Shown here: one piece after another, positions 1 to 64,000 of the stretch
Layout of the letters: every line of letters begins with the position of its first letter
Position numbering within the stretch: the first letter of the stretch is position 1
DNA from: Escherichia coli
GTDB lineage: Bacteria > Pseudomonadota > Gammaproteobacteria > Enterobacterales > Enterobacteriaceae
Reading direction: 5' to 3' (one strand)
DNA: 64,000 nt
Assembly (NCBI RefSeq): GCF_030013205.1
Contig: NZ_CP122648.1
The notes under the pieces: model-generated
The model's input: only the letters and a program-made list of their open reading frames with translations
Databases searched by the model: none
Told to the model about the DNA's origin: nothing
Position numbers and translations under genes: made by a program

Positions 1-1218
1 TCAGAACGATGAACACGGCACACACCAGGCCAGCCATTGCGTCAATAAAATCATTGAAATCCAGCTTCGAGACGTTACTTAACATCAGCAAACCTACGTA
101 CATCAGAGCGGGTGCAGTGGCGTAACCAGGGATCAAAAATGACAACGGTGATAAGAACAAAATCAGCAGGAATAACGCCCCCACTACGGTTGCGGTCAAT
201 CCTGTTTTACCCCCGGCGGCGGTTCCTGCCGCTGATTCGATATAAACCGCTGCGGGCGCTGCGCCCACCAGGCCGGAGAATATTGAACTTACTGAGTCAC
301 TGGTCAGGGCTTTGCCGCCGTTGATGATCTGGTTGTCTTTATCCAACAAATTCGCCTGACCGGCGACGGCACGGATGGTACCAGTGGCGTCGAACACTGC
401 GGTCATCACCAATGCTAGTACACTCGGAAGTACAGTTGGCTGGAGTGCGCCCATAATATCGAGGCTGAAAATCAGAGACTTACCATCTTCGCCAGTCAGG
501 CTTGGCATCGCCACCAGACCGTGGTATTTCACCGCTGGATCAAAGATTAAGCCGATGATCGAAATTGCAATAATCACCAACAAGATCCCGCCTGGTACGC
601 GGCACTTTTCCAGACCGAAGATGACCGCCAGCCCCAGCAAGCTCATCATCACCGGGAAGGAGGTAAACGCACCGAGCGCCACTGGCAAGCCTTCAATCGG
701 GTTTTTGATAACCATTCCCACACCGTTAGCAGCAATCAGCAGCAGAAACAGGCCGATACCGATACCTGTACCGTGAGCTATCCCCATCGGTAAATTACGT
801 AAGATCCAGGTACGCACACCGGTTACGGAAATGGCGGTGAAGATGACGCCCATCAGAAAGACCGCGCCCAGTGCGACAGGAACGCTAATTTGTTGCCCGA
901 GAACCAGACTGAATGCGGTAAACGCCGTCAAGGAAATCGCGCAACCAATCGCCATTGGCAAATTGGCCCATAATCCCATCAGCAACGAGCCGAAGCCCGC
1001 GACCAGACAGGTGGCAACAAACACAGCTGCGGGAGGAAAACCTGCTTTGCCCAGCATTCCCGGAACGACGATAACGGAATAAACCATGGCCAGAAAGGTC
1101 GTTAAGCCAGCCAGTACTTCCTGACGAACGGTACTGCCACGAGCGGTAATTTTAAAATAATTATCCAGCGGCCCTGTGGCTTTGGTGCGTCCGGTGTTTG
1201 TAGGATGTCTCCAGACAT
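1..1218 (-). CDS. ghxQ: NCS2/AzgA-family purine (guanine/hypoxanthine) permease; 3' end lies beyond the window start; apparent frameshift near the 5' end
   Basis: Minus-strand ORF is open to position 1 and translates to ...[31 protein letters not shown]... and ...[19 protein letters not shown]. The ATG at 1218 has a GAGGA RBS but is in a different frame. Sits immediately downstream of guaD, as in E. coli. Confidence 0.75.
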
Positions 1219-1253
1219 AATGATGTCCTCACGAGGATGTTAAAGTTTTATTA

Positions 1254-2573
1254 TTAGTTGCGTTCGTACACCAGACGACCATCAACGTAGGTGCGGTAGA
1301 TCGAACGGTCATCGCCCAACGTCATCATCACGAACAATTTGTCGACTAAAGAAACAGAGTTGTCATAGCGCAGCTGTTGTAGCGGAGTGGCGGTGGGTTC
1401 CATCACCACGAAATCAGCCTCTTTGCCAGGTAAAAAGTTGCCAATCAAATCGTCAAGGCCCAGAGATTTCGCTCCGCCGAGCGTGGCCAGGTAAAATGCT
1501 TCATATGCTGAGAGGCGATAGCCTTGTAGTTGCAACACTTTGTAGGCTTCGTTTAGCGTTTGCAGCATGTTGAAAGTTGTTCCGGCACCGATATCCGTTC
1601 CCATGCCCACTTTGACTTTCTTCTGCCATGCTTTTTTCAAGTTGAATAAGCCGCTGCCGAGGTAAAGGTTGGAGGTCGGACAGAAAGCAATGCTGGATTT
1701 GGTTTCGCTGAGACGATCCCACTCTTTTTCTTCGAGATGGACGCAGTGAGCAAAGACACAGTTTTTACCTGTCAGGCCATACTGGTGATAAACATCCAGA
1801 TAACCATCATGTTCAGGATAAAGTTCTTTCACCCAGGCAATTTCATCTTTGTTTTCACAGAGATGGGTATGTACCCACGTATCCGGATATTCTTCTTTCA
1901 GGCGTTTCGCCATCGCCATCTGTTCAGGAGATGAGGTAGGGGCGAAGCGTGGCGTAATCGCATACAACAGACGACCATTTTTGTGCCAGCGCTCGATCAG
2001 TTCTTTGCTTTGGTGATAGCTGCTTTCGGCAGTGTCGAGCAGATAATCCGGTGCGTTACGGTCCATCATCACCTTACCGGCAATCATACGCATATTGATA
2101 TGACTGGCGGCTTCAAACAGCGCATCAACGGATTGCGGATGAACAGTGCCAAACACCAGCGCCGTGGTGGTTCCGTTACGTAAAAGCTGCTTGATGAAGA
2201 ACGCCGACATTTCGCGGGCGTACTCTAAATCCTCATAACGACGTTCAGTAGGGAAGGTGTGTTTATTCAACCACTCCAGCAATTGCTCACCATAGGCCCC
2301 CACCATTTCACTTTGCGGATAATGGATATGTGTATCGACAAAGCCCGGTACTATCAGTTTGCCGCGATAGTCGCGCACGCGAATGGTGTCAGGAATTTGA
2401 TGTTTTCCGTTTTCCCATTCGCCAAACCATTCCACTTTTCCCTGTTTAATGAGTAATAAACCATCCTCAATAAACCGCAGCGCAGAGGCAATCTCTTCCG
2501 GGTTATCGACCGTACGGGTGACATCAATAAAACTGCCTCGTACCGCTTTTAACGTGTGTTCTCCTGACATCAT
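1254..2573 (-). CDS. guaD: guanine deaminase
   Basis: ORF track 1254..2693; internal start MMSGEHTLKAV at 2573 preceded by a GGAG RBS; metal-dependent amidohydrolase motifs (PGFVDTHIHYPQ); 439 aa. Confidence 0.9.
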   Translation of the reverse strand: MMSGEHTLKAVRGSFIDVTRTVDNPEEIASALRFIEDGLLLIKQGKVEWFGEWENGKHQIPDTIRVRDYRGKLIVPGFVDTHIHYPQSEMVGAYGEQLLEWLNKHTFPTERRYEDLEYAREMSAFFIKQLLRNGTTTALVFGTVHPQSVDALFEAASHINMRMIAGKVMMDRNAPDYLLDTAESSYHQSKELIERWHKNGRLLYAITPRFAPTSSPEQMAMAKRLKEEYPDTWVHTHLCENKDEIAWVKELYPEHDGYLDVYHQYGLTGKNCVFAHCVHLEEKEWDRLSETKSSIAFCPTSNLYLGSGLFNLKKAWQKKVKVGMGTDIGAGTTFNMLQTLNEAYKVLQLQGYRLSAYEAFYLATLGGAKSLGLDDLIGNFLPGKEADFVVMEPTATPLQQLRYDNSVSLVDKLFVMMTLGDDRSIYRTYVDGRLVYERN

Positions 2574-2587
2574 TGACTCCTTTACTG

Positions 2588-3976
2588 TTAATCCATCTCT
2601 TCCGCTGAGGTAATACCAGGCAGAACGTTTTCCTGTCGGTAGCCACCAGGGAGGATAATATTTAATAAAATCGCAGTTAACCCGCCAGCACAAATAGGGT
2701 TTTCAACTAGTACATAAATAGAGGCTGGCAATATTTTAAAAATTTCGGGATCGTAGGAGACGCCAAGCCCTAAACCTAAAGAAGTGGCGACAATAAGTGT
2801 TTCTCGGCGCTTTAAACCGTTGGTGATGATGATGCGAATCCCAGCGATAGCAATCATGGAAAACATCAACGTCATTGCGCCTCCCAGAACTGCCGAGGGT
2901 ATGGTTGTGAAGAAACCGCCAATCATCGGAAACAAGCCGAGGATAACCAGCATTACCGCGATGGTTCGCCCGACATAACGTGAAGCGACGCCAGTCATCT
3001 GAATAACCCCATTATTTTGCGCAAACGTGGTTAAGGGTAATGAACCGACAGCGGAGGCGATAACAGAAACCAGACCATCTGCCAGCACGCCGCCTTTCAG
3101 TCGGGACTGATACTCTTCCCCCTGAATAGGGCGGCGAGAAACCATTGCCGTGGCGGTGATATCGCCGACAGCTTCCAGCACGCTAAGCAAATAAATCGTG
3201 CCAACCACCAGGAACTGATGGAAGCTGAAACTAAAGCCGTATTTGAACGGATGCGGGATGGTGATTAACGGCAAATTGCGCATACTGCTGAAATCCACCA
3301 TACCCAGGCATAACGACACGATATAACCGACGCAAAGGCCAATGGCGATCCCTCCCATGCGTAGCAACGGACTGCGACAGCAGTTAAAGCCGATCACCAC
3401 AATCAAAACCAATAAACCAACGCCGAGATGTTCGTAATTGCCGAACGTACCGCTGCTTTTGGCCGCAAATCCTCCACCAAAATCTTTAATCAGGCTTAAG
3501 CCGATCATCAGCACCACAATGCCGCTGACGGTAGGCGTAATAACCCGACGTAAATAGGGCAGGATAAAAGAAGAGCCGACAACCAGAAATGCGCCAACGA
3601 AGGAGACGCCGAGGAGCGACGACATGATTAACTCTTCGTGAAAACCGTCGCTTTTCATGCTGCTGCCCAGCGCAATCATGACCGTAACAAATGAAAAATT
3701 GACTGACTGAATTGAGAGAAGACCAGAACCGACGATGCCGTAGCGGTTTACTTGTAACCAGGTACCAATACCAGAGGCGATCATCGCCATAGAAACCAGA
3801 TAAGCGGTTGTTTCAGCGGAAAGCTGTAAGGCCGCACCCACGATTAACGCGGGGGTTACCATCGGAACGAAAATTGCCAACAGATGGGTAATGGCACCAA
3901 CGAGAGCCTGATGAAAGGGAGGGCGATCCTCCAGTTCAAATATAAGGTCAGAACCTGCATGGTTTATATCAGACAT
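2588..3976 (-). CDS. xanQ: xanthine permease (NCS2 family)
   Basis: ORF track 2588..4210; start taken at MSDINHAGSDLIFELEDRPPF (3976) with a GGAG RBS; polytopic membrane protein. Confidence 0.88.
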   Translation of the reverse strand: MSDINHAGSDLIFELEDRPPFHQALVGAITHLLAIFVPMVTPALIVGAALQLSAETTAYLVSMAMIASGIGTWLQVNRYGIVGSGLLSIQSVNFSFVTVMIALGSSMKSDGFHEELIMSSLLGVSFVGAFLVVGSSFILPYLRRVITPTVSGIVVLMIGLSLIKDFGGGFAAKSSGTFGNYEHLGVGLLVLIVVIGFNCCRSPLLRMGGIAIGLCVGYIVSLCLGMVDFSSMRNLPLITIPHPFKYGFSFSFHQFLVVGTIYLLSVLEAVGDITATAMVSRRPIQGEEYQSRLKGGVLADGLVSVIASAVGSLPLTTFAQNNGVIQMTGVASRYVGRTIAVMLVILGLFPMIGGFFTTIPSAVLGGAMTLMFSMIAIAGIRIIITNGLKRRETLIVATSLGLGLGVSYDPEIFKILPASIYVLVENPICAGGLTAILLNIILPGGYRQENVLPGITSAEEMD

Positions 3977-4099
3977 CCCTTCACTCCTTTTAAAGTAAAT
4001 TTGATCATCTGAATCAGTAAAATAAATTCCCACGAATTTGGGGCGCAGGACGCCTTGAGAACGGCTTATCTCATTTTCGCAGTCACTATTTGGTCGTCG

Positions 4100-4131
4100 T
4101 TCAAACAGAGAAACAGGCCGCCGAAGCGGCC
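4100..4131 (-). terminator. putative intrinsic terminator downstream of xdhD
   Basis: GGCCGC-CGAA-GCGGCC hairpin at 4116-4131 followed on the minus strand by a T-rich tract (TGTTTCTCTGTTT). Confidence 0.4.
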
Positions 4132-4140
4132 ATTTGTTAT

Positions 4141-7011
4141 TTATATTTTTTCCAGCGCGGTGAGTATTTTCTCCGGTGTGAAATGCCATTCGCGTAACCA
4201 GATGCCGCATGCATCGTGAATTGCGGTAGCAATCGCCGGAGCTGCGCCATTTACACCGATTTCCGAGATCGATTTCGCCCCGAACGGGCCGACTTTATCG
4301 TCGCTCGGCACCAGCACAGCGCGGAAATCACGCGGAATGTCACCAATTTTCGGTGCGCCGTAACTGCGTAAATCACGCGTTAACGGGTGACCTTCGGCGT
4401 CATAAATGATTTCTTCGCTCATACTGTGGCCGATTGCACGAAGGGTGGCACCGTAGATTTGTCCCAACGCTAACTCTGGATTGACCGGTGTACCGCAATC
4501 CAGCAAGGCGTAGAATTTATCCAGGCGGATTTCACCCGTACGCGTGTTGACGGCGACTTCAGCAAAGTTTGCGCCATACGGGAAGGCGAAATCAGGCGTG
4601 ATATAACTGCCAGTTCCCACCAGTGAACCAAAGCCTGTGCCGGTTTCGCCTTTATGGGCAATATCCCCGAAACTAACTTCACCTTTCTTGCCGCGTACGA
4701 CGCCCGGCGTTGCTAGTTGGACATCTGCCACTGGCTCACCCAACATTTGCGCACCGTGGAACAGAATTTTCTCCCGCAGATTTTCTGCTGCCAAGCGCGC
4801 CGCGTTACCCGAGAAGCAAGTACCGGACGAGGCATATGCGCCTTTATCAAACAACGCATGATCGGTATCACCGGAGATAACATGCACGTCCTGCGGTGGG
4901 CAGTGCAGCACTTCTGCTGCCAGTTTCGTCACCACGGTATCCAGACCAGTACCAATATCCGCACCGCCAGAATGAACGATAAAGGTACCGTCTGATTCCA
5001 GTTTGATCATGCAGTTAGCCTGATCGATATCCGGGATCCCTGATTTCTGCATGATAATGGCGACGCCACGACCGATGTGCCAGTCACCGTTTTGTGGTTT
5101 TGGTGAAGACCATTGGATCATCTCGCGACCCTGACGCAGGATCTCTTCCAGTGCGCAGCTGGCGGCGGAAGGAACGGAGGTCGGCGCTTTACCTTCACCG
5201 ATTGCACCGAGAATTTTCAGCTCTTGCCCTTCGTGTACCCGGTTACGTTCGATAATTTCCAGTTGGTCGATCTGTAACTGTTCAGCCAGTTCCGCTAATG
5301 CCATGGTGATAGCGAAGTTACCTTTCGGTGCGCCATAACCCTGATAAGCACCATTTGGGCAAATGTTGCTGTAGTAGGTGGTGACCTGGAAATCGACGTT
5401 ATCGCACGGATATAACGGCAGCGACAGCGCCGGTCCGTTACACGGTACGGTGAGTGAGTGGTTGCCGTAAGGGCCAGTGTTGGCGCGGAAATCCATCTTC
5501 ACTGCCGTCAGGCGACCATCTTTTTTCGCTCCCAGTTTGACGGTGACTTTCGCGACGTGACGAGAGGTGTTAGCAATAAACTCTTCTTCACGGGTGTAGC
5601 GGAACAGTACCGGACGCCCGGTCACGCAGGTTGCCCAAGCGCACACTTCTTCCAGCAGGATGTCCTGTTTAGACCCAAAACCGCCGCCAACTCGCTCTTT
5701 AATGACATGAACTTTATGTTGTTTCATGCCCACGAGGCGCGCGACCTGGCGGCGTAAGTGCCATGGTACCTGGGTGGAGGCGTGGATAACCAGACGATCG
5801 CCGTCCATACGGGTAAAGCAGATATGAGTTTCAGTCGGGCACTGCTGCGCCTGCGTTGAGTTATAGGTTCGCTCAATGATCACATCGGCATCGGCAAAGC
5901 CTTTGTCCATATCGCCGATATGACCATGAATACTGGCGGCGATATTTTTACGGGGGCGAGAACCGATCGGGAAGTTGATGATCATATGCTCGCCGCGCTG
6001 GGCTGCATGGCTGTTATCGTCTTCCAGAGTATCTGGCGCACCAGCAACATACACCACCGGTTCATCGTGCACGACAGGTGCATCTTCCGCCATTGCTTCG
6101 TCAATCGACATTACCGGCTTAAGCACTTCATATTCAACGTCGATGAGCTTCAGTGCTTCGAGCGCAATTTCTTCACTTTCAGCGACGACCGCAGCAACGC
6201 GATCGCCGACGTGACGCATTTTCTTGCCGAACATACGGCGGTCAAGCGGTGACGGTTCCGGTGCGCTCTGACCGCCCGGGGTATAGTAGATATCCGGGCA
6301 ATTCAGGTGAGTAATAACGTGAACAACGCCCGGTAAGGCTTCAGCTTTGCTGACATCCAGATGAGTAATCAGTGCGTGAGCGTGTGGGCTACGTAACATT
6401 TTAATGACGCAGGCGTCAGCCGTTACGCGGTCTTCAACATAGCAGGGTTTCGCCTGCACCATTTTCGCGGCATCAGTTTTAGGATAATGCTTACCAATGA
6501 CTTCAAGGTCATCGCGGAAAGTCGGAGCGATATCAATGGTGGCCTGCGGATTATTTTTACGTGCAACCGCCAGTTCAATGACCTGATAGTATTGTTGCCA
6601 GCCTGCATCGCGGCTGAACAAACCAGAAAGCGCGTCGTCGATCTCTTCGCGGGTCGGTGCGGCAATGCGATCGAGAAGATCGGTGATAATCAGAGCCGCA
6701 GCTGGATCGTTATAACCAGACTGCACCACGCCAACATCAACCATTGCCTGTTGAACCAGACTTAACTCGTTCCATTTGCCCAGAGACTCTGCGGTACGAA
6801 TATCTGCCTTCTCTAACTGTGCGGCGATAAGCAAGGACGCGTTAACGATATTACCGTTACAGATAATTGCGTCAGAACCGGCAAACCCGAATCCATCATC
6901 GCTGTTGCGTACAGAGTGCATTCCCATGTTAAACAACAGCTTTTGCACGTTTTCGCCTGGATTAACGGTTAGCTCCTGAGGCGCGCCATTTAAAGTAAAG
7001 TGGATGATCAT
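4141..7011 (-). CDS. xdhD: molybdopterin-containing hydroxylase, large subunit (xanthine dehydrogenase family) with Fe-S/selenium-associated domain
   Basis: 956-aa ORF; aldehyde oxidase/xanthine dehydrogenase-type molybdopterin-binding regions; start ATG overlaps the ygfM stop (ATGA at 7008-7011). Confidence 0.9.
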   Translation of the reverse strand: MIIHFTLNGAPQELTVNPGENVQKLLFNMGMHSVRNSDDGFGFAGSDAIICNGNIVNASLLIAAQLEKADIRTAESLGKWNELSLVQQAMVDVGVVQSGYNDPAAALIITDLLDRIAAPTREEIDDALSGLFSRDAGWQQYYQVIELAVARKNNPQATIDIAPTFRDDLEVIGKHYPKTDAAKMVQAKPCYVEDRVTADACVIKMLRSPHAHALITHLDVSKAEALPGVVHVITHLNCPDIYYTPGGQSAPEPSPLDRRMFGKKMRHVGDRVAAVVAESEEIALEALKLIDVEYEVLKPVMSIDEAMAEDAPVVHDEPVVYVAGAPDTLEDDNSHAAQRGEHMIINFPIGSRPRKNIAASIHGHIGDMDKGFADADVIIERTYNSTQAQQCPTETHICFTRMDGDRLVIHASTQVPWHLRRQVARLVGMKQHKVHVIKERVGGGFGSKQDILLEEVCAWATCVTGRPVLFRYTREEEFIANTSRHVAKVTVKLGAKKDGRLTAVKMDFRANTGPYGNHSLTVPCNGPALSLPLYPCDNVDFQVTTYYSNICPNGAYQGYGAPKGNFAITMALAELAEQLQIDQLEIIERNRVHEGQELKILGAIGEGKAPTSVPSAASCALEEILRQGREMIQWSSPKPQNGDWHIGRGVAIIMQKSGIPDIDQANCMIKLESDGTFIVHSGGADIGTGLDTVVTKLAAEVLHCPPQDVHVISGDTDHALFDKGAYASSGTCFSGNAARLAAENLREKILFHGAQMLGEPVADVQLATPGVVRGKKGEVSFGDIAHKGETGTGFGSLVGTGSYITPDFAFPYGANFAEVAVNTRTGEIRLDKFYALLDCGTPVNPELALGQIYGATLRAIGHSMSEEIIYDAEGHPLTRDLRSYGAPKIGDIPRDFRAVLVPSDDKVGPFGAKSISEIGVNGAAPAIATAIHDACGIWLREWHFTPEKILTALEKI

Positions 7012-7787
7012 ACGGCTTCCTCCCCAGCCTGTTGGCAGTCGGCATACAGGTCGGCTACCAGAACTCCCGTGATATAGCGTTTATAGGCCACGCTGCCCCG
7101 CAAATCTTCCTGCGGGAAAATGGCGTTGGCGACAGCCTGTTCAAGTGCATTGCCTTCCAGATTTTGTTTTTCGACATCGTGCAGACGCAGTGCTTTACTG
7201 GCGACGCCATCCAGCGCAATTCGCATACCGTCGTGGTCTGTCATTGCAACGGCTGCCGTCACGACGGTTAAACCTGCCTGAGAACGGCTAATTTTGCGGG
7301 TCGCACAGGTGCGATACGGATCTTTAATGATAATTTCGGTTAGCAGGCGATCGCATGGGCAGGCCAGGTACTCTTCGATTGACAGTGTTTCGCCATTGCC
7401 AAAAACCAGTTCAGCATCCAGTGCCAGCAGGACGGGAAGCAGCACAGACTCTTCCTGCCGGGCGGCGATTTCACCACCAATGGTCGACTGATTACGAACA
7501 TGGCGAGAGTAGACAAAGCCGAGGGCTTCACGCAGTGCTGCAGGAATAAATCGCGCATCACGCAGTGGCTGCAAGCGAGACATTGCACCAATCCGCAGTG
7601 CACCGTTATCCCAGTCAACCCAGTCCAGTTCCAGATCCTGTAAGGAAATGGCAATCTTTTTATCGGTACGGGTTGGTGTAGCGTTGAGTTTGCTGCCCCC
7701 GGCGAACCAGACGGCTTCATCCTGGTAGCGGCGCTTCAGTTCCAGCGCCTGTTCGACAGAGTCGGGCCTGAAAAATTGTTCAATCAT
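7008..7787 (-). CDS. ygfM: FAD-binding subunit of molybdopterin dehydrogenase
   Basis: 259-aa ORF, FAD-binding PCMH-type fold; translationally coupled to xdhD. Confidence 0.88.
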   Translation of the reverse strand: MIEQFFRPDSVEQALELKRRYQDEAVWFAGGSKLNATPTRTDKKIAISLQDLELDWVDWDNGALRIGAMSRLQPLRDARFIPAALREALGFVYSRHVRNQSTIGGEIAARQEESVLLPVLLALDAELVFGNGETLSIEEYLACPCDRLLTEIIIKDPYRTCATRKISRSQAGLTVVTAAVAMTDHDGMRIALDGVASKALRLHDVEKQNLEGNALEQAVANAIFPQEDLRGSVAYKRYITGVLVADLYADCQQAGEEAV

Positions 7788-7837
7788 CTTCTTTCCTTAT
7801 TTAACCCTCTTCCCTACGGGAAGGGGGTATTTGTCAT

Positions 7838-9166
7838 TTATGCCAGCGCATCCATCCGACGCCACATACTGGCAGCGGCTTTTCTGGCTTGCGCATAAAT
7901 GGAATCGCAATCGAAGTTAAACCGACGGTCTTCATAGACCATCACGCCATTGACCATCACGCTATGAACGCTGCCTGAGCCCATACCGAAAGCGATATGC
8001 CCGGCGATATTGTCTGCCAGCAGCGGTGTCGGCGAGTTGTAATCGCAAATGGTTAAATCGGCTTTGTAACCAGCTTCCAGAAGGCCAAATTTCGCGCCAA
8101 AATTGCGGCTCATCAGTTCGTTGCCGTTAGTCAGGGCTTTGGCAAAACTGTCAGGCCACTGCGGACCACCCGCATCGCGATGTTTAAAGAAGGCAAATTT
8201 CATCTCTTCAAACATGTCCGAACCAATGCCGTCCGTTCCCAACGCCAGATTGCGGATGTCGCTAAGGTGATGGTTGTATCCGACATGGTTGTTCATGTTT
8301 GAACGGGCGTTATGCACCAGGAACGCGTCGCGTTGATTGAGCAGTGCGATGTCATCTTTCGACAAGTACAGCCCATGAGCGACCAGCGTTTTGCTGTCGA
8401 TGAGATCGAATTGCGCCAGTCGTGCCAGTAGGTCTTTGCCGTACCAGTGGTGACTGTAGGAAACGTCATAAAGGTCTTCCGCAGCGTGAATGTGCAAACC
8501 ACGACCTGTGGCTTTCACGGCTTCACGCAGCATCTCCAGACCGGCATCCGGCACGGTAAACGGCGCGTGAGCGCCGATATGTGCTTCCACCAGATACGGC
8601 TCGGTTGCTGCTTTCTTCGCCTCATCAATCTGACGGGCGAAGCGGATGTTTTCTTCTACACCTTCCTGCAACTCTTTGATGCCGTTGTTACGGTCAGTAG
8701 TTTCAAAACAGGTCATCGCGCGCAGGCCAACTTTTAAAAATGCGTTGCGCAATGTGGAGAGCGACCCGTCGATATACGCCGGAGAGGCATGGTGATCGAT
8801 AACCGATGTACATCCACTCTTAATCGCTTCCAGGGAACAAATCAGTCCGCTGTAATAGAGCGACTCTTCATCAAGGGCGCGATCGAGTCGCCACCAGAGA
8901 TTTTTCAGCGTTGAGATGAAATCCGGGCAGGGGGCGATGTTTGCCATAATTCCGCGGGAAAGTCCCGAGTAAAAATGGTTATGCGAGCAGACAATTCCCG
9001 GCATCACAATCCGACCATGCATCTCTTTGTAGCTGGCATCGGGGTAGCGTTGTGTCAGGGCATCGCCGATAGCGACAATCACATCATTTTCGATAGCGAT
9101 ATCAACGCCTTCCTGCACTTTCGCCGGGTGTAACTGCACTGCGGTGACATTCTTCAGAATCAACAT
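7838..9166 (-). CDS. ssnA: amidohydrolase-family protein (chlorohydrolase/aminohydrolase)
   Basis: 442-aa ORF with metal-dependent hydrolase motifs (CSHNHFYS, HIHAAED); stop 2 nt from the ygfK start. Confidence 0.88.
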   Translation of the reverse strand: MLILKNVTAVQLHPAKVQEGVDIAIENDVIVAIGDALTQRYPDASYKEMHGRIVMPGIVCSHNHFYSGLSRGIMANIAPCPDFISTLKNLWWRLDRALDEESLYYSGLICSLEAIKSGCTSVIDHHASPAYIDGSLSTLRNAFLKVGLRAMTCFETTDRNNGIKELQEGVEENIRFARQIDEAKKAATEPYLVEAHIGAHAPFTVPDAGLEMLREAVKATGRGLHIHAAEDLYDVSYSHHWYGKDLLARLAQFDLIDSKTLVAHGLYLSKDDIALLNQRDAFLVHNARSNMNNHVGYNHHLSDIRNLALGTDGIGSDMFEEMKFAFFKHRDAGGPQWPDSFAKALTNGNELMSRNFGAKFGLLEAGYKADLTICDYNSPTPLLADNIAGHIAFGMGSGSVHSVMVNGVMVYEDRRFNFDCDSIYAQARKAAASMWRRMDALA

Positions 9167-9168
9167 GA

Positions 9169-12100
9169 TTACACCTCCACGCGGCCCAGCAGATAATGAT
9201 GATGCTGGTGGACATGGCTAATAATGCGGCACATATCGTTCAGCTCCGGTGGTACGTTATTGAACTGACCTTCGCTGTCGATGTTTAACACCCAGCTTTG
9301 GTTATTCAGACGCACTCGTACCCGGCAATCTTCCACAAGGAAGCCTGGGTTGCTGCTGTTATCAAAGTCTTGCGACAGGCTGAAGACGGTGATTTTGTCT
9401 TTGTATGGTTTACCGTTCCACGGACAGAACTGAGCGCAGTTGCCGCATTCGTTACAGTAAGCGTCGAGGTGCAGCGTCTGGAATCTATTCTGGAAGCCTG
9501 GGACCGCAATGGAGACGTTGGCGCGGTTCGGGCAGACATCCACACACTTGCTGCAAACGTAGTTACATTCAAGGCAGCGAGCAGCTTCCTGCGCGACAAA
9601 CGCATCACGATCGTCACTGTCTACCTGGGTGATAGAGATATCGCCTTTACGTTGATAGATTTCCGCCGGATTGACGTTGTTCCAGTATTTATCGTTCTGG
9701 TGGGAACGGATATTTTCCCGACTAAGGATGGCATCGGTCGCCCGACGCGCGGTTCCGATAGCAGCGACAATGGAGGATGGTCCGCGCTGTACGTCGCCGA
9801 TCATAAAGACGTCTGTCAGACGAGTTTCGCCATTATGGTCGACGTCTGGCCAGCCGTTTTTGTCCAGCGGTACGCCCATCGCATTCAGGGCTTCAGTATC
9901 CTGCTGTTCACCAATGGCGGTGATCAGGCTGTCTACATGCAGTGTTACTGTTTCGTTGGTTTCAACCGGACGGCGACGACCTTTCTCATCAGGTTCGCCA
10001 AGCGACATAACGCGCAAGGTTAAGGTGCCATCAGCATCGAAACGTTCCGGATTATTCAGGAAACGGAACTCCACGCCGTCGTGCAACGCTTCTTCATACT
10101 CTTCGCGCCATGCTGGCATCTCTTGCAGTGAACGACGGTAAACGACCGTTGCTTTTTCTACGCCTGGAACGCGTAACGCCGCACGAGCGCAGTCCATTGC
10201 CGTGTTACCCGCCCCGACAACGACCACATGTTTGCCCAGCTTGAGCGCTGTGCCCTTGTTGTATTCACGCAGGAAGGGGAGTGATTTCCAGACATTTTGG
10301 TTGTCGCCCGCCAGTTTCACACCGCTATTTTTATCAGTGCCGGTGGCAATCAGAACATAGTGGAAGCCCTGATTTTTTAACTGTTCAACGGTCAGATCGG
10401 GTGAGCAGCCATACTCAAATTTCACGCCGTGAGCGGCAACAAAATCAATATCGTGCTGAATTAACTCTGCAGGAATACGGAACTGAGGAATGATATTTTT
10501 CACCACGCCGCCCGCATTGGCTTCGCGTTCAAACAGCGTAACCGGATGGCCCGCTCTGGCAAGGAAGTAACCTGCTGCCAGACCCGCCGGACCTGCACCA
10601 ATCACGGCAACCGGATGGCGTGAACCAGAACCGGCTGGTTTGTGCCAGCGTTGCTTATATTCATCCCAACCTTTTTCCAGCGCGACTTTTTTCAGTTCGC
10701 GGATATTCAGCGCACTGTCGTAATCCAGGCGGGTACAGTTGTATTGGCACTGGTGATCGCAAATATGACCGGTAATGGCGGGCAGGGCGTTGCGTTGGTA
10801 GATGAGTTCCAGTGCGTCGGCATAGCGGTGTTCGCCAAGCAGACGGATGTATTCCGGAATATCCTGTTTAATGGCGCAAGCAGTAACGCACGGTGCAACG
10901 TAGCAGTCGGTCAGCGGCAGGTCTTCTGCCACTTCAATACGCTCTTCTGGCTTCCAGTGTTTCTGAGTGTATTCCATGGTTAACGCGTCTGCTGCCAGTT
11001 TGTTCAGGCGTTCGACGTCAACATGGTCAAGCCCCCAGGCGTCGGAGCCTTCCAGCTCGCGCATGCAGGCACTTAAGCGCAGATAGCCGCCAGGTTTCAG
11101 CAGGTCGGTTGCCATAGTGATAGGGCGAATACCAGTATCAAAAATATCGCGGATAGTCAGCTGACTGGCACCACCGGAATAAGAAATGGGCAGTTTGCCG
11201 TCAAAGGCGCGAGAGAGAACTGCTGCAACATTGATGGAGAGCGGGAACAGCGCACGGCCTGACATATACATCTCTTCACCAGGCAGTGCGCCTTTATTGT
11301 TGATGGTGCCGAGAGTGTTAGTCAGTTTTACGCCAAAGCCGAGTGATTTTTCTTTTGCCAGTACCATCAGGCGTTCCAGCATTTCCAGCGCTTGCGTCAG
11401 CTTGAGGTCGTGATCAAATGACTCTTCTTTTAAGCCTATGTAACCGAAACCGCAGACATCGAGGATCTCACGAACACGCGCGTACCCCAGTAAGGTCGGG
11501 TTGAGTTTCACAAAGGTATTGAGCCCTTTTTCTTCCAGCATGTAGCGGCAAATGGCTTCGATTTCATGCGGAGGACAGCCGTGCATGGTGGAGAGGGTGA
11601 CGCCCTGCACCATACTGGTGGGGATGCGAGCGGGTAAGGCTTGCAAGCTTTCGCGTTTTTCCTGCAATCCGTGGCGGGCTAAAAATGCGTCATCCTGGAG
11701 TAATTTATTCAGCGTATCGCGATATTGCGCGAATTTCGGATGGTCAGATGCGTCCATCATATTGTCGATGAACTGTTGCATCGGTGGTTGCTTAATACCT
11801 TCGAGGTTATAACCGACGCTCATATTAAAGATGAACGATTTACCGGAATCAGAAGGCTGGAACATCGCTTCGAGAAGGTGCAGGGCAAACCAGGCTTTGA
11901 GGTATTCATCCCAGGCTTTAAGCAGGGTAAATTCGGTAGACCATTCGGTGTTAAAGCACTCGTCTTCGGCATCGATACAGGGCTTTTCCAGCTCCAGGCG
12001 GTCAAGAATTTGGACGGTTTTTAGTTCGATGAAGCGCCCGCCAGTCAGCCAGGAAGTGACAATATTTTGCGCGAGCTGCGTGTGCGGGCCAGCGGCAGGG

Positions 12101-12267
12101 CCGACGGGAGTGGCACAGGTTTCACCGAAGACGCTAACAGTTTTACCTTTTACGGGTGAGTAAAACTGTTGCTCGGGAATACCAAAGATTGAGCGTTGTT
12201 GTTGGTATTCATCAAATATGCGCGTCAAAAGTTCCTCAAACGGAATGGGACGCATAATATCCCCCAT
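9169..12267 (-). CDS. ygfK: large Fe-S/FAD oxidoreductase (putative selenate reductase / glutamate synthase-like subunit)
   Basis: 1032-aa ORF; 4Fe-4S cysteine clusters (CxxCxxCxxxCP) and a Rossmann GxGxxG motif (VIGAGPAGLAAG). Confidence 0.88.
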   Translation of the reverse strand: MGDIMRPIPFEELLTRIFDEYQQQRSIFGIPEQQFYSPVKGKTVSVFGETCATPVGPAAGPHTQLAQNIVTSWLTGGRFIELKTVQILDRLELEKPCIDAEDECFNTEWSTEFTLLKAWDEYLKAWFALHLLEAMFQPSDSGKSFIFNMSVGYNLEGIKQPPMQQFIDNMMDASDHPKFAQYRDTLNKLLQDDAFLARHGLQEKRESLQALPARIPTSMVQGVTLSTMHGCPPHEIEAICRYMLEEKGLNTFVKLNPTLLGYARVREILDVCGFGYIGLKEESFDHDLKLTQALEMLERLMVLAKEKSLGFGVKLTNTLGTINNKGALPGEEMYMSGRALFPLSINVAAVLSRAFDGKLPISYSGGASQLTIRDIFDTGIRPITMATDLLKPGGYLRLSACMRELEGSDAWGLDHVDVERLNKLAADALTMEYTQKHWKPEERIEVAEDLPLTDCYVAPCVTACAIKQDIPEYIRLLGEHRYADALELIYQRNALPAITGHICDHQCQYNCTRLDYDSALNIRELKKVALEKGWDEYKQRWHKPAGSGSRHPVAVIGAGPAGLAAGYFLARAGHPVTLFEREANAGGVVKNIIPQFRIPAELIQHDIDFVAAHGVKFEYGCSPDLTVEQLKNQGFHYVLIATGTDKNSGVKLAGDNQNVWKSLPFLREYNKGTALKLGKHVVVVGAGNTAMDCARAALRVPGVEKATVVYRRSLQEMPAWREEYEEALHDGVEFRFLNNPERFDADGTLTLRVMSLGEPDEKGRRRPVETNETVTLHVDSLITAIGEQQDTEALNAMGVPLDKNGWPDVDHNGETRLTDVFMIGDVQRGPSSIVAAIGTARRATDAILSRENIRSHQNDKYWNNVNPAEIYQRKGDISITQVDSDDRDAFVAQEAARCLECNYVCSKCVDVCPNRANVSIAVPGFQNRFQTLHLDAYCNECGNCAQFCPWNGKPYKDKITVFSLSQDFDNSSNPGFLVEDCRVRVRLNNQSWVLNIDSEGQFNNVPPELNDMCRIISHVHQHHHYLLGRVEV

Positions 12268-12588
12268 AACCCTCTCCTTAGCTTATACAGATATCATTGA
12301 GTGACCGGTGTTGAGAAATCCGGTGGTTTAGGGGGATAGAGCAACAATCGCACCACTCTTGCCAGGTTTGGCGGGAAATATAAAAAAATGTGAGGCGGCT
12401 CGAAACTTAAGGGCTTTTTGTGAATGAACTCACAGGTGCCAAATGAGAATTAAAATCACTCCTGAAAATTATTATTGCCAGCCCATTTATCACTTTTTCT
12501 CTTTTCTCAAAATCAGTGATTCCTTATCATTATGATAAAGAGTGCCGGAAGGATTAAATATTTGAACGCAATCGTTTAACTACGTTTT

Positions 12589-13167
12589 CTAAATTTCAGT
12601 ATACCTTTTCTTCGCTGTAATAAAGTCGTCAGGAGTATCAATATCTAAAATTATTTCTGCATTTTCTATTTCGACGGAATAATGATCTCCCATAAGGAGT
12701 GCCTGACGCATATTGGTGATATTGGGACGCTGGATTGCCTGCATCAGGCATGGCTTTGACACTAAAATCGGATGGCCGGGAATGCCATTATGGAGTGGCA
12801 GTATTGCGCCATCATTTCGTAACGACCAGATTTTTCTAAAAATCTCGATGGTGAGGGTAGGCATGTCACCGTGGGTGAGAAAACAATATTCTGTTTTTAC
12901 CGCGGGTACTGCGGCCTTTACTGATGTGAGTAAACCCTGCGCATAATCTGGGTTGTGAATAATAGTGATATTGCTCTGGTTCGCATAACGTTCGTGCAGT
13001 TCATTACCACGATAGCCGGTGACTAAAATAATTCGGCTACAAAACTGCAACGCATTTTTGATACTTGTATCAAGAATTGTTCCCTGTTGCCAGGGTAACA
13101 TCATTTTCCATTGCCCCATTCTTGATGATAATCCGGCAGCGGTAATTATACAGTCGATGGCTGACAT
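12589..13167 (-). CDS. mocA: molybdenum cofactor cytidylyltransferase (MobA-like nucleotidyltransferase)
   Basis: 192-aa ORF; N-terminal ITAAGLSSRMG nucleotidyltransferase motif; the ygfJ position in this cluster. Confidence 0.85.
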   Translation of the reverse strand: MSAIDCIITAAGLSSRMGQWKMMLPWQQGTILDTSIKNALQFCSRIILVTGYRGNELHERYANQSNITIIHNPDYAQGLLTSVKAAVPAVKTEYCFLTHGDMPTLTIEIFRKIWSLRNDGAILPLHNGIPGHPILVSKPCLMQAIQRPNITNMRQALLMGDHYSVEIENAEIILDIDTPDDFITAKKRYTEI

Positions 13168-13269
13168 AGTGGTTCCATTATTTATAGGGGCTAATAACGC
13201 CTGATAATTGCGTTACTTCCTGATGGATTAAGTTGGGGATAATTTATCCCAGAGAGGTCATAAAGACTC

Positions 13270-14040
13270 GTGAAAAGTATAGTTGACCCATCGGCATTAT
13301 TCATTGATTTAGGCGCGCAGAAACGTCCCACTGTGATTTCTGTTGTTGGGGCTGGGGGGAAAACCAGCTTGCTTTTTTGGCTGGCAGAACTGCTCCAGGC
13401 TAGCGGCAGGCGTGTGTTAATCACTACGACGACACATATGTTTATGCCAACGTCTCACTGGCCCGTGGTTTTCTGTCGTGATCCCGCCATGCTTCCTCAT
13501 GCGTCTCTTACATCCCCCATTTCATTTTGTTTTCACAGCTGGAAAGCGAACCAGGGAAAGGTGCAGGGATTTACGCCAGAAGCGATTGATGCACTGGTGC
13601 AACGACCAGAGTGTGACGTAATTCTCATTGAGGCAGATGGCTCGCGTGGAATGCCGTTAAAAGCGCCTGATGAGCACGAACCTTGCATACCTAAAAGCAG
13701 TTGCTGCGTGATTGCTGTGATGGGAGGACATATTTTGGGTGCAAAAGTGAGCACAGAAAATGTCCATCGCTGGTCGCAGTTTGCTGATATTACTGGGTTA
13801 ACACCTGATGCACCCTTGCAACTGAGCGATCTCGTTGCGCTGGTTCGCCACCCTCAGGGCGCGTTTAAAAACGTACCGCAAGGTTGTCGGCGAGTCTGGT
13901 TCATTAACCGTTTTTCTCAATGTGAGAATGCGATTGCGCAAAGCGAGCTCCTTCAACCGCTGCAACAACACAACGTAGAGGCAATCTGGCTGGGCGATAT
14001 ACAAGAACATCCTGCAATCGCGCGCAGATTTGTGAATTAG
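13270..14040 (+). CDS. yqeC: selenium-dependent molybdenum hydroxylase accessory protein YqeC
   Basis: 256-aa ORF with a P-loop-like VVGAGGKTS motif; conserved neighbour of yqeB. Confidence 0.85.
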   Translation: MKSIVDPSALFIDLGAQKRPTVISVVGAGGKTSLLFWLAELLQASGRRVLITTTTHMFMPTSHWPVVFCRDPAMLPHASLTSPISFCFHSWKANQGKVQGFTPEAIDALVQRPECDVILIEADGSRGMPLKAPDEHEPCIPKSSCCVIAVMGGHILGAKVSTENVHRWSQFADITGLTPDAPLQLSDLVALVRHPQGAFKNVPQGCRRVWFINRFSQCENAIAQSELLQPLQQHNVEAIWLGDIQEHPAIARRFVN

Positions 14041-14087
14041 CGGCCCGGGTATTCCGGGTTACTGAAAGGATATCCATTGAGGTTGGT

Positions 14088-15713
14088 ATGAATATTTTCA
14101 CAGAGGCTGCAAAACTCGAAGAGCAAAATTGTCCGTTTGCGATGGCGCAAATTGTTGATAGCCGAGGCTCGACTCCCCGCCATTCTGCACAAATGTTAGT
14201 GCGCGCCGATGGCTCTATCGTCGGTACAATTGGTGGCGGAATGGTTGAGCGGAAGGTGATTGAAGAGTCGCTTCAGGCATTGCAGGAACGTAAGCCGCGA
14301 TTATTCCATGGACGTATGGCTCGTAACGGTGCGGATGCTGTCGGGTCAGATTGTGGAGGTGCAATGTCAGTATTTATCAGCGTCCATGGTATGCGTCCAC
14401 GTCTGGTGTTGATTGGCGCGGGGCATGTCAACCGGGCGATAGCCCAGAGTGCGGCGCTATTAGGATTTGATATTGCCGTTGCTGATATTTATCGCGAAAG
14501 CCTCAATCCTGAACTATTCCCACCATCAACCACGCTTCTCCATGCTGAGTCGTTTGGTGCGGCAGTGGAAGCACTGGATATTCGCCCTGATAATTTTGTC
14601 CTGATTGCCACGAATAATCAGGATCGTGAAGCCCTCGACAAACTCATTGAACAGCCCATTGCATGGTTGGGGTTGCTGGCAAGTCGTCGCAAGGTTCAGC
14701 TTTTCCTGCGTCAATTGCGTGAGAAAGGCGTGGCTGAAGAACATATTGCCCGTTTACATGCGCCTGTTGGTTACAACATAGGTGCGGAAACGCCGCAGGA
14801 GATCGCCATCAGCGTGCTGGCAGAAATATTACAGGTGAAAAATAACGCGCCGGGTGGGCTGATGATGAAACCTTCTCATCCTTCCGGACACCAGCTGGTG
14901 GTGATTCGCGGTGCGGGGGATATCGCCAGTGGTGTGGCGCTACGTCTGTATCATGCGGGTTTTAAAGTGATCATGCTGGAAGTGGAAAAACCGACAGTGA
15001 TTCGTTGTACCGTGGCGTTTGCCCAGGCCGTGTTCGATGGCGAAATGACGGTCGAAGGCGTCACTGCCCGCCTGGCAACCAGCTCTGCGGAAGCGATGAA
15101 ACTTACCGAACGCGGATTCATCCCTGTGATGGTAGATCCCGCCTGTTCATTGCTTGATGAACTGAAACCGCTTTGCGTGGTGGACGCTATTCTGGCGAAA
15201 CAGAATTTGGGGACGCGGGCAGATATGGCACCAGTAACAATCGCGCTTGGGCCGGGCTTTATTGCAGGGAAGGATTGTCATGCGGTAATTGAAACAAATC
15301 GCGGGCACTGGCTCGGTCAGGTGATTTACTCTGGTTGTGCGCAGGAGAATACCGGTGTTCCTGGCAATATTATGGGGCATACCACCCGACGGGTGATCCG
15401 TGCTCCTGCTGCAGGCATTATGCGATCCAACGTGAAATTAGGCGATCTGGTGAAAGAGGGCGATGTGATTGCCTGGATTGGTGAGCATGAAATTAAAGCA
15501 CCGTTGACGGGGATGGTGCGTGGCTTGTTGAACGACGGACTAGCAGTGGTCGGTGGTTTTAAAATTGGTGATATCGATCCTCGTGGTGAAACGGCTGATT
15601 TCACCAGCGTTTCTGATAAAGCCCGGGCAATTGGCGGCGGCGTACTTGAGGCGTTAATGATGTTGATGCATCAGGGCGTGAAAGCGACAAAAGAAGTGCT
15701 GGAAGTGGCTTAA
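14088..15713 (+). CDS. yqeB: XdhC/CoxI-family selenium-dependent molybdenum hydroxylase accessory protein YqeB
   Basis: 541-aa ORF; XdhC-like N-terminal and Rossmann-like domains. Confidence 0.85.
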   Translation: MNIFTEAAKLEEQNCPFAMAQIVDSRGSTPRHSAQMLVRADGSIVGTIGGGMVERKVIEESLQALQERKPRLFHGRMARNGADAVGSDCGGAMSVFISVHGMRPRLVLIGAGHVNRAIAQSAALLGFDIAVADIYRESLNPELFPPSTTLLHAESFGAAVEALDIRPDNFVLIATNNQDREALDKLIEQPIAWLGLLASRRKVQLFLRQLREKGVAEEHIARLHAPVGYNIGAETPQEIAISVLAEILQVKNNAPGGLMMKPSHPSGHQLVVIRGAGDIASGVALRLYHAGFKVIMLEVEKPTVIRCTVAFAQAVFDGEMTVEGVTARLATSSAEAMKLTERGFIPVMVDPACSLLDELKPLCVVDAILAKQNLGTRADMAPVTIALGPGFIAGKDCHAVIETNRGHWLGQVIYSGCAQENTGVPGNIMGHTTRRVIRAPAAGIMRSNVKLGDLVKEGDVIAWIGEHEIKAPLTGMVRGLLNDGLAVVGGFKIGDIDPRGETADFTSVSDKARAIGGGVLEALMMLMHQGVKATKEVLEVA

Positions 15714-15721
15714 ATGAAAAT

Positions 15722-15755
15722 GGCCGGATGGTATTACCCACCCGGCCTTTTAATT
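15722..15755. terminator. bidirectional hairpin between convergent yqeB and yqeA
   Basis: GGCCGG...CCGGCC inverted repeat (15722-15747) followed by TTTTAATT; lies between the two stop codons. Confidence 0.5.
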
Positions 15756-16686
15756 ACTGACAAATCACCGTTCCGGTTTTGCCTTCAATCCCTTCTTTCG
15801 CTTTGCTCAATACGGTAATCAGTGCTTCACGACCTGCGCGAGAGCGAGCAAACGAGGCGGCAGCTTCCACTTTAGGCAGCATAGAACCTTTCGCAAAATG
15901 ACCTTCTTCGATAAAGCGTTCAGCATCACTTAATGACAGGCGATCGAGCCACTGTTCATTCTCTTTACCGAAGTTAATGGCCACTTTTTCTACCGCAGTC
16001 AGAATGATCAGCATATCGGCATCAATCATTTCTGCTAAACGGGCGCTGGCCCAGTCTTTATCGATAACCGCACTGGCACCACGCAGGTGGTTACCTTCAC
16101 GAATAACAGGGATACCACCACCGCCAACGGTGATCACCACCTGGCCTGCATCTACCAACGCTTTAACCGTTTCTTTTTCAATGATATCAACCGGTTTTGG
16201 CGAGGCAACAACACGGCGATAGCCGCGACCAGCATCTTCTTTCAGGGTGTAACCCTGTTTTGTCAGTTGCTCTGCTTCTTGCTCGGTAAAGAATGAACCG
16301 ATCGGCTTGGTCGGGTTGAGGAATGCCGGGTCGTTAGCATCGACTTCGACCTGGGTAACCAGCGTTGCTACAGGTTTATTAATGCCACGAGAAAGCAGTT
16401 CTTCTCTTAATGCGTTTTGTAGATCGTAACCAATATAACCCTGGCTTAAGGCAACACAGATAGACATCGGCAGCATTGGCGAGTGCGCTTCAGTTTTTGC
16501 GGCAGCTTCAAAGGCCTGGTTAATCATGCCCACCTGTGGCCCGTTACCGTGAGTGACGATGACCTCATGTCCCTGGGCAATTAAATCAACAATTGCCTGA
16601 GAAGTAATTTTTACCGCTTTCATTTGCCCGGCCAGATCGTCGCCCAGCGCATTCCCGCCCAGGGCGAGAACAATTTTCTTACTCAT
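15754..16686 (-). CDS. yqeA: carbamate kinase-like protein
   Basis: 310-aa ORF; amino-acid kinase fold with N-terminal KIVLALGGNAL. Confidence 0.88.
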   Translation of the reverse strand: MSKKIVLALGGNALGDDLAGQMKAVKITSQAIVDLIAQGHEVIVTHGNGPQVGMINQAFEAAAKTEAHSPMLPMSICVALSQGYIGYDLQNALREELLSRGINKPVATLVTQVEVDANDPAFLNPTKPIGSFFTEQEAEQLTKQGYTLKEDAGRGYRRVVASPKPVDIIEKETVKALVDAGQVVITVGGGGIPVIREGNHLRGASAVIDKDWASARLAEMIDADMLIILTAVEKVAINFGKENEQWLDRLSLSDAERFIEEGHFAKGSMLPKVEAAASFARSRAGREALITVLSKAKEGIEGKTGTVICQ

Positions 16687-16733
16687 TTTTCCTCACTCAT
16701 CATTCTTGATTGTGTATAGATCCCTGGCAGTGG

Positions 16734-18119
16734 TTAGAGCACGGGAGGGACAAACGGTTTGCGTCGCAGGAAACGACCTCGCCCGGCTTTGCCTGTAAAG
16801 GTGCCGTCACAGAAAATCGTTTCACCACGGGATAAAGTTCTGACAATCGCGCCCTGACAGGTAAAACCCTCCCATGGCGAATAGTCAGCGTTGTCGTGGA
16901 GATGGCGATGCTGAATTTGTTGGCTCTGACGTGGGTCGATAATCACCACGTCGCCATCGGAACCGGGCGCTAATAATCCTTTTTGCGGCCACAGGCCAAA
17001 CAGCCTGGCGGGCATCGCGCTGGTTAATTCAACAAAACGTTCCGGTGTTATACGTCCCGTCATTACGCCACTGGAAAACAGTAACTGCATGCGGTTTTCC
17101 ACACCGGGTAAGCCATTTGGGCAGCGACTGAAATCGCCTTTAGAAATTTGCAGGCGTTGAGCCATCGAGAACGTGCAGTGATCGGTCGCTACCACGTCAA
17201 TCGCACTATCGCTGATGCCACACCACAGTTTGTCCTGCTCGCGTACGTTACGCAGCGGTGGGCTAAGAATGAACTTCATGCCATCTTCTGTATCGTAACT
17301 GCGTTCGTCCAACAGGAGATATTGTGGGCAGGTTTCAACCCAGACTGGCTGGTGATTCGCACGGGCAAGACGCAGATAATCCAGACCTAAGCCGTTAGAC
17401 AGGTGCACGATATAGAGCGGGGCGTTACCGGCAATTTGTGCCAGGTTAATCATGCGGGCGATGGCTTCCGCTTCGCATTCCAGAGGGCGACTCAAGGCGT
17501 GATAGCGCGGCGCGGTTAACCCTGCGGCGATAAACTCCGCCCGCTTGCTGGCGATAGCTGCATCATTTTCCGGGTGCACGGTGGTCAGCGCGCCGGACTC
17601 ATGCAAGCGGCGTAACGCCTGCAAAACCTCGTCATCGTTGAGTTTGTATTGATAGGTTAAATAGAGTTTAAAACTGCTCAGTCCTTCTTCGACCATCATC
17701 GGGATTTCGTCGAGGATGGCGTGATTAATGTGCTGGATCACACCGTGAAAGCTGTAGTCGATGACCGCCTTATGGGCGGCATAACCACGATAAACCTCCA
17801 GTTGATGGCGTAACCGGCAGCCATTCGGGCCAAATCCCATATGGTCAATAATGGTTGTTGTACCGCCACACGCAGCTGCGCGGGTACCGGTAAAAAAATC
17901 ATCACAACTGCGCGCGATGCCGACATCAATATTGAAATGCGTATGGACATCCACGCCGCCAGGGAAAACGTAACAGCCAGTGGCATCAATTTCTTCATAC
18001 GGGAGCTGCGGCGAAATATTGGTGCCCAACTGGCGAACAATCCCGCTTTCAATCAGCAAATCCTGTTTGGCTTGTCCATCTGCGTTAACGACAGTGCCGT
18101 TTTTGATCAATACGCGCAT
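16734..18119 (-). CDS. hyuA: D-phenylhydantoinase (cyclic amidohydrolase)
   Basis: ORF track 16734..18131; start taken at MRVLIKNGTVV (18119) with a GGAG RBS; dihydropyrimidinase/hydantoinase motifs (GGVDVHTH). Confidence 0.88.
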   Translation of the reverse strand: MRVLIKNGTVVNADGQAKQDLLIESGIVRQLGTNISPQLPYEEIDATGCYVFPGGVDVHTHFNIDVGIARSCDDFFTGTRAAACGGTTTIIDHMGFGPNGCRLRHQLEVYRGYAAHKAVIDYSFHGVIQHINHAILDEIPMMVEEGLSSFKLYLTYQYKLNDDEVLQALRRLHESGALTTVHPENDAAIASKRAEFIAAGLTAPRYHALSRPLECEAEAIARMINLAQIAGNAPLYIVHLSNGLGLDYLRLARANHQPVWVETCPQYLLLDERSYDTEDGMKFILSPPLRNVREQDKLWCGISDSAIDVVATDHCTFSMAQRLQISKGDFSRCPNGLPGVENRMQLLFSSGVMTGRITPERFVELTSAMPARLFGLWPQKGLLAPGSDGDVVIIDPRQSQQIQHRHLHDNADYSPWEGFTCQGAIVRTLSRGETIFCDGTFTGKAGRGRFLRRKPFVPPVL

Positions 18120-18171
18120 AGCAAACTCCAAAAACCCTCCGGCGAACCGGAGGGGAATAAGTGAAGAGTAA

Positions 18172-19383
18172 TTATTCGGTTGCCAGCCAGCTTAACGGGA
18201 TTGCCGCGTACATCGCGGCACAGGTCACCAGGTGAGATTTCCAGGTTTTTTCGTTAGGTGCATGCGCTTCAGGTTCTTTACCTGGGCCAAAGCCGATCAC
18301 CGGAATGCCGTGACGGCCCATAATAGATACGCCGTTAGTTGAGAAGGTCCACTTATCAACAACCGGCGCTTTGCCAAACAGACCTTCGTAGGCATTCACC
18401 AGTGCTTTAACGGTGAAGTGATCTTCTTCCACTTTCCAGGTCGGGAAGTAGCATTCGGTTGGGTAAACCAGGCCAGTCCAGGACGGACGGTCGTAGTTGT
18501 ACATAGAAACAACCGCGTTAGCTTTCTGTACTGCAGGCAGGGCGCGGATTTCGTCCAGCGCGCCTTCCCAGGTTTCGCCCCAGGTCAGACGGCGGTCAAT
18601 AGAGACGGCGCAGCTATCTGCTACAGCGCAACGGCTTGGGGATGTGAAGAAGATTTCAGAAACGGTGAGGGTGCCTTTGCCGAGGAATTCGTCATAACCC
18701 AGACGTTGGGAGAGTTCTTGTAATTCGCCAAGAATCGGACCCATTTTGAAAATGGCGTTGTCACCGCGTTCTGGTGCAGAACCGTGGCAGCTAACACCCT
18801 GAACATCAATACGAATTTCCATACGACCGCGCTGACCACGGTATACCTGGCAGTCGGTTGGTTCGGTACTGACCACAAATTCCGGGCGAATGCCGGATTG
18901 TTCAATAATGTACTGCCAGCACAGGCCGTCGCAGTCTTCTTCCTGCACAGTACCGGTAACCAGCAGGGTATATTCATCTTCCAGACCGAGGTCTTTAATG
19001 ATTTTACCGGCATAAACCATAGATGCCATGCCGCCTTCCTGGTCGGAAGTACCGCGACCACCGATCAGCTCATCAGTTTCCATGCCTTCGTACGGATCGA
19101 AGTCCCAGTTTTTGATGTTGCCAATGCCGACGGTATCGATATGAGCGTCCATTGCCACCAGACGCGGGCCGTGGCCGATATAACCGAGAACGTTGCCCAT
19201 CGGGGCGATTTCAACTTTATCGAAGCCGACTTTTTCCATCTCTTCTTTAATACGATGTACTACGCGTTTTTCGTCGCAGCTTTCACTGGGAATAGCAACC
19301 ATGTCGCGCAGGAAGCGAGTCATGTCCGCCTGGTAATCTTTTGCTTTTTCAAGAATCAGTTTGAATGGAATATTCTTAGCCAT
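18172..19383 (-). CDS. ygeY: M20-family peptidase / amidohydrolase
   Basis: 403-aa ORF; ArgE/DapE-like metal-binding residues. Confidence 0.88.
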
Positions 19384-19440
19384 TATTTTTCTCCAGATTT
19401 TTTACTCCCCGTTTTGCAGGGAGCAGTTCCAATAGGGTGA

Positions 19441-20637
19441 TTAAGGTGCTACAGCGTGTTTGCCTTCCCAGACAACTTCGCGGTAGTGCTTCACGTCGGT
19501 GTCGCCTTCAGTGCTGATAACCAGCACTACGGCATCTTTGTTCAGCGCCAGTTTTTCCATCAGGCTTTGACGTTGCGGGTGATAATGAACCGCTGCGAGA
19601 ACGCCCAAACCGACAGCGCCGGATTCACCGGAGATGATGCGCGGGTCATTGCCGTACGGATTACCCAGCACACGCATACCTAATGCGGCAACGCTGTCCT
19701 GGCAGGAGATGAATTGGGTGGCGCAGTTACGTAGGATTTCCCAGCCCAGCGGGTTAGGTTCGCCGCAGGCCAGGCCCGCCATGATGGTGGCCATATCACC
19801 GCCAACGTTGACGATGTCGCCTTTGACGCCGGAGCGATAAATACAGTCAGCTTTGTCAGGTTCAACAATAATGCTGTGCAGATTTTGCGGGCTGTAGACG
19901 TCGACCAGATAACCCAGCACACCACCGGCCATTGCACCGACACCGGCTTGCAGCAGAACGTGCGTCGGGGTTACGCCCATTTCACGCATTTGCTCGACGG
20001 CTTCATCTGCCAGTGTTGCGTAGCCTTGCATGATCCAGGTTGGGATTTTGGTGTAACCTTCCCAGGCGGTATCTTGCACCACTTCCCAGCCGTGCTGCTG
20101 CGCGTGTTGCATGGTCAGGCGAACGGTATCGTCATAGTTCATATCCGTGACGATGCACTCGGCACCGAGGTTCAGAATGGCGTCAACGCGTTCCTGAGCA
20201 GAACCTTTCGGCATGTAAATCACCGCATTCTGTCCGAGTTGCTGTGCTGCCCACGCCACACCGCGCCCGTGGTTGCCGTCGGTGGTGGTCGCGAAAGTCA
20301 TTTTTTCGCCGATGGCATTTTTCAGGTGCTCAAATGACAGCGTTTCGATATCAAGATGATATTTTTCACACAATAATTGAGCGATGGCGTACGCACCGCC
20401 GAGCATTTTGAAGGCGTTCAGACCGAATCGTTTTGATTCGTCTTTGACGAGAATTTTCTTCACACCAAAAAGGTTTGCGAGATCGTCCAGCGCACAAAGC
20501 GGTGTTGGGCGATAACCAGCTATTTTCTGGTGGAACTGGCGCGCCAGTTTGGCCTGGCTTTGCGAAAAGAGCGGTGATGTTTCGCCGTTGAAAAATTTGT
20601 TATCGGCGATATCAATCTTCAATGAGAAAACGGACAT
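19441..20637 (-). CDS. dpaL: 2,3-diaminopropionate ammonia-lyase (PLP-dependent)
   Basis: 398-aa ORF; PLP fold-type II lysine region (KDESKRFGLNAFKMLG); the ygeX position. Confidence 0.88.
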   Translation of the reverse strand: MSVFSLKIDIADNKFFNGETSPLFSQSQAKLARQFHQKIAGYRPTPLCALDDLANLFGVKKILVKDESKRFGLNAFKMLGGAYAIAQLLCEKYHLDIETLSFEHLKNAIGEKMTFATTTDGNHGRGVAWAAQQLGQNAVIYMPKGSAQERVDAILNLGAECIVTDMNYDDTVRLTMQHAQQHGWEVVQDTAWEGYTKIPTWIMQGYATLADEAVEQMREMGVTPTHVLLQAGVGAMAGGVLGYLVDVYSPQNLHSIIVEPDKADCIYRSGVKGDIVNVGGDMATIMAGLACGEPNPLGWEILRNCATQFISCQDSVAALGMRVLGNPYGNDPRIISGESGAVGLGVLAAVHYHPQRQSLMEKLALNKDAVVLVISTEGDTDVKHYREVVWEGKHAVAP

Positions 20638-20694
20638 ATCCTATCCTTTTGGCCTCTGGAAATAGAGGGCCGACCAGCTGATCGGCCCGAGGGG

Positions 20695-21885
20695 TTATTT
20701 CACGCGTTCTTGCGCTTCTTTCAGCAGTTGCTCGAGCAGTGCACCTGGTTTGGCGTATTTACGGGACAGGATCATCGCGGCGATGATATAAGGCTTCCAG
20801 CTGGCTTCTTTGTAGGTTGCGATACGGTATTTTTCGAATACGCCTTCAGTCACTTCACCTTCTTTACAGGATACGCCGCTGATATCAGCTGGCAGGCAGT
20901 GCATGTACAGGGCTTCGCCATCACGGGTCAGTTCCATCATCTCTTCAGTACAATGCCAGTCTTTGTGTTGCGCGTTCTGTGCCAGACACTGTTTTTCCAG
21001 TGCTTTTAAGCCTTCGTGGTCGTTCGCACGCAGCAATTCAGTACGCTCTTCCATCACTTTGTAAGGTGCCCATGACTTCGGATAAACGATGTCTGCGTCT
21101 TTGAAGGCTTCTTCCATGCTGGTGACCTGACGGAAGCTACCACCGGATGCTTTAGCATTGTTTTTCGCCACTTCAACCACATCCGGGATCAGGTCGTAGC
21201 CTTCCGGATGGGCCAGGGTGACATCCATACCGAAGCGAGTCATCAGACCGATGATGCCTTGTGGTACAGAGAGCGGTTTGCCATAGCTTGGGGAGTAGGC
21301 CCAGGTCATGGCGATTTTTTTACCTTTCAGGTTTTCCAGTGAACCAAAGTGTTCACGTAACCATGCCAGGTCAGCCATTGACTGAGTCGGGTGGTCAATA
21401 TCGCATTGCAGGTTCACTAAAGCCGGACGTTGCGGCAGTACACCATGCTTGTAACCGTCATCAAGTGCAGCGCCAACTTCACGCATATAGGCGTTGCCTG
21501 CGCCCAGATACATATCGTCACGAATACCGATGGCATCGGCGCAGAAGGAGATCATATTGGCGGTTTCACGCACGGTTTCGCCGTGAGCGATTTGTGATTT
21601 GCCTTCGTCGAGATCTTGCTGTGCAAGGCCGAGCAGGTTAAGCGCGGAAGCATAAGAGAAACGGGTACGGGTGGAGTTGTCGCGGAATACGGAAATACCT
21701 AATCCACTATTAAAGACTTTGGTTGAGATGTTTTCAGCACGCAGTGCTTTTAATGCTGCGGCAACGTCCAGTACTTGTTTCAGTTCATCTGGCGTCTGTT
21801 CCCACGTTAACAAAAAATCTTTCTCGTGAAGGTGAGAGGTCAGCGAATTGATATCCTTAATCAGCTCATTAACAGTTTTCATCAT
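20695..21885 (-). CDS. ygeW: carbamoyltransferase (ATCase/OTCase-like)
   Basis: 396-aa ORF with the carbamoyl-phosphate-binding STRTR motif. Confidence 0.88.
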   Translation of the reverse strand: MMKTVNELIKDINSLTSHLHEKDFLLTWEQTPDELKQVLDVAAALKALRAENISTKVFNSGLGISVFRDNSTRTRFSYASALNLLGLAQQDLDEGKSQIAHGETVRETANMISFCADAIGIRDDMYLGAGNAYMREVGAALDDGYKHGVLPQRPALVNLQCDIDHPTQSMADLAWLREHFGSLENLKGKKIAMTWAYSPSYGKPLSVPQGIIGLMTRFGMDVTLAHPEGYDLIPDVVEVAKNNAKASGGSFRQVTSMEEAFKDADIVYPKSWAPYKVMEERTELLRANDHEGLKALEKQCLAQNAQHKDWHCTEEMMELTRDGEALYMHCLPADISGVSCKEGEVTEGVFEKYRIATYKEASWKPYIIAAMILSRKYAKPGALLEQLLKEAQERVK

Positions 21886-22360
21886 AAAGTCCCGGTAGTG
21901 GAATGACAGGCAAAGTGGTTTATTTCACTGTGACTTGCCAAAGTGATTGGTGTTTTCACAGCTATGCCTGGGACTAACAATAAGTGTGCCAGAATTATCC
22001 TCGGGGCTGCAAAAGACTAATTTGACGGATAATGTGTGGGGTTGATCACAAATTGATGCCAGCTTCCGGTTGTTTGTAAAATACGAAAACGTTTGGCTTT
22101 TTTTATCGCGTTATTTATTTGCTGCTAAGTATCAGAAATAAGATAAAGGGACAGGCGATCTCTCTTCAGTTTGATAAACTCACCGCCGTAATTCTCATAT
22201 TGATATAGAAATGTGATATCTCTTCCATAATTTCATTAGAAAGTGATAAAAATCTTATGTTTTTATCAAAGCCAATTTCGCCTGAGTTAATATCATCATG
22301 ATCTATGAACCATCAACGTCTTCAATGATCGACTTTTAAGTAAGTCTGGAAGGTAAAGCT

Positions 22361-24139
22361 ATGGAGCTTGCTACTACGCAGTCAGTATTGATGCAAATTC
22401 AACCGACAATTCAGCGTTTTGCCAGAATGCTTGCCAGCGTTTTGCAGCTTGAGGTTGAGATCGTTGATGAAAACTTGTGTCGCGTCGCCGGAACGGGCGC
22501 GTATGGGAAGTTTCTTGGTCGCCAGTTGAGCGGCAACTCACGCCTGCTCCGCCACGTCCTGGAAACGAAAACTGAAAAAGTTGTGACACAGTCTCGCTTC
22601 GATCCCCTTTGTGAAGGTTGCGATAGTAAAGAAAATTGCCGCGAAAAAGCATTTCTGGGTACGCCTGTCATTTTACAGGATCGTTGTGTTGGGGTGATAA
22701 GTTTGATTGCCGTTACCCACGAGCAACAAGAGCATATCAGTGATAATTTACGCGAATTTTCTGATTATGTTCGCCATATATCCACCATTTTTGTTTCGAA
22801 ACTTCTGGAGGATCAGGGGCCAGGAGATAACATCAGTAAAATATTCGCGACCATGATCGATAATATGGATCAGGGCGTATTAGTTGTTGATGATGAAAGT
22901 CGGGTTCAGTTTGTTAATCAGACTGCCTTAAAAACACTTGGTGTTGTACAAAATAATATTATTGGGAAACCTATCCGTTTCAGACCATTAACATTTGAGA
23001 GTAATTTTACCCATGGACATATGCAGCATATTGTTTCGTGGGACGATAAAAGTGAATTAATCATTGGTCAATTGCATAACATTCAGGGCCGACAATTATT
23101 TTTAATGGCGTTTCACCAATCGCATACCAGTTTTTCTGTAGCAAATGCACCTGATGAACCGCATATTGAACAATTGGTTGGCGAGTGCCGTGTTATGCGG
23201 CAATTAAAACGACTCATTAGCCGTATTGCACCCAGCCCATCCAGCGTTATGGTGGTTGGTGAAAGCGGCACGGGTAAAGAAGTTGTCGCCCGTGCAATCC
23301 ATAAGTTGAGCGGAAGACGGAATAAACCCTTTATTGCTATCAACTGTGCCGCGATTCCGGAGCAGCTTCTGGAGAGCGAACTGTTCGGTTATGTTAAAGG
23401 CGCATTTACTGGCGCTTCTGCCAACGGTAAAACAGGGTTGATTCAGGCGGCGAATACGGGCACGCTGTTTCTCGATGAAATAGGTGATATGCCATTAATG
23501 TTGCAGGCTAAATTACTGCGCGCTATTGAGGCGCGTGAAATTCTGCCGATTGGTGCCAGTAGCCCAATACAAGTCGACATTCGCATCATTTCTGCAACTA
23601 ACCAGAATTTGGCACAGTTCATTGCCGAAGGTAAATTCCGCGAAGATCTCTTCTACCGACTTAATGTTATCCCGATAACTCTGCCACCGCTGCGTGAACG
23701 TCAGGAAGATATTGAATTACTGGTGCATTACTTTTTACATCTGCATATCCGTCGGCTGGGATCGGTTTATCCTGGCATTGCTCCCGATGTCGTCGAAATA
23801 TTGCGTAAGCATCGTTGGCCCGGAAACCTGCGCGAGTTAAGCAATTTGATGGAATATCTGGTTAACGTTGTTCCTTCAGGTGAAGTTATCGACAGCACGC
23901 TATTGCCGCCAAATCTGCTGAATAATGGCACAACGGAGCAAAGTGATGTAACAGAGGTCACTGAGGCACACCTGTCACTCGATGATGCGGGCGGCACGGC
24001 GCTGGAGGAGATGGAAAAGCAAATGATCCGCGAGGCGCTTTCACGTCATAACAGCAAGAAGCAAGTTGCTGATGAACTGGGCATCGGCATTGCTACGCTC
24101 TATCGCAAGATTAAGAAATATGAGTTGTTAAACACATAA
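22361..24139 (+). CDS. ygeV: sigma54-dependent transcriptional activator (enhancer-binding protein)
   Basis: 592-aa ORF; AAA+ Walker A GESGTGKE, the sigma54-contact GAFTGA motif, and a C-terminal Fis-type HTH. Confidence 0.9.
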   Translation: MELATTQSVLMQIQPTIQRFARMLASVLQLEVEIVDENLCRVAGTGAYGKFLGRQLSGNSRLLRHVLETKTEKVVTQSRFDPLCEGCDSKENCREKAFLGTPVILQDRCVGVISLIAVTHEQQEHISDNLREFSDYVRHISTIFVSKLLEDQGPGDNISKIFATMIDNMDQGVLVVDDESRVQFVNQTALKTLGVVQNNIIGKPIRFRPLTFESNFTHGHMQHIVSWDDKSELIIGQLHNIQGRQLFLMAFHQSHTSFSVANAPDEPHIEQLVGECRVMRQLKRLISRIAPSPSSVMVVGESGTGKEVVARAIHKLSGRRNKPFIAINCAAIPEQLLESELFGYVKGAFTGASANGKTGLIQAANTGTLFLDEIGDMPLMLQAKLLRAIEAREILPIGASSPIQVDIRIISATNQNLAQFIAEGKFREDLFYRLNVIPITLPPLRERQEDIELLVHYFLHLHIRRLGSVYPGIAPDVVEILRKHRWPGNLRELSNLMEYLVNVVPSGEVIDSTLLPPNLLNNGTTEQSDVTEVTEAHLSLDDAGGTALEEMEKQMIREALSRHNSKKQVADELGIGIATLYRKIKKYELLNT

Positions 24140-24148
24140 CCTCAGTGA

Positions 24149-24180
24149 ATCCGGCCTGAATTCAGGCCGGATATCCTTTT
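24149..24180. terminator. bidirectional hairpin between convergent ygeV and xdhC
   Basis: Perfect palindrome ATCCGGCCTGAA/TTCAGGCCGGAT (24149-24172) followed by a T-rich tract. Confidence 0.5.
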
Positions 24181-24658
24181 ACTTCGTTTTCTCGCAATCC
24201 AGAACTGTATTTACAATCATCTGATACCCCGTGCAGCGACAAAGATTTCCCGCCAGTCCGCGACGAATTTCCGTAATCGTTAATGGCTTCTCGCGTGGTT
24301 TCGCCAGCATTGCTGTGGTAGCCATAATCAGGCCAGGCGTACAAAACCCGCACTGCACCGCGCCGGATTTCGCATAAGCCTGCTGAACATGAGAAAGTTT
24401 TCCGCCTTTCGCTTCACCTTCCAGCGTGCGGATCTCTTTTCCTTCAGCCCAGGCGGCAAGGTATAAGCAACTGTCTATTGCTGTGCCGTCGACCAGCACC
24501 GTACAGGCACCACATTCACCCACGCAGCACCCTTGTTTGACACTTAGCAGTCCTTGTTCGCGGAGTAATTCCGAGAGCGGCGTGCCTGGTGCGGCGTGAA
24601 GCTGAAAAGGGAGCCCGTTAATGGCGCATTCGATGGTAATTGTTTCGCTGTGATTCAT
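24179..24658 (-). CDS. xdhC: xanthine dehydrogenase Fe-S subunit (2Fe-2S ferredoxin-like)
   Basis: 159-aa ORF; cysteine motifs [10 protein letters not shown] and CGFCTPG. Confidence 0.9.
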
Positions 24659-25533
24659 TGCAATTTTCCCCCCGCCGCGGCGACGGCTTCGCTAATCACT
24701 TTTTTGGTCATCGTCTGGATGAGATGCAGACGAAACTCTTTACTGGCCCGCCATGAAGAACGCGGGGCGACATCTTGCAGGACAGATTCGCTGATAGCTT
24801 CCAGCGTTTGCAGGTTTAATGGCGCATTTTGTGCAGTCTGTTCGGCATGTTGGCAGCGAATCGGCGTTGGCGCGGCAACACCAAATGCCAGACGTAATTC
24901 GCTGAAATTGCCGTTATCCAGTCGGCAATGTGCGGCGCAGCCAATCGTTGAAATATCCATTGCGTCGCGCATGGCATATTTAAAATGCGCGCTGCCCGCG
25001 TGTTCTTTCGGCTGGGGCGGAAAATGAAAGGCGACAAGGATTTCGTCATGCTCAAGAGACACTTTGCCCGGCCCAGTGTGAAAGCCATTAATCGGGACGA
25101 AACGAACACCGCGCGGGGAGTGAATCTCCAGTTTCGCGTCATAAATTAGCGTTGGCGTGGCAGAATCTGCGCTGGTAGCACCGTTGCAAATATTTCCACC
25201 GTAGGTAGCGACGTTACGGATCTGCGGTCCGGCAATGGATGAGGCCGCAGCACATAACGCTGGGAGATGACGTTGAGTTACAGGATCTTCAATGAGCTGG
25301 GTAAATGTCGTTGCAGAGCCGATACGTAGTGAGCCATCTTCCGCCAGCGTAATTCCCCGCAGCTCCACCAGATTATGAATATCAACAATATGGCGATAAC
25401 GGTCATTGTGATGGTGGAGCTGAATCAGTACGTCAGTGCCACCGGCGAGCAGTTTGGCCTGCGGGTTGTCAGCCAGCAGGTTGATGGCATCGGCAAGGGT
25501 TGCTGCGCGATGGTAAGAAGCAAAATCAAACAT
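24655..25533 (-). CDS. xdhB: xanthine dehydrogenase FAD-binding subunit
   Basis: 292-aa ORF; 4-nt overlap with xdhC. Confidence 0.9.
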
Positions 25534-25543
25534 GATGTTATCC

Positions 25544-27796
25544 TCAAATCAATCCTGCCAGATGGAACTCTTCATATAACCGTTTTGGCGTCAGCGGCAG
25601 TGTATTGATTGCAACACCGGTAGCCATCTTCACCGCGTTACGAATAGCAGCGGCAACAGGAATTATTGGTGGCTCACCCAGTGACTTATGTCCGTATGCG
25701 GATTGCGGCTCATTGATTTCGACGAACGCGCTTTCCAGTTGTGGCAGATCCGGCATGGTCGGCATTTTGTAATCCAGCAGGTTGGGGTTACGGACCACGC
25801 CGCTTTTCGCATCAATGATCATCTCTTCAAATAGCGCCCAGCCAATGCCCATTCCGCCGTGTACCTGACCTTCTGCCAGTAGCGGATTAAGAATATGGCC
25901 CGAATCATGAACGTTGAGGATGCGGTTGATGGTGACTTTGCACAGCGCAATATCGATCGTCAGATCAACAAAGGTACAGCCAAACGCTGGTGGGTTAGTG
26001 GTGGTTTTGATGGAGCTTTCGGCAGAGAGCTGCCCGCCGCGTTCAGGGTGGTAGAAAGCGTCCATCGCCAAATCTTTTAACGACATTAACGGCTCTTCCG
26101 GTCGTTCAACCAGCACGATATGGCCTTTTATCAGGGTCAGATTCATCGCTGACTGATGTAGCATGACTGCGGCGTGAGCGATGATTTTCTCTTTTAATAA
26201 CAGTGCCGCACTGCGCAGCGCAGGCGCGGCAACATAGCTCTGGCGTGAGGCAAATGCGCCGGGATCGAACGGCGTAACATCGGTATCTTGTGTTGAAATA
26301 ACGCGAACGTCGCTGACCGGAACCCCCACGGTTTCTGCCACCATTTGCGAGAAGACGGTGTCGGCACCCTGACCGATTTCCGTCGCGCCGCTTTGCACGT
26401 TGATGGTTCCATCCTGATTCATCAGAAGGCGCGCGCCTGCTATTTCTACGCCGACAGGCCAGGTGTTCGAGGTGTAGCTAAAACAGGCGACGCCAACGCC
26501 GCGGCGTAAATTGCCTTTCTGGTTCTGGCACTCTGCACGGCGTTTTTCCCATTCAAAGATTTTCCGGCCTTTTTCAAGACACTCCGGCAACCCTGCGCTG
26601 TAAATACGTTTGCCCGTGAGCGGATTAGCATCTCCTTCGCGGGCGGCGTTGCGTAAACGAATTTCAACAGGATCAATACCTAACGCTGTCGCGGCGTCAT
26701 CAAGCATAGACTCAACGGCAAATACGACTTGTGGCGCGCCATAACCACGCATCGCACCAGCCGAGGGGAGGTTGGTATAGCAGGTCTTTGAACTGTAAGC
26801 GTAGGCACAACGAGGATAAAGGTAAGCGACTTTATTCCCCCCTGCAGAAGCGATGGAGTGCCCGTGAGATGCATAAGCGCCGGTGTTAGACAGAACATCC
26901 AGACTATAACCTTTCAATGTTCCGTCGCGGTTCACGCCCATTTGCCCGTCAATAGTAAAAGCGTGGCGGGTACGGGTTGCGAGGAAACACTCTTCACGGC
27001 TAAGGGAAACTTTCACCGGAATGCCGCCAAGCTTGCTGGTCAGGAATGCTGCCATTGGCTCTTCCAGTACATCCTGTTTATTACCAAAACCGCCACCGAC
27101 AAACGGTTTGATGACTCGTACGCATGACCAGGGGATATCCAGCGCCTGACCAACCACGCGGCGAACAATGTGCGGGATCTGGGTGCTGGAAACGATGGTA
27201 ATTCGCGAGTCATCCTCCATCCATGCCAGCGATGTCACGCTTTCCATGTGACAATGTTGAATGATCGGCGTCTGATAGTGCCCCTGTACCTGGTAGTCGG
27301 CGGCATCGATTGTTTGTTGGACATTGCCCGTCGTCATCGTGCTTTGTTTTAGTAAATTGCCGCCATTATGGATTGGTTCAGCGTCATCAGCCAGCGCCGC
27401 TTCTGGGGTGGTGATAACGGGTAATTCTTGCCACTCAATGCTGACCAATTGCGCCGCTTTTTCTGCCGTGAGTTCATCACGGGCCACGACGATGGCAACG
27501 GCGTCACCATGGTGACGAACATGGCGAGTTAGCAGTGCGCGATCGGCGGTATCGCGCTTGTTTTCGTCAAGTGTCCAGGCATGCCCAGCTGTAGCGAATG
27601 GGATATCAGGCACATCTTCCCAGGTAAAAATCGCCAGTACGCCCGGTAAACTTCTGGCTTGTTCATCATTAATACTTACGGCATAACCATGTGCGATAGG
27701 GCTACGTACATATTTCGCGTAACACATGCCCGCCATAACATAATCGTCAGTATATCGTGCCCGCCCGGTGACCTTAGCAATGGCATCTACGCGCAT
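25544..27796 (-). CDS. xdhA: xanthine dehydrogenase molybdopterin-binding subunit
   Basis: ORF track 25544..27835; start taken at MRVDAIAKVTGRARYTDDY (27796) with an AGGTGA RBS. Confidence 0.9.
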   Translation of the reverse strand: MRVDAIAKVTGRARYTDDYVMAGMCYAKYVRSPIAHGYAVSINDEQARSLPGVLAIFTWEDVPDIPFATAGHAWTLDENKRDTADRALLTRHVRHHGDAVAIVVARDELTAEKAAQLVSIEWQELPVITTPEAALADDAEPIHNGGNLLKQSTMTTGNVQQTIDAADYQVQGHYQTPIIQHCHMESVTSLAWMEDDSRITIVSSTQIPHIVRRVVGQALDIPWSCVRVIKPFVGGGFGNKQDVLEEPMAAFLTSKLGGIPVKVSLSREECFLATRTRHAFTIDGQMGVNRDGTLKGYSLDVLSNTGAYASHGHSIASAGGNKVAYLYPRCAYAYSSKTCYTNLPSAGAMRGYGAPQVVFAVESMLDDAATALGIDPVEIRLRNAAREGDANPLTGKRIYSAGLPECLEKGRKIFEWEKRRAECQNQKGNLRRGVGVACFSYTSNTWPVGVEIAGARLLMNQDGTINVQSGATEIGQGADTVFSQMVAETVGVPVSDVRVISTQDTDVTPFDPGAFASRQSYVAAPALRSAALLLKEKIIAHAAVMLHQSAMNLTLIKGHIVLVERPEEPLMSLKDLAMDAFYHPERGGQLSAESSIKTTTNPPAFGCTFVDLTIDIALCKVTINRILNVHDSGHILNPLLAEGQVHGGMGIGWALFEEMIIDAKSGVVRNPNLLDYKMPTMPDLPQLESAFVEINEPQSAYGHKSLGEPPIIPVAAAIRNAVKMATGVAINTLPLTPKRLYEEFHLAGLI

Positions 27797-28247
27797 GCAT
27801 GATTCACCTGTAGCGGTTGCTTCCCGCGCTTCCATAGAAATCCCCTCGATTTGAACATTTGGTTCTTATGGCAAAGATTTAGTCTAAGCAGGCAAGATTT
27901 ACGCCAGAAACGACGATAAGCGTTAAGGGAGGAAGGAAGTGTGATGATGTTAAAAAAACACAGATATGATACGAAACAGGACCCTGAATAGGGGCAGTGA
28001 TACGTATCAATATGAGTGGCGATAAAATCAATGTGATAAATTGGGATTATTACGCATCAGGATGGGAAATAGGGTAAATGAGTCAGGAAATTCGATACAT
28101 CTACAGTGAATATTTTGCTGATGATACTTCCCTTTGCCAAATGAAATTAACCTCTTTCTCTATTACCGCGTTTTTCCAGAAGCAAGAGATTGGGTATCAA
28201 GAGGCTGGCTGCTATGATATGGCGTCTTGTTTTTTAAGCGAGGAAAG

Positions 28248-29003
28248 ATTTTGAGTGCGGGACGCCTGAATAAAAAATCTCTGGGTATCGTGATGTTGTT
28301 ATCGGTTGGACTGCTTTTGGCGGGCTGCTCGGGTAGCAAATCATCCGATACAGGAACGTATTCCGGCTCCGTTTACACCGTGAAACGGGGGGATACGCTA
28401 TATCGTATTTCGCGCACCACGGGAACCAGCGTAAAAGAGCTGGCGCGACTGAACGGCATTTCCCCCCCTTACACCATTGAAGTTGGTCAGAAACTAAAAC
28501 TGGGTGGGGCGAAAAGTAGCAGTACACGTAAATCAACCGCCAAATCAACGACCAAAACCGCATCGGTTACACCGTCATCAGCAGTACCGAAATCTTCCTG
28601 GCCGCCAGTAGGGCAACGTTGTTGGTTATGGCCAACGACAGGGAAAGTTATCATGCCGTATTCGACAGCTGATGGCGGCAATAAAGGGATTGATATCTCA
28701 GCTCCACGGGGTACACCTATTTACGCCGCGGGTGCAGGAAAGGTGGTGTATGTGGGCAACCAGCTGCGTGGCTACGGTAATCTCATCATGATTAAACACA
28801 GTGAAGATTACATTACGGCTTACGCCCATAATGACACGATGCTGGTAAATAATGGGCAAAGCGTGAAGGCTGGGCAAAAAATCGCCACTATGGGGAGCAC
28901 TGATGCGGCATCGGTTCGCCTGCATTTCCAGATTCGTTACCGTGCAACGGCAATTGATCCGCTACGTTACTTGCCGCCTCAGGGCAGCAAGCCAAAATGC
29001 TGA
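28248..29003 (+). CDS. ygeR: LysM-domain, M23 peptidase-like lipoprotein
   Basis: TTG start after a GAGGA RBS; lipobox LLLAGCSG; LysM (YTVKRGDTLYRISR) plus C-terminal M23-like domain; 251 aa. Confidence 0.85.
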   Translation: MLSAGRLNKKSLGIVMLLSVGLLLAGCSGSKSSDTGTYSGSVYTVKRGDTLYRISRTTGTSVKELARLNGISPPYTIEVGQKLKLGGAKSSSTRKSTAKSTTKTASVTPSSAVPKSSWPPVGQRCWLWPTTGKVIMPYSTADGGNKGIDISAPRGTPIYAAGAGKVVYVGNQLRGYGNLIMIKHSEDYITAYAHNDTMLVNNGQSVKAGQKIATMGSTDAASVRLHFQIRYRATAIDPLRYLPPQGSKPKC

Positions 29004-29036
29004 TGGCGAATTAATCAGCAGTCAGCAGCGCGGCAC

Positions 29037-29064
29037 TTGCTAAGGAGAGCGTAAGGTTTATAAT
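29037..29064 (+). promoter_or_regulatory. putative sigma70 promoter of glyU
   Basis: TTGCTA (29037-29042), 16-bp spacer, TATAAT (29059-29064), about 27 bp upstream of the mature tRNA 5' end. Confidence 0.5.
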
Positions 29065-29091
29065 GCCTTACGCATCTCGAAGCGGGCGTAG

Positions 29092-29165
29092 TTCAATGGT
29101 AGAACGAGAGCTTCCCAAGCTCTATACGAGGGTTCGATTCCCTTCGCCCGCTCCAAACAAACATT
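29092..29165 (+). tRNA. glyU: tRNA-Gly (anticodon CCC)
   Basis: 74-nt cloverleaf GCGGGCG...CGCCCGCUCCA; anticodon stem AGAGC/GCUCU around loop UUCCCAA; T-arm GGUUCGAUUCC. Confidence 0.95.
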
Positions 29166-29319
29166 TCTCAACGTCTACTAAAGTCCATCAAACCCACGAA
29201 TATCAAGCCTTCCAGCCATTTTCATAGTTTATTAACGTCTACTCACAACTACCAGAATCTACACACAGAAGTGTATAGTAATGCGTATAGGACAAAATTT
29301 ATTTTTTGGAGCTATACAC

Positions 29320-30534
29320 ATGCTGCTTTCAGACCTTGCCATCAGGCGCGCGAAGCCGAAAGAAAAGGCTTATACACTCAATGACGGTAACGGGCTTTCG
29401 TTGCTCATTGAGCCGAACGGTTCGAAAGGGTGGCGACTGCGCTACAGGTTTGCAGGAAAGCCCAAAATGTTGTCGTTGGGTGTGTACCCTGATGTGTCTC
29501 TGTCTGATGCCAGGGCGGCAAGGGATGAGGCTAAAAGGCTTCTTGCTGGTGGTATAAATCCAAGTGAGGCCAGAAAAGCCCAAAAGCGAGAACAGGCGAG
29601 CAAATTTGGCAATACTTTTGAGGGTATTGCTCGCGAATGGTACGAAAAGCGGATCGACAGGTGGTCATCGTCATACGCCGAGGAAATGATCGAGACGTTT
29701 GAAAAAGATGTTTTTCCGTACATTGGCGGTAGGCCGATCGCAGAAATTAAGCCGATGGAATTGCTGGCGGTTCTTTCCCGTCTTAATGACCGTGGTGCGA
29801 CTGAAAAATTGCGTAAGGTTCGCCAGCGATGCGGCGAGGTGTTCCGGTACGCAATCATCACCGGACGCGCCGAATATAATCCAGCCCCTGACCTGGTGAG
29901 CGCATTTGCTCCACATAAAAAAGAGCATTACGCCTATTTGAAGGCCGACGAACTGCCGGAATTTTTCCGCGTTTTTAATACGTACACCGGAAGCCAGATC
30001 GTCAAACTGGCAATGCGGCTATTAATTCTGACAGGTGTCAGACCCGGGGAATTACGGCAGGCAGAATGGCAGGAGATCGATTTTGATAATCGTTTGTGGG
30101 AAGTGCCTAAAGAACGAATGAAGATGCGCCGTCCGCATTGTGTGCCATTACCAGAACAGGCGATAAAAATACTGGAGCAGTTAAAAAACATGACAGGCCA
30201 GTATCAGTTTATTTTCCCCGGTCGTATTCGCCACAGTAAGCCAATGAGTGAAATGGCGATGAATGTGCTCATTCGTCGTATCGGCTATGCCGGGCGCGTT
30301 ACTGGTCATGGATTCCGGCACACCATGAGCACCATTTTGCATGAGCAGGGCTATAACACTGCGTGGATAGAAACGCAGCTCGCGCACGTCGATAAAAACT
30401 CAATTCGTGGCACGTACAACCATGCGCAATATCTGGACGGGCGGCGGGAAATGCTTCAGTGGTACGCTGATTATATGGATTCGCTCGAGCATGGCGGAAA
30501 TGTGGTGCATGGTGAGTTCGGAAAATGCGGGTGA
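29320..30534 (+). CDS. int: tyrosine integrase, P4 family
   Basis: ORF track 29281..30534; start taken at MLLSDLAIRRAKPK (29320); catalytic HGFRHT and RGTYNHA motifs. Confidence 0.9.
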   Translation: MLLSDLAIRRAKPKEKAYTLNDGNGLSLLIEPNGSKGWRLRYRFAGKPKMLSLGVYPDVSLSDARAARDEAKRLLAGGINPSEARKAQKREQASKFGNTFEGIAREWYEKRIDRWSSSYAEEMIETFEKDVFPYIGGRPIAEIKPMELLAVLSRLNDRGATEKLRKVRQRCGEVFRYAIITGRAEYNPAPDLVSAFAPHKKEHYAYLKADELPEFFRVFNTYTGSQIVKLAMRLLILTGVRPGELRQAEWQEIDFDNRLWEVPKERMKMRRPHCVPLPEQAIKILEQLKNMTGQYQFIFPGRIRHSKPMSEMAMNVLIRRIGYAGRVTGHGFRHTMSTILHEQGYNTAWIETQLAHVDKNSIRGTYNHAQYLDGRREMLQWYADYMDSLEHGGNVVHGEFGKCG

Positions 30535-30656
30535 CTGGTTGAGTATACAGTAGTAGACTTTGAGCGACGAAAGAAAAGGCTGTGTCTAGGGTCGCTCCCG
30601 AAAATCCGTACACCTCGACGGACTGGTACAGCCACTACAGTAGAGGACGCTGAGGT

Positions 30657-31460
30657 GTGCGTATGATTGATATTCATGCCGAATTAAACGAATACAAAAA
30701 AGATTTTATTTCTTTACGTGAATTTCTTGAGGTCGTGCTTAAGGTCGCTGGTGATGATTATGATGTTTCAGATGTCATAACTTGGATACTCAGGAGAATA
30801 AGCGGAGAACATATCCGCCTGTACACAGTAAATGAATTTAAGCTGTTGGAATCTTTTTGTAACCCGTATCGGGATGAATTTGATAATGATGTTCTTTATA
30901 GAAATCTGAATGCGGTTCGGAAACGTGGTTGTTTACCTGGTGAGAGGGATGAAAATGGTTTTCTGGTGTCCGGTTATTGGGAAGATCCCGAATTTGAGAA
31001 CATTGGATTTATAAGGGGTGAAATTTTCGCAATTTTTCCCGATGTCCTTGACGCGTTAACGAAGCTGGAAGGCGCTAACTCTTCTGAAAATGACGAGGCA
31101 CAAGGACGCGATATTGAAAAGAAAGAGTTGCGTACAGAGGATGATTTATTATCCCAAATCGCAATGCTGGAAAAAGAAAACGCAGAGTTAAGGGCAAGGA
31201 TAGAGCAGTTAGAGCAAGAGCGCCCGATACACTTATATAAATACTGGGATAAAGACCCATTAGCTAAGGCTATTGAGATTAGAAACAGAGAGTGGGCCAA
31301 TTACGATCCAGAAAATGATTTTGCCACCAGGGGAAATCAAGAAGCGATAACCAGGGAGCTTAAGCAGTGGGGGGCAAGTAATGCACTTGCAACGCTCATA
31401 GAGAGGACTGCCTGCCCTATTAACCGAGACAACAGCCAAAAGAACGCAAAGCCGGATTAA
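30657..31460 (+). CDS. hypothetical protein, 267 aa, C-terminal coiled coil; orphan cargo gene between int and alpA
   Basis: Complete ORF; predicted coiled coil (LSQIAMLEKENAELRARIEQLEQE); no catalytic motif recognised. Confidence 0.7.
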   Translation: MRMIDIHAELNEYKKDFISLREFLEVVLKVAGDDYDVSDVITWILRRISGEHIRLYTVNEFKLLESFCNPYRDEFDNDVLYRNLNAVRKRGCLPGERDENGFLVSGYWEDPEFENIGFIRGEIFAIFPDVLDALTKLEGANSSENDEAQGRDIEKKELRTEDDLLSQIAMLEKENAELRARIEQLEQERPIHLYKYWDKDPLAKAIEIRNREWANYDPENDFATRGNQEAITRELKQWGASNALATLIERTACPINRDNSQKNAKPD

Positions 31461-31475
31461 CGCACCATACCGCAT

Positions 31476-31619
31476 ACCCTGAGGGTGATTTACTGTTACC
31501 CTGAGGGTATTTTTTTATCTTCCCCGTCAATTTTACCATCACCCTTAGGGTAGATTTCCTCCCGATTACCATCACCCTTAGGGTAGATTTCCTTCCGGTA
31601 ACCATTAGGCCTGAGGGTA
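31476..31619. repeat. five copies of an imperfect palindrome CCCT-n-AGGGTA upstream of alpA
   Basis: Copies at 31476-31486, 31498-31508, 31541-31552, 31574-31585, 31609-31619; a 25-bp unit ACCATCACCCTTAGGGTAGATTTCC occurs twice. Confidence 0.7.
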
Positions 31620-31687
31620 TGAAAATATTCGTTATTTCTGTGCCATGATTACCTCGTCAAATTGAGTAGACGTTATGAGGTAAATAT

Positions 31688-31885
31688 ATGTCAAATACGC
31701 TTATTCGTTTAACAGAAGTTCAGCGTAGAACTGGATATAGCAAGGCATGGATTTATCGCCTTATGGGGCAAGGTAAATTTCCTGCATCAGTTAAAATTGG
31801 CTCGCGAGCTATTGCTTTCGTTGAGAGTGAAATTGACGAGTGGATTAATCAGCGTATTGCGGAATCACGCGGAACAGCTACCTGA
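31688..31885 (+). CDS. alpA: AlpA-family phage transcriptional regulator (MerR-like HTH)
   Basis: 65-aa ORF; VQRRTGYSKAWIYRLM...FPASVKIGSRAIAFVESEIDEWI is the AlpA signature. Confidence 0.85.
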   Translation: MSNTLIRLTEVQRRTGYSKAWIYRLMGQGKFPASVKIGSRAIAFVESEIDEWINQRIAESRGTAT

Positions 31886-31962
31886 TTAAATGGCTACGGG
31901 GCTATTGCCCCCAGCTATCCACCAGCAAATAAAAGTAACTTAATTCGATAGCAGGAGTTTTT

Positions 31963-32763
31963 ATGAAATTTCCAAAAACGCCCGTACAGGGGCGGGGCTT
32001 CGTTCGGCCTGAAAACCAGAATCTGCAAAATTTCGGCGAAATTATCCCGATTATTTCCGGCGTTATTGGCGGGAGTGAAACCACTATTGTTAGCGCCAGA
32101 GCGTTACATAAGGCGTTAGGTGTAGGGCGCGTTTTCCGTTCGTGGATCAAGGGGCGCATTGAAGAATATGGGTTCACGGAAGGCGTGGATTATAAGGTTG
32201 TTGAATATTTGAGCCGACCCGATCCGGTGAGCGCAAAATCTCGCCAGCAAACCGCTCTTGAGTACATCATCACAGTGAACATGGCGAAAGAACTGGCGAT
32301 GGTCGAACGTACCGAACAGGGCCGCGCCGTTCGCCAGTACTTTATCAAATGCGAGGAGGAGCTACACAAGGTTGCGCCTGTTCGTTCCGCAGCGTTACGC
32401 CGGGAACTGAAAGCCCGTATCACAGTTGCCAGCTACTTTAAGCCAATGTGTGCCGCGCTGGAGGCGTACCGGGCTGAACTGGGTAAAAACACACTCCAGC
32501 ACCACTACACCACGGAAGCGAACATGCTGGCGCGTATCGTGCTGGGTGGCATGACTGCAAAACAGTGGGCACTGGCGAACGGCATTACAGGCGAACCACG
32601 CGACCACATGAGCACGTTGCAGCTTGAGCACCTTTCTTACCTTGAGCAGAGCAATATCACGCTGATTGAGTTAGGCCAGGACTACCACCAGCGGAAGGCT
32701 GAATTAATTCGTCTTTCGCAGCGTTGGTTAGCCCGTCGCATGGAGGAAAACAGCCATGTGTAA
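31963..32763 (+). CDS. phage antirepressor-like protein (Bro-N/AntA-type N-terminus)
   Basis: 266-aa ORF; the N-terminal region resembles phage antirepressor proteins. Confidence 0.6.
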   Translation: MKFPKTPVQGRGFVRPENQNLQNFGEIIPIISGVIGGSETTIVSARALHKALGVGRVFRSWIKGRIEEYGFTEGVDYKVVEYLSRPDPVSAKSRQQTALEYIITVNMAKELAMVERTEQGRAVRQYFIKCEEELHKVAPVRSAALRRELKARITVASYFKPMCAALEAYRAELGKNTLQHHYTTEANMLARIVLGGMTAKQWALANGITGEPRDHMSTLQLEHLSYLEQSNITLIELGQDYHQRKAELIRLSQRWLARRMEENSHV

Positions 32764-33237
32764 CGCTCTGACCGTTACAAAAAGAAAAAGCGCCCCGTTG
32801 CCGGAGCGCCTTTGTGAACGAATAGCCTACTGCGCCATATTGCTTACTGTCTACGAGGCAGATTATAGCGTTGTGGTCGCACAGAGTGAAGGCGCTGATC
32901 ACCGTTACTACAGCACACCAGAAATGCAGAATATTTTGCTGCAAAATGTCGTTGGCCACGCTGTCCGGAAAGCAAAAAATTTTGCTGGTGGCGTGACTGA
33001 TACGATTTTTTCTGGTTGCTCGGTGCTGATCAACTTAACCTGGACTTATGTACAACATTGCAACTATTCCTACTTTAAGCTGAATGTAACTTTACCTATA
33101 TCATTAGAGGTATGGTCGCGCTTGACCTCAATTTCACCATTTTGTAGCCCTGCTACAAAAAAATATAAAAGTGTCAATGTTGCTGCAATCAGTAACCATT
33201 TTCCAAAAATATACATTCTTGATTTTACCCTTAATCG

Positions 33238-33411
33238 TCAACCTTTTGGCACGATGCCTCGCTGTTGTAATTCTTTGCGGAGCACTCGTTTAATCCAGGT
33301 AGCTAATGAGGTGTCGCCGTCTGCTTTGGCTGCCTCCTCAAGTTGTGCCCTAAATTCTTCTGGTAGCCGCATTTGGTATGGTGGCGATCGTTTTTCTAAT
33401 GGTGTTGACAT
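33238..33411 (-). CDS. Arc/MetJ-type ribbon-helix-helix DNA-binding protein (57 aa)
   Basis: Manual translation MSTPLEKRSPPYQMRLPEEFRAQLEEAAKADGDTSLATWIKRVLRKELQQRGIVPKG; below the 60-aa ORF-track cutoff; start abuts a palindromic operator. Confidence 0.6.
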   Translation of the reverse strand: MSTPLEKRSPPYQMRLPEEFRAQLEEAAKADGDTSLATWIKRVLRKELQQRGIVPKG

Positions 33412-33451
33412 GGTAATTACCCATAATTACTATAGTTACACGGTAATTACC
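33412..33451. promoter_or_regulatory. putative operator: two perfect GGTAATTACC palindromes 30 bp apart
   Basis: Palindromes at 33412-33421 and 33442-33451 in the divergent region between the Arc-like gene and the 33548 gene. Confidence 0.55.
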
Positions 33452-33547
33452 ATTGTACTTACCATTGCAAAAAAAACAACGCCCCGGACTGCGGGAACAG
33501 TACCAGGGCGTCTAACCACCAACGATAGCGAAAGTATCGAGGTAGCT

Positions 33548-33751
33548 ATGATAAATCATACCACACACCCGCAAGGGCGGGACTCGCACAACCTGAATAA
33601 ATACATCTGGCGTTTTATCGCCCTGAGCACGGCACAACCGCGCGTGATTCACATCGAGGCCACCAGCGAACAGGAAGCCCGCCAGCAATCTCCTGATGGC
33701 TGCGTGATGGTATTCGCTGCCCGTATTCGCCAGGAGGTACGCCATGATTAA
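33548..33751 (+). CDS. hypothetical small protein (67 aa)
   Basis: ATG at 33548 with a GAGG RBS; 8-nt overlap with the next ORF. Confidence 0.55.
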   Translation: MINHTTHPQGRDSHNLNKYIWRFIALSTAQPRVIHIEATSEQEARQQSPDGCVMVFAARIRQEVRHD

Positions 33752-34109
33752 CCTGTCACTTACCGACCTTCACCGCATTCAGTTTGACGAGAAATTTACC
33801 GGGCAGCTACTGGTCCATGTGGAGAACGGGCGCATAGTGCGTAATTACCACCTGCCGGATGGTGCAATTGCCGGAAGCGTTGAAGCATTGCTGGAAATGG
33901 CAGAACGTGCGCGACTGATTAAGCCGTTAACGTGCCATCACGATGATGATCTGCATTTTACCGGACGCATGGTGAGCCATTATGAAAACGGCGTTGAGGT
34001 ATCCCGCGAACGTCTGCGTGATGATTGCTGTTTCGGCACATTGCCGGAATTTATCGAATTGCTGACCGATTGCGGTTATCAGGTAATTCAGAGCAAGACG
34101 CAGGAGTAA
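33744..34109 (+). CDS. hypothetical protein (121 aa)
   Basis: ORF track; operon context upstream of primase. Confidence 0.6.
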   Translation: MINLSLTDLHRIQFDEKFTGQLLVHVENGRIVRNYHLPDGAIAGSVEALLEMAERARLIKPLTCHHDDDLHFTGRMVSHYENGVEVSRERLRDDCCFGTLPEFIELLTDCGYQVIQSKTQE

Positions 34110-34115
34110 AAAACC

Positions 34116-34406
34116 ATGAAAAAGAAAAATTCTGGCTTTACTGCCAGCGGCCCCGCTCGGCCTGAAATCAAACACGGCGATATTTACCGCGACACCAGAC
34201 GTGGGGGACGAGTGGTTATTCGTCACGTTACGCCAGGCAATATCACCTACCGCCGTGAGGCTTACGAATATGACTGCGTAATGCCGCGCCGTCAGTTTGA
34301 GCGTGATTTTATTCTGGTGGAAAACAAACAACAGGCGGTGGCGAGACGTGCAGCCACGAATATTAAAAAAATCCGGGCAATGTTGGTTGCGGGAGGTAAG
34401 AAGTGA
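34116..34406 (+). CDS. hypothetical protein (96 aa)
   Basis: ORF track; 4-nt overlap with the primase start. Confidence 0.6.
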   Translation: MKKKNSGFTASGPARPEIKHGDIYRDTRRGGRVVIRHVTPGNITYRREAYEYDCVMPRRQFERDFILVENKQQAVARRAATNIKKIRAMLVAGGKK

Positions 34407-36208
34407 AAAACGCCCCGAATTTAAAATATCAGCCGAAGGATAAATTCACTGAGGTAATCATTTTTGCCGGGACGGATGCTTACGCCCATGCTCAACACTG
34501 GATTGAAAGCGAAGGACGAAAACACGGCGATAACGTACCACCTGTTTACCTGGGGCCGAAGCAACTGGCAGACCTGGCGAACATCCGCATTATCGACGAA
34601 GGGCGCCGCTTTGCGCGTGTCTATATCGCAGGGGAGATCGAACCAATTCAGATCAACGCTATCGCCGAAAAGCTGGCACTGGCTGGCGTACAGGAGGCGA
34701 AATTATACAAAGGCATCACCGACCGGGAGCCGGAGAACTGGCGCGATTACCTGCAACGGATCCGCGAACAGGCAGAGCGCGGGGAAGTTTCAGCGATGAA
34801 ATTAGTCACAAAAAATAGTGACCTACCCAGGCCAGCACTAAATCAGATGGGAGCCAGCCAGAGAGGGGAAGTATTGCTTGAATATTATGGAAGGGCACTG
34901 GCTATAAATGACGATTCTGATGTAGTTCACCATTACAACGGAATTGTCTGGGAGCCTGTATCTGATAAGGAACTCCAGCGGTCTATGGCGAAGATTTTTA
35001 TTGATGCTGGAATCAGTTATTCGCAAAACGCCATTAAATTTGCCGTAGACACAATGAAATTGAGCCTGCCTGTTATGGGCGGGGCAGACAGGAATCTTAT
35101 TGGATTCAGTAACGGGGTATTTGATACCCGGACAGGAAATTTTCGGGAGCATAACAAAAATGACTGGTTGTTAAATGCCAGTGAATTACCGTTCAGCCCA
35201 CCAGCAGAGGGGGAAACGCTGGCAACACATGCGCCGAATTTCTGGAAGTGGCTGCGTCGTTCGGTGGCAAATAACGATCGTAAAGCGGATCGCGTACTGG
35301 CGGCATTATTCATGGTACTGGCGAACCGGTACGACTGGCAGTTATTCCTTGAGGTAACGGGGCCGGGCGGAAGCGGTAAAAGTGTGATGGCGGAGATTTG
35401 TACCATGCTGGCGGGTAAGGCCAATACAGTATCGGCGAGCATGAAGGCGCTGGAAGACGCGAGGGAACGAGCGTTAGTGGTGGGATATTCTCTGATTATC
35501 ATGCCTGACATGACCCGCTACGCAGGTGATGGTGCTGGGATTAAGGCCATTACAGGCGGTGACAAGGTGGCAATCGACCCGAAACATAAAGCCCCCTACT
35601 CCACACGTATTCCGGCGGTAGTGCTGGCAGTAAACAATAACGCCATGTCATTCAGTGATCGCAGTGGAGGGATCTCGCGTCGTAGGGTGATATTTAATTT
35701 CTCTGAGGTCGTACCGGAGAACGAACGCGATCCCATGCTGGTGGAAAAAATAGAAGGCGAACTGGCGGTAGTGATTCGCCATTTGCTTACACGATTTGCC
35801 GACCAGGACGAAGCGAAAAGACTACTTTATGAGCAGCAAAAATCAGAAGAAGCACTGTTAATAAAGCGTGAAGGTGATTCGCTGGTGGACTTCTGCGGTT
35901 ATCTGATGTCGTTGGTTAAATGTGAGGGGATGATAGTAGGTAATGCAGAAATAGTGCCATTTAGCCCGAGGCGATATCTGTATCATGCTTATTTGGCTTA
36001 TATGTCTGCGCATGGTCTGGGAAAACCGGTATCACTGACACGCTTTGGTACAGATATGCCAGGGGCAATGGCTGAGTACGGAAAGGAGTACAAGCGGGCT
36101 AAATGCACTAAAGGTCCAGATAAAGGGCGAACGATCACAAATGTTCTGTTAGATAAAGATGCTGATGGATGGTTACCAGCAGCGGCAGGCATTAACGACA
36201 GAACATGA
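34403..36208 (+). CDS. phage/satellite-type DNA primase-helicase (P4 alpha / D5-like)
   Basis: 601-aa ORF; Walker A GPGGSGKS; followed directly by an iteron array. Confidence 0.8.
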   Translation: MKNAPNLKYQPKDKFTEVIIFAGTDAYAHAQHWIESEGRKHGDNVPPVYLGPKQLADLANIRIIDEGRRFARVYIAGEIEPIQINAIAEKLALAGVQEAKLYKGITDREPENWRDYLQRIREQAERGEVSAMKLVTKNSDLPRPALNQMGASQRGEVLLEYYGRALAINDDSDVVHHYNGIVWEPVSDKELQRSMAKIFIDAGISYSQNAIKFAVDTMKLSLPVMGGADRNLIGFSNGVFDTRTGNFREHNKNDWLLNASELPFSPPAEGETLATHAPNFWKWLRRSVANNDRKADRVLAALFMVLANRYDWQLFLEVTGPGGSGKSVMAEICTMLAGKANTVSASMKALEDARERALVVGYSLIIMPDMTRYAGDGAGIKAITGGDKVAIDPKHKAPYSTRIPAVVLAVNNNAMSFSDRSGGISRRRVIFNFSEVVPENERDPMLVEKIEGELAVVIRHLLTRFADQDEAKRLLYEQQKSEEALLIKREGDSLVDFCGYLMSLVKCEGMIVGNAEIVPFSPRRYLYHAYLAYMSAHGLGKPVSLTRFGTDMPGAMAEYGKEYKRAKCTKGPDKGRTITNVLLDKDADGWLPAAAGINDRT

Positions 36209-36236
36209 TACGAAATTTATAAGTTGAAACTTAAAA

Positions 36237-36572
36237 GTAGACGGTTGGTAGACAGATACACTTAACCCTCTACCAACCATCTACTAATTAATGTTTTGAA
36301 TTATATAGGTATTTTTAATGTGGTAGAGAGGTGGGCAGTTATTTCTATATTCCTAAACCACGGGGGGTATATAAAAAAACAGATAGTTAAGGGTTCATTT
36401 TTTAAATTTCTCTTTTAACTGTCTACACTGTCTACCATTTAGTAAAAATCATTAATTATCAATGTATTAATGCGGTAGACAGTTAGTAGACAGTTTGCAG
36501 ATTGTTTTTTTGTTATGAGTTAATAACATTAAATAAATCAATCAATTATATCGGTAGACAGTTGGTAGACAG
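36237..36572. repeat. putative replication origin: paired GGTAGACAG iterons flanking an AT-rich segment
   Basis: GTAGACGGTTGGTAGACAG (36237-36255), inverted copy (36268-36284), TGGTAGAGAGGTGGGCAG (36321-36338), inverted pair (36419-36436), GCGGTAGACAGTTAGTAGACAG (36473-36494), TCGGTAGACAGTTGGTAGACAG (36551-36572). Confidence 0.7.
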
Positions 36573-36580
36573 TTGTAACG

Positions 36581-37123
36581 ATGGGGCAAAGCATGACTAA
36601 GCTGACCATTAACAGAAAACCGAAAGGCATTTATGGCACGCCGCAGAAAACGACGCAGGCGGCACAGGAGCAGGATAAAACCACGTCGGCGCATAAAGTG
36701 ATGCCCGGTAACCAGAAAGCGCAGCAGAAGCCCACAGGGGCGACACCGTGGCGGCATATGACCAAGCGCCAGCGCAAAAACCGCAGGCGCATTAACCGCC
36801 TCACTGAGTTGTGGCCTGAATTATTCAGCCGGGAAGCACCGAAGCCGCTTAAGGTGGGGATATTCGACGACCTGATGCAGGATCTCGCCGTCAGGGGGCT
36901 GGCATTCGGTCCAGGGGCATTGCGTGCGACGCTGGCATCTTATGCACAGTGTCCGCGCTATTACCGCGCCTTAATGGCTGGTGGGGTACGCTACGACCTG
37001 AAAGGCCAGCCGTGCGGCGAGGTGACACCACAGGAACAACAGGACGCAGAAACGCGGCTGGTGGCGCTGAATGAGAAGCGCAAACGTCAGCGCCGGGTAG
37101 CAAAGGAGAAAACAGGCGCATGA
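36581..37123 (+). CDS. ProQ/FinO-domain RNA-binding protein
   Basis: PLKVGIFDDL...LRATLASYAQCPRYYRAL...YDLKGQPCGEV parallels ProQ (PLKIGIFQDL...LRSALRLYTSSWRYL...VDLDGNPCGEL). Confidence 0.75.
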   Translation: MGQSMTKLTINRKPKGIYGTPQKTTQAAQEQDKTTSAHKVMPGNQKAQQKPTGATPWRHMTKRQRKNRRRINRLTELWPELFSREAPKPLKVGIFDDLMQDLAVRGLAFGPGALRATLASYAQCPRYYRALMAGGVRYDLKGQPCGEVTPQEQQDAETRLVALNEKRKRQRRVAKEKTGA

Positions 37124-37407
37124 TTCACGACAGCAAAGCGGAAGCACTGGAAGCGCGTGGTCTGTACCGGAGAGCGGCGGCGCGGTGGGCTGAGGTCATC
37201 ATGCTGGCGAATGATGACAAGGCACGGGAACAGGCGGCAAAACGTCGCGCGGAATGTATCCGCAAGGCAGCACGCCCACCAGCACGGCAGGATAATTTCG
37301 GGGAGATGCGCGAAACCATCAGCCGGGCACATGCCGGGATGGGATTACATCAGCCCAATGGTAAGGCATTCAGGAAATACCCTGGATCGAAAAATTGCAG
37401 TCAGTGA
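37120..37407 (+). CDS. PerC-family transcriptional activator-like protein
   Basis: 95-aa ORF; SKAEALEARGLYRRAAARWAEV matches the PerC-family N-terminal signature; ATGA overlap with the upstream gene. Confidence 0.6.
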   Translation: MIHDSKAEALEARGLYRRAAARWAEVIMLANDDKAREQAAKRRAECIRKAARPPARQDNFGEMRETISRAHAGMGLHQPNGKAFRKYPGSKNCSQ

Positions 37408-37608
37408 CGGAGGCCGGGATTTTTCCCGGCTTTTTTGTGCCAGTAAAAAGCCCGCAGCCAGAAGTGTTGCGGGCTTTGTTTTTCAGGTGATTGAAGTCAA
37501 TGGGAAGAACGCGATCATCATGCGTTATTGTTTCATAAATTGCAATGATGTAGATCGTCATTTCAGTTTGTGCAATCATAATCGTTGTTTTGTTCAGGAG
37601 ATATGACT

Positions 37609-37782
37609 ATGAGAAAAGCCAGCGTGAAACCTGTTTTACTCGCTCGTGATCAGATTGAAGCATTACAGCGCATCCAGGACGAGGAACGCCGCAATTCTCC
37701 GCTGGGGATTGCTCCGAGCATTCATGAGGTCGCCCGGCGTTTAATGCAGCGGGCGCTTTATCCCGTAGAACGTCCGGCCTGA
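37609..37782 (+). CDS. hypothetical small protein (57 aa)
   Basis: ATG at 37609, 9 nt after an AGGAG RBS; ORF track 37585..37782. Confidence 0.45.
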   Translation: MRKASVKPVLLARDQIEALQRIQDEERRNSPLGIAPSIHEVARRLMQRALYPVERPA

Positions 37783-37821
37783 TGGTCGTGATTTTTTGGT
37801 GAAAAAAGAGAGGTGGTAAAA

Positions 37822-38400
37822 ATGCCAGCAAGCAAAGAAGATTTGCGATTAAAACTGATGGAGGTGGTTAACGCTCTGTCAGAGTCGCAGGGCAGCACTC
37901 CGCAGGAGATTATCGAAATTCTGAATGCGATCCCCGCACAGGATTTCATAAAAGAGGATAACGCTAATCAAAACATCGTCGCGTCAGTCGAAGATGAATC
38001 CTCACTGGCAGAAGCCCAGGCCAAAGCGGATTCCGCATACAGCAATATGGGCCGTCGAGCTCCGGCCCCGTTTGCTGGTGAAAAGTCGATGGATTACCGC
38101 AAGCGTGCATTAATTGGCGCACAGAAGCTGGCTAAAAAATTCAGTGATGTGGATATTCGTTCCGTTTCAGATTCTGCAACGCTGGCGGTGCTGGAAGATC
38201 AGATTTACAAGGCTGCTCAGGAAAGTGCTCAGTGGGCCGTGGAAAACACGCCGGGTTATTTGACTAAAAAAGTCAGGATGGATGAAGCCGGGCGCCGGAT
38301 TACTGAATATCAGGGGGATCCGAATAACTGGCTTAGTGCTTTCAAAATCCCTCCCCGTCGCCTGGTCAAAATTAACGTTGCAAGCCTCGCGGGGGCATGA
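37822..38400 (+). CDS. hypothetical protein (192 aa)
   Basis: ORF track 37813..38400; ATG at 37822 follows GAGAGGTGG. Confidence 0.65.
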   Translation: MPASKEDLRLKLMEVVNALSESQGSTPQEIIEILNAIPAQDFIKEDNANQNIVASVEDESSLAEAQAKADSAYSNMGRRAPAPFAGEKSMDYRKRALIGAQKLAKKFSDVDIRSVSDSATLAVLEDQIYKAAQESAQWAVENTPGYLTKKVRMDEAGRRITEYQGDPNNWLSAFKIPPRRLVKINVASLAGA

Positions 38401-38464
38401 AAAACGTGCTGATTTCAGCCCTGCCGGATTTGGCGGGGCTTATTGATTATAACCGGGTGACATT

Positions 38465-39148
38465 ATGCTTTTAACAGAAATTGAGGCGGCAAAGCAGATT
38501 CGGGACGGTCAGCTACCGTCGCCTTATCAGTTCTCCAACATGTGGCTGGTTAACCTGCGTATTACAGGGACTGGCATGGCCTACCGCGCCGAAGAAAAAG
38601 AATTTGTCTGGCGTTCACCGCAAACTTATCTCAATCCGCAGTTCCTGGAACGTTGCGCCGGAGTACCCGTCATTATCGACCATCCCGAAGGCAAAACCAT
38701 TGAAGACGTTGGCGAACGGTCGCGCATTATTGGCACCGTCATGTTGCCGTATATTCGCGGTGACGAGGTGTGGGGTGTATGCCGGATTTACGGGCAGGAA
38801 ATCATCGATTACATCCAGAAAGCACGGGGGGAGGTATCCACCAGCCCGTCGGTTGTGTTTTGTGGTGCGTCCGGTGGGGCAGAAGTTCCTGATGTAATGG
38901 GCGAGGACAATTTTTTCATTGAGGGTACGCCATTTCTTATCGATCACGTTGCGCTCGTACCGTTGGGCGTATGGGATAAGGGCGGGAAACCATCAGGTGT
39001 GGAAGTAACAACGCCGACAGAAGAAGAACAGCTCGCCGGAATGGTCCGTGAAGTTATTGATGCGGCCTGCAAGCCAGCTCTGGAAAAACTGGAAGAAATA
39101 TCCGGGCGGCTGGATCAACTGGAAAAAAACAGAGTGAGTGAATCATGA
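38465..39148 (+). CDS. hypothetical protein (227 aa)
   Basis: ORF track; overlaps the next gene by 4 nt. Confidence 0.65.
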   Translation: MLLTEIEAAKQIRDGQLPSPYQFSNMWLVNLRITGTGMAYRAEEKEFVWRSPQTYLNPQFLERCAGVPVIIDHPEGKTIEDVGERSRIIGTVMLPYIRGDEVWGVCRIYGQEIIDYIQKARGEVSTSPSVVFCGASGGAEVPDVMGEDNFFIEGTPFLIDHVALVPLGVWDKGGKPSGVEVTTPTEEEQLAGMVREVIDAACKPALEKLEEISGRLDQLEKNRVSES

Positions 39149-39762
39149 AAATTGCTAAAAACTTAAATCTGATTATCCCTGTGCGCACTGAAAAGGGTAA
39201 TGGCTGGCTCCATGCCACGCCGATCAGCAAAGAGGTGTTTAAAGAGCATTTCTTCATCCTGAGTAAAACCTTTTCTGCCATTTTTTCTGAAGGTCTTGGT
39301 GTTGTTGCGGGTCCGCGCGTTGCCTGCCTTATGCTGGAGAAAATCTCCCGTGACTCCGGTTTATGGGATGGGGAGAAAGGCATACGTAATACGCTCATAA
39401 ACGAAATTATTCGCCTGGCAAACCTTGTTTATCCAGTGGAGGGCAAAGGCTACGACACAATCCCTCTCGATATGGCGCTGGAGCGTGAAATCGTTGATTT
39501 GGACGAAGTGGCGGGTGAACTTGTTTTTTTTACATGCGTCTCGTCGATAAATTCCCCGGAGCAGACGAAGGGGACTATGGATGCGGTGAATGGAATATGG
39601 AGCACTCAATGCTCGTCCTTGAGTCTTACGGAATGGATCGATTCATTGCCGACATTGAAGCCTGCCGTCAGTTCTGGCGCGACGGCGAACACGTCATCAG
39701 CGACATCCTCGACTACTCAGCCGGAGCCGGATTCAGAGACATCTGTGCAGATTCCGGTCTGA
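39145..39762 (+). CDS. hypothetical protein (205 aa), Ser/Thr-rich C-terminus
   Basis: ORF track; translationally coupled to the upstream gene. Confidence 0.65.
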   Translation: MKIAKNLNLIIPVRTEKGNGWLHATPISKEVFKEHFFILSKTFSAIFSEGLGVVAGPRVACLMLEKISRDSGLWDGEKGIRNTLINEIIRLANLVYPVEGKGYDTIPLDMALEREIVDLDEVAGELVFFTCVSSINSPEQTKGTMDAVNGIWSTQCSSLSLTEWIDSLPTLKPAVSSGATANTSSATSSTTQPEPDSETSVQIPV

Positions 39763-39826
39763 ATGTAAAAACAGCAGCTCAGTTTCGTGAGCTGCTCAAA
39801 TTCAAAAATCCCGCAGGAGTATTGTA

Positions 39827-41866
39827 ATGTCAGGTAATCAGATGCCAGTTCTGACGCTGGACGTTAATGAAGAACACCTCAAACGGCTTGAGGCAATTTT
39901 TGAAAAGTATCGCAACGGGCTGATGATCGGCCCTGCCGGAACGCCGATGAAAATACCGGGGCAAAGTGGGCGCAGCGTGGGGGCAGGCTTACCCGTGGCG
40001 GCAAAATCTGGTCGGACAGGACCGGATGTATCCGGGAGAGTGAGGGACGAAAAAGGGCGCTTTGTCGGCAGCGGAAAAACAGCAGATTCGTTCGTAAGCA
40101 ACTATAAAGGTCGCGGCGAAACGATGTTTGATAAGTATCTCAGCGGGCTGGGGAAAAATGCCCAACAGACGCTGAAAACTTACAAGCAGATCAATTCTAC
40201 ACTACAGACGACCACTTCAAGATTAAACAACCTGTTTAAAACAACCGTATCGTGGGGAACAAAACTCTCGGTTATGGGCGTTGCCGGACCGTTTGGCTTT
40301 GGCATGATGTCCCGTAGTGTTGTAGAGAAACAGAAAAATGCAGATGAGCTGGTGGCAACGCCAGGAGAGTTAAAGGCGGCAGAAAGCACTTATTCGCCTT
40401 ATTTTTCCGGTGTTGGCAATGTGCTCAATACACTGGCAGCAGCACAAAATGATATATCGCATCCTGCCCGCGTCGGCCTGCTTAATCTGGGGCTAAATCC
40501 TGATAAAAACGCGACTGAAAACCTGCCTGTATTCCTGAAAAAGGTTGCAGAGCTGGCAAAGGAATATCAGGGAAGTGGTCTTACCCAGAGCATGCTCAGG
40601 GGAAGAGGGCTTGGATGGGTAAATTTTGGTCTTACTAACCAGTTAGTCAAATATCAGGACAAAATACCTGAACTCAACAAAGAGTTTTCGTTACGTGCAG
40701 CGCAGAATGATTCGTTACTGACCTCTGCACATACAAGTAAATATCAGAATATTACCAGTAACCTGGAAAAAAACTGGGATCGGCTTACCAGCGGATTTCA
40801 GGGAGCAATGGCGGGGAATGAAGACGCTTTAATCAGAATGTCTGATGGTGCCACGAATGCTGCCCTGAATTTCATGAATGGTGAGAACTTTAAAAGGATT
40901 CTGACGGATGTAGAAACGGGGCTGGATAAACTTGGTAAGTACGTAAATGGCCCGGATTTTAATAACGACCTGAACAATTTTGCCGAAAACGTTGCAAAGG
41001 TTGTTAAGGCACTTAGCGGGTTTGTTGGTTTTGCGGTTGAACATCCCTGGCTTTTTGGGGCCGCAGTACTTGCTGGACCATCGAGAGTTGGTGCTGTGGC
41101 AGCCACAACGACCGGAGTTGCCGCCCGTGTTGTTGGTGGAAGTCTTCTTGGGGCTACAGCCGGAACAGTAGCTGGATTGGCTATTCCTACAAATGACACA
41201 CCTACCACCAGTGAGGAAATGAAAGGGCTGGAGGGGCGTTTCAACTTTGATTATTTTAACGAAGTGCAGGAGTGGCAAAAAAACAATCCGGGTAAGGTCT
41301 GGCCTGGAGGATTGCAGGGATTTTCAAATCAAGTAAACAGATCTGCATATTTATCCAGAGGGATCAGGAATAACAATCCCGGAAATCTTAATTTCGCAGG
41401 ACAAAAAGGGGCTACCCTGGAATCGGGGCCAAATGCCCGTTTTGCCAGCTTCCCGACGATGCTGGAAGGCATTGCCGCCTTAGATCGGCAGGTAATGCTA
41501 TACCTGAAACGCGGCAAAAATACGATTGATCAGATTATTGATATTTATGCCCCTTCATCTGATGGAAATAACACATCGTCCTATAAAAGCTATCTCTCTC
41601 AGTACACCGGATTAGGTGTTAAGGAGAAAATCGATGGTTCTAATTTTGAGGTCATGAAAAAGCTAATTCAGGGCATTATTAACCATGAAAATGGTGCTGC
41701 CGCTAAAGCTGTAAGTGTTGAAGATGTGATCCGGGCGCTGGCTATGAATCGTGGGATTGTCCCTGCAGCAGGAAACAATGATCAGAACGTTAAGTTGGAA
41801 ATTGTTCGGAACGCTGGTGCCGATTACTTCGCGCAACTAATTGGTGCTCAACGGTTCCTGGGATGA
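39827..41866 (+). CDS. large hypothetical protein (679 aa) with glycine-rich hydrophobic segment, tape-measure-like
   Basis: AGGAG RBS; central segment AVLAGPSRVGAVAATTTGVAARVVGGSLLGATAGTVAGLAI; function not assignable from sequence. Confidence 0.7.
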   Translation: MSGNQMPVLTLDVNEEHLKRLEAIFEKYRNGLMIGPAGTPMKIPGQSGRSVGAGLPVAAKSGRTGPDVSGRVRDEKGRFVGSGKTADSFVSNYKGRGETMFDKYLSGLGKNAQQTLKTYKQINSTLQTTTSRLNNLFKTTVSWGTKLSVMGVAGPFGFGMMSRSVVEKQKNADELVATPGELKAAESTYSPYFSGVGNVLNTLAAAQNDISHPARVGLLNLGLNPDKNATENLPVFLKKVAELAKEYQGSGLTQSMLRGRGLGWVNFGLTNQLVKYQDKIPELNKEFSLRAAQNDSLLTSAHTSKYQNITSNLEKNWDRLTSGFQGAMAGNEDALIRMSDGATNAALNFMNGENFKRILTDVETGLDKLGKYVNGPDFNNDLNNFAENVAKVVKALSGFVGFAVEHPWLFGAAVLAGPSRVGAVAATTTGVAARVVGGSLLGATAGTVAGLAIPTNDTPTTSEEMKGLEGRFNFDYFNEVQEWQKNNPGKVWPGGLQGFSNQVNRSAYLSRGIRNNNPGNLNFAGQKGATLESGPNARFASFPTMLEGIAALDRQVMLYLKRGKNTIDQIIDIYAPSSDGNNTSSYKSYLSQYTGLGVKEKIDGSNFEVMKKLIQGIINHENGAAAKAVSVEDVIRALAMNRGIVPAAGNNDQNVKLEIVRNAGADYFAQLIGAQRFLG

Positions 41867-41917
41867 TTTAAATACACGCGCTTTCCGGCGCATTAATACA
41901 GTCTGAGGGGAAGTGTC

Positions 41918-42445
41918 ATGTTTATGAGCAAGGCAGAATATGCCAAACACAAAGGCGTAAGCCGCCAGACAGTTTACGACTGGATCGAGAAAGGCGAAGT
42001 GATCATGTCTGGCAAAAAAATTGATGTGGAAGCGACAGAGCAGCGGAACAGCCCACCAGCACAGGGAAAAGATACCGTTTCTGAAATGTGGCCAGAGAGA
42101 ACGCTGGAAATGACGTGGGGCGAGTTCTGGAAAGCAGTTAAGGCCAGAGACGGTAAAATCCCTGCACCAGTAACGGACAATGACATACAGCAGCGTGTAC
42201 AGGATGCAGCCGGGGAACTATGCTGTGAAGTGCAATTTCTTGATGATGGTGCTATCTGCCTTGAGGATTATGCTGGGCAATATTACTTTGAGCAGTATGA
42301 TTTTCGGGAAAATGCCAGGCTGGCAATTCGTATGCTGCGTTGTGAGCTCTGCTATGTTGCAGGTGATTGTCCCGATGAGCTGGATAACTGGAGTGAAGCC
42401 GGACTAAACGCCCTGGCTGAGTGGGAAAAATCAGGCCATCAATGA
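41918..42445 (+). CDS. HTH protein resembling terminase small subunit Nu1 N-terminus
   Basis: N-terminal KAEYAKHKGVSRQTVYDWIEKGEV resembles the lambda Nu1 winged-HTH region; GAGGGGA RBS; 175 aa. Confidence 0.55.
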   Translation: MFMSKAEYAKHKGVSRQTVYDWIEKGEVIMSGKKIDVEATEQRNSPPAQGKDTVSEMWPERTLEMTWGEFWKAVKARDGKIPAPVTDNDIQQRVQDAAGELCCEVQFLDDGAICLEDYAGQYYFEQYDFRENARLAIRMLRCELCYVAGDCPDELDNWSEAGLNALAEWEKSGHQ

Positions 42446-42451
42446 CCTCAA

Positions 42452-42732
42452 AAAGTGTCAAGTTGAGCAGCTTGCCAGGTTGACACTTTACACTCTGAAC
42501 GCGAAAAAGTGTCAACCTCGCTGTAAGCCCCGCCATTACTGGCCTTTCGCCAGATTTACCACGTCAAAAAGCCGAAAAAATCGCGAAAAGTGTCAAGTTG
42601 CCATGCTTAGAAATGCTAAGGTTTGATAAGGTTTTTCGCGAAAAAGTGTCAAGTGTGTCAACCTGCGATGTTAAGATTTGTTAAGGTCTTAAGCCGGAAA
42701 GTGTCAACCAGCCCCCTAAGATTTCCTAAGGT
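42452..42732. repeat. array of AAAGTGTCAA direct/inverted repeats interleaved with TAAGATTT-nn-TAAGGT motifs
   Basis: AAAGTGTCAA at 42452, 42506, 42587, 42643, 42698; inverted copy 42480-42489; TAAGATTTnnTAAGGT at 42673 and 42717. Confidence 0.75.
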
Positions 42733-42739
42733 GTAAACC

Positions 42740-42919
42740 ATGACCATCACCGAAGCCGATTTGCTGGAGATGATCCGCAGCATTGCCGGAATCAAACAAC
42801 CAGCAAGCAAAATTAACAGGTGTTCAGCGCCTGTTTCCGTTGTGCTGCAGCAGGAACGCCACCAGCATGATGATGTGAGGCCGTATCAGTGGCGGAAACC
42901 GGACAGGCCGCGACGGTGA
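42740..42919 (+). CDS. hypothetical small ORF (59 aa)
   Basis: ATG after an AAGGTG RBS just downstream of the repeat array; below the ORF-track size cutoff. Confidence 0.3.
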   Translation: MTITEADLLEMIRSIAGIKQPASKINRCSAPVSVVLQQERHQHDDVRPYQWRKPDRPRR

Positions 42920-43385
42920 GCGGAACGTTCGGTAAGGCTACAGCCAAGCCAAACATTAAGCCTACGGGTAACCCTTCGAAGGGGCTTTAAAGGGGAGATG
43001 ATTATCCTTACCAGTTGATAAACAAGCAAACCTCAAATTTGAGGTTTGTATCTGCCTGACTTATTTTTGTGCTAAGTTGTTGATATATCCGACGACACAA
43101 ATTTGCGTTCTGTGGCTGGTGGTGGCGAGTTACGACCGATCATTTCCTTCCTGGCAGGTTACATCCTGCTGCTCAACTACTACGGTAGCCACTACGATTA
43201 ACTACGCGATGCCGATATGGGGATTCCCATATCGGTTTATCCGTGATCATCCACCAGCTTGATCACGGTTAACAGGGGATGTGTAATCCCCAAGCGAGTG
43301 ATAAATGTGTATAGAAATGTGTATAGAATTTATTTTAGAACTCGCGAATGCGCCTTTATTACTGGCCTTGTGGCTTGTTGTATTG

Positions 43386-43403
43386 TTCCCTTCGCCCGCT
43401 CCA
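43386..43403 (+). repeat. att direct repeat (18-bp copy of the glyU 3' end) at the island 1 / island 2 junction
   Basis: TTCCCTTCGCCCGCTCCA is identical to tRNA positions 29148-29165. Confidence 0.85.
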
Positions 43404-43900
43404 GAATCTCCCCAGGTGGAGAAGACTAAAAAAGTCTTCTCTGTCAGCAACTTAAACAGTTACCTATTTAATTTGCTTAGGAGTTCTACCATTGTGATCC
43501 GCCCTTAGTAACTGTCACGTTAAGTTACTCGGTGAGATGACAGTATAACCTAACGTTGGCGGCAGTTGCACCTCTCACACCGCGATAGCACAACGTGAAG
43601 ATAAAGCCCATCCTGGCATTGTAATGTCATCGACAGACTGAACACACGCATTTAAGCCCGATGTGCGGCCTTGTGGCTGCGTAAACAGGTTTATGGTGAT
43701 ATTGGTCCTTGCAAACCATATGCAAGCTCTATCAGCGTTTCAGCCACGCTCCCAACGGGTACACGGTTATCCTGATAAGGTGTGATCTTTCTGACAATCT
43801 GATGAAGTCGCTACGCTCCCGCTTGTTGCTGTATCACCAACGGGGCTTTATGGTTTCTATTGTCTATAATAATCTCACAATTCCCCTGCATGAGGTTGAT

Positions 43901-44107
43901 ATGACTGTTAGCTACAAGATTACTTATGAGCATAGAGACGGTGATCAAATTAGAATGGAAGAGGTTTTATTCCATTCAGAGCATGAACCAACAAAAGATG
44001 AAATTCATGATGCAGTAAGAAAAGATACTGTGAGATTTAATTCTCCATCTAATGGAGTAACGGCTGTTTCAGGGTTTAAAGTGATTTCGGTTGTCCCTGT
44101 TCCATGA
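43901..44107 (+). CDS. hypothetical small protein (68 aa)
   Basis: ATG at 43901 after a GAGG RBS; ORF track lists a longer 43709..44107 frame. Confidence 0.5.
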   Translation: MTVSYKITYEHRDGDQIRMEEVLFHSEHEPTKDEIHDAVRKDTVRFNSPSNGVTAVSGFKVISVVPVP

Positions 44108-44140
44108 ATGGTTATAGAAGGGGCTGGAAGCCCCTAATTA

Positions 44141-44461
44141 TTACTTCTTAATATCGCCAGTGCATTGATATTCGATAGTCACAAGTGTTTGCATACAACC
44201 AGATGAAGAAGGTTGTGAACATTGAGAAGTGAATCCACCAAAAGGCTCGGCTCCTGAATATCCCCAAGCGGCACAACGCGCTTTGGCTGCATTCATGCCT
44301 TGTTGTGGATCTACAACAGGACTTTCAAACATACCGTAAGAATAACTCATCCTAACTGTGCCGTCTGATTTGCTTCCACCAGTTGGAACGAGTTGTTTTT
44401 TTGTTGCACATCCAGAAATAATCAATGTTGAAGCAAGTAACAGCATTAAACTTTTGCGCAT
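44141..44461 (-). CDS. small lipoprotein (106 aa), Cys-rich
   Basis: Signal peptide with lipobox LIISGC; convergent with the upstream gene across a GGGGCT-GGA-AGCCCC hairpin (44117-44131). Confidence 0.7.
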   Translation of the reverse strand: MRKSLMLLLASTLIISGCATKKQLVPTGGSKSDGTVRMSYSYGMFESPVVDPQQGMNAAKARCAAWGYSGAEPFGGFTSQCSQPSSSGCMQTLVTIEYQCTGDIKK

Positions 44462-45113
44462 GTAAATAATCCCAAGAGATAATGGTTATGTATTGATTTA
44501 AAGCGTTTTTAGATTAATGCATTAACTTAGCAAAATTAAGTCTTTTCTGATTGTTTGCAGAGTAAAAATGAGTTGCTTTCGAAATTATTTCGGATGTTTA
44601 TTGTATTACGGTTTTTCAAACCGTCTAACTATTGTCGCTATTGAATGGGCAATAATAGCAAGAGGATTCATTTCGTCATTGGAGGCAACAAAAAGTCGGT
44701 AACTGATAGCTACAACGAATGAAACAATAACGAGAAAGCGGATAGTGCTAAGATGTTTTGAAGATAAATGCATAACGCCCCCTAAATGAATGTGAGGGGG
44801 ATTAAATCATGCAAATTTGTTGTGTGCAATACTGGTAATTTATCCTAATAGTCTACTATTCACCTCAATCTACGTCAACCAATATTTGATGTAGATTTGA
44901 TTTTCTTTTAAAAACAATATGTTGCAATTTGTTGGGTTTTGGGGTTAGGTTGTTTTTTGGACGTTTCCATCAAGTGTAAAGATACGTTTAGCCTTCATAG
45001 TGAGTTCAGTTACTGTCTTTTTCTCTGAAATCGGCGCATACGTGATCATCGCTTAACGAGAAGATCAGCGCCGTCAGGTCCATGCAGCGACAATTCTGAA
45101 ATATCAGGAGGCA

Positions 45114-45665
45114 TTACGCTTCCTGCTCTTTCTTGATACGTTGCACCGTCTGTGTGCTGACACTGAAATCTTTTGCTACGCTCCGAATTGATCCACCATT
45201 CGCGAGAGCGGCAACAATTCCCGCTCGATCAATTGCTTTTCCATTACCACGTTTTGCTATACGCCCAGCTGCCTTAGCTGCGGCGATCCCTTCACGTTGA
45301 CGCTCAAGCATCATTTCACGTTCCATTTGTGCCACTGCTGCAAGCACTGTGAGCATCATATTCCCTGCGGGAGAGTTCTTCCCTGTCTTAAAGTCTTCTT
45401 TATGGAAATGCACAGACACGCCGCGCTCTGTTAATTGCTCAACCGTTGCCAGAAGGTCGGCTGTATTACGGCAAAGGCGATCAATACTGTGAACATGCAA
45501 AACATCACCTTCCCGCACATAGTTCATCATTGCCTCAAACTGTGGGCGCTGGGTATTCTTGCCTGACGCTTTATCTTCAAAGACTTTATCAAGAGCTACT
45601 CCAGCTAATTGACGGTCTGTGTTTTGTTGCACAGTCGATACCCTAATGTATCCAATATTAGCCAT
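45114..45665 (-). CDS. serine recombinase (resolvase/invertase family)
   Basis: 183-aa ORF; N-terminal IGYIRVSTVQQ with catalytic Ser; C-terminal HTH (SIRSVAKDFSVSTQTVQRI). Confidence 0.85.
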   Translation of the reverse strand: MANIGYIRVSTVQQNTDRQLAGVALDKVFEDKASGKNTQRPQFEAMMNYVREGDVLHVHSIDRLCRNTADLLATVEQLTERGVSVHFHKEDFKTGKNSPAGNMMLTVLAAVAQMEREMMLERQREGIAAAKAAGRIAKRGNGKAIDRAGIVAALANGGSIRSVAKDFSVSTQTVQRIKKEQEA

Positions 45666-46166
45666 TTTCTTTATTCCTTCTGTGTTGATTTGTGTGTAGT
45701 GATTATTGATCGTGTTGATTAGGTGTGTAAAGGACTTTTTTCACTACGAAATTCGAAGGTTTTTAGTGTGGTGATTTAGCCTGCTTTATCACTACACGTC
45801 TTGCATGAGAATCATGTAGTTACGTTTTGGTAAAATTAGCAAGCTATTAAATAGTGTGTTTATTTTGAAAAAATAATTTTTTGTTGCATTAAAGAAAACT
45901 TGTTCGACAAATAATAGATTGATTTTTAATCAATAATTTCTGATAGTGCTCTGTAAGCCGCATTACACAAGGCTTTGCGAAAGTGATGTAAAAGTGAAGA
46001 AAGTAAGAATTGCACTTTTAAGCTACTTTTCATTGAATTTTTAGTATGGAATTACACAGGGATTAATCATCAATTACATTGAATTTAAGCCTGTTTTAGA
46101 TGTTTAATTTTGGTAGCAAGAAACACTTTTAGAAGATCATTGCACAGATGTTATGTGATAAATGGA

Positions 46167-46325
46167 TGTAACGATGGGTTACATTCAGCTATCTGAAATA
46201 CTCTCTGTAAGAAATTTGGTAGTAACGATTCGTTACATAGACTAATTATTGAATGTAACGATATTACACATCGGTAGTAACGATACGTTACATCGGCAGA
46301 TGATTGGTTGTAACGAAAGGTTACA
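46167..46325. repeat. five palindromic sites TGTAAC-n5-GTTACA (and GTAACGA-n-TCGTTAC variants)
   Basis: Sites at 46167-46183, 46223-46237, 46254-46268, 46276-46290, 46309-46325 inside a 1.7-kb non-coding AT-rich region. Confidence 0.75.
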
Positions 46326-47357
46326 CAATAAGACTAACATCTATAATACTAATAATAAAACTAACTATTAAACTATATAATATAATTCTTTTTTATCTTT
46401 ATAAGAATAATTATAGGGATACCCGTTAGGGAGTCTAACGACTATCCCTTAATCTATTGGCATTCGCCAGAACCTTGCACAAGTTAGAGTGTTAGTCGTT
46501 AGACTGCTTGTCATAACACATAGTTTTTGTTTGTTGATGTTAGTTAGTAGATCTATGTTCGCTTTCCGCTCACAACGAATATGTAATCTACTATGTGCAA
46601 ATAGCCTACGGCTTGCGTAAGGCTAAATAGTCTTGCGCTGTGCGCAGAACGATAATTAACTAACTACCATCTAACGATCATCAATCATCTAAAATAAATT
46701 TCTTGTGCAATGTTCTTGCGAATGCAATTAGGGTAGCGTTACCCCTTTGGGGATGCTAACGCATAACTATAGATCAACCATCAAACAGACAAAAAAGAAA
46801 AATATGGTTTAAAGATGTTAGGTAGTAGATGAGTTTCTACCGCTTAAATCAAGCCGTAGGCGAGCTAAACGTATATAAGGTAGGGAAACACTTAGCGGTA
46901 ATAGATTAGCTCGTTATAGAGATTCTGAGGAGCTTTACAGGTATTTTATAAGGTGTCTGAAATTAGATTTTATCTACCATCACCTTTTCATATACCTAAC
47001 AAATACAAAATAAGCACCTTAAATAAGCCTCTGGCGAGCTAAACGGTCATTACATAAGGGAATGTATTGTTTTTATCAAAACCTCGTTAGAACGCGTTTT
47101 AGAGCGTTATTAGACAATAATGAAGAATAGCACTACACAGGAGAGCACGAATTGCTAAGACAAATTATAAATTGCTGAAATAGATCGGATTTTTTGCAAA
47201 ATGGTATTGACAAATGTCTCTTTCTGTGCAATAATAGGTATTAGAGGGACAGAAAACATTCTTATCCTCTAAGTAATTAAACCAATGCACCGCACTTTGA
47301 GCCGTCAGGCTGCAAGGTGTCTTTTTCTTTTAACCAAATAGAATAGGAGGTTAATTA

Positions 47358-47540
47358 ATGAAATATTTCACTCCACAGGATGTAGTAGAAGCCTGGAAAC
47401 GTGGTGAGATCAATCGTTTTAAAGTAAGGATGAACAGGAACACAGCGCGACGCTGTGGTTATCCAGAGCGTGAAAAATGTTTTGACGATGCACTAAAAAT
47501 TATTGATGAACTGCGTAAGGCAGAAGTAGAGAAAGAATAA
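47358..47540 (+). CDS. hypothetical small protein (60 aa)
   Basis: Strong AGGAGG RBS; ORF track. Confidence 0.65.
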   Translation: MKYFTPQDVVEAWKRGEINRFKVRMNRNTARRCGYPEREKCFDDALKIIDELRKAEVEKE

Positions 47541-47561
47541 TAACAGGAGAAGGAGAAAACT

Positions 47562-47729
47562 ATGAGCGAAACTAAGAAACCAATTCCGCGCACTTACCTA
47601 CACGTTGACCCTGAAATCTTCAAGGTTTTATTTGCTGAAGCCAAGAAAAGGCAAATTATGGTCAGTGATTTGATGTTAGAAATCATTACTGAAGCAGCAG
47701 AGAACATCAAACAAAAAAAGGGTAAGTGA
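47562..47729 (+). CDS. ribbon-helix-helix-like small protein (55 aa)
   Basis: Manual translation MSETKKPIPRTYLHVDPEIFKVLFAEAKKRQIMVSDLMLEIITEAAENIKQKKGK; GGAGAAGGAG RBS; below the ORF-track cutoff. Confidence 0.55.
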   Translation: MSETKKPIPRTYLHVDPEIFKVLFAEAKKRQIMVSDLMLEIITEAAENIKQKKGK

Positions 47730-47782
47730 TCCTCATTCACTTTAGTAGCGCATTAAGCGTGATTTATAAGGAGATAATTCTA

Positions 47783-48463
47783 ATGTCTAAAATTAAATTG
47801 ATTCGTGAAAAATACCAGTATGTTGATAAACAAACAGGAGAAATTAAAGACAGAACTTTGAATATACCACACTACTTTTGTGAGATTGAATTCATCTACT
47901 CCTCAAATATTGAGGATGGAAAAGCGAAGTTTAGTGCAGAAATGCAAAAATTATATTGCTATGTTTCAGATTGGGAGAAATCAGGGGGGATATGTTTTGA
48001 AACACAAACGAAGTTAAGTAAAGTTTGTGGCTGTAGCCGTAAGACAGTTAATGAATTGATTGGTCTTATGATTAAAATCGGTCTTTTAGAAGAGGTCGGA
48101 GAACGAATCCCAAAACGTCCTTTAAAATTACGTGCGCTACTTCTCACAGATGCACATATTACTCCCCCTGGAGAATCATCACTACCTGATCCTTCTGAGA
48201 AAGAAGACGAATCTAATGAAATATTGAATGTTTCCGAAATCATCCTTGAAGAAGAAACACAAGAGCCAGAGTTCCCTGAGCGGCCCGAAATTTTTACTTG
48301 GCTTCTTTCCCTTGATAAGAAGAAACCACCGCACGAAGAAACAGAAGATTTTGTAAAACGTGCATTAGATTCAAAGAATATCTATCTTGAGAAACAGGCT
48401 TTTCACGATCTGATAATATCTCTAAGAGAAAAAAGTGAAATATACGATTCAATACCATTCTAA
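47783..48463 (+). CDS. winged-HTH protein (226 aa), possible replication initiator or regulator
   Basis: AAGGAG RBS; HTH-like TQTKLSKVCGCSRKTVNELIGLMIKIGLLEE; acidic C-terminal half. Confidence 0.65.
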   Translation: MSKIKLIREKYQYVDKQTGEIKDRTLNIPHYFCEIEFIYSSNIEDGKAKFSAEMQKLYCYVSDWEKSGGICFETQTKLSKVCGCSRKTVNELIGLMIKIGLLEEVGERIPKRPLKLRALLLTDAHITPPGESSLPDPSEKEDESNEILNVSEIILEEETQEPEFPERPEIFTWLLSLDKKKPPHEETEDFVKRALDSKNIYLEKQAFHDLIISLREKSEIYDSIPF

Positions 48464-48472
48464 GGAGAATAA

Positions 48473-48742
48473 ATGACTTATAACATCACTATAGGAAACA
48501 AAACTATTGAAATAACTGAAAGCGGATACAACATTTTAAAAGCTATTTTGGAAATAGAGTTCTCACCGCCGACAGTGGTTAGCTTTTGTAGTTTAGGCGG
48601 CTACAGCGCACAACACGTGAATCATTGGTTAAACCATTTTACATCGTTCGGTGTGCTGGATTATGAAGGGATTAACAGCACTACATTTCGTCTTTTGAAA
48701 TTAAACAAAGATTTTGAATTGTTTATCACAAACAATCAATAA
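48473..48742 (+). CDS. hypothetical protein (89 aa)
   Basis: AAGGAG RBS; ORF track. Confidence 0.6.
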   Translation: MTYNITIGNKTIEITESGYNILKAILEIEFSPPTVVSFCSLGGYSAQHVNHWLNHFTSFGVLDYEGINSTTFRLLKLNKDFELFITNNQ

Positions 48743-48838
48743 CAACAGATCGGGCAATACATATGGCAAATGCATTTATGGCGATATTCATTGTAACAAT
48801 GGTATCAAGTTTTTATAATCCACATAAAAAGAGGGAAA

Positions 48839-49222
48839 ATGGGAAGAAAGAAAAAGAACAACTTAAAACGTATTGAAAAAAACAGTAACTTCAATTCAAC
48901 AAGACAACGTCCACCGACACACACCAATAACGAAATTCCAGGGGAAGAGATAATATTTATTCTTGAAACAGAATCCCCTGAATTAAGCGATGAAGAATTA
49001 GAAATAATCCAGTCAATGCCAGGCGTTTACTTTCGCCCAAGAACAAGAAAACAAACTATCATTTCTGATGGCACTCTGAAACGTTGGCAGCTTTTAGGGT
49101 TTAGCTCCTATCATCATTTTTTGGGATTTAACGCTTTCAATAATTGTGTAGGTGGTGCATCGGAAGTCGATCTGATGGCTCATTTAGAAGATACATTAGC
49201 TTCTAACAAACGTTCTAACTAA
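48839..49222 (+). CDS. hypothetical protein (127 aa)
   Basis: AGAGGG RBS; ORF track. Confidence 0.6.
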   Translation: MGRKKKNNLKRIEKNSNFNSTRQRPPTHTNNEIPGEEIIFILETESPELSDEELEIIQSMPGVYFRPRTRKQTIISDGTLKRWQLLGFSSYHHFLGFNAFNNCVGGASEVDLMAHLEDTLASNKRSN

Positions 49223-49237
49223 TAAAATGATGGGAGT

Positions 49238-49510
49238 ATGTATAAGCGCCCAATGAAAATAATCGAAAAAGGAAAAATAATGATTAACTATCAACTATTA
49301 GAAACAACATTTTTTAAAGAAGCAAAACAACTTGCAGAAGTGTTTATTTCACTGGCTGAACGAGCAAAAGAAGAAAATGATTTTGCCTTGCTTGATGATG
49401 TGCTGGATGACATTGCAACCTATCGTATACCGCTACAGATTGCACTAAACAAGGCTAAACAGATTCAGCAAGAGATGGAATCAGCAGATCAAGGAGAGAT
49501 TGCACAATGA
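49238..49510 (+). CDS. hypothetical protein (90 aa)
   Basis: ORF track; 4-nt overlap with the next gene. Confidence 0.55.
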   Translation: MYKRPMKIIEKGKIMINYQLLETTFFKEAKQLAEVFISLAERAKEENDFALLDDVLDDIATYRIPLQIALNKAKQIQQEMESADQGEIAQ

Positions 49511-49815
49511 CAGACAACATTCTGGAAGTTATGGACACTCTTTCGGATCGGATGATCGCCCTACAGACACGTATCAATCAAGCCTATTCAGATTTATGCG
49601 ATTACACGCTCTCTCAATGCGTTAGTAGCTTAATGAAGGTGAATGTAAGCCTTGACGATTTCATCTCTCTGGTGAGCGATTTAGAGCTATCTAAGGACGA
49701 TGTCAGGCTGTGTACTCAAACCATCACAGACACCGCCAGCACGTTAAAGGCTGCAAGTGAAGAGATTCAGCAATTAGTAGATGATTTAGCAAAAAGTGCT
49801 ATTTTCTCCAAATGA
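49507..49815 (+). CDS. hypothetical protein (102 aa)
   Basis: AAGGAG RBS; ORF track. Confidence 0.6.
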   Translation: MTDNILEVMDTLSDRMIALQTRINQAYSDLCDYTLSQCVSSLMKVNVSLDDFISLVSDLELSKDDVRLCTQTITDTASTLKAASEEIQQLVDDLAKSAIFSK

Positions 49816-50807
49816 TAATGAAAATCATTTGCATTTATAACGATTTCATTATATAATGATATTAGGGGTAGATAAAAAGGTTTTGACTGGTGTTAATCCT
49901 TCTACTGTCATAAATCCCTGCATATGGAAGGTGATAGCCTCAAGGGTTGAGTGGCATTAACCTCTAACAAATATTACCTTCCATCTCTCAAGAAGTTTTA
50001 GAATAATCATAACTCCCTCTTTGATTGTTGATTGTTTCTACGTTGTGTTGATGAATGTTGTTAGGCATTGTGCTTAATTTTGATAAAAGCGGGTAGGTGT
50101 TATCTCCTTGCCCTTCCCGCTCTTATTTTTCATCTATGCTTATCCTAAAGCTCCTTATTTTGTCCGAAAACATTAAAGAGCCTTACACTGATAGTTATAT
50201 TTTATAACTATTTACTAACATCATTAAACTCTTATTTAATGACAGAAGTTAGTAACAGAATAATCTATTAAGTTGTTGTCAAAAAACTATCATCTGCATA
50301 GCGTTAGCCGCAAGTAGAGAGAGTTTAGTTAAGAATGGTGCAATAAACTTTGGAAATATTGATAGCAAAACTAGTTTTATAGAATGCGGATCTATAATCT
50401 TTGGTTGTAAAAACGATTTTCTGAAACGGTAGATTACTGTTGGTGTAGTTAATCCTTATTAAAAATTTAATCTGTGAGTAGATTGGAATAGTGATTCCTT
50501 AAAATCTGACTGGTGCATCCACACCATGAAAGATAGCAGTTGGCCACCGCGCCCCGAATAGATATTCCTGATTGATTCCGCATGTTTTCCTAAGAGCATG
50601 TTTTCAGGAATATCTGTTCACCCTTTAAACCTATCTTTAAGCATGTTTAATAAGCATTCTTAGAGATACGTTTAAAACCTCCTCAAGGTTTTACTTATCG
50701 CTGTGTATTGCCCGACACGTTAATAAATCCCCCTCGCTATTGTCAGATTGAACCTCTTATAGCCTGGGGGATTTATTAAATTCCAGCATAATGGAATCGT
50801 TATATAA

Positions 50808-51017
50808 ATGAAACAAGAAATTATCCTGAAATATGGCAATGAAAAGTTAACACTAACTGAAGATGTGTTGAATGCTACAGCCTACGCGCTTGGCATCACT
50901 CCCACAGAATTAAAGAAACAGTGTGAACGTCTTTATAAGGCTGAAAGCAATAAACCATCTCACCAAGATTTGATTAATGCTAAAGCTCAACAAATCAAAC
51001 AATCTAAGGAAAAATAA
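50808..51017 (+). CDS. hypothetical small protein (69 aa)
   Basis: ORF track; stop overlaps the next start (TAATG). Confidence 0.5.
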   Translation: MKQEIILKYGNEKLTLTEDVLNATAYALGITPTELKKQCERLYKAESNKPSHQDLINAKAQQIKQSKEK

Positions 51018-51391
51018 TGGCTATTTTAAAATTAAGCGATGTTTTCCCACATCGTAAAAGCATCACTGACGTAGTGAGCTATGCAACCGACCCTTACGCG
51101 GCTGTAGAAAGCAAAAAATTTGCAGCACTTGCACAAGATGTAACGTGCGGCGACCTCATTGATTCATCCGGCGCTAAATATGTTAGCGGCGCTGATGTTC
51201 TTGTCGTTGTGTCTGACTTCGTAACTGCTGATTCAAATAAAACAGTTAACGTGCTTCGTGCTAATGCCGGACTCGTTTGCATCAAAGCTGATGCCCTGAA
51301 TGCCGAAGGCGCTGTAAAAGAAGCTGCTATTGCAGCTCTCGCTGCTAAAGGCTTCCAGCTTGAAGGCTTCCACTCTGTTTTCACATCTTAA
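51017..51391 (+). CDS. putative phage head decoration-like protein (124 aa)
   Basis: Position directly upstream of a major-capsid-like gene, as for lambda D/E; the assignment rests on context only. Confidence 0.45.
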   Translation: MAILKLSDVFPHRKSITDVVSYATDPYAAVESKKFAALAQDVTCGDLIDSSGAKYVSGADVLVVVSDFVTADSNKTVNVLRANAGLVCIKADALNAEGAVKEAAIAALAAKGFQLEGFHSVFTS

Positions 51392-51407
51392 GAAGGAATA
51401 AATAATA

Positions 51408-52436
51408 ATGATTATCGGAAATGAAGTGGTTGATCTTGCTCCACTGTTCGAATTAAACGACTCACGCAATTACCTACTGTCTACTCTGGATTTTACTGAT
51501 CCTGTGCCTGTAGAAAGTCACAAAGTGGCTGTTTCCCAGCTTATCGAGAGCAATGAATCTCTGTTCAACCATCCTACAAGCCGTTTTAGCTCTGAGCATA
51601 ACGTTACTAAGCGTGAGAACGGGGAAGAATGGCTGATTGAAATCCCTTACTTCCTGCGTGAAGACCTGATCAAACCGCAGGACGTGCAAGGCAAACGCAA
51701 AGCCGGAAGCTCTATTGAAGAAACACTGCCGGATCTGTATGCGGAATATATCGCTACACACAATGTTGCATTCCAGCGCACTAAAGAAAGCATCCTCGCG
51801 GCTTCTCTGTTCTCTGGCAAGACACATACCCCGAAAACTGACGATGTTCTGATCGACTACAGCACTCTGTTCGGTGTGTCTCCAATGACTGCAACCGTTG
51901 ACGCATCCAGCACCAACACAATGACCGTATTCAAGCAATTTGATCAGATGCATACGGATATGATTGCTAAGGCACAAAGCCAGGCTGCAACCATTGAGCG
52001 TGTTGTTGTGTTCTGTAAACCTGCGGCATTCAACGCTATTCGTTACAGCGTTGGCATGGTTAATGCGTTCCAGTATGCAAGCCCTGTAGACGATGCAAAC
52101 GTGGTGTTTAATGTGCGTTCTCTGCTGCCTGGTGTAACTACTTTCACCATTCCAGGAACTAACATTGACCTGATCAAAGTGACTGATCCGCTGCTGCTGG
52201 CACATATGACCGCTGACGCTGTAGCTATTCCTAAACTTGCTAAGGGGGCAGGTGTTTACCAAGCTATTTTTGGTGCGCCTTCCAGTTCATTCGATCTGCT
52301 GTCTCAAGGCGCTAAAGAGTATTACAGCTATGCTTTCGAATCGAATCGCGGCGACGCAGTGCACGTAGTGACCGAGAATAGCTCGCTTGTGGTTAACCAC
52401 GGTGTTGGCTTCTCTGTGCAGATCACAGTAGCGTAA
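51408..52436 (+). CDS. putative phage major capsid protein, lambda E-like
   Basis: 342 aa (lambda gpE is 341 aa); C-terminus ...GVGFSVQITVA resembles the gpE C-terminus ...DEFVSVQLA; N-terminal DLAPLFEL region. Confidence 0.5.
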   Translation: MIIGNEVVDLAPLFELNDSRNYLLSTLDFTDPVPVESHKVAVSQLIESNESLFNHPTSRFSSEHNVTKRENGEEWLIEIPYFLREDLIKPQDVQGKRKAGSSIEETLPDLYAEYIATHNVAFQRTKESILAASLFSGKTHTPKTDDVLIDYSTLFGVSPMTATVDASSTNTMTVFKQFDQMHTDMIAKAQSQAATIERVVVFCKPAAFNAIRYSVGMVNAFQYASPVDDANVVFNVRSLLPGVTTFTIPGTNIDLIKVTDPLLLAHMTADAVAIPKLAKGAGVYQAIFGAPSSSFDLLSQGAKEYYSYAFESNRGDAVHVVTENSSLVVNHGVGFSVQITVA

Positions 52437-52590
52437 AAAGTGTTAAAGACGTTCCCCTACGTCTGGAAATAATCGGGGCAATAAGGGTAAGGGATAATCA
52501 TATAAGCAAAATATGCGCTGTCTCTTGCACTTTTTGTTTTTCTACTGTCTACAAACCCAAATAAAAATATATATATGTGAGAGAAAACCA

Positions 52591-52788
52591 ATGAATACAG
52601 AAAATTCACAGGCATTAATTCTTAAATCTGTAAAAGAACTGGCAGCTATTAGCGATGACTCAATAATCAATGTCAGTGCCTTATGCAGAATGCTTTCAAT
52701 TGATGCAAATAATGTGCGGCAGCGTGTGTTTCAGACTGGATGCAGCACTTTTGAAGCAATTACATACTACTGTTCTAAAAAACAATAA
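52591..52788 (+). CDS. hypothetical small protein (65 aa)
   Basis: ATG at 52591 within the ORF-track frame 52513..52788. Confidence 0.45.
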   Translation: MNTENSQALILKSVKELAAISDDSIINVSALCRMLSIDANNVRQRVFQTGCSTFEAITYYCSKKQ

Positions 52789-52822
52789 TAAACAACAATC
52801 ATAATACAGGGAAACAATTAAC

Positions 52823-54646
52823 ATGTTAGAGCTAAACATCAGCCGCTTGTCAAACGTTGTCACCTTCGAAGTTAACCGACCATCATTAGAGAAAGCAAAA
52901 GCAGAAGTAGAAAAACTTCGTAAACAAATGGCGGCGGTGAAAGATATAGAATTGCGTGTTAAGACACATAAACAATCAACCGCTAGAGCAAAAAAAGACG
53001 TAGACGATATTGCTAAAAAGCAAGCACAGGCTGATAAAGCTAATGCTAAAGCACAATTAGCCGCTCAACGTGTAGTTGCAAGAGAACAAAAAGCCCTGGC
53101 AGCACGCAAAGAGAAGGCAGAATTAAAGCTTTTAGACGTTGGATCAAGCATTAGTGCAATGCACCGTCTTTCTGTAGCGGAACAATATAAAGCTATTGCA
53201 CAGGCTAGAGAAATTGCCCTCCAATATGAAAGAGGCGCTATTAGTCTGGCACGTATGAATAGCCAAATGAAACGCCTACAACAGCAACAACGTAAGATTA
53301 ATGGCAATCGTAACGCTCACGCTAAAGCCTATGCACCTGTTAAGGGTAGCGGGAGTATTGGCGGCGGTGCTGCGGCTGTTATGCTGGGTGGCTTAGGCGC
53401 TGGCGCTACGTATATGGCTATGAGCAAAGCCTCTGAATTTATGGCTAATAGCTTTGCGAATGCTGAAACAGAAGGGGAATTAATCCAACGTGCAAGGCTT
53501 GGTGGAGTTGATTACAACTTACTTAATAATCTTGAGCGTTGGGCTTACGATAACGGGATCGATAGCCTCCAGGGTGATCAGGGACGCAGAAAAATACTAG
53601 ATGCCATCGGTAAAGATGTGCGTGAACGTGCAACCAAATCTTATGACGAGGCTGAATATGTAGTCGATAAGAAAACAGGGAAAGGCGAATGGAAGGGCGG
53701 CGATAGCGGCATCAATACTTTAATGAATGAAGGATTCCTAACTAAAAAGGATCTAAAAGACTTTGCTGATAATCCGGCTGGTCTGGTTAGTAAAGCAGTT
53801 CAGGGAATGGTAGCTAAAGGCTATTCAGATGCACAAATCGGTAGTCGTCTGGAAGATCTGGCTGATGATTTGATGCTCACCTCTAAATACTGGACACGCT
53901 CCGCTAAAGAAGTGGAACAATCAGCACGAGAACAACGAGAATCAGGGCGCTGGGTAACGCAGGCACAACAGGAAAGCGTTATTAAATTCCGTGAACTGAA
54001 TAATGCACTTAGTGGGCTTTCTGACTCACAAGGGATCGCCTTTGTTGATGGCTTTATGAAATCTCTTGATCCGAAAGTGATTGAAGAGTTTAAAAAGAGC
54101 ATGGTTGCAATGCTGCCAATGTTTACCAAATTAGGCGAGGCTATCGGCGGATTGGTTAACGCTGTAATGAAAGCAATCAACTGGCTGATGAAAAACGACG
54201 AGAAGACGGCAGCTATTCAGAAGAATTTAGGTGATGCACCGCCACTATCTAACGAAGGAATGAAGCAGAATCTTTCTAATCTCACTCCTGATCAATATAA
54301 AGGCGCTGGCACCGGAACAACTAAGCCAGATAACAGCAATTCCCTGGTTAACACTATTAAAAGCTGGTTTATGCCAGAAGAAACGGTAGGTGGGGCGCAG
54401 GCTGTAAATCAATACAGTCTCGAAGGACAAAACATTGCAAATCTGAAACAGAGTGCAGCACAACAAGCTTTCAAGGCTCCTTCTTACACCTTTGCACCTG
54501 TTATTAACTTCAATCCAGAATTACAAGTAAATGCAGAAGTGCCGCTAACTATCGAATCAGACACCGGACGATTGAGCGAATTTATCGACTTCAAATCAAA
54601 GGCATCTTCCGCTGAGTTTAGCAAGCTATTTAGACTGGCCCCCTGA
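52823..54646 (+). CDS. tape-measure-like protein (coiled-coil plus glycine-rich hydrophobic segment); 3' end truncated by IS2
   Basis: 607-aa ORF; N-terminal coiled coil; [25 protein letters not shown]; the last 5 codons and the stop come from the IS2 left end. Confidence 0.6.
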
Positions 54647-54721
54647 ATCTCCAGACAACCAATATCACTTAAATAAGTGATAGTCTTAATACTAGTTTTT
54701 AGACTAGTCATTGGAGAGCAG

Positions 54722-55087
54722 ATGATTGATGTCTTAGGACCGGAGAAACGCAGACGGCGTACTACACAGGAAAAGATCGCTATTGTTCAGCAGAGTTTTG
54801 AACCGGGAATGACGGTCTCCCTTGTTGCCCGGCAACACGGTGTGGCAGCCAGCCAGTTATTTCTCTGGCGCAAGCAATACCAGGAGGGAAGTCTTACTGC
54901 TGTGGCCGCAGGAGAGCAGGTCGTTCCTGCCTCTGAACTTGCTGCTGCCATGAAGCAGATTAAAGAACTCCAGCGCCTGCTCGGCAAAAAAACGATGGAA
55001 AATGAACTCCTTAAAGAAGCCGTTGAATACGGGCGTGCAAAAAAGTGGATAGCGCACGCGCCCTTATTGCCCGGGGATGGGGAGTAA
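54722..55087 (+). CDS. insC: IS2 transposase OrfA (InsC)
   Basis: [41 protein letters not shown]... matches IS2 InsC. Confidence 0.9.
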
Positions 55088-55950
55088 GCTTAGTCAGCCG
55101 TTGTCTCCGGGTGTCGCGTGCGCAGTTGCACGTCATTCTCAGACGAACCGATGACTGGAAAGATGGTCGCCGCAGCCGTCACTCAGATGATACGGATGTG
55201 CTTCTCCGTATACACCATGTTATCGGAGAGCTGCCCACGTATGGTTATCGTCGGGTATGGGCGCTGCTTCGCAGACAGGCCGAACTTGATGGTATGCCTG
55301 CGATCAATGCCAAACGTGTTTACCGGATCATGCGCCAGAATGCGCTGTTGCTTGAGCGAAAAACCGCTGTACCGCCATCGAAACGGGCACATACTGGCAA
55401 AGTGGCCGTGAAAGAAAGCAATCAACGATGGTGCTCTGACGGGTTCGAGTTCCGCTGTGATAACGGAGAAAAACTGCGAGTCACGTTCGCGCTGGACTGC
55501 TGTGACCGTGAGGCACTGCACTGGGCAGTCACTACGGGCGGCTTCGACAGTGAAACAGTACAGGACGTAATGCTGGGAGCGGTGGAACGCCGCTTCGGCA
55601 ACGAGCTTCCGGCGTCTCCAGTAGAGTGGCTGACGGATAATGGTTCATGCTACCGGGCTAATGAAACACGGCAGTTTGCCCGGATGTTGGGGCTTGAACC
55701 GAAGAACACGGCGGTGCGGAGTCCGGAGAGTAACGGCATAGCAGAGAGCTTCGTGAAAACGATAAAGCGTGACTACATCAGTATCATGCCTAAACCAGAC
55801 GGGTTAACGGCAGCAAAGAACCTTGCAGAGGCGTTCGAGCATTATAACGAATGGCATCCGCATAGTGCACTGGGTTATCGCTCGCCACGGGAATATCTGC
55901 GGCAGCAGGCCAGTAATGGGTTAAGTGATAACAGGTGTCTGGAAATATAG
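55045..55950 (+). CDS. insD: IS2 transposase OrfB (InsD), DDE catalytic domain
   Basis: 301-aa ORF overlapping orfA in the -1 frame; IS3-family integrase core. Confidence 0.9.
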
Positions 55951-56050
55951 GGGCAAATCCACTATTAACGCTGGGTGTTATGTCAGGCGGGTCAACCTAT
56001 TAATCATCACTGTGGGGCGGTTTAGCCCCCTTAAATAAGGATTACAAATT

Positions 56051-56728
56051 ATGGCAATGGGTCCGTTAACCATTGGTCGCCCGACTGAGGCGAAAATCAA
56101 CAGCACAAGCAACGATAGCAACGGTAGAACAACCAAAGGGGGTAACGGCTTTGCGATCATTACCTCTAATCTCGGCAGTGGTGCAAATGCTGCTTACAAT
56201 GACTACCAGGCATTATCATTTGATAGCGTGGAATCGACGAAAGTTAGCAGAAATGCGGACGTTACAAGCTATGCCGTCGAATCAGGATCAGAAGTTAGTG
56301 ATCATGTTCAAATACGGAATAACAAGTTCACATTACAAGGGCGTATCTCTGAAACCGTATTGAAGCTCAATCCCGATATGATTAAGAATGCGGGAATTAA
56401 CGGCAATCGACGTATGCTTATGCTTGAATACCTAAATCAGTTGATGGACAGTCGCCAACCTTTCCTACTTGTCACTGAGTTAAAAAATTATGACAACGTT
56501 GTGTTAGTTGGCATGTCTTACGAAGAAGAAGCAAGCGAAAGCCTATTGTTTACTCTTGATTTTGAGCAAATCCGTCTTGTCTCTAAAGCAACTACAAGCG
56601 CAATTGCGGTAAAAACAGCACCAAATAAATCTGTAGGAGGTCAGGTTAAAATGCAGGTAAATACAACAGAACAGAAAAATCAAAAAAGCCCAGGGCAAGA
56701 CGTTGTAACGCCAGTATTTAAACAATAG
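56051..56728 (+). CDS. hypothetical protein (225 aa)
   Basis: AAGGA RBS; ORF track; immediately downstream of the IS2 insertion. Confidence 0.6.
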   Translation: MAMGPLTIGRPTEAKINSTSNDSNGRTTKGGNGFAIITSNLGSGANAAYNDYQALSFDSVESTKVSRNADVTSYAVESGSEVSDHVQIRNNKFTLQGRISETVLKLNPDMIKNAGINGNRRMLMLEYLNQLMDSRQPFLLVTELKNYDNVVLVGMSYEEEASESLLFTLDFEQIRLVSKATTSAIAVKTAPNKSVGGQVKMQVNTTEQKNQKSPGQDVVTPVFKQ

Positions 56729-56821
56729 CCTTAAACACCTATGAAACGCTCTATAACGAGATAATCATAAAAGAGGCATCAATCTATATTGAAGCCTCTT
56801 TATTACGTCTATGGCGTTGTT

Positions 56822-58042
56822 TTACGCCTTAAAATCAATATTTAATTCATATCTTACTAATTCTACATATTCAGCTAATTCTGGAATGCTTGCCCCTTGT
56901 GAGTAGGTGCGAAAGGCTTCTGTTTTGGCTTTTTGCTCAGTGTGGCCCGTAATACTGCCGATCCTGGTCTCGCTAACTCCGGCACGATCAAGACAAGTGA
57001 TAAACATCCCGCGCAAGCTGTGAAAGCATTGTCTATCTGTAGCGATTGGCAAGACGCTACGACGTAAACGTGAGAATGCTTGAGAATAGAACGGGCCTTT
57101 CTTGCCGTCGATTCTTTTTACTTTGTTCGAGTGAGGGAACAAATATTCACCATAATTATGATTTAAATATTCATCGACAATAATCGATAGTCTCGAATGT
57201 ATCGGAACGTGTCTGATCCCTGCTTTAGTCTTACTCTTGCTGATATAAAAACAGCGTATTCCTTCCACAGTTACAACCTCTGACTTTTTCAGGCTTGCCA
57301 GTTCGTCTAATCTGCATCCTGAAAACAAGCCCATTAAAATAATATTTCTGATCTCCGGCTCCGCTGCATCAAGTAGCTTTTGCATTTGTTCAGGTGTAAA
57401 CGGTTGATAACTCTCGATTGTGCGACGTGCTTCGAGGTTATGACCGTGAAAAGGGTTACTGTCTGGTATTCCGTCATAACGGCGTTTAGCAAATTCATAG
57501 AGCGATCCTAAGCATGTAAGCCAGTTTTGACGAGATTGATCGGCTGCTCCTCGTTGCTTCTGGTCATCTAAGAATACTGTTACAAGCCGTCTGCCTATTT
57601 TCTCAATATGAATATCATCTTTCTGAATGCTTTGTAAAAATAGCTCAACGGCCCTTGCTGATTTCTGTAGTGTTGAGTATGAACGACGCTCTCTGTAGCA
57701 TTCGGCGTATTCGTCACGTATTAAGCATAGGGAAGGCGATGCATAACCGCGTTTTACGGCTCTTTGCGTGTTTTTATTGGCCCTTGCCTCTGAATGTAAG
57801 AATTCAATAGCTTTTTGTAACCTCCTTTCGGGGTTATCAGGATTATGTTTCCGCTTTAGTTCCTCCCATTCTAATAACAGATGGTTTCTGAATCTTCTCG
57901 CCTCATTCAGATCTCGTGTAGATGTGCTTTTTCTCCACAACTTGTAAGGGTAAAGATGGCGTAAGTATTTAGGAACAAAAATCTGAAACATCCAGATCCC
58001 ATCTTTTCTCTTAAATAAGTATGCTTGGCTCTTGATCGACAC
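56822..58042 (-). CDS. tyrosine recombinase / phage integrase
   Basis: 406-aa ORF adjacent to att copy 3; C-terminal HSLRG and tyrosine-containing region; different family from the island 1 integrase. Confidence 0.75.
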   Translation of the reverse strand: MSIKSQAYLFKRKDGIWMFQIFVPKYLRHLYPYKLWRKSTSTRDLNEARRFRNHLLLEWEELKRKHNPDNPERRLQKAIEFLHSEARANKNTQRAVKRGYASPSLCLIRDEYAECYRERRSYSTLQKSARAVELFLQSIQKDDIHIEKIGRRLVTVFLDDQKQRGAADQSRQNWLTCLGSLYEFAKRRYDGIPDSNPFHGHNLEARRTIESYQPFTPEQMQKLLDAAEPEIRNIILMGLFSGCRLDELASLKKSEVVTVEGIRCFYISKSKTKAGIRHVPIHSRLSIIVDEYLNHNYGEYLFPHSNKVKRIDGKKGPFYSQAFSRLRRSVLPIATDRQCFHSLRGMFITCLDRAGVSETRIGSITGHTEQKAKTEAFRTYSQGASIPELAEYVELVRYELNIDFKA

Positions 58043-58127
58043 GATAATGATCCTCTATTATCACGTAATCAGTTACCTATGATTGATCACAAAATCTTTA
58101 TTTTACAGCAGGTTATTATGGGTTTCC

Positions 58128-58150
58128 TCGATTCCCTTCGCCCGCTCCAA
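58128..58150 (+). repeat. att direct repeat (23-bp copy of the glyU 3' end) at the distal island boundary
   Basis: TCGATTCCCTTCGCCCGCTCCAA is identical to 29144-29166. Confidence 0.85.
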
Positions 58151-58381
58151 TTTATCTTCACCTCATCAACCTGCCATTTTTGTTGTATCTGATTTTCTAT
58201 ATTATCTTAATTCAATCGCTTCAGACTTTTCGCAATCGCCGTAATACTTCCCCATTTTTTTGTAAATAAAAGCGTTTACGCAATGCAATCCATTTGTAAC
58301 AACCCAGGTAAAATACCTTATTTTCAAGTTGTTAAATAAGTGGTTATCTACGCTTTTAACAAACGATTGATGGAATCTTTT

Positions 58382-59992
58382 ATGAAAGGGAAATCTACAT
58401 TAACTCTTCTGCTCGCTGGTATATTTTCATGCGGCACATGCCAGGCGACAGGGGCAGAAGTGACGAGTGAATCTGTATTTAACATTCTTAATTCCACGGG
58501 GGCAGCAACTGATAAAAGTTATTTATCGTTAAATCCAGATAAGTATCCTAATTATCGTCTTCTGATTCACTCAGCCAAATTAAAAAATGAAATAAAGAGC
58601 CACTATACCAAAGACGAAATTCAAGGATTGTTAACATTAACAGAAAATACACGAAAGTTAACGTTGACGGAGAAACCCTGGGGAACATTTATTCTTGCTT
58701 CTACTTTCGAAGATGACAAAACAGCGGCAGAAACCCACTATGATGCTGTCTGGCTGAGGGATAGTTTATGGGGCTATATGGCATTAGTATCAGATCAAGG
58801 AAATAGTGTAGCCGCAAAAAAGGTTCTGCTCACTCTGTGGGATTATATGTCTACGCCCGACCAGATTAAGCGGATGCAGGACGTCATTAGCAACCCAAAA
58901 CGACTGGATGGTATTCCTGGGCAAATGAATGCTGTGCATATCCGATTTGACAGCAACTCCCCCGTGATGGCAGATGTGCAGGAAGAAGGCAAGCCGCAGC
59001 TGTGGAACCATAAACAAAATGATGCGTTAGGTCTTTATCTTGATCTCCTTATACAAGCAATCGACACTGGTACTATTAACGCTGAAGATTGGCAAAAAGG
59101 TGACCGATTAAAATCGGTTGCGCTGCTGATTGCTTATCTGGATAAAGCCAATTTCTATGTTATGGAAGATTCCGGAGCGTGGGAAGAAGATGCCAGATTA
59201 AACACATCTTCCGTTGCACTGGTGACCTCTGGACTGGAACGTTTGTCGAACTTACTCTCGAAGAAAGACTCTGTTTTTATCTCTGATTTACTGCGCGAAG
59301 CTAAAGCCAATGAACTGGATGAACCTCTTTCAACAACGAGGTTGAACCACCTCATAGATAAAGGTTATGAAAGAATAACGCTACAACTTGATTTAGGGGG
59401 AGAATCCCCAGGTTATCTGGAAAAAGATAAACATTACAGAGAAGCCGATGCGGCTTTACTTAATGTTATTTATCCTGCAAATCTTTCAAAGATAAATACC
59501 AGAAGAAAAGAGCAAGTTCTAAAAATAGTTAAAAAACTAGCAGGTCCGTATGGTATAAAAAGATACGAGAAGGATAATTATCAGTCGGCAAATTTTTGGT
59601 TCAATGATATTAAAACTGATACCGATCAAAATTCACATGCGAAAAGAGAAAAGTGCTTCATTCCATCAACAGAAGCAGAATGGTTTTTTGACTCATGGTA
59701 TGCAAAATCAGCAGCAATTGTTTATAAAGAATCAAGAAAAGAAGAGTATTTGAATGACTCAGTGCAATTTATGAATAGATCATTGGCCCAAATAACAGGC
59801 GAGAATATGATTGGTGCAAATGGCAGGAGCGTACCTGAAATGGCACTTCCCGAAAGCTATAACTATATCCACAAGTCGGGAACTTTGCATGAAGCGCCAA
59901 GCCCTATCATTCCGCTAAATTGGTCGAAAGCTTCAATGACTCTCATGTTGAAAGAGATGTCCAACCTTATCAATGATGAGGGAAATAAATAG
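58382..59992 (+). CDS. glycoside hydrolase family 15-like lipoprotein (ygeQ-like, apparently full length)
   Basis: Signal peptide MKGKSTLTLLLAGIFSCGTCQA; GH15-type SGAWEE catalytic motif; alternative upstream starts at 58340 and 58370. Confidence 0.7.
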   Translation: MKGKSTLTLLLAGIFSCGTCQATGAEVTSESVFNILNSTGAATDKSYLSLNPDKYPNYRLLIHSAKLKNEIKSHYTKDEIQGLLTLTENTRKLTLTEKPWGTFILASTFEDDKTAAETHYDAVWLRDSLWGYMALVSDQGNSVAAKKVLLTLWDYMSTPDQIKRMQDVISNPKRLDGIPGQMNAVHIRFDSNSPVMADVQEEGKPQLWNHKQNDALGLYLDLLIQAIDTGTINAEDWQKGDRLKSVALLIAYLDKANFYVMEDSGAWEEDARLNTSSVALVTSGLERLSNLLSKKDSVFISDLLREAKANELDEPLSTTRLNHLIDKGYERITLQLDLGGESPGYLEKDKHYREADAALLNVIYPANLSKINTRRKEQVLKIVKKLAGPYGIKRYEKDNYQSANFWFNDIKTDTDQNSHAKREKCFIPSTEAEWFFDSWYAKSAAIVYKESRKEEYLNDSVQFMNRSLAQITGENMIGANGRSVPEMALPESYNYIHKSGTLHEAPSPIIPLNWSKASMTLMLKEMSNLINDEGNK

Positions 59993-60000
59993 TTTTCATA

Positions 60001-60237
60001 ATGAGGCGGTCCTGGATTAAAAGGACCGCTCAAAGAGAAATCGTAAGGGAGGTAAAAGTGATCAATAAATTACTGTTAGCTTACCTGATAGGTCTGGTTG
60101 TGACATCGACCTTAATATTTATCTTCTCGGAAGAAAAAGTAACATATCGGTTGTTTGCTGCAGTAATTACAGGGTTGACCTGGCCGCTTAGCCTCATTCC
60201 ATCCATCATAAGTCTCATGATTCGTAAATCCGACTAA
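60001..60237 (+). CDS. small membrane protein (78 aa)
   Basis: ORF track; two predicted hydrophobic helices. Confidence 0.45.
   Translation: MRRSWIKRTAQREIVREVKVINKLLLAYLIGLVVTSTLIFIFSEEKVTYRLFAAVITGLTWPLSLIPSIISLMIRKSD

Positions 60238-64000: not shown

Follow-up and report, generated by a model that had tools for sequence, protein, structure and literature searches.

The window, by which we mean the whole 64,000-nucleotide stretch of Escherichia coli DNA analyzed here, begins inside ghxQ (ygfQ), a guanine/hypoxanthine permease gene that is read toward the left edge and whose 3′-terminal 149 nt fall outside, past that edge (Table 1). According to the annotations, this part of the window corresponds to the E. 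coli xanQ-guaD-ghxQ / ygfS-ygfT locus, and hence to the conserved context of a GhxQ ortholog. Within it, ghxQ is the terminal gene of a co-oriented cluster, and its other neighbor, ygfS, is convergent. The locus is missing from ~4.5% of complete E. coli genomes, as the guaD-ghxQ junction (window 1000–1400) found no match in 246 of the 5,426.

Table 1 Features of the ghxQ locus in the window, with coordinates on the given strand and the observation on which each entry is based
Feature	Coordinates	Strand	Observation
ghxQ (ygfQ) pseudogene, guanine/hypoxanthine permease gene	1..1218	-	Identical to the ghxQ that PGAP labels 'frameshifted' in K_EC180, W13-16 and ETEC1748
Met45 ATG, first canonical start in the permease frame	1085..1087	-	14 nt past the premature stop; putative product of 411 aa, without half of TM1
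Truncated frameshift product, 38 aa	1102..1218	-	16 native residues and 22 out-of-frame residues, then TAA 1104-1102
T_TTA_AAA heptamer, X_XXY_YYZ shape	1150..1156	-	In -1 register only in the mutant frame; candidate site, unstimulated
1-nt deletion site	1170..1171	-	G missing between the two bases, codon 17 (GCG, Ala); alignment
Authentic ghxQ start codon ATG	1216..1218	-	Position matches the annotated K-12 b4464 start and all aligned alleles
Shine-Dalgarno GAGGA	1226..1230	-	7 nt 5′ of the ghxQ ATG; read from the sequence
guaD (guanine deaminase), intact	1254..2570	-	Directly upstream of ghxQ, 35-nt gap; annotation

The remainder of the window holds several further blocks. A tRNA-Gly gene at 29081–29154 is followed by an island at about 29319–43700 with genes for a tyrosine integrase, an antirepressor, an Icd-like protein, a DNA primase, a ProQ/FinO protein, a PerC regulator, a NUDIX hydrolase and a lytic transglycosylase; the island resembles a satellite or PICI-like element inserted at tRNA-Gly. 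A second mobile-looking block, at about 48100–57460, consists of many small hypothetical genes together with genes for a major capsid protein (52159–53187), a baseplate protein (55466–56143) and, on the opposite strand, a second tyrosine integrase (56237–57457). Type III secretion genes extend from about 60744 to the right end of the window at 64000 and include sctC, a YopN/InvE-type gatekeeper and an EscV-family export protein; their presence is consistent with the ETT2 locus.

At the 5′ end of ghxQ, the reading frames disagree in the manner described in the original prediction: the ATG at 1218, which is supported by a ribosome-binding site, is out of frame with the permease ORF. On the minus strand, this ATG opens an ORF of 38 codons that closes at the TAA 1104–1102. 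The permease frame is open from the TGA at 1231–1229 through to the left edge of the window, and, as had also been claimed, it offers no ATG, GTG or TTG after this stop until the ATG at 1087–1085, which corresponds to Met45 of GhxQ; only the rare-start codons CTG (1168, 1114 and 1093) and ATT (1150) precede Met45 in this frame. A 1-bp indel had been postulated at about 1168–1172, and alignment to intact alleles confirms it, placing a missing G between 1171 and 1170 in the context CAGGGC[G]CGCTGG (intact allele, CAGGGCGCGCTGG; window, CAGGGCCGCTGG). Over 160 nt around the start, this is the single difference from the intact allele (intact, CAGGGCGCGCTGGAT; window, CAGGGCCGCTGGAT), and the proposed comparison with reference ghxQ thus comes down to one G missing from codon 17, with everything else around the start unchanged. 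Consequently, no uninterrupted ORF for all 14 TMs runs from the authentic start, the codon-17 deletion leading to a stop after 38 codons. When the G is restored, the two frames jointly encode GhxQ exactly, and the two-frame arrangement is therefore not a chance pattern. The 38-aa frameshift peptide has no exact match in the protein collection that was searched.

The 1,218 nt of ghxQ in the window are identical to the allele of strain K_EC180, and re-insertion of the G into the full-length K_EC180 gene yields a 455-aa ORF that is 100% identical to K-12 GhxQ (b4464), as befits a GhxQ ortholog. Compared with the K-12 DNA, the repaired gene shows 25 nucleotide differences, all of which are synonymous, and it differs from the allele of strain CFSAN018748 at two positions. 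The sequence points to a gene that was under purifying selection until the deletion arose, and the lesion is recent, since nothing else in ghxQ has decayed. The Xan_ur_permease family (PF00860) is precomputed on the 411-aa product of the Met45 ORF, and the protein is homologous to the solved AZG1 and AZG2 structures. A scan of the intact, truncated and 38-aa products with the NCBIfam HMMs gave no hits, and the family assignment therefore rests on the identity to the K-12 protein and on the Pfam and PDB matches.

For the distribution of the allele, a 60-nt query centered on the deletion was compared with complete E. coli genomes, 5,180 of which contain the locus. Of these 5,180, 14 have the exact deletion allele; in the remaining 5,166, the alignment spans 61 nt, and they therefore carry the extra base. 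Over window positions 1–25000 (25 kb), no genomes other than these 14 reach ~100% identity, which means that the deletion follows phylogeny exactly. Next closest over this interval is CFSAN018748, at 99.7% and with an intact ghxQ, so that the lesion is absent from the nearest genome outside the clade as well as from the species at large. Among the carriers, K_EC180 comes from swine in South Korea, W13-16 from wild boar in France and P15-25 from a pig in France, and the remaining eleven are swine genomes named ETEC followed by four digits, of which the one examined, ETEC1748, is from Belgium. Both W13-16 and P15-25 were typed as O139:H1 ST1, and their assemblies draw on PacBio RSII (50x) as well as Illumina (50x) reads (PMC8798679). 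An identical allele across 2.7 kb is present in the Logan short-read assembly SRR14934078, besides 13 similar places, and the lesion is thereby reproduced over independent assemblies and technologies, i.e., over three countries, PacBio combined with Illumina, and short reads. ETEC1738 shares its accession series with the Belgian ETEC genomes and represents a different lineage; it does not belong to the 14 carriers, and its gene is intact. PGAP labels ghxQ as 'frameshifted' in all three carrier genomes that were examined (K_EC180, W13-16 and ETEC1748).

The window thus derives from a 14-genome swine/wild-boar clade, the two typed members of which are O139:H1 ST1, the porcine edema-disease clone, and the ghxQ lesion is specific to this lineage, not to one strain, as it is common to all 14 complete clade genomes. 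The original prediction had offered a strain-specific pseudogene, a sequencing error or a start at a later methionine; the pseudogene stands, and its confinement to a strain gives way to a lineage-wide distribution. We are highly confident that the frameshift in the clade of the window is a genuine lineage-specific pseudogene, and that the deletion is real, single and recent, and was passed on to all sequenced clade members. No plausible alternative start gives a complete protein, the first canonical one being Met45, in the middle of TM1. The same allele with an annotated internal start, an observation that would have spoken for a shorter functional protein, was not encountered; RefSeq annotates such alleles as 'frameshifted' pseudogenes.

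The alternative that survives best, albeit as an improbable one, is a leaky rescue in which some ribosomes slip by -1 at the T_TTA_AAA heptamer and produce a full-length GhxQ variant, the allele being a hypomorph from which the cell still benefits. The heptamer lies 15 nt downstream of the deletion, where the mutant-frame codons are ATT-TTA-AAA; it is of the X_XXY_YYZ type and in register in the mutant frame only, and a -1 slip at this site is predicted to give full-length GhxQ in which ALDNYF (residues 17–22) is replaced by RWIIIL and the sequence is native again from K23. Spontaneous -1 suppression of single-base deletions in E. coli has been reported at 1–10% in aggregate for two test proteins (PMC10861913); however, heptamers without stimulators slip in E. 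coli at just 2–10 times the ~0.055% background (PMC4066793), and stimulators are not apparent here. The 50 nt located 3′ of the heptamer have a folding energy of -12.9 kcal/mol versus a shuffle mean of -12.6 kcal/mol (z = -0.10), and a downstream RNA structure was rejected as a frameshift stimulator because the hairpin is no more stable than its shuffled counterparts. Likewise, no Shine-Dalgarno-like stimulator (GGAGG-like) is present 6–14 nt upstream of the heptamer, in GCTGGATAATTA. Moreover, the slip would leave six residues altered, among them L18, D19 and F22, which are common to GhxP and GhxQ, and the register of the heptamer is a by-product of the recent deletion, not a conserved signal: the two-frame arrangement occurs in one recent clone only, and 5,166 of the 5,180 genomes have a single frame.

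At most, trace leakiness is expected at the heptamer, and of an accidental rather than a programmed kind. Because -1 slippage can partly suppress deletions and the heptamer is in register, the ghxQ allele could be a severe hypomorph instead of a strict null. We give little credence to the stronger proposal that the ST1 allele is a natural, translationally self-suppressing hypomorph and not a null, as would be the case if a small percentage of ribosomes restored the frame.

Still less probable, and in our estimate very unlikely, is the remaining functional reading of the lineage-specific pseudogene, according to which ghxQ is expressed as a 411-aa permease by internal initiation or re-initiation at Met45, the methionine of the AMVYS motif. 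Termination-reinitiation is conceivable, the ATG being so close behind the premature stop, and the 411-aa Met45 ORF is called by gene callers on 310 contigs in public data. However, this ATG is not preceded by a Shine-Dalgarno sequence, and Met45 sits at the center of the first hydrophobic segment of GhxQ, which peaks at residue 44 and, by hydropathy, assigns TM1 to approximately residues 35–53, so that only half of TM1 would be left after a start at this position. The transport domain of the 7+7 inverted-repeat fold comprises TM1–4 and TM8–11 (PMC11992111) and thus includes TM1. The residues that would be lost also include the conserved N-terminal motif of the family (residues 20–44), which is maintained from E. 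coli to Arabidopsis: GhxQ residues 20–60 align to residues 35–75 of AZG1 (FK..R.ST...E..AG..TFL.M.Y), and the AZG1 structure 8irl is matched with E = 5.6e-36. Furthermore, the sampled 411-aa calls all stem from broken alleles, and none of the intact alleles is annotated with a Met45 start. As half of TM1 and the conserved motif are missing from it, we consider the Met45 product to be non-functional, and the suggestion of a start at the AMVYS methionine is abandoned.

The weakest alternative is a sequencing or assembly error, in which case the G would be present in the organism and ghxQ intact; single-base indels are the typical long-read error, and the placement of the K-12 ghxQ tag b4464 between b2883 and b2886 might be read in the same sense, but the deletion site (between GGGC and CGC) is not a homopolymer, the identical deletion recurs in 14 assemblies from three countries, including Illumina-polished PacBio data, and in the short-read-only Logan assembly, ETEC1738 of the same accession series and a different lineage is not a carrier, and the distribution of the allele tracks phylogeny exactly, so that this option, with hardly any probability left to it, falls away and an artefact as the source of the deletion is effectively excluded. 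As regards the numbering, K-12 ghxQ (NC_000913.3, 3027121–3028488) carries the locus tag b4464 between b2883 (guaD) and b2886 (ygfS); presumably the gap reflects an early split of the gene into b2884 and b2885 caused by sequence errors, the two being merged after correction, in which case real sequencing errors had at one time broken this very gene in the reference genome.

The 411-aa calls lead to further lesions at the 5′ end of ghxQ. Eight sampled places with the 411-aa ORF, in drafts and metagenome assemblies, hold four different lesions, i.e., the ST1 1-nt deletion, a 4-nt loss at a tandem repeat, a Mu-like insertion, and a change of the start codon from ATG to ATA. In the 4-nt lesion, one CTGG copy of the tandem CTGGCTGG is lost (window equivalent 1114–1107, minus strand), which leaves a 37-aa stub and the Met45 ORF. 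This deletion is located at about 1470–1480 in the loci L008, L009, L010, L012 and L013, all from drafts or metagenome assemblies, and since the backgrounds differ by 16–39 SNPs per 2.7 kb, recurrent slippage at the tandem is suggested. That the 4-nt deletion allele might be common in E. coli was considered and rejected, as it occurs in 0 of 5,180 complete genomes. In the Mu-like insertion (L014:1380–1490), unrelated sequence and Mu-family transposase genes replace everything upstream of about codon 37. The final bases of this insertion match the Mu end sequence. The ATG-to-ATA change is at L015:1369–1371, and the source names of the 411-aa entries include a protein of Shigella boydii ATCC 9905. 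The 411-aa Met45 gene call was rejected as a marker of the ST1 lineage, since at least four different lesions give rise to it. Because several independent 5′ lesions are found, loss of ghxQ has occurred repeatedly, in keeping with dispensability.

In the proposed course of events, ghxQ of the ST1 clade, which codes for one of two paralogous symporters of the AzgA-like NCS2/NAT branch, lost one G in codon 17. Ribosomes would start at the ATG at 1218, translate 16 native and 22 out-of-frame codons and terminate at 1104–1102, and the 14-TM permease would consequently not be made. GhxQ transport activity is therefore predicted to be absent from the clade of the window. GhxP and GhxQ are described as a closely related guanine/hypoxanthine transporter pair in PMC5210515 and PMC6308229, both of which cite Papakostas 2013, and guanine/hypoxanthine transport by GhxQ is known for the K-12 protein only (Papakostas 2013, as cited in PMC5210515). 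The loss should be tolerated in view of the intact GhxP paralog, the terminal position of ghxQ and the silent K-12 ygfQ deletion. With respect to the first point, ghxP is annotated as intact in ETEC1748 (4,650,720–4,652,069) and encodes a protein with 83% identity to GhxQ. With respect to the second, ghxQ is last in its transcription unit and the next gene is convergent, so a polar effect of the premature stop would not arise. Finally, the main importer in K-12 appears to be YjcD (GhxP), and deletion of ygfQ, alone or together with a yjcD deletion, left the sensitivity to purine analogs unchanged (PMC3809563). Taken together, the loss of ghxQ was probably near-neutral.

The frameshift is already known, in that it is flagged by RefSeq/PGAP, and it represents an ordinary, recent, single-lesion pseudogene; a literature search for 'ghxQ' returned nothing on inactivation of the gene in the O139:H1 ST1 clone. 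For annotation, it follows that the PGAP label of a frameshifted pseudogene is the appropriate one, in preference to the 411-aa Met45 permease that gene callers report for broken alleles on hundreds of contigs. In epidemiological terms, the loss of the single base provides a clean marker common to all 14 complete genomes of the clade, two of which are typed as O139:H1 ST1, and with regard to physiology, it adds to the evidence that GhxQ can be dispensed with as long as GhxP is present. Beyond correct annotation, the finding is of little importance and opens no newly testable question.

A second annotated frameshift concerns actS (ygeR), which encodes an amidase activator, at window positions 28251–29002 (plus strand); the gene is labeled 'frameshifted' in the matching genome ETEC1748. 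It was rejected as a second clade-specific marker, since the exact 752-nt allele also occurs outside the 14-genome clade, for example in N3 (human), CFSAN018748, EC556 and XJ6.1 (bovine), and it is an older and more widespread variant, or possibly an annotation issue.

Programmed -1 frameshift sites, such as those of dnaX, IS911 and IS3, resemble the ghxQ allele in having an in-register X_XXY_YYZ heptamer between two frames. They differ in that the ghxQ allele has no stimulatory structure, no upstream Shine-Dalgarno sequence and no conservation, and owes its two frames to a recent deletion; it is not a member of the programmed -1 frameshifting class. The other 5′ ghxQ lesions leave the same 411-aa Met45 ORF behind, but they are independent mutations at other positions and in other backgrounds. 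GhxP (YjcD) is a paralog with 83% identity and the same substrates that is intact in the same lineage as the window, yet it is encoded at a separate locus, soxR-ghxP-yjcE, and is the reported principal importer in K-12. K-12 GhxQ itself (YgfQ, b4464), a guanine/hypoxanthine:H+ symporter of the AzgA-like COG2252 subfamily of NCS2/NAT, shares with the window allele the same locus and, once the G is restored, the same protein; the difference between them is one G of codon 17, the absence of which leaves the full protein unencodable from its own start codon.

Follow-up and report, generated by a model that had tools for sequence, protein, structure and literature searches.

The intact uric acid catabolism locus of an Escherichia coli chromosome encodes an XdhD whose iron-sulfur step is unexplained by the published model

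The window, a 64,000-nucleotide stretch of E. coli chromosome, very probably carries, in intact form, the standard locus by which this species breaks down purines and uric acid anaerobically, with one step, the iron-sulfur transfer in XdhD, that the published model does not explain. All eight columns that hold cysteine ligands in the [2Fe-2S] subunit are occupied by other residues in XdhD, both in the window and in 80/80 species, and the replacements (D/A/D/S and S/N/S/D) are nearly invariant. Judged from these residues, XdhD would be unable to bind the pair of [2Fe-2S] clusters through which, in every characterised relative, electrons travel from FAD to molybdenum. The published NADH to FAD to Mo model is left without a wire because the ligands are missing, so the molybdenum centre would be reduced by another route. 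This ligand loss, of which no mention was found in the literature searched, is the unexpected point.

Sixteen intact genes occupy positions 4141-27835 (Table 1), according to a six-frame ORF list and to PGAP's annotation of a pig ETEC chromosome that is nearly identical, with two bases differing from the window over this interval. The boundaries are exact, 4141 being the xdhD stop and 27835 the xdhA start per PGAP, and the set comprises xdhD-ygfM-ssnA-ygfK, mocA (ygfJ), yqeC-yqeB, yqeA-hyuA-ygeY-ygeX-ygeW, ygeV and xdhC-xdhB-xdhA. When compared gene by gene with K-12 MG1655, all 16 are full length with no internal stops, as a sequence-only reading had maintained, and protein identity is 97.7-100%, with 433/442 for SsnA and 398/398 for YgeX. 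Differences in length reflect start-codon choice only (xdhA 763 versus 752 aa, ygeW 395 versus 396 aa); the xdhA ATG at 27835 has a GAGGGG Shine-Dalgarno sequence 7 nt ahead of it, the start annotated in K-12 lies at 27802, and the frame contains no internal stop. Curated NCBIfam models were matched above cut-off and almost end to end by the 15 enzyme and maturation proteins, while YgeV, which reached no NCBIfam equivalog cut-off, was assigned via its Pfam domains.

Gene number, order, orientation and 4-nt overlaps are identical to K-12 b2866-b2881 (xdhABC, ygeV, ygeWXY-hyuA-yqeA, yqeBC, mocA, ygfK-ssnA-ygfM-xdhD), whereas the yqeA-yqeB spacer is 220 nt in K-12 and 40 nt here, the K-12 surplus of ~180 nt being REP-like with a duplicated hairpin. 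The flanks also differ from K-12, with a mobile island at tRNA-Gly, adjoining actS, and a ghxQ that is frameshifted and cut by the window edge. The cluster is no chance arrangement: 5331 of 5426 complete E. coli genomes carry the locus, and 5147 of the 5426 hold at least 80% of the cluster length as a single piece. Given the first of these counts the finding is already known, and the neighbourhood was correctly described beforehand as well known. The functional unit reaches past 4141-27835, to xanQ, guaD and ghxQ on the left within the window and to ygfS, ygfT and uacT outside it; the cluster genes are co-regulated as the YgeV iModulon, which lists ygfT and uacT.

Table 1. Coordinates of genes and sequence elements in the window (bit scores are followed by the model cut-off in brackets)
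Feature	Position	Strand	Evidence
Flanking purine genes xanQ (2588-3976), guaD (1254-2570), ghxQ (1-1218)	1..3976	-	
GC-rich hairpin directly after xdhD stop	4116..4131	-	-13.6 kcal/mol, z -3.15
xdhD, molybdenum subunit of urate reductase (urate to 2,8-dioxopurine), 956 aa	4141..7011	-	TIGR03313 2119.9 bits (1101.9)
XdhD N-terminal domain, residues 1-165, [2Fe-2S]-subunit fold	6517..7011	-	0/8 cysteine ligands (alignment with XdhC)
ygfM, FAD-binding partner subunit of XdhD, 259 aa	7008..7787	-	TIGR03312 488 bits (241.5); Pfam FAD_binding_5
ssnA, amidohydrolase opening reduced 2,8-dioxopurine ring, 442 aa	7838..9166	-	TIGR03314 739.5 bits (455.5); role PMC12507026
ygfK, Fe-S flavoprotein, NAD(P)H-dependent 2,8-dioxopurine reductase, 1032 aa	9169..12267	-	TIGR03315 1781.7 bits (835.3)
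Sigma-54 type -24/-12 element TGGTGCGATTGTTGCT, end 72 nt upstream of ygfK ATG	12340..12355	-	Sequence motif
Perfect CRP-type palindrome TGTGAGTTCATTCACA, upstream of ygfK promoter	12419..12434		Kept in 11/11 aligned Enterobacterales loci
mocA (ygfJ), molybdenum cofactor cytidylyltransferase, 192 aa	12589..13167	-	TIGR03310 210 bits (186.45); 186/192 identical to K-12
yqeC, selenium-cofactor trait marker, 256 aa, GTG start as in K-12	13270..14040	+	TIGR03172 241 bits (73.05); Pfam YqeC
yqeB, XdhC/CoxI-type Moco chaperone fused to selenium-trait YqeB domain, 541 aa	14088..15713	+	TIGR03309 415.2 bits (220); Pfam XdhC_CoxI, XdhC_C
Two-way hairpin, convergent yqeB/yqeA	15722..15747		-17.1/-22.6 kcal/mol, z -3.8/-5.0
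yqeA, carbamate kinase (carbamoyl phosphate to ATP), 310 aa	15754..16686	-	TIGR00746 384.4 bits (358.25); role bioRxiv 10.1101/2025.04.24.650524
hyuA, hydantoinase (ureidomethyl-hydantoin to 2,3-diureidopropionate), 461 aa	16734..18119	-	TIGR02033 670.6 bits (393.25); role PMC12507026
ygeY, M20 hydrolase, cleaves off remaining ureido group, 403 aa	18172..19383	-	TIGR03526 717.8 bits (321.5); role PMC12507026
ygeX (dpaL), diaminopropionate ammonia-lyase (to pyruvate + ammonia), 398 aa	19441..20637	-	TIGR03528 651.1 bits (532.25)
ygeW, knotted carbamoyltransferase (2-ureido group phosphorolysis), 395 aa; K-12 start 21885	20695..21882	-	NF005538 823.9 bits (453); role PMC12507026, bioRxiv 10.1101/2025.04.24.650524
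Putative sigma-54 promoter-like site TGGCACACTTATTGTT, ~95 nt upstream of ygeW	21976..21991	-	One mismatch to TGGCAC-N5-TTGCW; position only
CRP-like site TGTGATCAACCCCACA, ygeV-ygeW spacer	22035..22050	-	Sequence match
ygeV, sigma-54 enhancer-binding regulator with PAS domain, 592 aa	22361..24139	+	Pfam Sigma54_activat 237.5 bits, AAA_lid_14, HTH_8, PAS_8
Perfect palindromic hairpin, convergent ygeV/xdhC	24149..24172		-20.5/-21.0 kcal/mol, z -5.6/-4.8
xdhC, 2x[2Fe-2S] subunit of xanthine dehydrogenase, 159 aa, 8/8 Cys ligands	24179..24658	-	NF007387 338.6 bits (212)
xdhB, FAD subunit of xanthine dehydrogenase, 292 aa	24655..25533	-	NF007427 531.4 bits (287)
xdhA, Mo subunit of xanthine dehydrogenase, 763 aa from ATG 27835	25544..27835	-	NF007426 1471.4 bits (916), residues 5-763 matched

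XdhD is identical to its K-12 counterpart at 955/956 positions (the sole difference is F51C), contains the Pfam domains Fer2_2, Ald_Xan_dh_C and MoCoBD_1/2, and carries Glu606, which is invariant across 72 orthologues. The AF2 model of its N-terminal domain (pLDDT 84) finds its best PDB matches in CoxS, NdhS and HcrC (TM 0.78-0.86); the K-12 domain contains no cysteine, Pfam Fer2 was not detected in XdhD, and the proteins of this kind share no substitute cysteine motif. In the 80 species the FeS-less XdhD is always accompanied by the FAD subunit YgfM, encoded upstream, whose GG and TxGG motifs are at least 95% conserved in 77 orthologues, among which no conserved four-Cys motif was found. Furthermore, the gene order ygfK-ssnA-ygfM-xdhD is kept in most of the 80 loci and ygfM-xdhD spacing stays between -11 and +5 nt in 77/77. 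The proposed translational coupling of xdhD/ygfM and xdhB/xdhC is borne out by 4-nt ATGA overlaps, of the ygfM stop with the xdhD start (7008-7011) and of the xdhB stop with the xdhC start (24655-24658); ygfK and ssnA are 2 nt apart, and xdhA and xdhB 10 nt.

Purified XdhD-YgfM is reported to be active with NADH, which is difficult to square with a protein that has no Fe-S ligand; either that assay reflects a non-canonical route or the physiological donor may be another one. Tentatively, a second substrate may reduce the molybdenum site of XdhD directly, so that no internal wire is needed, through ping-pong hydroxyl transfer from another purine or an aldehyde or through direct hydride delivery, with YgfM kept for stability, regulation or a side reaction. 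The ligands are gone while the rest of XdhD is strongly constrained (mean identity 74% in the N-domain and 83% in the Mo domain), the replacement residues themselves are conserved, and a full Mo/FeS/FAD hydroxylase adjoins ygfM-xdhD in many genomes (in Kluyvera this is xdhABC, in Photobacterium, Shewanella and Spirochaetia a second trio), so that oxidising and reducing purine steps are genetically paired. However, in M9 glucose plus xanthine an E. coli xdhA deletion strain leaves xanthine unconsumed (PMC12507026), and therefore xanthine does not serve XdhD alone as a donor in that medium. In the published assay NADH was supplied but no second purine (PMC12507026), and the conserved YgfM motifs argue for a retained flavin role.

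It is unlikely that a different Fe-S protein encoded in the regulon (YgfK, YgfS/YgfT or AegA) supplies the electrons in place of YgfM-bound NADH. YgfK belongs to the same operon and has many clustered cysteines and 4Fe-4S domains (Pfam Fer4_20, Pyr_redox_2, Fer4_7), and ygfT, a member of the YgeV iModulon, is named 'formate-dependent uric acid utilization protein'. A docking site or relay to the buried Mo-pterin is nevertheless not evident, because the degenerate XdhD N-domain fills the usual place of the proximal cluster.

Canonical xanthine dehydrogenase chemistry in reverse, in which NADH reduces YgfM FAD and two [2Fe-2S] clusters of the XdhD N-domain relay the electrons to Mo, is implied in PMC12507026 and PMC12990295 but appears highly improbable. 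A ~30 kDa protein co-purifies with XdhD and urate plus NADH gives 2,8-dioxopurine (PMC12507026), and AlphaFold3 predicts a confident XdhD-YgfM heterodimer like R. capsulatus XDH (PMC12507026, PMC12990295). The conserved FAD-binding motifs of YgfM and the Fe-S subunit fold kept by the N-domain also agree with it. Against it stand the ligand loss throughout the species compared, the cysteine-free K-12 domain, the undetected Pfam Fer2, and the lack of any four-Cys motif either conserved in YgfM or common to FeS-less XdhD proteins. In XOR structures FAD and Mo are about 30 Å apart, which is beyond direct electron transfer, and here that gap would have no wire.

The legacy reading, in which YgfK-YgfM-XdhD is a selenate reductase and YgeW an oxamate carbamoyltransferase of an allantoin/oxalurate-type branch running via oxamate, is scarcely credible and largely refuted: PGAP labels YgfK 'putative selenate reductase subunit', the NCBIfam models are named Se_sel_red_Mo and Se_sel_red_FAD and the sequence-only reading expected oxamate, but the assays yield 2,8-dioxopurine, ureidomethyl-hydantoin, 2,3-diureidopropionate, albizziin, diaminopropionate and pyruvate without oxamate (PMC12507026; bioRxiv 10.1101/2025.04.24.650524), and isotope tracing in mutants agrees (bioRxiv 10.1101/2025.04.24.650524). 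Carbamoyl phosphate, expected alongside oxamate, does occur, arising from YgeW phosphorolysis of 2,3-diureidopropionate and being used by YqeA for ATP.

For the uric acid locus identified here, the pathway has been reported by others from assays of E. coli K-12 proteins (Li et al. 2025, PMC12507026; Liu et al. 2025, bioRxiv 10.1101/2025.04.24.650524; summarised in PMC12990295). By these accounts XdhABC oxidises hypoxanthine and xanthine, yielding urate, whose C6 oxygen is taken off by XdhD together with YgfM, its FAD partner, to give 2,8-dioxopurine; YgfK (NAD(P)H, flavin, 4Fe-4S) reduces the ring and SsnA opens it to ureidomethyl-hydantoin, which HyuA opens to 2,3-diureidopropionate. YgeW moves one carbamoyl group onto phosphate, with YqeA making ATP from the carbamoyl phosphate, YgeY takes away the second ureido group and YgeX turns 2,3-diaminopropionate into pyruvate and ammonia, although the order of the two ureido cleavages is debated (PMC12990295). 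Five proteins had been listed beforehand as lacking defined roles; this holds for YqeB and YqeC only, since YgfK and SsnA (which dearomatise 2,8-dioxopurine by reduction and open its ring) and YgeY (ureido cleavage before YgeX) were assayed in 2025 (PMC12507026; bioRxiv 10.1101/2025.04.24.650524). MocA would make the cytidine form of the molybdenum cofactor, and YqeB and YqeC may act in its maturation or insertion, perhaps together with a labile selenium ligand. The selenium dependence claimed for the cluster is established for Clostridium sporogenes enzymes (selD mutant, bioRxiv 10.1101/2025.04.24.650524), while for E. coli XdhD it is suggested solely by the adjoining yqeB/yqeC marker genes.

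Urate degradation by wild-type E. coli is limited and occurs with formate (PMC12507026, introduction), and it is repressed by glucose (PMC12507026). The CRP-type palindrome at ygfK fits this reported repression, and a native Crp site in the ygeV-ygeW spacer is mentioned in the same paper. The TGG-N9-TTGC core ahead of ygfK is in register in 13/13 aligned loci, which range from Escherichia and Citrobacter as far as Aeromonas and one Rhodocyclaceae MAG. YgeV would activate the sigma-54 promoters ahead of ygeW and ygfK, with glucose repression probably imposed via the CRP sites. Hairpins do separate the two convergent gene pairs, as had been noted, and the one after xdhD is likely the terminator of the ygfK-ssnA-ygfM-xdhD unit.

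4-Hydroxybenzoyl-CoA reductase is a xanthine-oxidase-family enzyme that works in the reductive, dehydroxylating direction and has an extra [4Fe-4S] cluster in its flavin subunit, for which YgfM has no counterpart. Of all solved structures, the Thauera aromatica enzyme (PDB 1RM6/1SB3) matches the Mo domain of XdhD best in sequence (E 3.7e-80), and HcrC, the small subunit of this enzyme, ranks with the closest fold matches to the N-domain, but the enzyme keeps both [2Fe-2S] clusters that XdhD lacks. The uric acid (2,8-dioxopurine) clusters of Clostridium sporogenes and C. difficile share the pathway logic, the SsnA, HyuA, YgeY and YgeX steps and the linkage to yqeB/yqeC and selD (PMC12507026, bioRxiv 10.1101/2025.04.24.650524). 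However, XdhAC/DOPDH, with which the clostridial pathway begins, contains domains that bind iron-sulfur clusters (bioRxiv 10.1101/2025.04.24.650524), whereas the E. coli type combines YgfM with an XdhD devoid of Fe-S ligands; C. difficile XdhD has no YgfM subunit, and that species uses UacX in place of YgfK and the hydrolase UacY in place of YgeW/YqeA (PMC12507026). In the reductive pyrimidine (Pyd) pathway of PydA, PydB and PydC, PydA and PydB act on uracil much as YgfK and SsnA act on 2,8-dioxopurine, reducing and then hydrolysing the ring (PMC12507026), and YgfK carries DPD-type Fer4_20 and pyridine-nucleotide oxidoreductase domains, the two systems differing in substrate, uracil in one and a purine in the other.

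The 16 genes of the cluster for anaerobic purine and uric acid catabolism were recovered identically from a six-frame list of open reading frames and from the PGAP annotation of a near-identical record, and its limits at the xdhD stop (4141) and the xdhA start (27835) are exactly those given by the sequence-only reading. That reading held all genes to be present and full length, and no internal stop or truncation was found in any of them. When all were translated, protein identity to K-12 MG1655 ran from 433/442 (SsnA) up to 398/398 (YgeX), and lengths equalled those of K-12 apart from the choice of start codon: YgeW has 395 aa vs 396 aa in K-12, and XdhA has 763 aa from the ATG at 27835 chosen by PGAP vs 752 aa in the K-12 annotation (from 27802), i.e. 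11 codons more. The better Shine-Dalgarno sequence, GAGGGG at 7 nt, precedes this upstream ATG, and residue 5 is where the NCBIfam alignment begins. Fifteen enzyme and maturation proteins exceeded curated NCBIfam cut-offs with coverage almost end to end; YgeV reached no NCBIfam equivalog cut-off and was assigned from its Pfam domains. The window is chromosomal E. coli DNA. The stretch 4141-27835 matches pig enterotoxigenic strains at ~100%, with 2 base differences from strain ETEC1748, and is found at 95% or more in 5331 of 5426 complete E. coli genomes, with at least 80% of it unbroken in 5147.

The translational coupling of xdhD with ygfM and of xdhB with xdhC that had been read from the sequence is seen as 4-base overlaps (ATGA), and the hairpins proposed between convergent units lie at both convergent junctions. 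Spacing is 2 nt for ygfK/ssnA and 10 nt for xdhA/xdhB. Another hairpin lies just past the end of xdhD, lesser ones lie within operons 3' of ssnA, ygeW and ygeY, and terminator-like sites are only in slight excess over shuffles. An Rfam scan of window positions 1-30000 returned tRNA-Gly only, with no riboswitch or sRNA inside the cluster; a repeat search of 3900-28300 gave only chance or paralogue-derived matches, e.g. a motif common to xdhD and xdhA, and generic sigma-70-like sites were no more frequent than expected (9 against 11.0; 11 against 14.4). The spacer between yqeA and yqeB is 40 nt long in the window vs 220 nt in K-12 (22395-22614 of the K-12 locus, L002), where the extra ~180 nt are REP/BIME-like and flanked by a duplicate of the terminator hairpin.

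Positions of the cluster genes, signals and flanking features in the window
Feature	Position (nt)	Strand	Remark
ghxQ	1-1218	(-)	guanine/hypoxanthine transporter
Hairpin	4116-4131		downstream of xdhD stop
xdhD, ygfM, ssnA, ygfK		(-)	
XdhD residues 1-165	6517-7011	(-)	Fe-S domain
-24/-12 element TGGTGCGATTGTTGCT	12340-12355	(-)	upstream of ygfK
CRP palindrome	12419-12434		perfect; further upstream of ygfK
Conserved box GATTTTAATTCTCATTT	12441-12457	(-)	upstream of ygfK
mocA (ygfJ)		(-)	
yqeC, yqeB		(+)	
yqeA-yqeB spacer	15714-15753		
Hairpin	15722-15747		convergent junction; 10 pairs; -17.1/-22.6 kcal/mol per strand; z -3.8/-5.0
yqeA, hyuA, ygeY, ygeX, ygeW		(-)	
Candidate sigma-54 site	21976-21991		upstream of ygeW
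CRP-like site	22035-22050		upstream of ygeW
ygeV		(+)	
Hairpin	24149-24172		convergent junction; perfect palindrome; -20.5/-21.0 kcal/mol per strand; z -5.6/-4.8
xdhC, xdhB, xdhA		(-)	xdhA at 25544-27835
actS	28227-29003		open reading frame
tRNA-Gly	29082-29152		
Mobile island	29082-58042		~29 kb; range counted from tRNA-Gly
Integrase	29320-30534		mobile island
Second integrase	56822-58042		mobile island
sctC	61329-63032		ETT2 type III secretion

The observation made from the sequence was confirmed in every detail and its interpretation was partly supported. Of the members described as lacking a defined role, yqeB and yqeC still fit that description, but ygfK, ssnA and ygeY were assigned steps in 2025 (PMC12507026, bioRxiv 10.1101/2025.04.24.650524), and oxamate, which had been suggested as an intermediate, has no place in the pathway so defined. 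According to Li et al. 2025 (PMC12507026) and Liu et al. 2025 (bioRxiv 10.1101/2025.04.24.650524), who worked largely with E. coli K-12 proteins, XdhD, which co-purifies with YgfM, reduces urate to 2,8-dioxopurine; YgfK and SsnA jointly reduce and open the ring to give ureidomethyl-hydantoin, from which HyuA forms 2,3-diureidopropionate; YgeW removes one ureido group by phosphorolysis, with YqeA using carbamoyl phosphate to make ATP; YgeY removes the other ureido group, and YgeX yields pyruvate and ammonia. Urate itself is supplied from xanthine via XdhABC. [quoted passage not shown] The cluster is a correct re-identification of an already known and now biochemically explained locus, and it had rightly been called well known, being present in 98% of complete E. 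coli genomes with its pathway solved in 2025.

Just outside the cluster, ghxQ has a 1-nt deletion relative to K-12 at about position 1170 (codon 17) and is a frameshifted pseudogene, flagged likewise by PGAP in strain ETEC1748, so that the purine neighbourhood has one broken member. On the other side, a mobile island begins immediately after tRNA-Gly and also carries genes for an AntA/B antirepressor, an Icd-like protein, a primase, ProQ/FinO- and PerC-family proteins, a major capsid protein and a baseplate protein, together with an IS3 element; past it lie genes for GH15, a GhoT-family toxin and ETT2 type III secretion. Positions 27836-52000 were matched over at least 80% in only 2 complete E. 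coli genomes. In ETEC4079, the closest strain over the right half, xdhA is annotated as a pseudogene with an internal stop, and in ETEC1748 actS is frameshifted; both genes are intact in the window, which is a third, closely related genome beside those two.

Regulation of the cluster can be approached through YgeV, which has a sigma-54 interaction AAA+ domain (Sigma54_activat, 237.5 bits), AAA_lid_14, a C-terminal HTH (HTH_8) and a PAS domain, and whose iModulon, derived by transcriptome decomposition, comprises xdhABC, ygeWXY, hyuA, ygfK, ssnA, ygfM, xdhD, ygfT and uacT. By itself the sigma-54 pattern occurs in the window no more often than expected (37 matches against 40.9), so that the argument rests on position and conservation, and promoter calls were retained only with positional support, plus cross-genus conservation in the case of ygfK. 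The sigma-54 -24/-12 core upstream of ygfK is conserved in register in all 13 aligned loci, a set with Escherichia and Citrobacter at one end and Aeromonas and a Rhodocyclaceae MAG at the other; the CRP palindrome is kept in Enterobacterales loci, as is the box beyond it, which could be a YgeV or IHF site. The candidate upstream of ygeW has one mismatch and is called on its position; with the neighbouring CRP-like site it fits the Crp site and glucose repression of Li et al. (PMC12507026). An initial ygfK candidate, TGGCAAGAGTGGTGCG at about -97, was dropped as it occurs only in Escherichia and Citrobacter, and a possible sigma-54-like site before xdhA (27891-27906) has 3 mismatches and is unsupported.

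The selenium-dependent molybdenum hydroxylase trait consists of yqeB and yqeC beside a molybdenum hydroxylase, together with selD (Haft & Self 2008, PMC2276186). Here yqeB and yqeC are located between both hydroxylase operons, and their products score 415 bits against TIGR03309 (cut-off 220) and 241 bits against TIGR03172 (cut-off 73), respectively. The selD gene, a standard E. coli gene, is outside the 64-kb window. Dependence on selenium and selD has been shown for C. sporogenes XDH and DOPDH only, and Liu et al. report that YqeB is required in C. difficile (bioRxiv 10.1101/2025.04.24.650524); PMC12507026 contains no selenium data on E. coli XdhD ('selen' appears once, not about XdhD).

An unexpected observation concerns XdhD itself, in which the N-terminal Fe-S domain has 0/8 cysteine ligands. 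Ligand columns were taken from an alignment of XdhD residues 1-160 with XdhC, the 2x[2Fe-2S] subunit of xanthine dehydrogenase encoded in the same window; XdhC has 8/8, and in XdhD the first site reads D, A, D and S and the second S, N, S and D, so that two complete cluster sites are present in XdhABC and not in XdhD. In the K-12 protein the whole domain is free of cysteine. A single one, F51C, occurs in the window allele and was rejected as a ligand change as it lies off the ligand columns at a position that is F, L, Y or V in other species. An AlphaFold2 model of residues 1-170 has a pLDDT of 84, the three loops of the former cluster sites being its sole low-confidence parts, and Foldseek aligned it with the [2Fe-2S] subunits 1n60_A, 3hrd_D and 1rm6_C at TM 0.78-0.86; the domain is predicted to keep the Fe-S domain fold. 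XdhA and XdhD both contain Ald_Xan_dh_C, MoCoBD_1 and MoCoBD_2, and the C-terminal catalytic Glu is kept in both.

When 1.84 billion representative proteins were searched exhaustively without a profile and the best 150 taken, all other fused FeS-Mo proteins among these have 8/8 Cys except one (P0006), which has 4/8, the first site alone being lost. The closest Cys-retaining relatives of XdhD, P0004 (52% identity) and P0031 (49%), have all eight. A species scan, with one genome per species and patterns from the Cys-less domain, gave 594 matches, 350 of which encode a relative; the best 80 of these 350 have 0/8 Cys in 80/80 species, covering Enterobacterales, Vibrionaceae, Aeromonas, Shewanella, Rhodocyclaceae, a Desulfobacteraceae MAG and Spirochaetia MAGs, and across the 80 the replacement residues are nearly invariant at 7 of the 8 ligand columns. 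The N-terminal domain is still under constraint, nearly as conserved as the catalytic part (mean identity 74% vs 83%). A separate database protein, P0104 (453 aa), matches XdhD residues 1-167 at 99% identity before running on into Rhs/YD-repeat C-terminal toxin-like sequence; in some E. coli genome an rhs element has apparently interrupted xdhD where the N-terminal domain ends.

No substitute four-cysteine motif was found in YgfM or in common among the FeS-less XdhD proteins. A compensating site was rejected in YgfM, where only two Cys are conserved, and elsewhere in XdhD, where 12 Cys are conserved among 71 orthologues, mostly from Gammaproteobacteria; of these 12 only C238 and C619 recur in the more distant FeS-less proteins P0001 and P0003, and most align with hydrophobic residues in relatives. 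The flavin partner is retained: ygfM is directly upstream of xdhD (-11 to +5 nt) in 77/77 loci with enough sequence, and its FAD motifs are kept in FeS-less loci. XdhB scores 531 bits against its NCBIfam model (cut-off 287), and YgfM, shorter than XdhB (259 aa vs 292 aa), has FAD_binding_5 at 71.9 bits (cut-off 27). The C-terminal CO_deh_flav_C domain is weak in YgfM (22.8 bits, below the Pfam cut-off of 25.5) and strong in the flavin subunits of Cys-retaining relatives (63.6 bits), and the flavin subunit may be partly remodelled too in the FeS-less subfamily. As the Cys-retaining relatives likewise have a flavin partner, this subunit is ancestral and the ligands were lost afterwards.

The FeS-less enzyme repeatedly has a complete hydroxylase encoded next to it. 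In Kluyvera (loci L014, L016 and L017) xdhABC is directly upstream of ygfM-xdhD, and in Photobacterium, Shewanella, Aliivibrio and Spirochaetia that place is taken by a different complete Mo/FeS/FAD trio with 25%, 40-47% and 27-31% identity to XdhA, XdhC and XdhB, respectively; the paired loci beyond Kluyvera are L029, L032, L064, L068, L070, L080, L082 and L085.

In XOR structures the FAD and the molybdenum are about 30 Å apart, too far for direct transfer, and since XdhD has no ligands the canonical wire cannot operate in it. The lack of cysteine ligands is certain, but its novelty and mechanistic meaning are not. The E. coli-type XdhD-YgfM may tentatively be placed in a conserved subfamily of the xanthine-oxidase family, which would be the first without an internal iron-sulfur wire and in which the molybdenum would be reduced via an undescribed route; candidates would be a second substrate at the molybdenum, an external partner, or an unknown cofactor sitting in the remodelled loops. 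Direct reduction at the molybdenum by a second substrate would rank first among the routes and is itself unlikely; xanthine as the donor is weakened by an xdhA deletion strain, which showed no xanthine consumption (PMC12507026). Supply of electrons by another Fe-S protein of the regulon would come second and is the less probable of the two. The canonical model, in which XdhD is built on the Rhodobacter XDH template and electrons pass from NADH to the FAD of YgfM (PMC12507026, PMC12990295), goes with the annotation of XdhD as 'Mo/Fe-S-binding subunit' and is highly improbable for a protein without the ligands. Something else, of which a cofactor new to the remodelled loops would be an example, is the fourth possibility.

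The re-identified locus is of little consequence in itself, as a textbook locus with a pathway solved in 2025, and uric acid removal by gut bacteria, engineered uricolytic probiotics and gout are already pursued by others. An FeS-less XdhD could matter more: the published first committed step assumes electron flow from NADH through FAD to molybdenum, and the protein has no ligands for the two clusters that link these centres in all characterised relatives. If confirmed, this alters how assays and engineering of the enzyme should be set up, down to which electron donor is chosen for probiotic strains. No statement that XdhD lacks Fe-S ligands was found in the literature searched, which took in the 2025 pathway papers, with subscription journals outside its scope. 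Compared with its relatives, the XdhD-YgfM subfamily would have kept the FAD subunit and the Fe-S domain fold and exchanged the eight ligands for D/A/D/S and S/N/S/D, which, if confirmed, would be a new architectural variant in a very well studied enzyme family.

What the first reader, a model, noticed from the sequence alone, without database searches (positions are those of the whole stretch)
21968..21993. Candidate sigma54 -24/-12 promoter upstream of ygeW, next to the divergent activator gene ygeV
On the minus strand, CTGGCACACTTATTGTT (complement of 21977-21993) gives TGGCAC-n5-TTGT about 90 bp upstream of the ygeW start. The -12 element is GT rather than the consensus GC, so this is weak. 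The AT-rich 475-bp intergenic region to ygeV would hold the enhancer sites.
Basis: partly seen in the sequence, partly recalled or inferred. Interest (0 to 1): 0.3.

Follow-up and report, generated by a model that had tools for sequence, protein, structure and literature searches.

The report
Known sigma-54 promoter of ygeW
The motif is a real, already published sigma-54 binding site in front of the E. coli uric-acid-degradation gene ygeW. It is conserved almost base for base in twelve enterobacterial genera, so the finding is correct but not new.

Summary
The motif CTGGCACACTTATTGTT is present on the minus strand at 21992..21976, one base off the stated coordinates. It lies 91 nt upstream of the ygeW ATG, in the 475-bp, 37% GC spacer to the divergent activator gene ygeV.

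It is already known. Bonocora et al. 2015 list this exact 17-mer as sigma-54 ChIP-seq site OS30 upstream of ygeW. Shimada et al. 2021 found purified sigma-54 holoenzyme bound in the same spacer.

New here:
- The core is the most conserved 17 nt of the spacer in 12 genera.
- A palindrome, TATCA-N3-TGAKA, lies 208-211 bp upstream in every genus. It recurs upstream of the xdhA and ygfK sigma-54 promoters and beside YgeV-like activators in Firmicutes. It is the likely YgeV enhancer.
- A CRP-like site sits at a fixed -78.

Not shown: the transcription start, and rpoN or ygeV dependence of ygeW mRNA.

Verdict: observation confirmed, interpretation supported, already known, low interest. The candidate enhancer and the CRP geometry are the only modestly new parts.

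The parts
21976..21992 (-). Sigma-54 core promoter CTGGCACACTTATTGTT. GG (-25/-24) is at 21990-21989 and GT (-13/-12) at 21978-21977.
   Evidence: Sequence. Identical to Bonocora ChIP-seq site OS30. Leave-one-out matrix rank 6 of 127,968. 15 of 17 columns invariant in 12 genera for window 21991-21975, the best 17-nt window of the spacer. No SNP in six divergent E. coli, although the flanks are polymorphic.
21965..21965 (-). Predicted transcription start, giving a 5' UTR of about 80 nt. Inferred, not mapped.
   Evidence: Bonocora convention of 19 nt downstream of the motif centre (21984). Their table gives a distance of 80 to ygeW.
22035..22050 (-). CRP-like site TGTGATCAACCCCACA, 9 of 10 matches to TGTGA-N6-TCACA, centred at -77.5.
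   Evidence: Matches 8-10 of 10 at -77.5 or -78.5 in all 12 genera. PMC12507026 refers to a native Crp site in the ygeV-ygeW spacer and to glucose repression of uricolysis.
22192..22206 (-). Candidate YgeV enhancer (UAS). Main palindrome ATATCAATATGAGAA (T[AC]TCA-N3-TGA[TG]A), centre 22199, 208 bp upstream of the T of TGGCAC.
   Evidence: One zero-mismatch copy at -208 to -211 in all 12 genera, with a distance sd of 1.0 bp. The same motif lies upstream of the xdhA and ygfK sigma-54 promoters and of Firmicute ygeX/ygeY promoters next to YgeV-like activators. Binding by YgeV is inferred.
22163..22177 (-). Weaker flanking copy or half-site, TTATCAAACTGAAGA. The TTTATCA block is conserved.
   Evidence: 2 mismatches to TTATCANNNTGATAA.
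22208..22238 (-). Conserved block next to the palindrome, consensus AAATATG-N10-ATCACATTT (E. coli AAATTATG...). Part of the distal enhancer module; function unknown.
   Evidence: Alignment of 12 genera.
22290..22304 (-). Distal degenerate copy AGATCATGATGATAT, containing the conserved ATGATAyTA, about -306 from TGGCAC.
21890..21907 (-). Conserved end of the 5' UTR, GTCATTCCACTACCGGGA, including the Shine-Dalgarno-like (A/G)GGA.
   Evidence: No Rfam match. Fold z-score -0.96.
20695..21885 (-). ygeW, a knotted carbamoyltransferase. First gene of the downstream ygeW-ygeX-ygeY-hyuA-arcC (yqeA) run on the same strand.
22361..24139 (+). ygeV, a sigma-54 enhancer-binding protein. Unassigned N-terminus, PAS 162-205, AAA+ 272-439 with GESGTGK, GAFTGA (347-352) and DEIG, and HTH_8 548-587.

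Best explanation
This is the sigma-54 (-24/-12) promoter of the ygeW operon. The operon encodes the ureido-cleaving and diaminopropionate end of the anaerobic uric-acid degradation pathway.

Shown by others: RNA polymerase-sigma-54 holoenzyme binds the core CTGGCAC-N5-TTGT as a closed complex.

Inferred: YgeV is encoded divergently and carries the GAFTGA sigma-54 contact loop. It binds a conserved palindrome, TATCA-N3-TGAKA, centred about 234 bp upstream of the predicted start. It reaches the polymerase by DNA looping and uses ATP hydrolysis to open the promoter. A CRP-like site fixed at -78 lies between enhancer and promoter. It probably supplies the bend, or catabolite control, that IHF supplies at other sigma-54 promoters. 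No IHF consensus is present.

The T at -12 in place of the consensus C is a fixed feature of this promoter in Enterobacterales, not decay.
For: Sigma-54 binding:
- ChIP-seq peak OS30 with this exact 17-mer, oriented to ygeW, distance 80.
- Purified holoenzyme gSELEX peak in the ygeV/ygeW spacer at 53-55% of the top peak, with a 30% cut-off.

Sequence quality:
- Leave-one-out matrix rank 6 of 127,968. Ranks 1 and 5 are the published xdhA and ygfK sites.

Conservation:
- YTGGCAC-NN-TTATTGTTA is present in all 12 genera, 79-106 nt from the ATG, and is the top or second-best hit of each locus.
- It is the most conserved 17-nt window of a spacer in which only 14.9% of columns are invariant.
- E. 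coli SNPs flank it but never hit it.

Activator:
- YgeV has a complete AAA+ sigma-54 domain with GAFTGA and an HTH_8.

Enhancer:
- The palindrome lies at -208 to -211 in every genus, with a distance sd of 1.0 bp against 6-7 bp for the distances to either start codon.
- The 12 spacers hold 19 copies, against 0.94 +/- 0.96 in simulations.
- The motif is shared with the xdhA and ygfK upstream regions and with Firmicute loci, where it occurs as tandem copies 18-21 bp apart.

Regulon context:
- ygeW, ygeX and ygeY co-vary with xdhABC, ygfK and ygfT in the 'YgeV iModulon', and ygfT expression falls in a ygeV mutant.
- ygfK and ygfT are induced by uric acid, and glucose suppresses uricolysis.
- Clostridiales have a sigma-54 'DioR' regulon with the same genes.
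Against: - No transcription start, rpoN dependence or ygeV dependence of ygeW mRNA was found in the papers I could read. Bonocora et al. state that binding does not prove a promoter and that most activators were inactive in their conditions.
- In vivo occupancy is low: FAT 3, against 201 for the nearly identical hypA core.
- YgeV binding to the palindrome is inferred from comparative genomics only. The ygfK copy also resembles part of a Fur box (from memory).
- An enhancer at -234 is farther than the usual -80 to -150.
- The CRP-like site could instead serve the divergent ygeV promoter.
Confidence: 0.85

Rival explanations
1. Sigma-54 holoenzyme binds here but the site is not the productive ygeW promoter. 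It would be a poised or 'repressive' binding site, and ygeW would be transcribed from a CRP-dependent sigma-70 promoter.
For: Shimada et al. propose that holoenzyme-alone sites act as 'repressive promoters'. The ChIP signal is low, FAT 3. A conserved CRP-like site lies upstream, and uricolysis is glucose-repressed. No published start site was found.
Against: The sigma-70 consensus scan finds no plausible promoter oriented to ygeW in the spacer; the only minus-strand hit overlaps the ATG. The site keeps a fixed distance to a conserved enhancer-like palindrome and a divergent activator gene in 12 genera. Firmicute homologues of the operon carry consensus sigma-54 promoters.
Confidence: 0.1
2. 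The promoter is real but is activated by a different enhancer-binding protein than YgeV. The TATCA-N3-TGAKA palindrome would then bind another factor such as Fur.
For: YgeV-DNA binding has never been shown in the papers found. The ygfK palindrome TTATCATAATGATAA shares about 10 nt with the Fur box (from memory).
Against: The palindrome travels with YgeV-like activator genes from Firmicutes to Enterobacterales. It lies upstream of sigma-54 promoters there, as tandem copies at enhancer-like distances. ygeV is always the divergent neighbour. ygfT expression falls in a ygeV mutant.
Confidence: 0.05
3. The motif is a chance match to the consensus with no function.
For: TGGCAC-N5-TTGY is expected 0.35 times per 64 kb, and 30 of 100 shuffles have at least one match. 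The -12 position is non-consensus.
Against: Published in vivo and in vitro sigma-54 binding. Near-perfect conservation across 12 genera in a spacer that is otherwise 85% variable.
Confidence: 0.01

Closest known systems
Bonocora et al. 2015 sigma-54 ChIP-seq site OS30 (ygeW), PMC4591121
   Same: It is the same object: the identical 17-mer, strand and target gene, with a predicted start 80 nt from ygeW.
   Different: Nothing differs in the site itself. The paper reports binding only and carries no EcoCyc 'confirmed' or 'predicted' tag. It reports no conservation analysis, enhancer or CRP geometry for this site.
pspA and pspG promoters (PspF-dependent, experimentally confirmed)
   Same: Both have TTGT instead of TTGC at -12: TTGGCACGCAAATTGTA and TTGGCATGATTCTTGTA. 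They are among 4 of 135 bound sites with GT.
   Different: The activator differs: PspF lacks a sensor domain and is controlled by PspA. Their ChIP occupancy is higher (FAT 21 and 15, against 3).
hypA promoter (FhlA-dependent)
   Same: The core differs at only two positions: CTGGCACAATTATTGCT against CTGGCACACTTATTGTT.
   Different: hypA has the consensus C at -12 and the strongest ChIP signal in the genome (FAT 201, against 3).
xdhA and ygfK sigma-54 promoters in the same window
   Same: Same 'YgeV iModulon'. Sigma-54 ChIP sites. Both have TATCA-N3-TGAKA palindromes upstream. ygfK also has a perfect CRP core between palindrome and promoter.
   Different: Both have consensus GC at -12. Their palindromes are closer, about 100-180 bp from the -24 element, and xdhA has two copies 21 bp apart.
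'DioR' sigma-54 regulon of Clostridiales (Nie et al. 2019, PMC6615313)
   Same: An enhancer-binding protein plus sigma-54 promoters control dpaL(ygeX), ygeW-ygfK-ssnA-ygeY and yqeB/yqeC. My Firmicute loci show consensus promoters and the same palindrome.
   Different: The Firmicute promoters have consensus TTGCT. Their palindromes are tandem and closer, -100 to -165. The activators are only 34-39% identical to YgeV.
prpBCDE promoter (PrpR, sigma-54, CRP-dependent). Recalled from memory (Lee, Newman and Keasling 2005), not checked here.
   Same: A divergent activator gene, a sigma-54 promoter for a catabolic operon, and catabolite repression through CRP.
   Different: CRP action at ygeW is untested, and the enhancer motif and signal differ.

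Membership tests
Sigma-54 (-24/-12) promoter | GG and G(C) elements with exact 10-bp spacing, scoring within the range of experimentally bound sites | tested here: met
   TGGCAC-N5-TTGT with canonical spacing. The leave-one-out matrix score of 13.4 bits exceeds 42 of 135 bound sites and two EcoCyc-confirmed promoters, hydN and patA.
Sigma-54 (-24/-12) promoter | Consensus C at -12 | tested here: not met
   T at 21977. This is a consensus preference, not an absolute requirement: 11 of 135 bound sites lack GC and 4 have GT, including the confirmed pspA and pspG promoters. The T is invariant in 12 genera.
Sigma-54 (-24/-12) promoter | Bound by sigma-54 holoenzyme | not testable with these tools
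   Published: ChIP-seq OS30, FAT 3, and gSELEX with purified holoenzyme at 53-55%.
Sigma-54 (-24/-12) promoter | Intergenic, oriented towards a downstream gene and within reach of it | tested here: met
   91 nt from the last motif base to the ygeW ATG, and 79-106 nt in the orthologues.
Sigma-54 (-24/-12) promoter | Transcription starts about 12 nt downstream of the -12 element and depends on rpoN | not testable with these tools
   No start-site or rpoN-dependence data for ygeW in the papers read.
Enhancer-dependent activation by a bEBP (YgeV) | A cognate AAA+ activator with the GAFTGA loop, Walker A and B motifs and a DNA-binding domain | tested here: met
   Pfam Sigma54_activat E=8e-71 and HTH_8 E=1e-13. 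GESGTGK at 300, GAFTGA at 347, DEIG at 372. It is the divergent neighbour of ygeW in all 12 genera.
Enhancer-dependent activation by a bEBP (YgeV) | Upstream activator sequence bound by the activator | tested here: inconclusive
   A conserved palindrome lies at a fixed 208-211 bp and is shared with co-regulated promoters and Firmicute homologues. No binding experiment is available.
CRP (cAMP receptor protein) site | TGTGA-N6-TCACA dyad | tested here: met
   9 of 10 in the window and 8-10 of 10 in 12 genera, at -77.5 or -78.5. A Crp site in this spacer is mentioned in PMC12507026 without coordinates.
CRP (cAMP receptor protein) site | CRP-cAMP binding and an effect on ygeW or ygeV transcription | not testable with these tools
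   Only indirect: uricolysis is glucose-repressed, and the repression is bypassed when the spacer is replaced by other promoters.

The most novel reading that the evidence does not exclude
The ygeW control region is a fixed three-part machine. It comprises a YgeV enhancer palindrome (TTATCA-N3-TGATAA family) held 209 +/- 1 bp from the -24 element, a CRP site at -78 that replaces IHF as the looping and catabolite-control element, and a selected non-consensus T at -12 that tunes closed-complex occupancy.

The same palindrome would define the DNA code of the YgeV/DioR activator family, which controls anaerobic uric-acid degradation from Firmicutes to Enterobacterales. None of this is in the papers I could search.
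Probability: 0.4. Interest if true: 0.45.

Novelty: already known. Interest (0 to 1): 0.22.

Why it matters
The operon behind this promoter encodes part of the gut-bacterial pathway that removes uric acid, which is relevant to gout and to engineered probiotics. One group has already replaced this spacer with other promoters to escape glucose repression.

Three points would make native regulation of the pathway directly testable. The promoter is sigma-54 dependent. YgeV probably acts from a defined palindrome. A conserved CRP-like site sits between them.

Tried and rejected
- **Second TGGCAT motif.** CTGGCATCAATTTGTGA at 22061-22045 (minus strand) looked like a second promoter. Its matrix score is -2.8 because the spacing is off by one, and it overlaps the CRP-like site. 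Rejected.
- **Sigma-54 promoter for ygeV.** The best antisense score in the spacer is 0.98. None present.
- **IHF site between enhancer and promoter.** No WATCAANNNNTTR match in 11 of 12 spacers; the single match, in Atlantibacter, lies upstream of the enhancer.
- **RNA element in the 5' UTR.** No relevant Rfam match; the only hits are a snoRNA model and Ocean-VII, both below threshold. The fold z-score is -0.96.
- **Sigma-70 promoters.** Two weak hits, no more than in shuffles, and none usable for ygeW.
- **Generic repeat search of the spacer.** It gave only short, low-identity pairs and missed the palindrome.
- **First protein search with E. coli YgeV.** It returned only near-identical E. 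coli proteins. Searching with the 69%-identical Enterobacter orthologue gave the diverse genera.
- **PurR box at 22083-22098.** Two mismatches to a consensus recalled from memory, and chance expectation is about one per window. Kept only as a side note.
- **Schaefer et al. 2015.** No mention of yge, xdh or ygf genes.
- **Reitzer and Schneider 2001.** Not held in the library.

Full report
**Observation**

The window is E. coli, in reverse orientation relative to K-12. It is 100% identical over the region to strain CFSAN018748. On the minus strand, ygeW runs 21885..20695. On the plus strand, ygeV runs 22361..24139. The spacer between them is 475 bp with 37.3% GC, against 46.7% for the window.

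The motif CTGGCACACTTATTGTT is present on the minus strand at 21992..21976. GG is at 21990-21989 and GT at 21978-21977, with the canonical spacing. The last motif base is 91 nt from the ATG.

As a bare pattern the match is not significant. TGGCAC-N5-TTGY occurs once, with 0.35 expected per window. The consensus with one mismatch occurs three times, with 2.8 expected.

**It is already published**

Bonocora et al. 2015 (PMC4591121) list this exact 17-mer in their Table 1 as intergenic-sense sigma-54 ChIP-seq site OS30. The entry gives peak 3004190, FAT 3, target ygeW, predicted start 80 nt from the gene and PSSM 9.84. It carries no EcoCyc "confirmed" or "predicted" flag.

Shimada et al. 2021 (PMC8743547) found a gSELEX peak of purified sigma-54 holoenzyme in the ygeV/ygeW spacer. 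Its height was 53% of the top peak, or 55% with NtrC present, against a 30% cut-off.

Lamoureux et al. 2023 (PMC10602906) describe a "YgeV iModulon" that contains ygeW, ygeX, ygeY, xdhABC, ygfK and ygfT. They cite sigma-54 promoters upstream of xdhABC and ygeWXY, and note that ygfT expression falls in a ygeV mutant.

Bonocora et al. stress that binding is not proof of a promoter. They also state that most activators were inactive in their conditions. I found no start-site mapping and no rpoN or ygeV dependence data for ygeW itself.

**Quality of the site**

I built a log-odds matrix from the other 134 published sites, leaving OS30 out. With it the site ranks 6th of 127,968 positions in the window. 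Rank 1 is the published xdhA site (27907..27891) and rank 5 the published ygfK site (12356..12340). The ygeW site scores above 42 of the 135 bound sites, and above the confirmed hydN and patA promoters.

The -12 dinucleotide is GC in 124 of the 135 sites, GA in 6, GT in 4 and TC in 1. The GT group includes pspA and pspG, both experimentally confirmed.

The ygeW core differs from hypA, the strongest site in the genome (FAT 201), at only two positions: spacer position 9 and the C-to-T at -12.

**Conservation**

I searched with the 69%-identical YgeV orthologue of Enterobacter sp. Bisph1. I then fetched the encoding contigs. This gave ygeV-ygeW spacers from 11 further genera:
- Enterobacter
- Cedecea
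- Pluralibacter
- Serratia
- Kluyvera
- Intestinirhabdus
- Raoultella
- Trabulsiella
- Atlantibacter
- Citrobacter
- Pseudocitrobacter

All keep the divergent arrangement. All carry YTGGCAC-NN-TTATTGTTA 79-106 nt upstream of the ygeW ATG. In each locus this is the best or second-best matrix hit.

In the 12-genus alignment only 14.9% of E. coli spacer positions are invariant. The window 21991-21975 has 15 of 17 invariant positions, the highest of any 17-nt window. Variation is confined to position 1 and to spacer positions 8-9.

The T at -12 is invariant, so it is a maintained feature and not erosion.

Within E. coli the neighbourhood is polymorphic. Only 16 of 4,861 genomes are at least 99% identical over 75 bp around the motif. 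In six divergent strains, including K-12 and BL21, the SNPs flank GGATAATTCTGGCACACTTATTGTTAGTC but never fall within it.

**The activator**

YgeV has the full enhancer-binding-protein set:
- Sigma54_activat domain, E = 8e-71
- Walker A GESGTGK at 300
- GAFTGA at 347-352
- Walker B DEIG at 372
- AAA lid
- C-terminal HTH_8
- A PAS segment at 162-205
- An unassigned N-terminus

It has no receiver domain.

**Candidate enhancer**

The alignment shows a conserved distal module at about 22238-22166. Its core is a palindrome, T[AC]TCA-N3-TGA[TG]A. In the window it reads ATATCAATATGAGAA at 22206..22192, centred on 22199.

A zero-mismatch copy lies 208-211 bp upstream of the T of TGGCAC in every one of the 12 genera. 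That distance has an sd of 1.0 bp. The distances to the ygeV and ygeW start codons have sds of 6.3 and 7.2 bp. The constraint is therefore on enhancer-to-promoter geometry.

The 12 spacers hold 19 copies with one mismatch or fewer. First-order Markov simulations give 0.94 +/- 0.96. The rest of the window has 0.14 copies per kb.

The same motif lies upstream of other sigma-54 promoters in the cluster:
- E. coli xdhA has two copies 21 bp apart, at 28039-28004.
- Trabulsiella xdhA also has two copies 21 bp apart, and Atlantibacter xdhA has one.
- E. coli ygfK has a perfect TTATCATAATGATAA at 12524-12538.

The motif also appears in Firmicute loci where YgeV-like activators (34-39% identity) adjoin ygeX, ygeW, ygeY or xdhA. 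There, consensus sigma-54 promoters are preceded by tandem copies:
- Sedimentibacter: TTATCAATATGATAA at -163 and TTATCATATTGATAA at -144.
- A Clostridium MAG: three copies at -141, -122 and -101.
- Another Clostridium MAG: two copies at -121 and -103.

This matches the sigma-54 "DioR" regulon reconstructed for Clostridiales.

I infer that this palindrome is the YgeV/DioR enhancer. No binding experiment exists in the literature I could search. The ygfK copy also overlaps about 10 nt of the Fur box consensus, which I recall from memory.

**CRP-like site**

TGTGATCAACCCCACA at 22050..22035 matches TGTGA-N6-TCACA at 9 of 10 positions. All 12 genera have an 8-10 of 10 match centred at -77.5 or -78.5 from the predicted start.

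A perfect core, TGTGAATGAACTCACA at 12419-12434, sits about -97.5 from the predicted ygfK start. That is 20 bp further out than at ygeW.

PMC12507026 mentions a native Crp site in the ygeV-ygeW spacer. It also reports glucose repression of uricolysis, which is bypassed when the spacer is replaced by gapA and nirB promoters. Liu et al. also noted suppression by glucose, and uric-acid induction of ygfK and ygfT.

No IHF consensus is present between enhancer and promoter. I infer that CRP provides bending or catabolite control. It could instead act on the divergent ygeV promoter.

**Mechanism, with steps marked**

1. Sigma-54 holoenzyme binds the core as a closed complex. Shown by others.
2. YgeV binds the palindrome module. 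Inferred.
3. Looping over about 210 bp, possibly assisted by CRP, lets the GAFTGA loop contact sigma-54, and ATP hydrolysis opens the promoter. This follows from established knowledge of enhancer-binding proteins.
4. Transcription starts near 21965 and reads ygeW, ygeX, ygeY, hyuA and arcC (yqeA). Inferred.
5. The signal is probably uric acid or a pathway intermediate under anaerobic, glucose-poor conditions. This is indirect.

The conserved -12 T may explain the low in vivo occupancy (FAT 3) relative to hypA. However, in vitro binding is strong at 53%. The contrast is unexplained.

**Verdict**

The site is already known.

The added value here is threefold: the cross-genus conservation, which removes the "weak" caveat; a candidate YgeV enhancer motif; and the fixed CRP-like site.

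Noticed in passing
window 22083-22098 (-): AGCCAAACGTTTTCGT resembles a PurR operator, with 2 mismatches to the consensus ACGCAAACGTTTTCGT recalled from memory. The block AAGCCAAACGTTTTCGT is identical in Trabulsiella and Citrobacter amalonaticus and near-identical in Atlantibacter. These are genera in which xdhCBA follows ygeV. The statistics are weak, with about 1 match expected per window at 3 mismatches or fewer. ygeV does not appear in the PurR ChIP-chip paper (0 occurrences).
   Followed up: partly
window 12419-12434: A perfect CRP core, TGTGAATGAACTCACA, lies between the ygfK palindrome (12524-12538) and the ygfK sigma-54 core (12356-12340). It is about -97.5 from the predicted start, 20 bp further out than the ygeW CRP-like site.
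   Followed up: partly
window 28004-28039 (-): Two palindrome copies 21 bp apart (TTATCACATTGATTT and CACTCATATTGATAC) lie upstream of the xdhA sigma-54 core at 27907-27891. The same 21-bp pair occurs in Trabulsiella. A conserved ACATTTTTTAAG..CATCACA block lies between them and the promoter.
   Followed up: partly
window 35944-35960 (-), 52051-52067 (+), 4561-4577 (-): Three further high-scoring sigma-54 matrix hits of 15.5-15.8 bits, all above the ygeW site. One is antisense inside the ETT2 escV-family pseudogene, one antisense inside ygeG, and one sense inside xdhD. None was checked for binding or conservation.
   Followed up: no
window 13671-13687 (+): TGAGCACGAACCTTGCA inside yqeC is Bonocora's intragenic site IS34, proposed as a promoter for yqeB. 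It ranks 19th with my matrix.
   Followed up: no
window 22361-24139 (+), YgeV protein: YgeV has no receiver domain by Pfam. It has an unassigned N-terminus with a Cys-rich stretch CEGCDSKENC, then PAS, AAA+ and HTH_8. The mBio 2022 paper that renames it IsrR nevertheless calls it an orphan response regulator.
   Followed up: partly
window 21976-21992 versus the hypA core (K-12): The ygeW core is 15 of 17 identical to the hypA core. Its ChIP occupancy is 3 against 201 in vivo, yet gSELEX with pure holoenzyme gives 53% of the top peak. The gap between in vivo and in vitro binding is unexplained.
   Followed up: no
window 21890-21907 (-): The last ~18 nt of the 5' UTR, GTCATTCCACTACCGGGA, are conserved across genera beyond the Shine-Dalgarno sequence. 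There is no Rfam match and no significant fold.
   Followed up: partly
L004 (Citrobacter werkmanii) 2605-3000: A paralogous system. A 38%-identical YgeV-like activator lies divergent from a dpaL-like gene. It has its own sigma-54 core, CTGGTAAGCATTTTGCT, and palindrome-like copies at -125 and -104.
   Followed up: no

Follow-up and report, generated by a model that had tools for sequence, protein, structure and literature searches.

The question raised by the glyU locus of the pig Escherichia coli strain ETEC4079 is what occupies the 29 kb that follow this tRNA gene, and whether that DNA arrived as one element or as two. The stretch analysed here (the window) is 64,000 nucleotides long and all coordinates are those of the whole stretch. 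The tRNA-Gly(CCC) gene glyU (29082-29155, + strand; ARAGORN, the Rfam tRNA model at 71.6 bits and the RefSeq annotation) is the only tRNA found in the window by ARAGORN, and both islands described below are attached at its 3' end. An 18-mer, TTCCCTTCGCCCGCTCCA, is present in exactly three copies, all on the + strand, at 29138, 43386 and 58132, with 0.00 copies expected by chance from dinucleotide-preserving shuffles even when two mismatches are allowed. The first and third copies have 23 bp in common (TCGATTCCCTTCGCCCGCTCCAA; 29134-29156 and 58128-58150) and the second comprises 18 bp (43386-43403). These direct repeats of 23, 18 and 23 bp match the tRNA 3' end and flank the islands: copy 1, inside the intact tRNA, is attL of island 1, copy 2 joins attR of island 1 to attL of island 2, and copy 3 is attR of island 2, after which the native flank (GH15/ygeQ, then ETT2) begins. 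Three such repeats had been reported in an earlier note on this DNA, in which copies 2 and 3 were placed exactly but copy 1 was shifted 10 nt downstream, to 29144-29166. The two adjacent elements of about 14.2 and 14.7 kb described there, each with its own tyrosine integrase at opposite ends, agree with measured start-to-start distances of 14,248 and 14,746 bp (the latter including 1,336 bp of IS2 insertion and target duplication) and with intact integrase genes at 29320-30534 (+) and 56822-58042 (-). The identities of the islands, the IS2 in island 2 and the order of arrival did not form part of that note.

Occupancy of the site was followed across 5426 complete E. coli genomes using a query in which the left flank and glyU were joined straight to the sequence after copy 3. 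Full-length matches to this empty-site composite were present in 3381 of the 5426, K-12 derivatives included, bearing out the earlier expectation that glyU is there followed by ygeQ. Island 2 occurs alone at glyU, 100% identical and with identical flanks, in ETEC4067 and in some 10 further pig strains; in ETEC4067, a sister strain, 11,227 + 2,188 bp are identical to the window's island and both flanks are 100% identical. In strain cq9 a relative of island 1 is alone at glyU and ends exactly at window position 43403, with the native flank following. Both islands are present in only three genomes, which pair different variants of the two, and the junction between island 1 and island 2 was seen in just these 3 of 5426; no genome was found in which the interval is present without the flanking repeats. 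The integrases, Int1 and Int2, are unrelated (19% identity, E = 0.23), both being full length with catalytic motifs. Repeats beyond chance, an empty site in most genomes, the occurrence of each island type alone, the rarity of the junction and the unrelated full-length integrases together indicate that these are almost certainly two unrelated, independently mobile elements integrated in tandem at glyU. That the whole 29 kb is instead a single composite island moving as a unit, with the middle repeat as an internal relic, is barely credible, since although the 23-bp match of copies 1 and 3, against just 18 bp in copy 2, makes recombination between these two conceivable and perhaps favoured for Int2, the solitary halves, their variable pairing and the three-genome junction all argue against it. 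A tandem arrangement at one tRNA is ordinary. This locus shares with other tandem tRNA islands an integrase beside the att site, a tRNA rebuilt at attL with the displaced 3' end at attR, reuse of the site giving three repeats, and an empty site in relatives; it differs in that the integrases are unrelated, lie at opposite ends and rely on identity segments that overlap without being the same (22 against 17-18 bp).

Comparison of strains suggests that island 2 very probably integrated first and island 1 second. The right flank is 100% identical across ETEC4079, ETEC4067 and ETEC1748, with the left flank at 100% and 99.8%. ETEC4090, whose flanks are only 98.4% and 97.6% identical and whose island 2 is divergent (73-90%), nevertheless has an island 1 that matches the window's at 99.98%, and ETEC1748 carries a different, mosaic version of island 1. 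It is the way in which flanks and island variants compare among these four strains that argues for this order. Each island's own tyrosine integrase would have inserted it into the 3' end of glyU, rebuilding the tRNA and leaving behind the displaced copy of the 3' end. Entry of island 2 would have used a 22-bp identity, TCGATTCCCTTCGCCCGCTCCA, and island 1 would then have entered the rebuilt tRNA end through a 17-18-bp identity, hence its position between the tRNA and island 2. Insertion of IS2 into island 2 would have come later.

Island 1 (29157-43385, + strand; about 14.2 kb, with boundaries taken from cq9, ETEC1748 and ETEC4090) resembles, in its gene content, a satellite of the PICI/P4 type. 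Int1 (29320-30534, +; 404 aa) starts 164 bp past the tRNA and is a P4/CP4-type tyrosine integrase (phrog_1, E = 7e-79; NCBIfam PRK09692, E = 1e-96) in whose translation the R...HxxR...H...Y motifs are readable. Downstream lie an int-alpA RNA motif (Rfam RF02996; 30579-30646, +; 45.5 bits, where the gathering score is 35.8; E = 1.7e-6), a 65-aa AlpA-type excisionase/regulator (31688-31885, +; phrog_2790 and phrog_66, E about 1.5e-11), an AntA/AntB-type anti-repressor (31963-32763, +; phrog_5817, E = 1.6e-41) and a 601-aa P4-family DNA primase (34403-36208, +; phrog_864, E = 2.7e-155; TIGR01613 primase_Cterm, E = 2e-27). Directly 3' of the primase gene is a probable origin (36237-36574, +) with two repeat families, among them three copies of the iteron GTAGACAGTTGGTAGACAG. 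Virion-type genes are few. A DUF2213 protein (38465-39148, +; phrog_6216, E = 1.9e-79) is weakly like a head-maturation protease (phrog_530, E = 1e-5), and a 679-aa virion-type protein with phage matches (39827-41866, +; phrog_7694, E = 4e-292) has a C-terminal lytic transglycosylase region, residues 501-637 matching tape-measure and transglycosylase PHROGs. The likeness to PICI/P4-type satellites is drawn from the P4-type integrase, AlpA, the anti-repressor, the P4-family primase with its downstream iterons and this small virion-type complement.

Five core components have been described for PICIs (PMC10085698). Of these, island 1 carries the integrase, an AlpA regulator with its int-alpA RNA motif and the primase-replicase with adjoining iterons; like PICIs it is a 14-kb element at a tRNA. 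It differs from the published PICIs in that the capsid-morphogenesis and small-terminase parts are only weakly suggested, the former by the DUF2213 protein and the latter by a 175-aa protein in which just 42 N-terminal residues match phrog_57 (E = 1e-6); clear capsid-remodelling and small-terminase genes are lacking. Under the scheme of PMC10085698 the most it could be called is a 'Type C' PICI. Like P4-like satellites it encodes Int, AlpA and an alpha-like primase, but the PHROG search gave no match among its proteins to the P4-like psu-delta-sid capsid-hijack operon or to epsilon, and without Psu, Delta and Sid it is not P4-like.

Island 2 (43404-58127, + strand; 13.4 kb plus IS2) is a putative satellite, or at the least a replicating parasite, of Stephanstirmvirinae phages. 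A small serine recombinase of the invertase/resolvase type (45114-45665, -; 183 aa; phrog_125, E = 5e-62; PF00239 in relatives) precedes four copies of the iteron GTAACGAnnnGTTAC followed by an AT-rich stretch (46168-46324, +), a probable origin. Further along are a 55-aa protein (47562-47729, +), possibly ribbon-helix-helix as judged by eye and 100% identical over 53 aa to the gene inny_185 of phage inny, and a 226-aa Rep-like winged-helix protein (47783-48463, +; phrog_270 and other replication-initiator PHROGs; Pfam HTH_36) that carries the DNA-binding allele here called A and is 87% identical over residues 1-140 to inny_184. Three virion homologues follow. The first is a 342-aa homologue of major capsid proteins (51408-52436, +; phrog_29, E = 3e-15; PF03864 in relatives), distantly related over its full length (23-25% identity) to the major head proteins of Stephanstirmvirinae. 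The second is a tape-measure-like protein (52823-54646, +; phrog_16051, E = 1e-29; 614 aa in ETEC4067) that shares about 30% of its residues with inny_105 and with phage tape measures. The third is a Dit-like 'baseplate' protein (56051-56728, +; 225 aa; phrog_817, E = 2e-33; PF21821 Dit_like in relatives) with 49-53% identity to the phage gene directly after the tape measure. Between the last two lies IS2 (54631-55961, +; 1331 bp), flanked on each side by a 5-bp CTATT target duplication and absent from the otherwise identical island of ETEC4067. It cuts the 3' end of the tape-measure-like gene, which loses its last 7 codons, so this copy may be impaired. Int2 (56822-58042, -; 406 aa; phrog_1, E = 1e-37; DUF6538 and Phage_integrase in relatives) is a tyrosine integrase at the tRNA-distal end that reads inward, 86 bp before repeat copy 3, and its relatives hold the same position in elements at thrW and beside a tRNA annotated as Ser. 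No terminase, portal, excisionase, primase or helicase could be recognised in island 2, whose small ORFs are for the most part without any match. It shares with cf-PICIs an HK97-type major capsid protein of its own; of their full head module, however, only this protein is recognisable, with no portal, protease, connector or small terminase, nor AlpA or primase, being apparent and a tail-type tape measure and Dit being present instead.

The family to which island 2 belongs is common, in 477 of the 5426 complete E. coli genomes (about 9%), and is undescribed and uncharacterised. One compact architecture of 10-13 kb is combined with different integrases at glyU, at thrW and beside the tRNA annotated as Ser, and similar elements are present in other genera of Enterobacteriaceae. 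Four Rep DNA-binding alleles (A, B, C and D) occur, each with its own iteron set at the same position, such that the iteron type switches along with the allele among relatives; for allele C alone, the index of the bacterial collection lists 3152 blocks. Matches to island 2 in IMG/VR are prophage calls from isolate genomes as distinct from virion data. A 13.4-kb Logan contig considered as a candidate excised circle was rejected, since it is ordinary chromosomal sequence whose contig breaks off at the tRNA.

A link to one group of phages came from searches of 50,697 phage records, in which the best matches of the island 2 virion homologues are all to Stephanstirmvirinae-type genomes. These are virulent, phAPEC8-like myoviruses of 145-150 kb. 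When island 2 proteins were compared with the whole inny genome by tblastn, matches were to inny_96 (the major head protein), inny_105 (the tape measure) and its neighbour inny_106; island 1 proteins, an internal control in the same search, had no match in that genome. At the nucleotide level 626 bp of island 2 are 96% identical to phage inny, the sole record among the 50,697 with the allele A domain. In inny_184 this DNA-binding domain (87% aa identity) is followed by that of allele C (89% aa; 261 bp at 93.5%) and then by a nuclease domain. Phage protein P0002 matches allele B at 117 of 118 aa (585-587 bp at 99.5%) and muut_154 matches allele D at 100% aa identity. The combination of Rep DNA-binding domain with T5orf172/GIY-YIG, for which cleavage is predicted, was seen in inny_184, muut_154, P0002 and P0003. 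Some Stephanstirmvirinae encode GIY-YIG nucleases in which both DNA-binding domains correspond to Rep alleles of the islands, with nucleotide identity reaching 99.5%. Exchange in the direction from island to phage is suggested by abundance only, allele A being in one phage record against many island copies.

These data point to a probable antagonism between island 2 and Stephanstirmvirinae phages. Upon phage infection, the winged-helix Rep-like protein would fire the iteron origin of island 2, and its diverged versions of the capsid, tape-measure and Dit proteins would interfere with virion assembly by diverting or poisoning it. Certain phages of the group would answer with a GIY-YIG nuclease bearing a pair of DNA-binding domains taken over from Rep alleles of the islands, and this chimeric nuclease would cut the island origin. 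Whether island 2 is also truly packaged as a satellite is a closer matter, and we would put the chance at somewhat short of even.

It is on packaging alone that the satellite reading differs from one with which it otherwise overlaps heavily, namely that island 2 is an unpackaged chromosomal anti-phage defence island, its virion homologues acting as dominant-negative decoys, the nuclease being the phage's means of escape, and its spread being by other means. No packaging genes were found, the structural genes encode diverged paralogues of helper proteins and a phage nuclease of matching specificity would suit any replicating anti-phage element. However, an iteron replicon, an integrase and a capsid protein are usual satellite equipment and PADLOC matched no known defence model, and we regard this reading as unlikely. 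Very unlikely is that island 2 is the decayed remnant of a temperate relative of Stephanstirmvirinae, with no life of its own and a likeness due to common ancestry. The retention of just three recognisable virion genes, the lack of terminase and portal, the many unmatched ORFs and the inserted IS2 would fit decay, but 477 genomes, and other genera too, share the same compact architecture, which recurs at three att sites combined with different integrases, and Rep alleles and iterons diversify together. Moreover, patches of 96-99.5% nucleotide identity with virulent phages amid unrelated DNA indicate recent exchange as opposed to ancient ancestry, and Stephanstirmvirinae genomes are of about 147 kb, with no integrase annotated in the inny record. 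It is highly improbable that the chimeric phage proteins serve phage replication or homing, the islands having taken Rep domains from phages with no antagonism involved. The direction of transfer is indeed inferred, GIY-YIG/T5orf172 relatives are common among phage homing endonucleases and CapR-type neighbours occur; against this, the 147-kb inny genome contains no iteron of type A, B or C, allele A is in 1 of 50,697 phage records whereas allele C is indexed in 3152 bacterial blocks, and the phage gene is a patchwork from several island alleles.

An antagonism of the kind proposed for island 2 would have a precedent in Vibrio cholerae, where PLE is destroyed by the origin-directed nuclease of phage ICP1 (Gp88/Odn), whose N-terminal domain, 42% identical to PLE RepA_N, is fused to a T5orf172 domain (PMC8263062). 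By analogy, the relation between island 2 and the phage nucleases resembles this arms race: island 2 is chromosomal, with an iteron origin and a Rep with swappable DNA-binding alleles, and its partner is a large virulent myovirus encoding a chimera of Rep-type DNA-binding and T5orf172/GIY-YIG nuclease domains, the function of which is here predicted from sequence. The host differs, however, and island 2 itself encodes homologues of capsid, tape-measure and Dit proteins; the phage proteins have two tandem DNA-binding domains that match two different island alleles, at 87-100% aa identity against the 42% of Odn and RepA. PLE integration is by a large serine recombinase, whereas island 2 integrates by a tyrosine integrase. 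No PHROG, Pfam or NCBIfam match to a PLE gene was found among island 2 proteins, and membership of the PLE family is not claimed.

Overall, the best explanation of the locus, to which we assign a probability of roughly 0.7, is that of tandem islands, with island 1 of the PICI/P4 type and island 2 satellite-like. A fuller proposal, which we hold tentatively and at slightly under even odds, is that island 2 represents a new and widespread satellite family of E. coli and its relatives that would parasitise virulent Stephanstirmvirinae by means of an iteron/Rep replicon and capsid, tape-measure and Dit paralogues, with the phages countering through modular two-domain GIY-YIG nucleases. If true, this would be an E. 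coli counterpart of the PLE/ICP1/Odn system with dual-specificity variation.

The tRNA gene glyU (tRNA-Gly(CCC), 29082-29155, + strand), the sole tRNA found in the window by ARAGORN, has actS/ygeR on one side and, in other strains, ygeQ on the other (window positions are those of record NZ_CP122643.1, from strain ETEC4079, pig faeces, Belgium, minus 927,998). The 18-mer TTCCCTTCGCCCGCTCCA occurs exactly three times in the window, at 29138, 43386 and 58132 and always on the + strand, and had no match in shuffled sequence with two mismatches permitted. The left and right repeats (copy 1, 29134-29156, and copy 3, 58128-58150) have 23 bp, TCGATTCCCTTCGCCCGCTCCAA, in common, and the middle one (copy 2, 43386-43403, + strand) shares 18 bp with the others. 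An earlier note had described three repeats of the glyU 3' end; the number of copies and the exact placement of copies 2 and 3 stand, but its coordinates for copy 1 were 10 nt too high. It had also proposed alignment against empty glyU sites, K-12 included. Of 5426 complete E. coli genomes, 3381 have an empty site and match over its full length a query made of the 600 bp ending at copy 1 and the 600 bp after copy 3; among them are K-12 derivatives and one 100% identical pig isolate. Strain ETEC4067 and about ten other pig strains carry the tRNA-distal element (island 2) alone, directly on glyU; in ETEC4067 it is base-for-base identical to that of the window over 11,227 + 2,188 bp, IS2 aside, and both chromosomal flanks are 100% identical. 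In strain cq9 a relative of the tRNA-proximal element (island 1) is alone at glyU and ends at exactly window position 43403, followed by native flank. The junction between the two islands was found in three genomes only (ETEC4079, ETEC1748 and ETEC4090). Since each island is found alone, the site is often empty and the junction is rare, both intervals are discrete insertions, in agreement with the two adjacent repeat-delimited elements of the earlier note. The island 1 of ETEC1748 is absent elsewhere in ETEC4067, and the near-equal genome lengths of these two strains are a coincidence. Nearby, xdhA (25544-27835) is an annotated pseudogene with an internal stop in ETEC4079 and is intact in ETEC4067.

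Each element has its own tyrosine integrase, and the two lie at opposite ends as had been claimed. Int1 (29320-30534, + strand) is a P4/CP4-type integrase (phrog_1, E = 7e-79; PRK09692, E = 1e-96), and Int2 (56822-58042, - strand) is a different tyrosine recombinase whose relatives have an N-terminal DUF6538 domain. The two are 19% identical (E = 0.23), and both keep the R...HxxR...H...Y catalytic residues, as read directly in the translations. The layout is a family trait of island 2 and not a rearrangement, because in relatives at thrW, and in one beside a tRNA annotated as Ser, the integrase is likewise tRNA-distal and inward-reading. At thrW, island 2 relatives are directly adjoined by a second, P4-type integrase gene (L008:15808-16973 and L020:18247 onward, in loci extracted from other genomes), frameshifted in strain 2013C-3264, and the family therefore also stacks before an older island there.

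Comparison of junctions gave an identity with the tRNA of 22 bp, TCGATTCCCTTCGCCCGCTCCA, for island 2 and of 18 bp for island 1, only 17 in most relatives. In ETEC1748, cq9 and ETEC4090 the right-hand island 1 copy is without one C (CGCC-GCTCCA; L003:16139, L004:16499 and L005:14092) and the tRNA copy is intact; in ETEC4079 that right-hand copy (43386-43403) matches over all 18 bp. The loss of the C may be a true attP polymorphism, which would put the Int1 crossover 3' of that base, within the last 6-7 bp, GCTCCA(A), or else an error of homopolymer sequencing. Of the 22 bases of the Int2 identity copy 2 retains only 18, against a full 23-bp match between copies 1 and 3. One may speculate that in the tandem state Int2 might therefore excise the full 29 kb with greater ease than island 2 by itself.

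The flanks of ETEC4079, ETEC4067 and ETEC1748 are identical or nearly so and island 2 is identical in all three, whereas in ETEC4090 the flanks are only 98.4% and 97.6% identical and island 2 is divergent (73-90%). Island 1 of ETEC4090 is 99.98% identical to that of the window, a 1.3-kb deletion aside, and that of ETEC1748 is a different, mosaic version. The simplest history suggested by these comparisons is that island 2 arrived first and that different versions of island 1 later entered the rebuilt tRNA end independently of one another, on at least two and probably three occasions. Stacking of islands at one tRNA gene is well known and a routine part of E. coli genome plasticity. The glyU tandem is a clean example, with all intermediate states among sequenced strains, a readable order of arrival and a single 23-bp target common to two unrelated integrases. 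The two stacked islands, as first noted, are correct and, taken alone, ordinary; the unexpected part is the content of island 2.

Island 1 (29157-43403) has a PICI/P4-type gene content. Int1 is followed by an int-alpA RNA motif (30579-30646; Rfam RF02996, above the gathering score), a gene for a 265-aa protein of unknown function, AlpA, an AntA/B anti-repressor, an Icd-like protein, DUF4222, a P4-family primase and three iterons (36237-36574), then ProQ/FinO, PerC, a DUF2213 protein that weakly resembles a head protease, a virion-type protein of 679 aa that contains a transglycosylase region, and finally a protein of 175 aa whose N-terminal part holds an HTH. Apart from the tRNA and this RNA motif, an Rfam scan of 28-60 kb returned nothing. 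PICIs have been defined by five core components (PMC10085698), of which three are present in island 1 and the two others give weak matches; the P4-specific genes psu-delta-sid are absent. On this gene content island 1 is classed as a PICI/P4-type satellite-like island with a putative helper phage, and it counts as a new member of that group. Matches of the 679-aa protein among phages were scattered and pointed to no clear group of helpers. In 1543 of the 5426 genomes there are mosaics related to island 1, often located elsewhere and carrying a different integrase. Short direct repeats form two clusters in island 1 that may be operator or packaging sites: upstream of alpA (31475-31598) there is a tandem pair of 33 bp (TTACCATCACCCTTAGGGTAGATTTCC...), and past the HTH protein, close to the right end (42450-42680), there are three to four copies of AAAAAGTGTCAAG. 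The 1.3-kb deletion of ETEC4090 fuses the DUF2213 and 679-aa genes into a single 664-aa ORF (window 38985-40269 against L005:10578-12572).

Island 2 (43404-58127) is AT-rich (34-45% G+C). A variable cargo slot from attL to the recombinase gene (43404-45100) holds an 85-aa ORF and yecR in the window; in relatives (L005, L007, L008, L025) its place is taken by an HNH_2 protein or by other small ORFs. The slot is followed by a small serine recombinase (45114-45665, - strand), which weakly resembles the hypothetical protein inny_28 (11861-12178 in phage inny; 29% over 118 aa, E = 2e-6), and by a 1.7-kb non-coding stretch with four GTAACGAnnnGTTAC palindromes (46168-46324) and a very AT-rich run after them. 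Two small ORFs (60 and 55 aa) separate this stretch from the gene for a 226-aa Rep-like winged-helix protein (replication-initiator PHROGs, HTH_36), after which come several ORFs without assignment, a major capsid homologue, tape-measure-like and Dit-like proteins, and Int2. A copy of IS2 (54631-55961, 1331 bp, with a 5-bp CTATT target duplication) in the 3' end of the tape-measure-like gene costs it its last codons in ETEC4079 only, being absent from the otherwise identical island 2 of ETEC4067 and ten other strains. Relatives of the capsid/tape-measure module occur in 477 of the 5426 genomes, O104:H4 included, and Rep-like homologues reach Klebsiella, Citrobacter, Enterobacter and Cronobacter. 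Rfam had no match in the 1.7-kb and 1-kb non-coding stretches, and NCBIfam had no names for the structural or Rep proteins.

The three structural proteins were compared with 50,697 phage records and matched best in 145-150 kb phAPEC8-like myoviruses (Stephanstirmvirinae), at about 25% identity over the full length for the capsid, about 30% for the tape-measure-like protein and 53% (E = 2e-58) for the Dit-like protein. In the whole genome of one of these, inny (Justusliebigvirus), the counterparts are inny_96 (major head), inny_105 (tape-measure homologue) and inny_106, the next gene; as an internal control, none of the 17 island 1 proteins matched this genome. The capsid gene is preceded by one for a 124-aa protein, which had no detectable similarity to the decoration protein inny_95 and no Pfam match. 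A stretch of 626 bp (47550-48175) is 96% identical to inny and covers the 55-aa gene, 100% identical at the protein level, and the first 140 Rep-like codons, 87% identical. This Rep-like domain was found in no other of the 50,697 records. A second variant of the small gene upstream of Rep (56 aa) is identical in a phage metagenome contig and an island contig (L023:3776-3946 and L026:2635-2805), which means that phages take up this gene together with the Rep domain. Two lines of enquiry were discarded: five capsid matches in IMG/VR, considered as evidence of packaging, are all prophage calls from isolate genomes, and of the 12-13.4 kb Logan contigs with the Rep gene, considered as excised circles, one starts in glyU and ends in native flank and is thus chromosomal.

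The Rep-like domain of inny belongs to inny_184, a 367-aa protein with two winged-helix domains and a C-terminal domain matching phrog_681 'endonuclease' (E = 4e-18), Pfam MUG113 (5e-4) and, weakly, T5orf172. The C-terminal domain has 93 homologues, near the protein C-terminus in each; among 40 aligned, at E <= 0.1 MUG113 was found in 24 and T5orf172 in 17, and 12 have CapR domains. Its invariant residues are Y273, K286, G288, R296, E325 and E348. A sequence search of the PDB gave no match for this domain, and a fold comparison was used instead. Inny_184, muut_154 (from phage muut) and P0002 and P0003, from metagenomic phage contigs of about 150 kb with the same gene order, were aligned with island Rep proteins. 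The linker, second DNA-binding domain and nuclease are common to all the phage proteins, and between the second domain and Rep allele C, which elements of the island 2 type at glyU and thrW encode, identity is 89% (261 bp at 93.5%). The first domain is not the same throughout: that of inny is allele A, the window's own; that of P0002 is allele B of ETEC4090 (117/118 residues, 585-587 bp at 99.5%); and that of muut is allele D, 100% identical to the Rep of an island-2-type contig. At one and the same position in the island, each allele is accompanied by distinct iterons (GTAACGAnnnGTTAC for A, ACAGAATTCTGT for B, GGAAATGAGTTCC for C and TGATAGGGGTA for D). The A, B and C motifs occur nowhere in the 147-kb inny genome, and therefore the DNA-binding domains of the phage protein appear to have no cognate site in the phage and four or five clustered in the island origin.

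The sequences compared demonstrate these homologies, the mosaic structure, the matching of Rep alleles to iterons and the lack of the iteron motifs in the phage. By analogy with Gp88/Odn of phage ICP1, island 2 would replicate during infection by Stephanstirmvirinae phages and harm them, and the phages would repeatedly have captured Rep DNA-binding domains to destroy it, two such domains per nuclease allowing two replicon types to be covered; the island may also be packaged. We tentatively read island 2 as a phage satellite, with a probability of about 0.45. That it is a non-packaged defence island is unlikely; PADLOC found no credible defence system among ten accessory proteins. A decayed prophage remnant is improbable beside the matched Rep alleles and iterons. 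It is somewhat less probable still that the chimeric gene serves the phage's own purposes, given where its candidate sites lie. That the 29 kb is a single composite island can practically be dismissed, given that each part occurs alone.

The phage nuclease has the same architecture as Gp88/Odn of phage ICP1, in which a T5orf172 nuclease domain is joined to an N-terminal domain 42% identical to the RepA_N of the satellite PLE and which cuts the PLE origin (PMC8263062). Island 2 would work like PLE but lies outside that family: it has a tyrosine integrase and its own capsid, tape-measure and Dit genes, and no PLE homology was found in the database searches made. Nor is it a cf-PICI, because of a head module it has the capsid protein alone. 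The literature covered, which was incomplete, contained no account of the phage nucleases or of the family to which island 2 belongs, and a prior description is possible.

The arms race between satellites and virulent phages has so far been worked out mainly in Vibrio cholerae. If elements of the island 2 family are satellites of phAPEC8-like lytic phages, this arms race would become tractable in E. coli as a model. Therapy cocktails make use of such phages, and an element of the island 2 family is present in about 9% of strains. Such an element could therefore influence host range and how well the phages work, and the nuclease locus of the phages could prove a useful marker or target for engineering.
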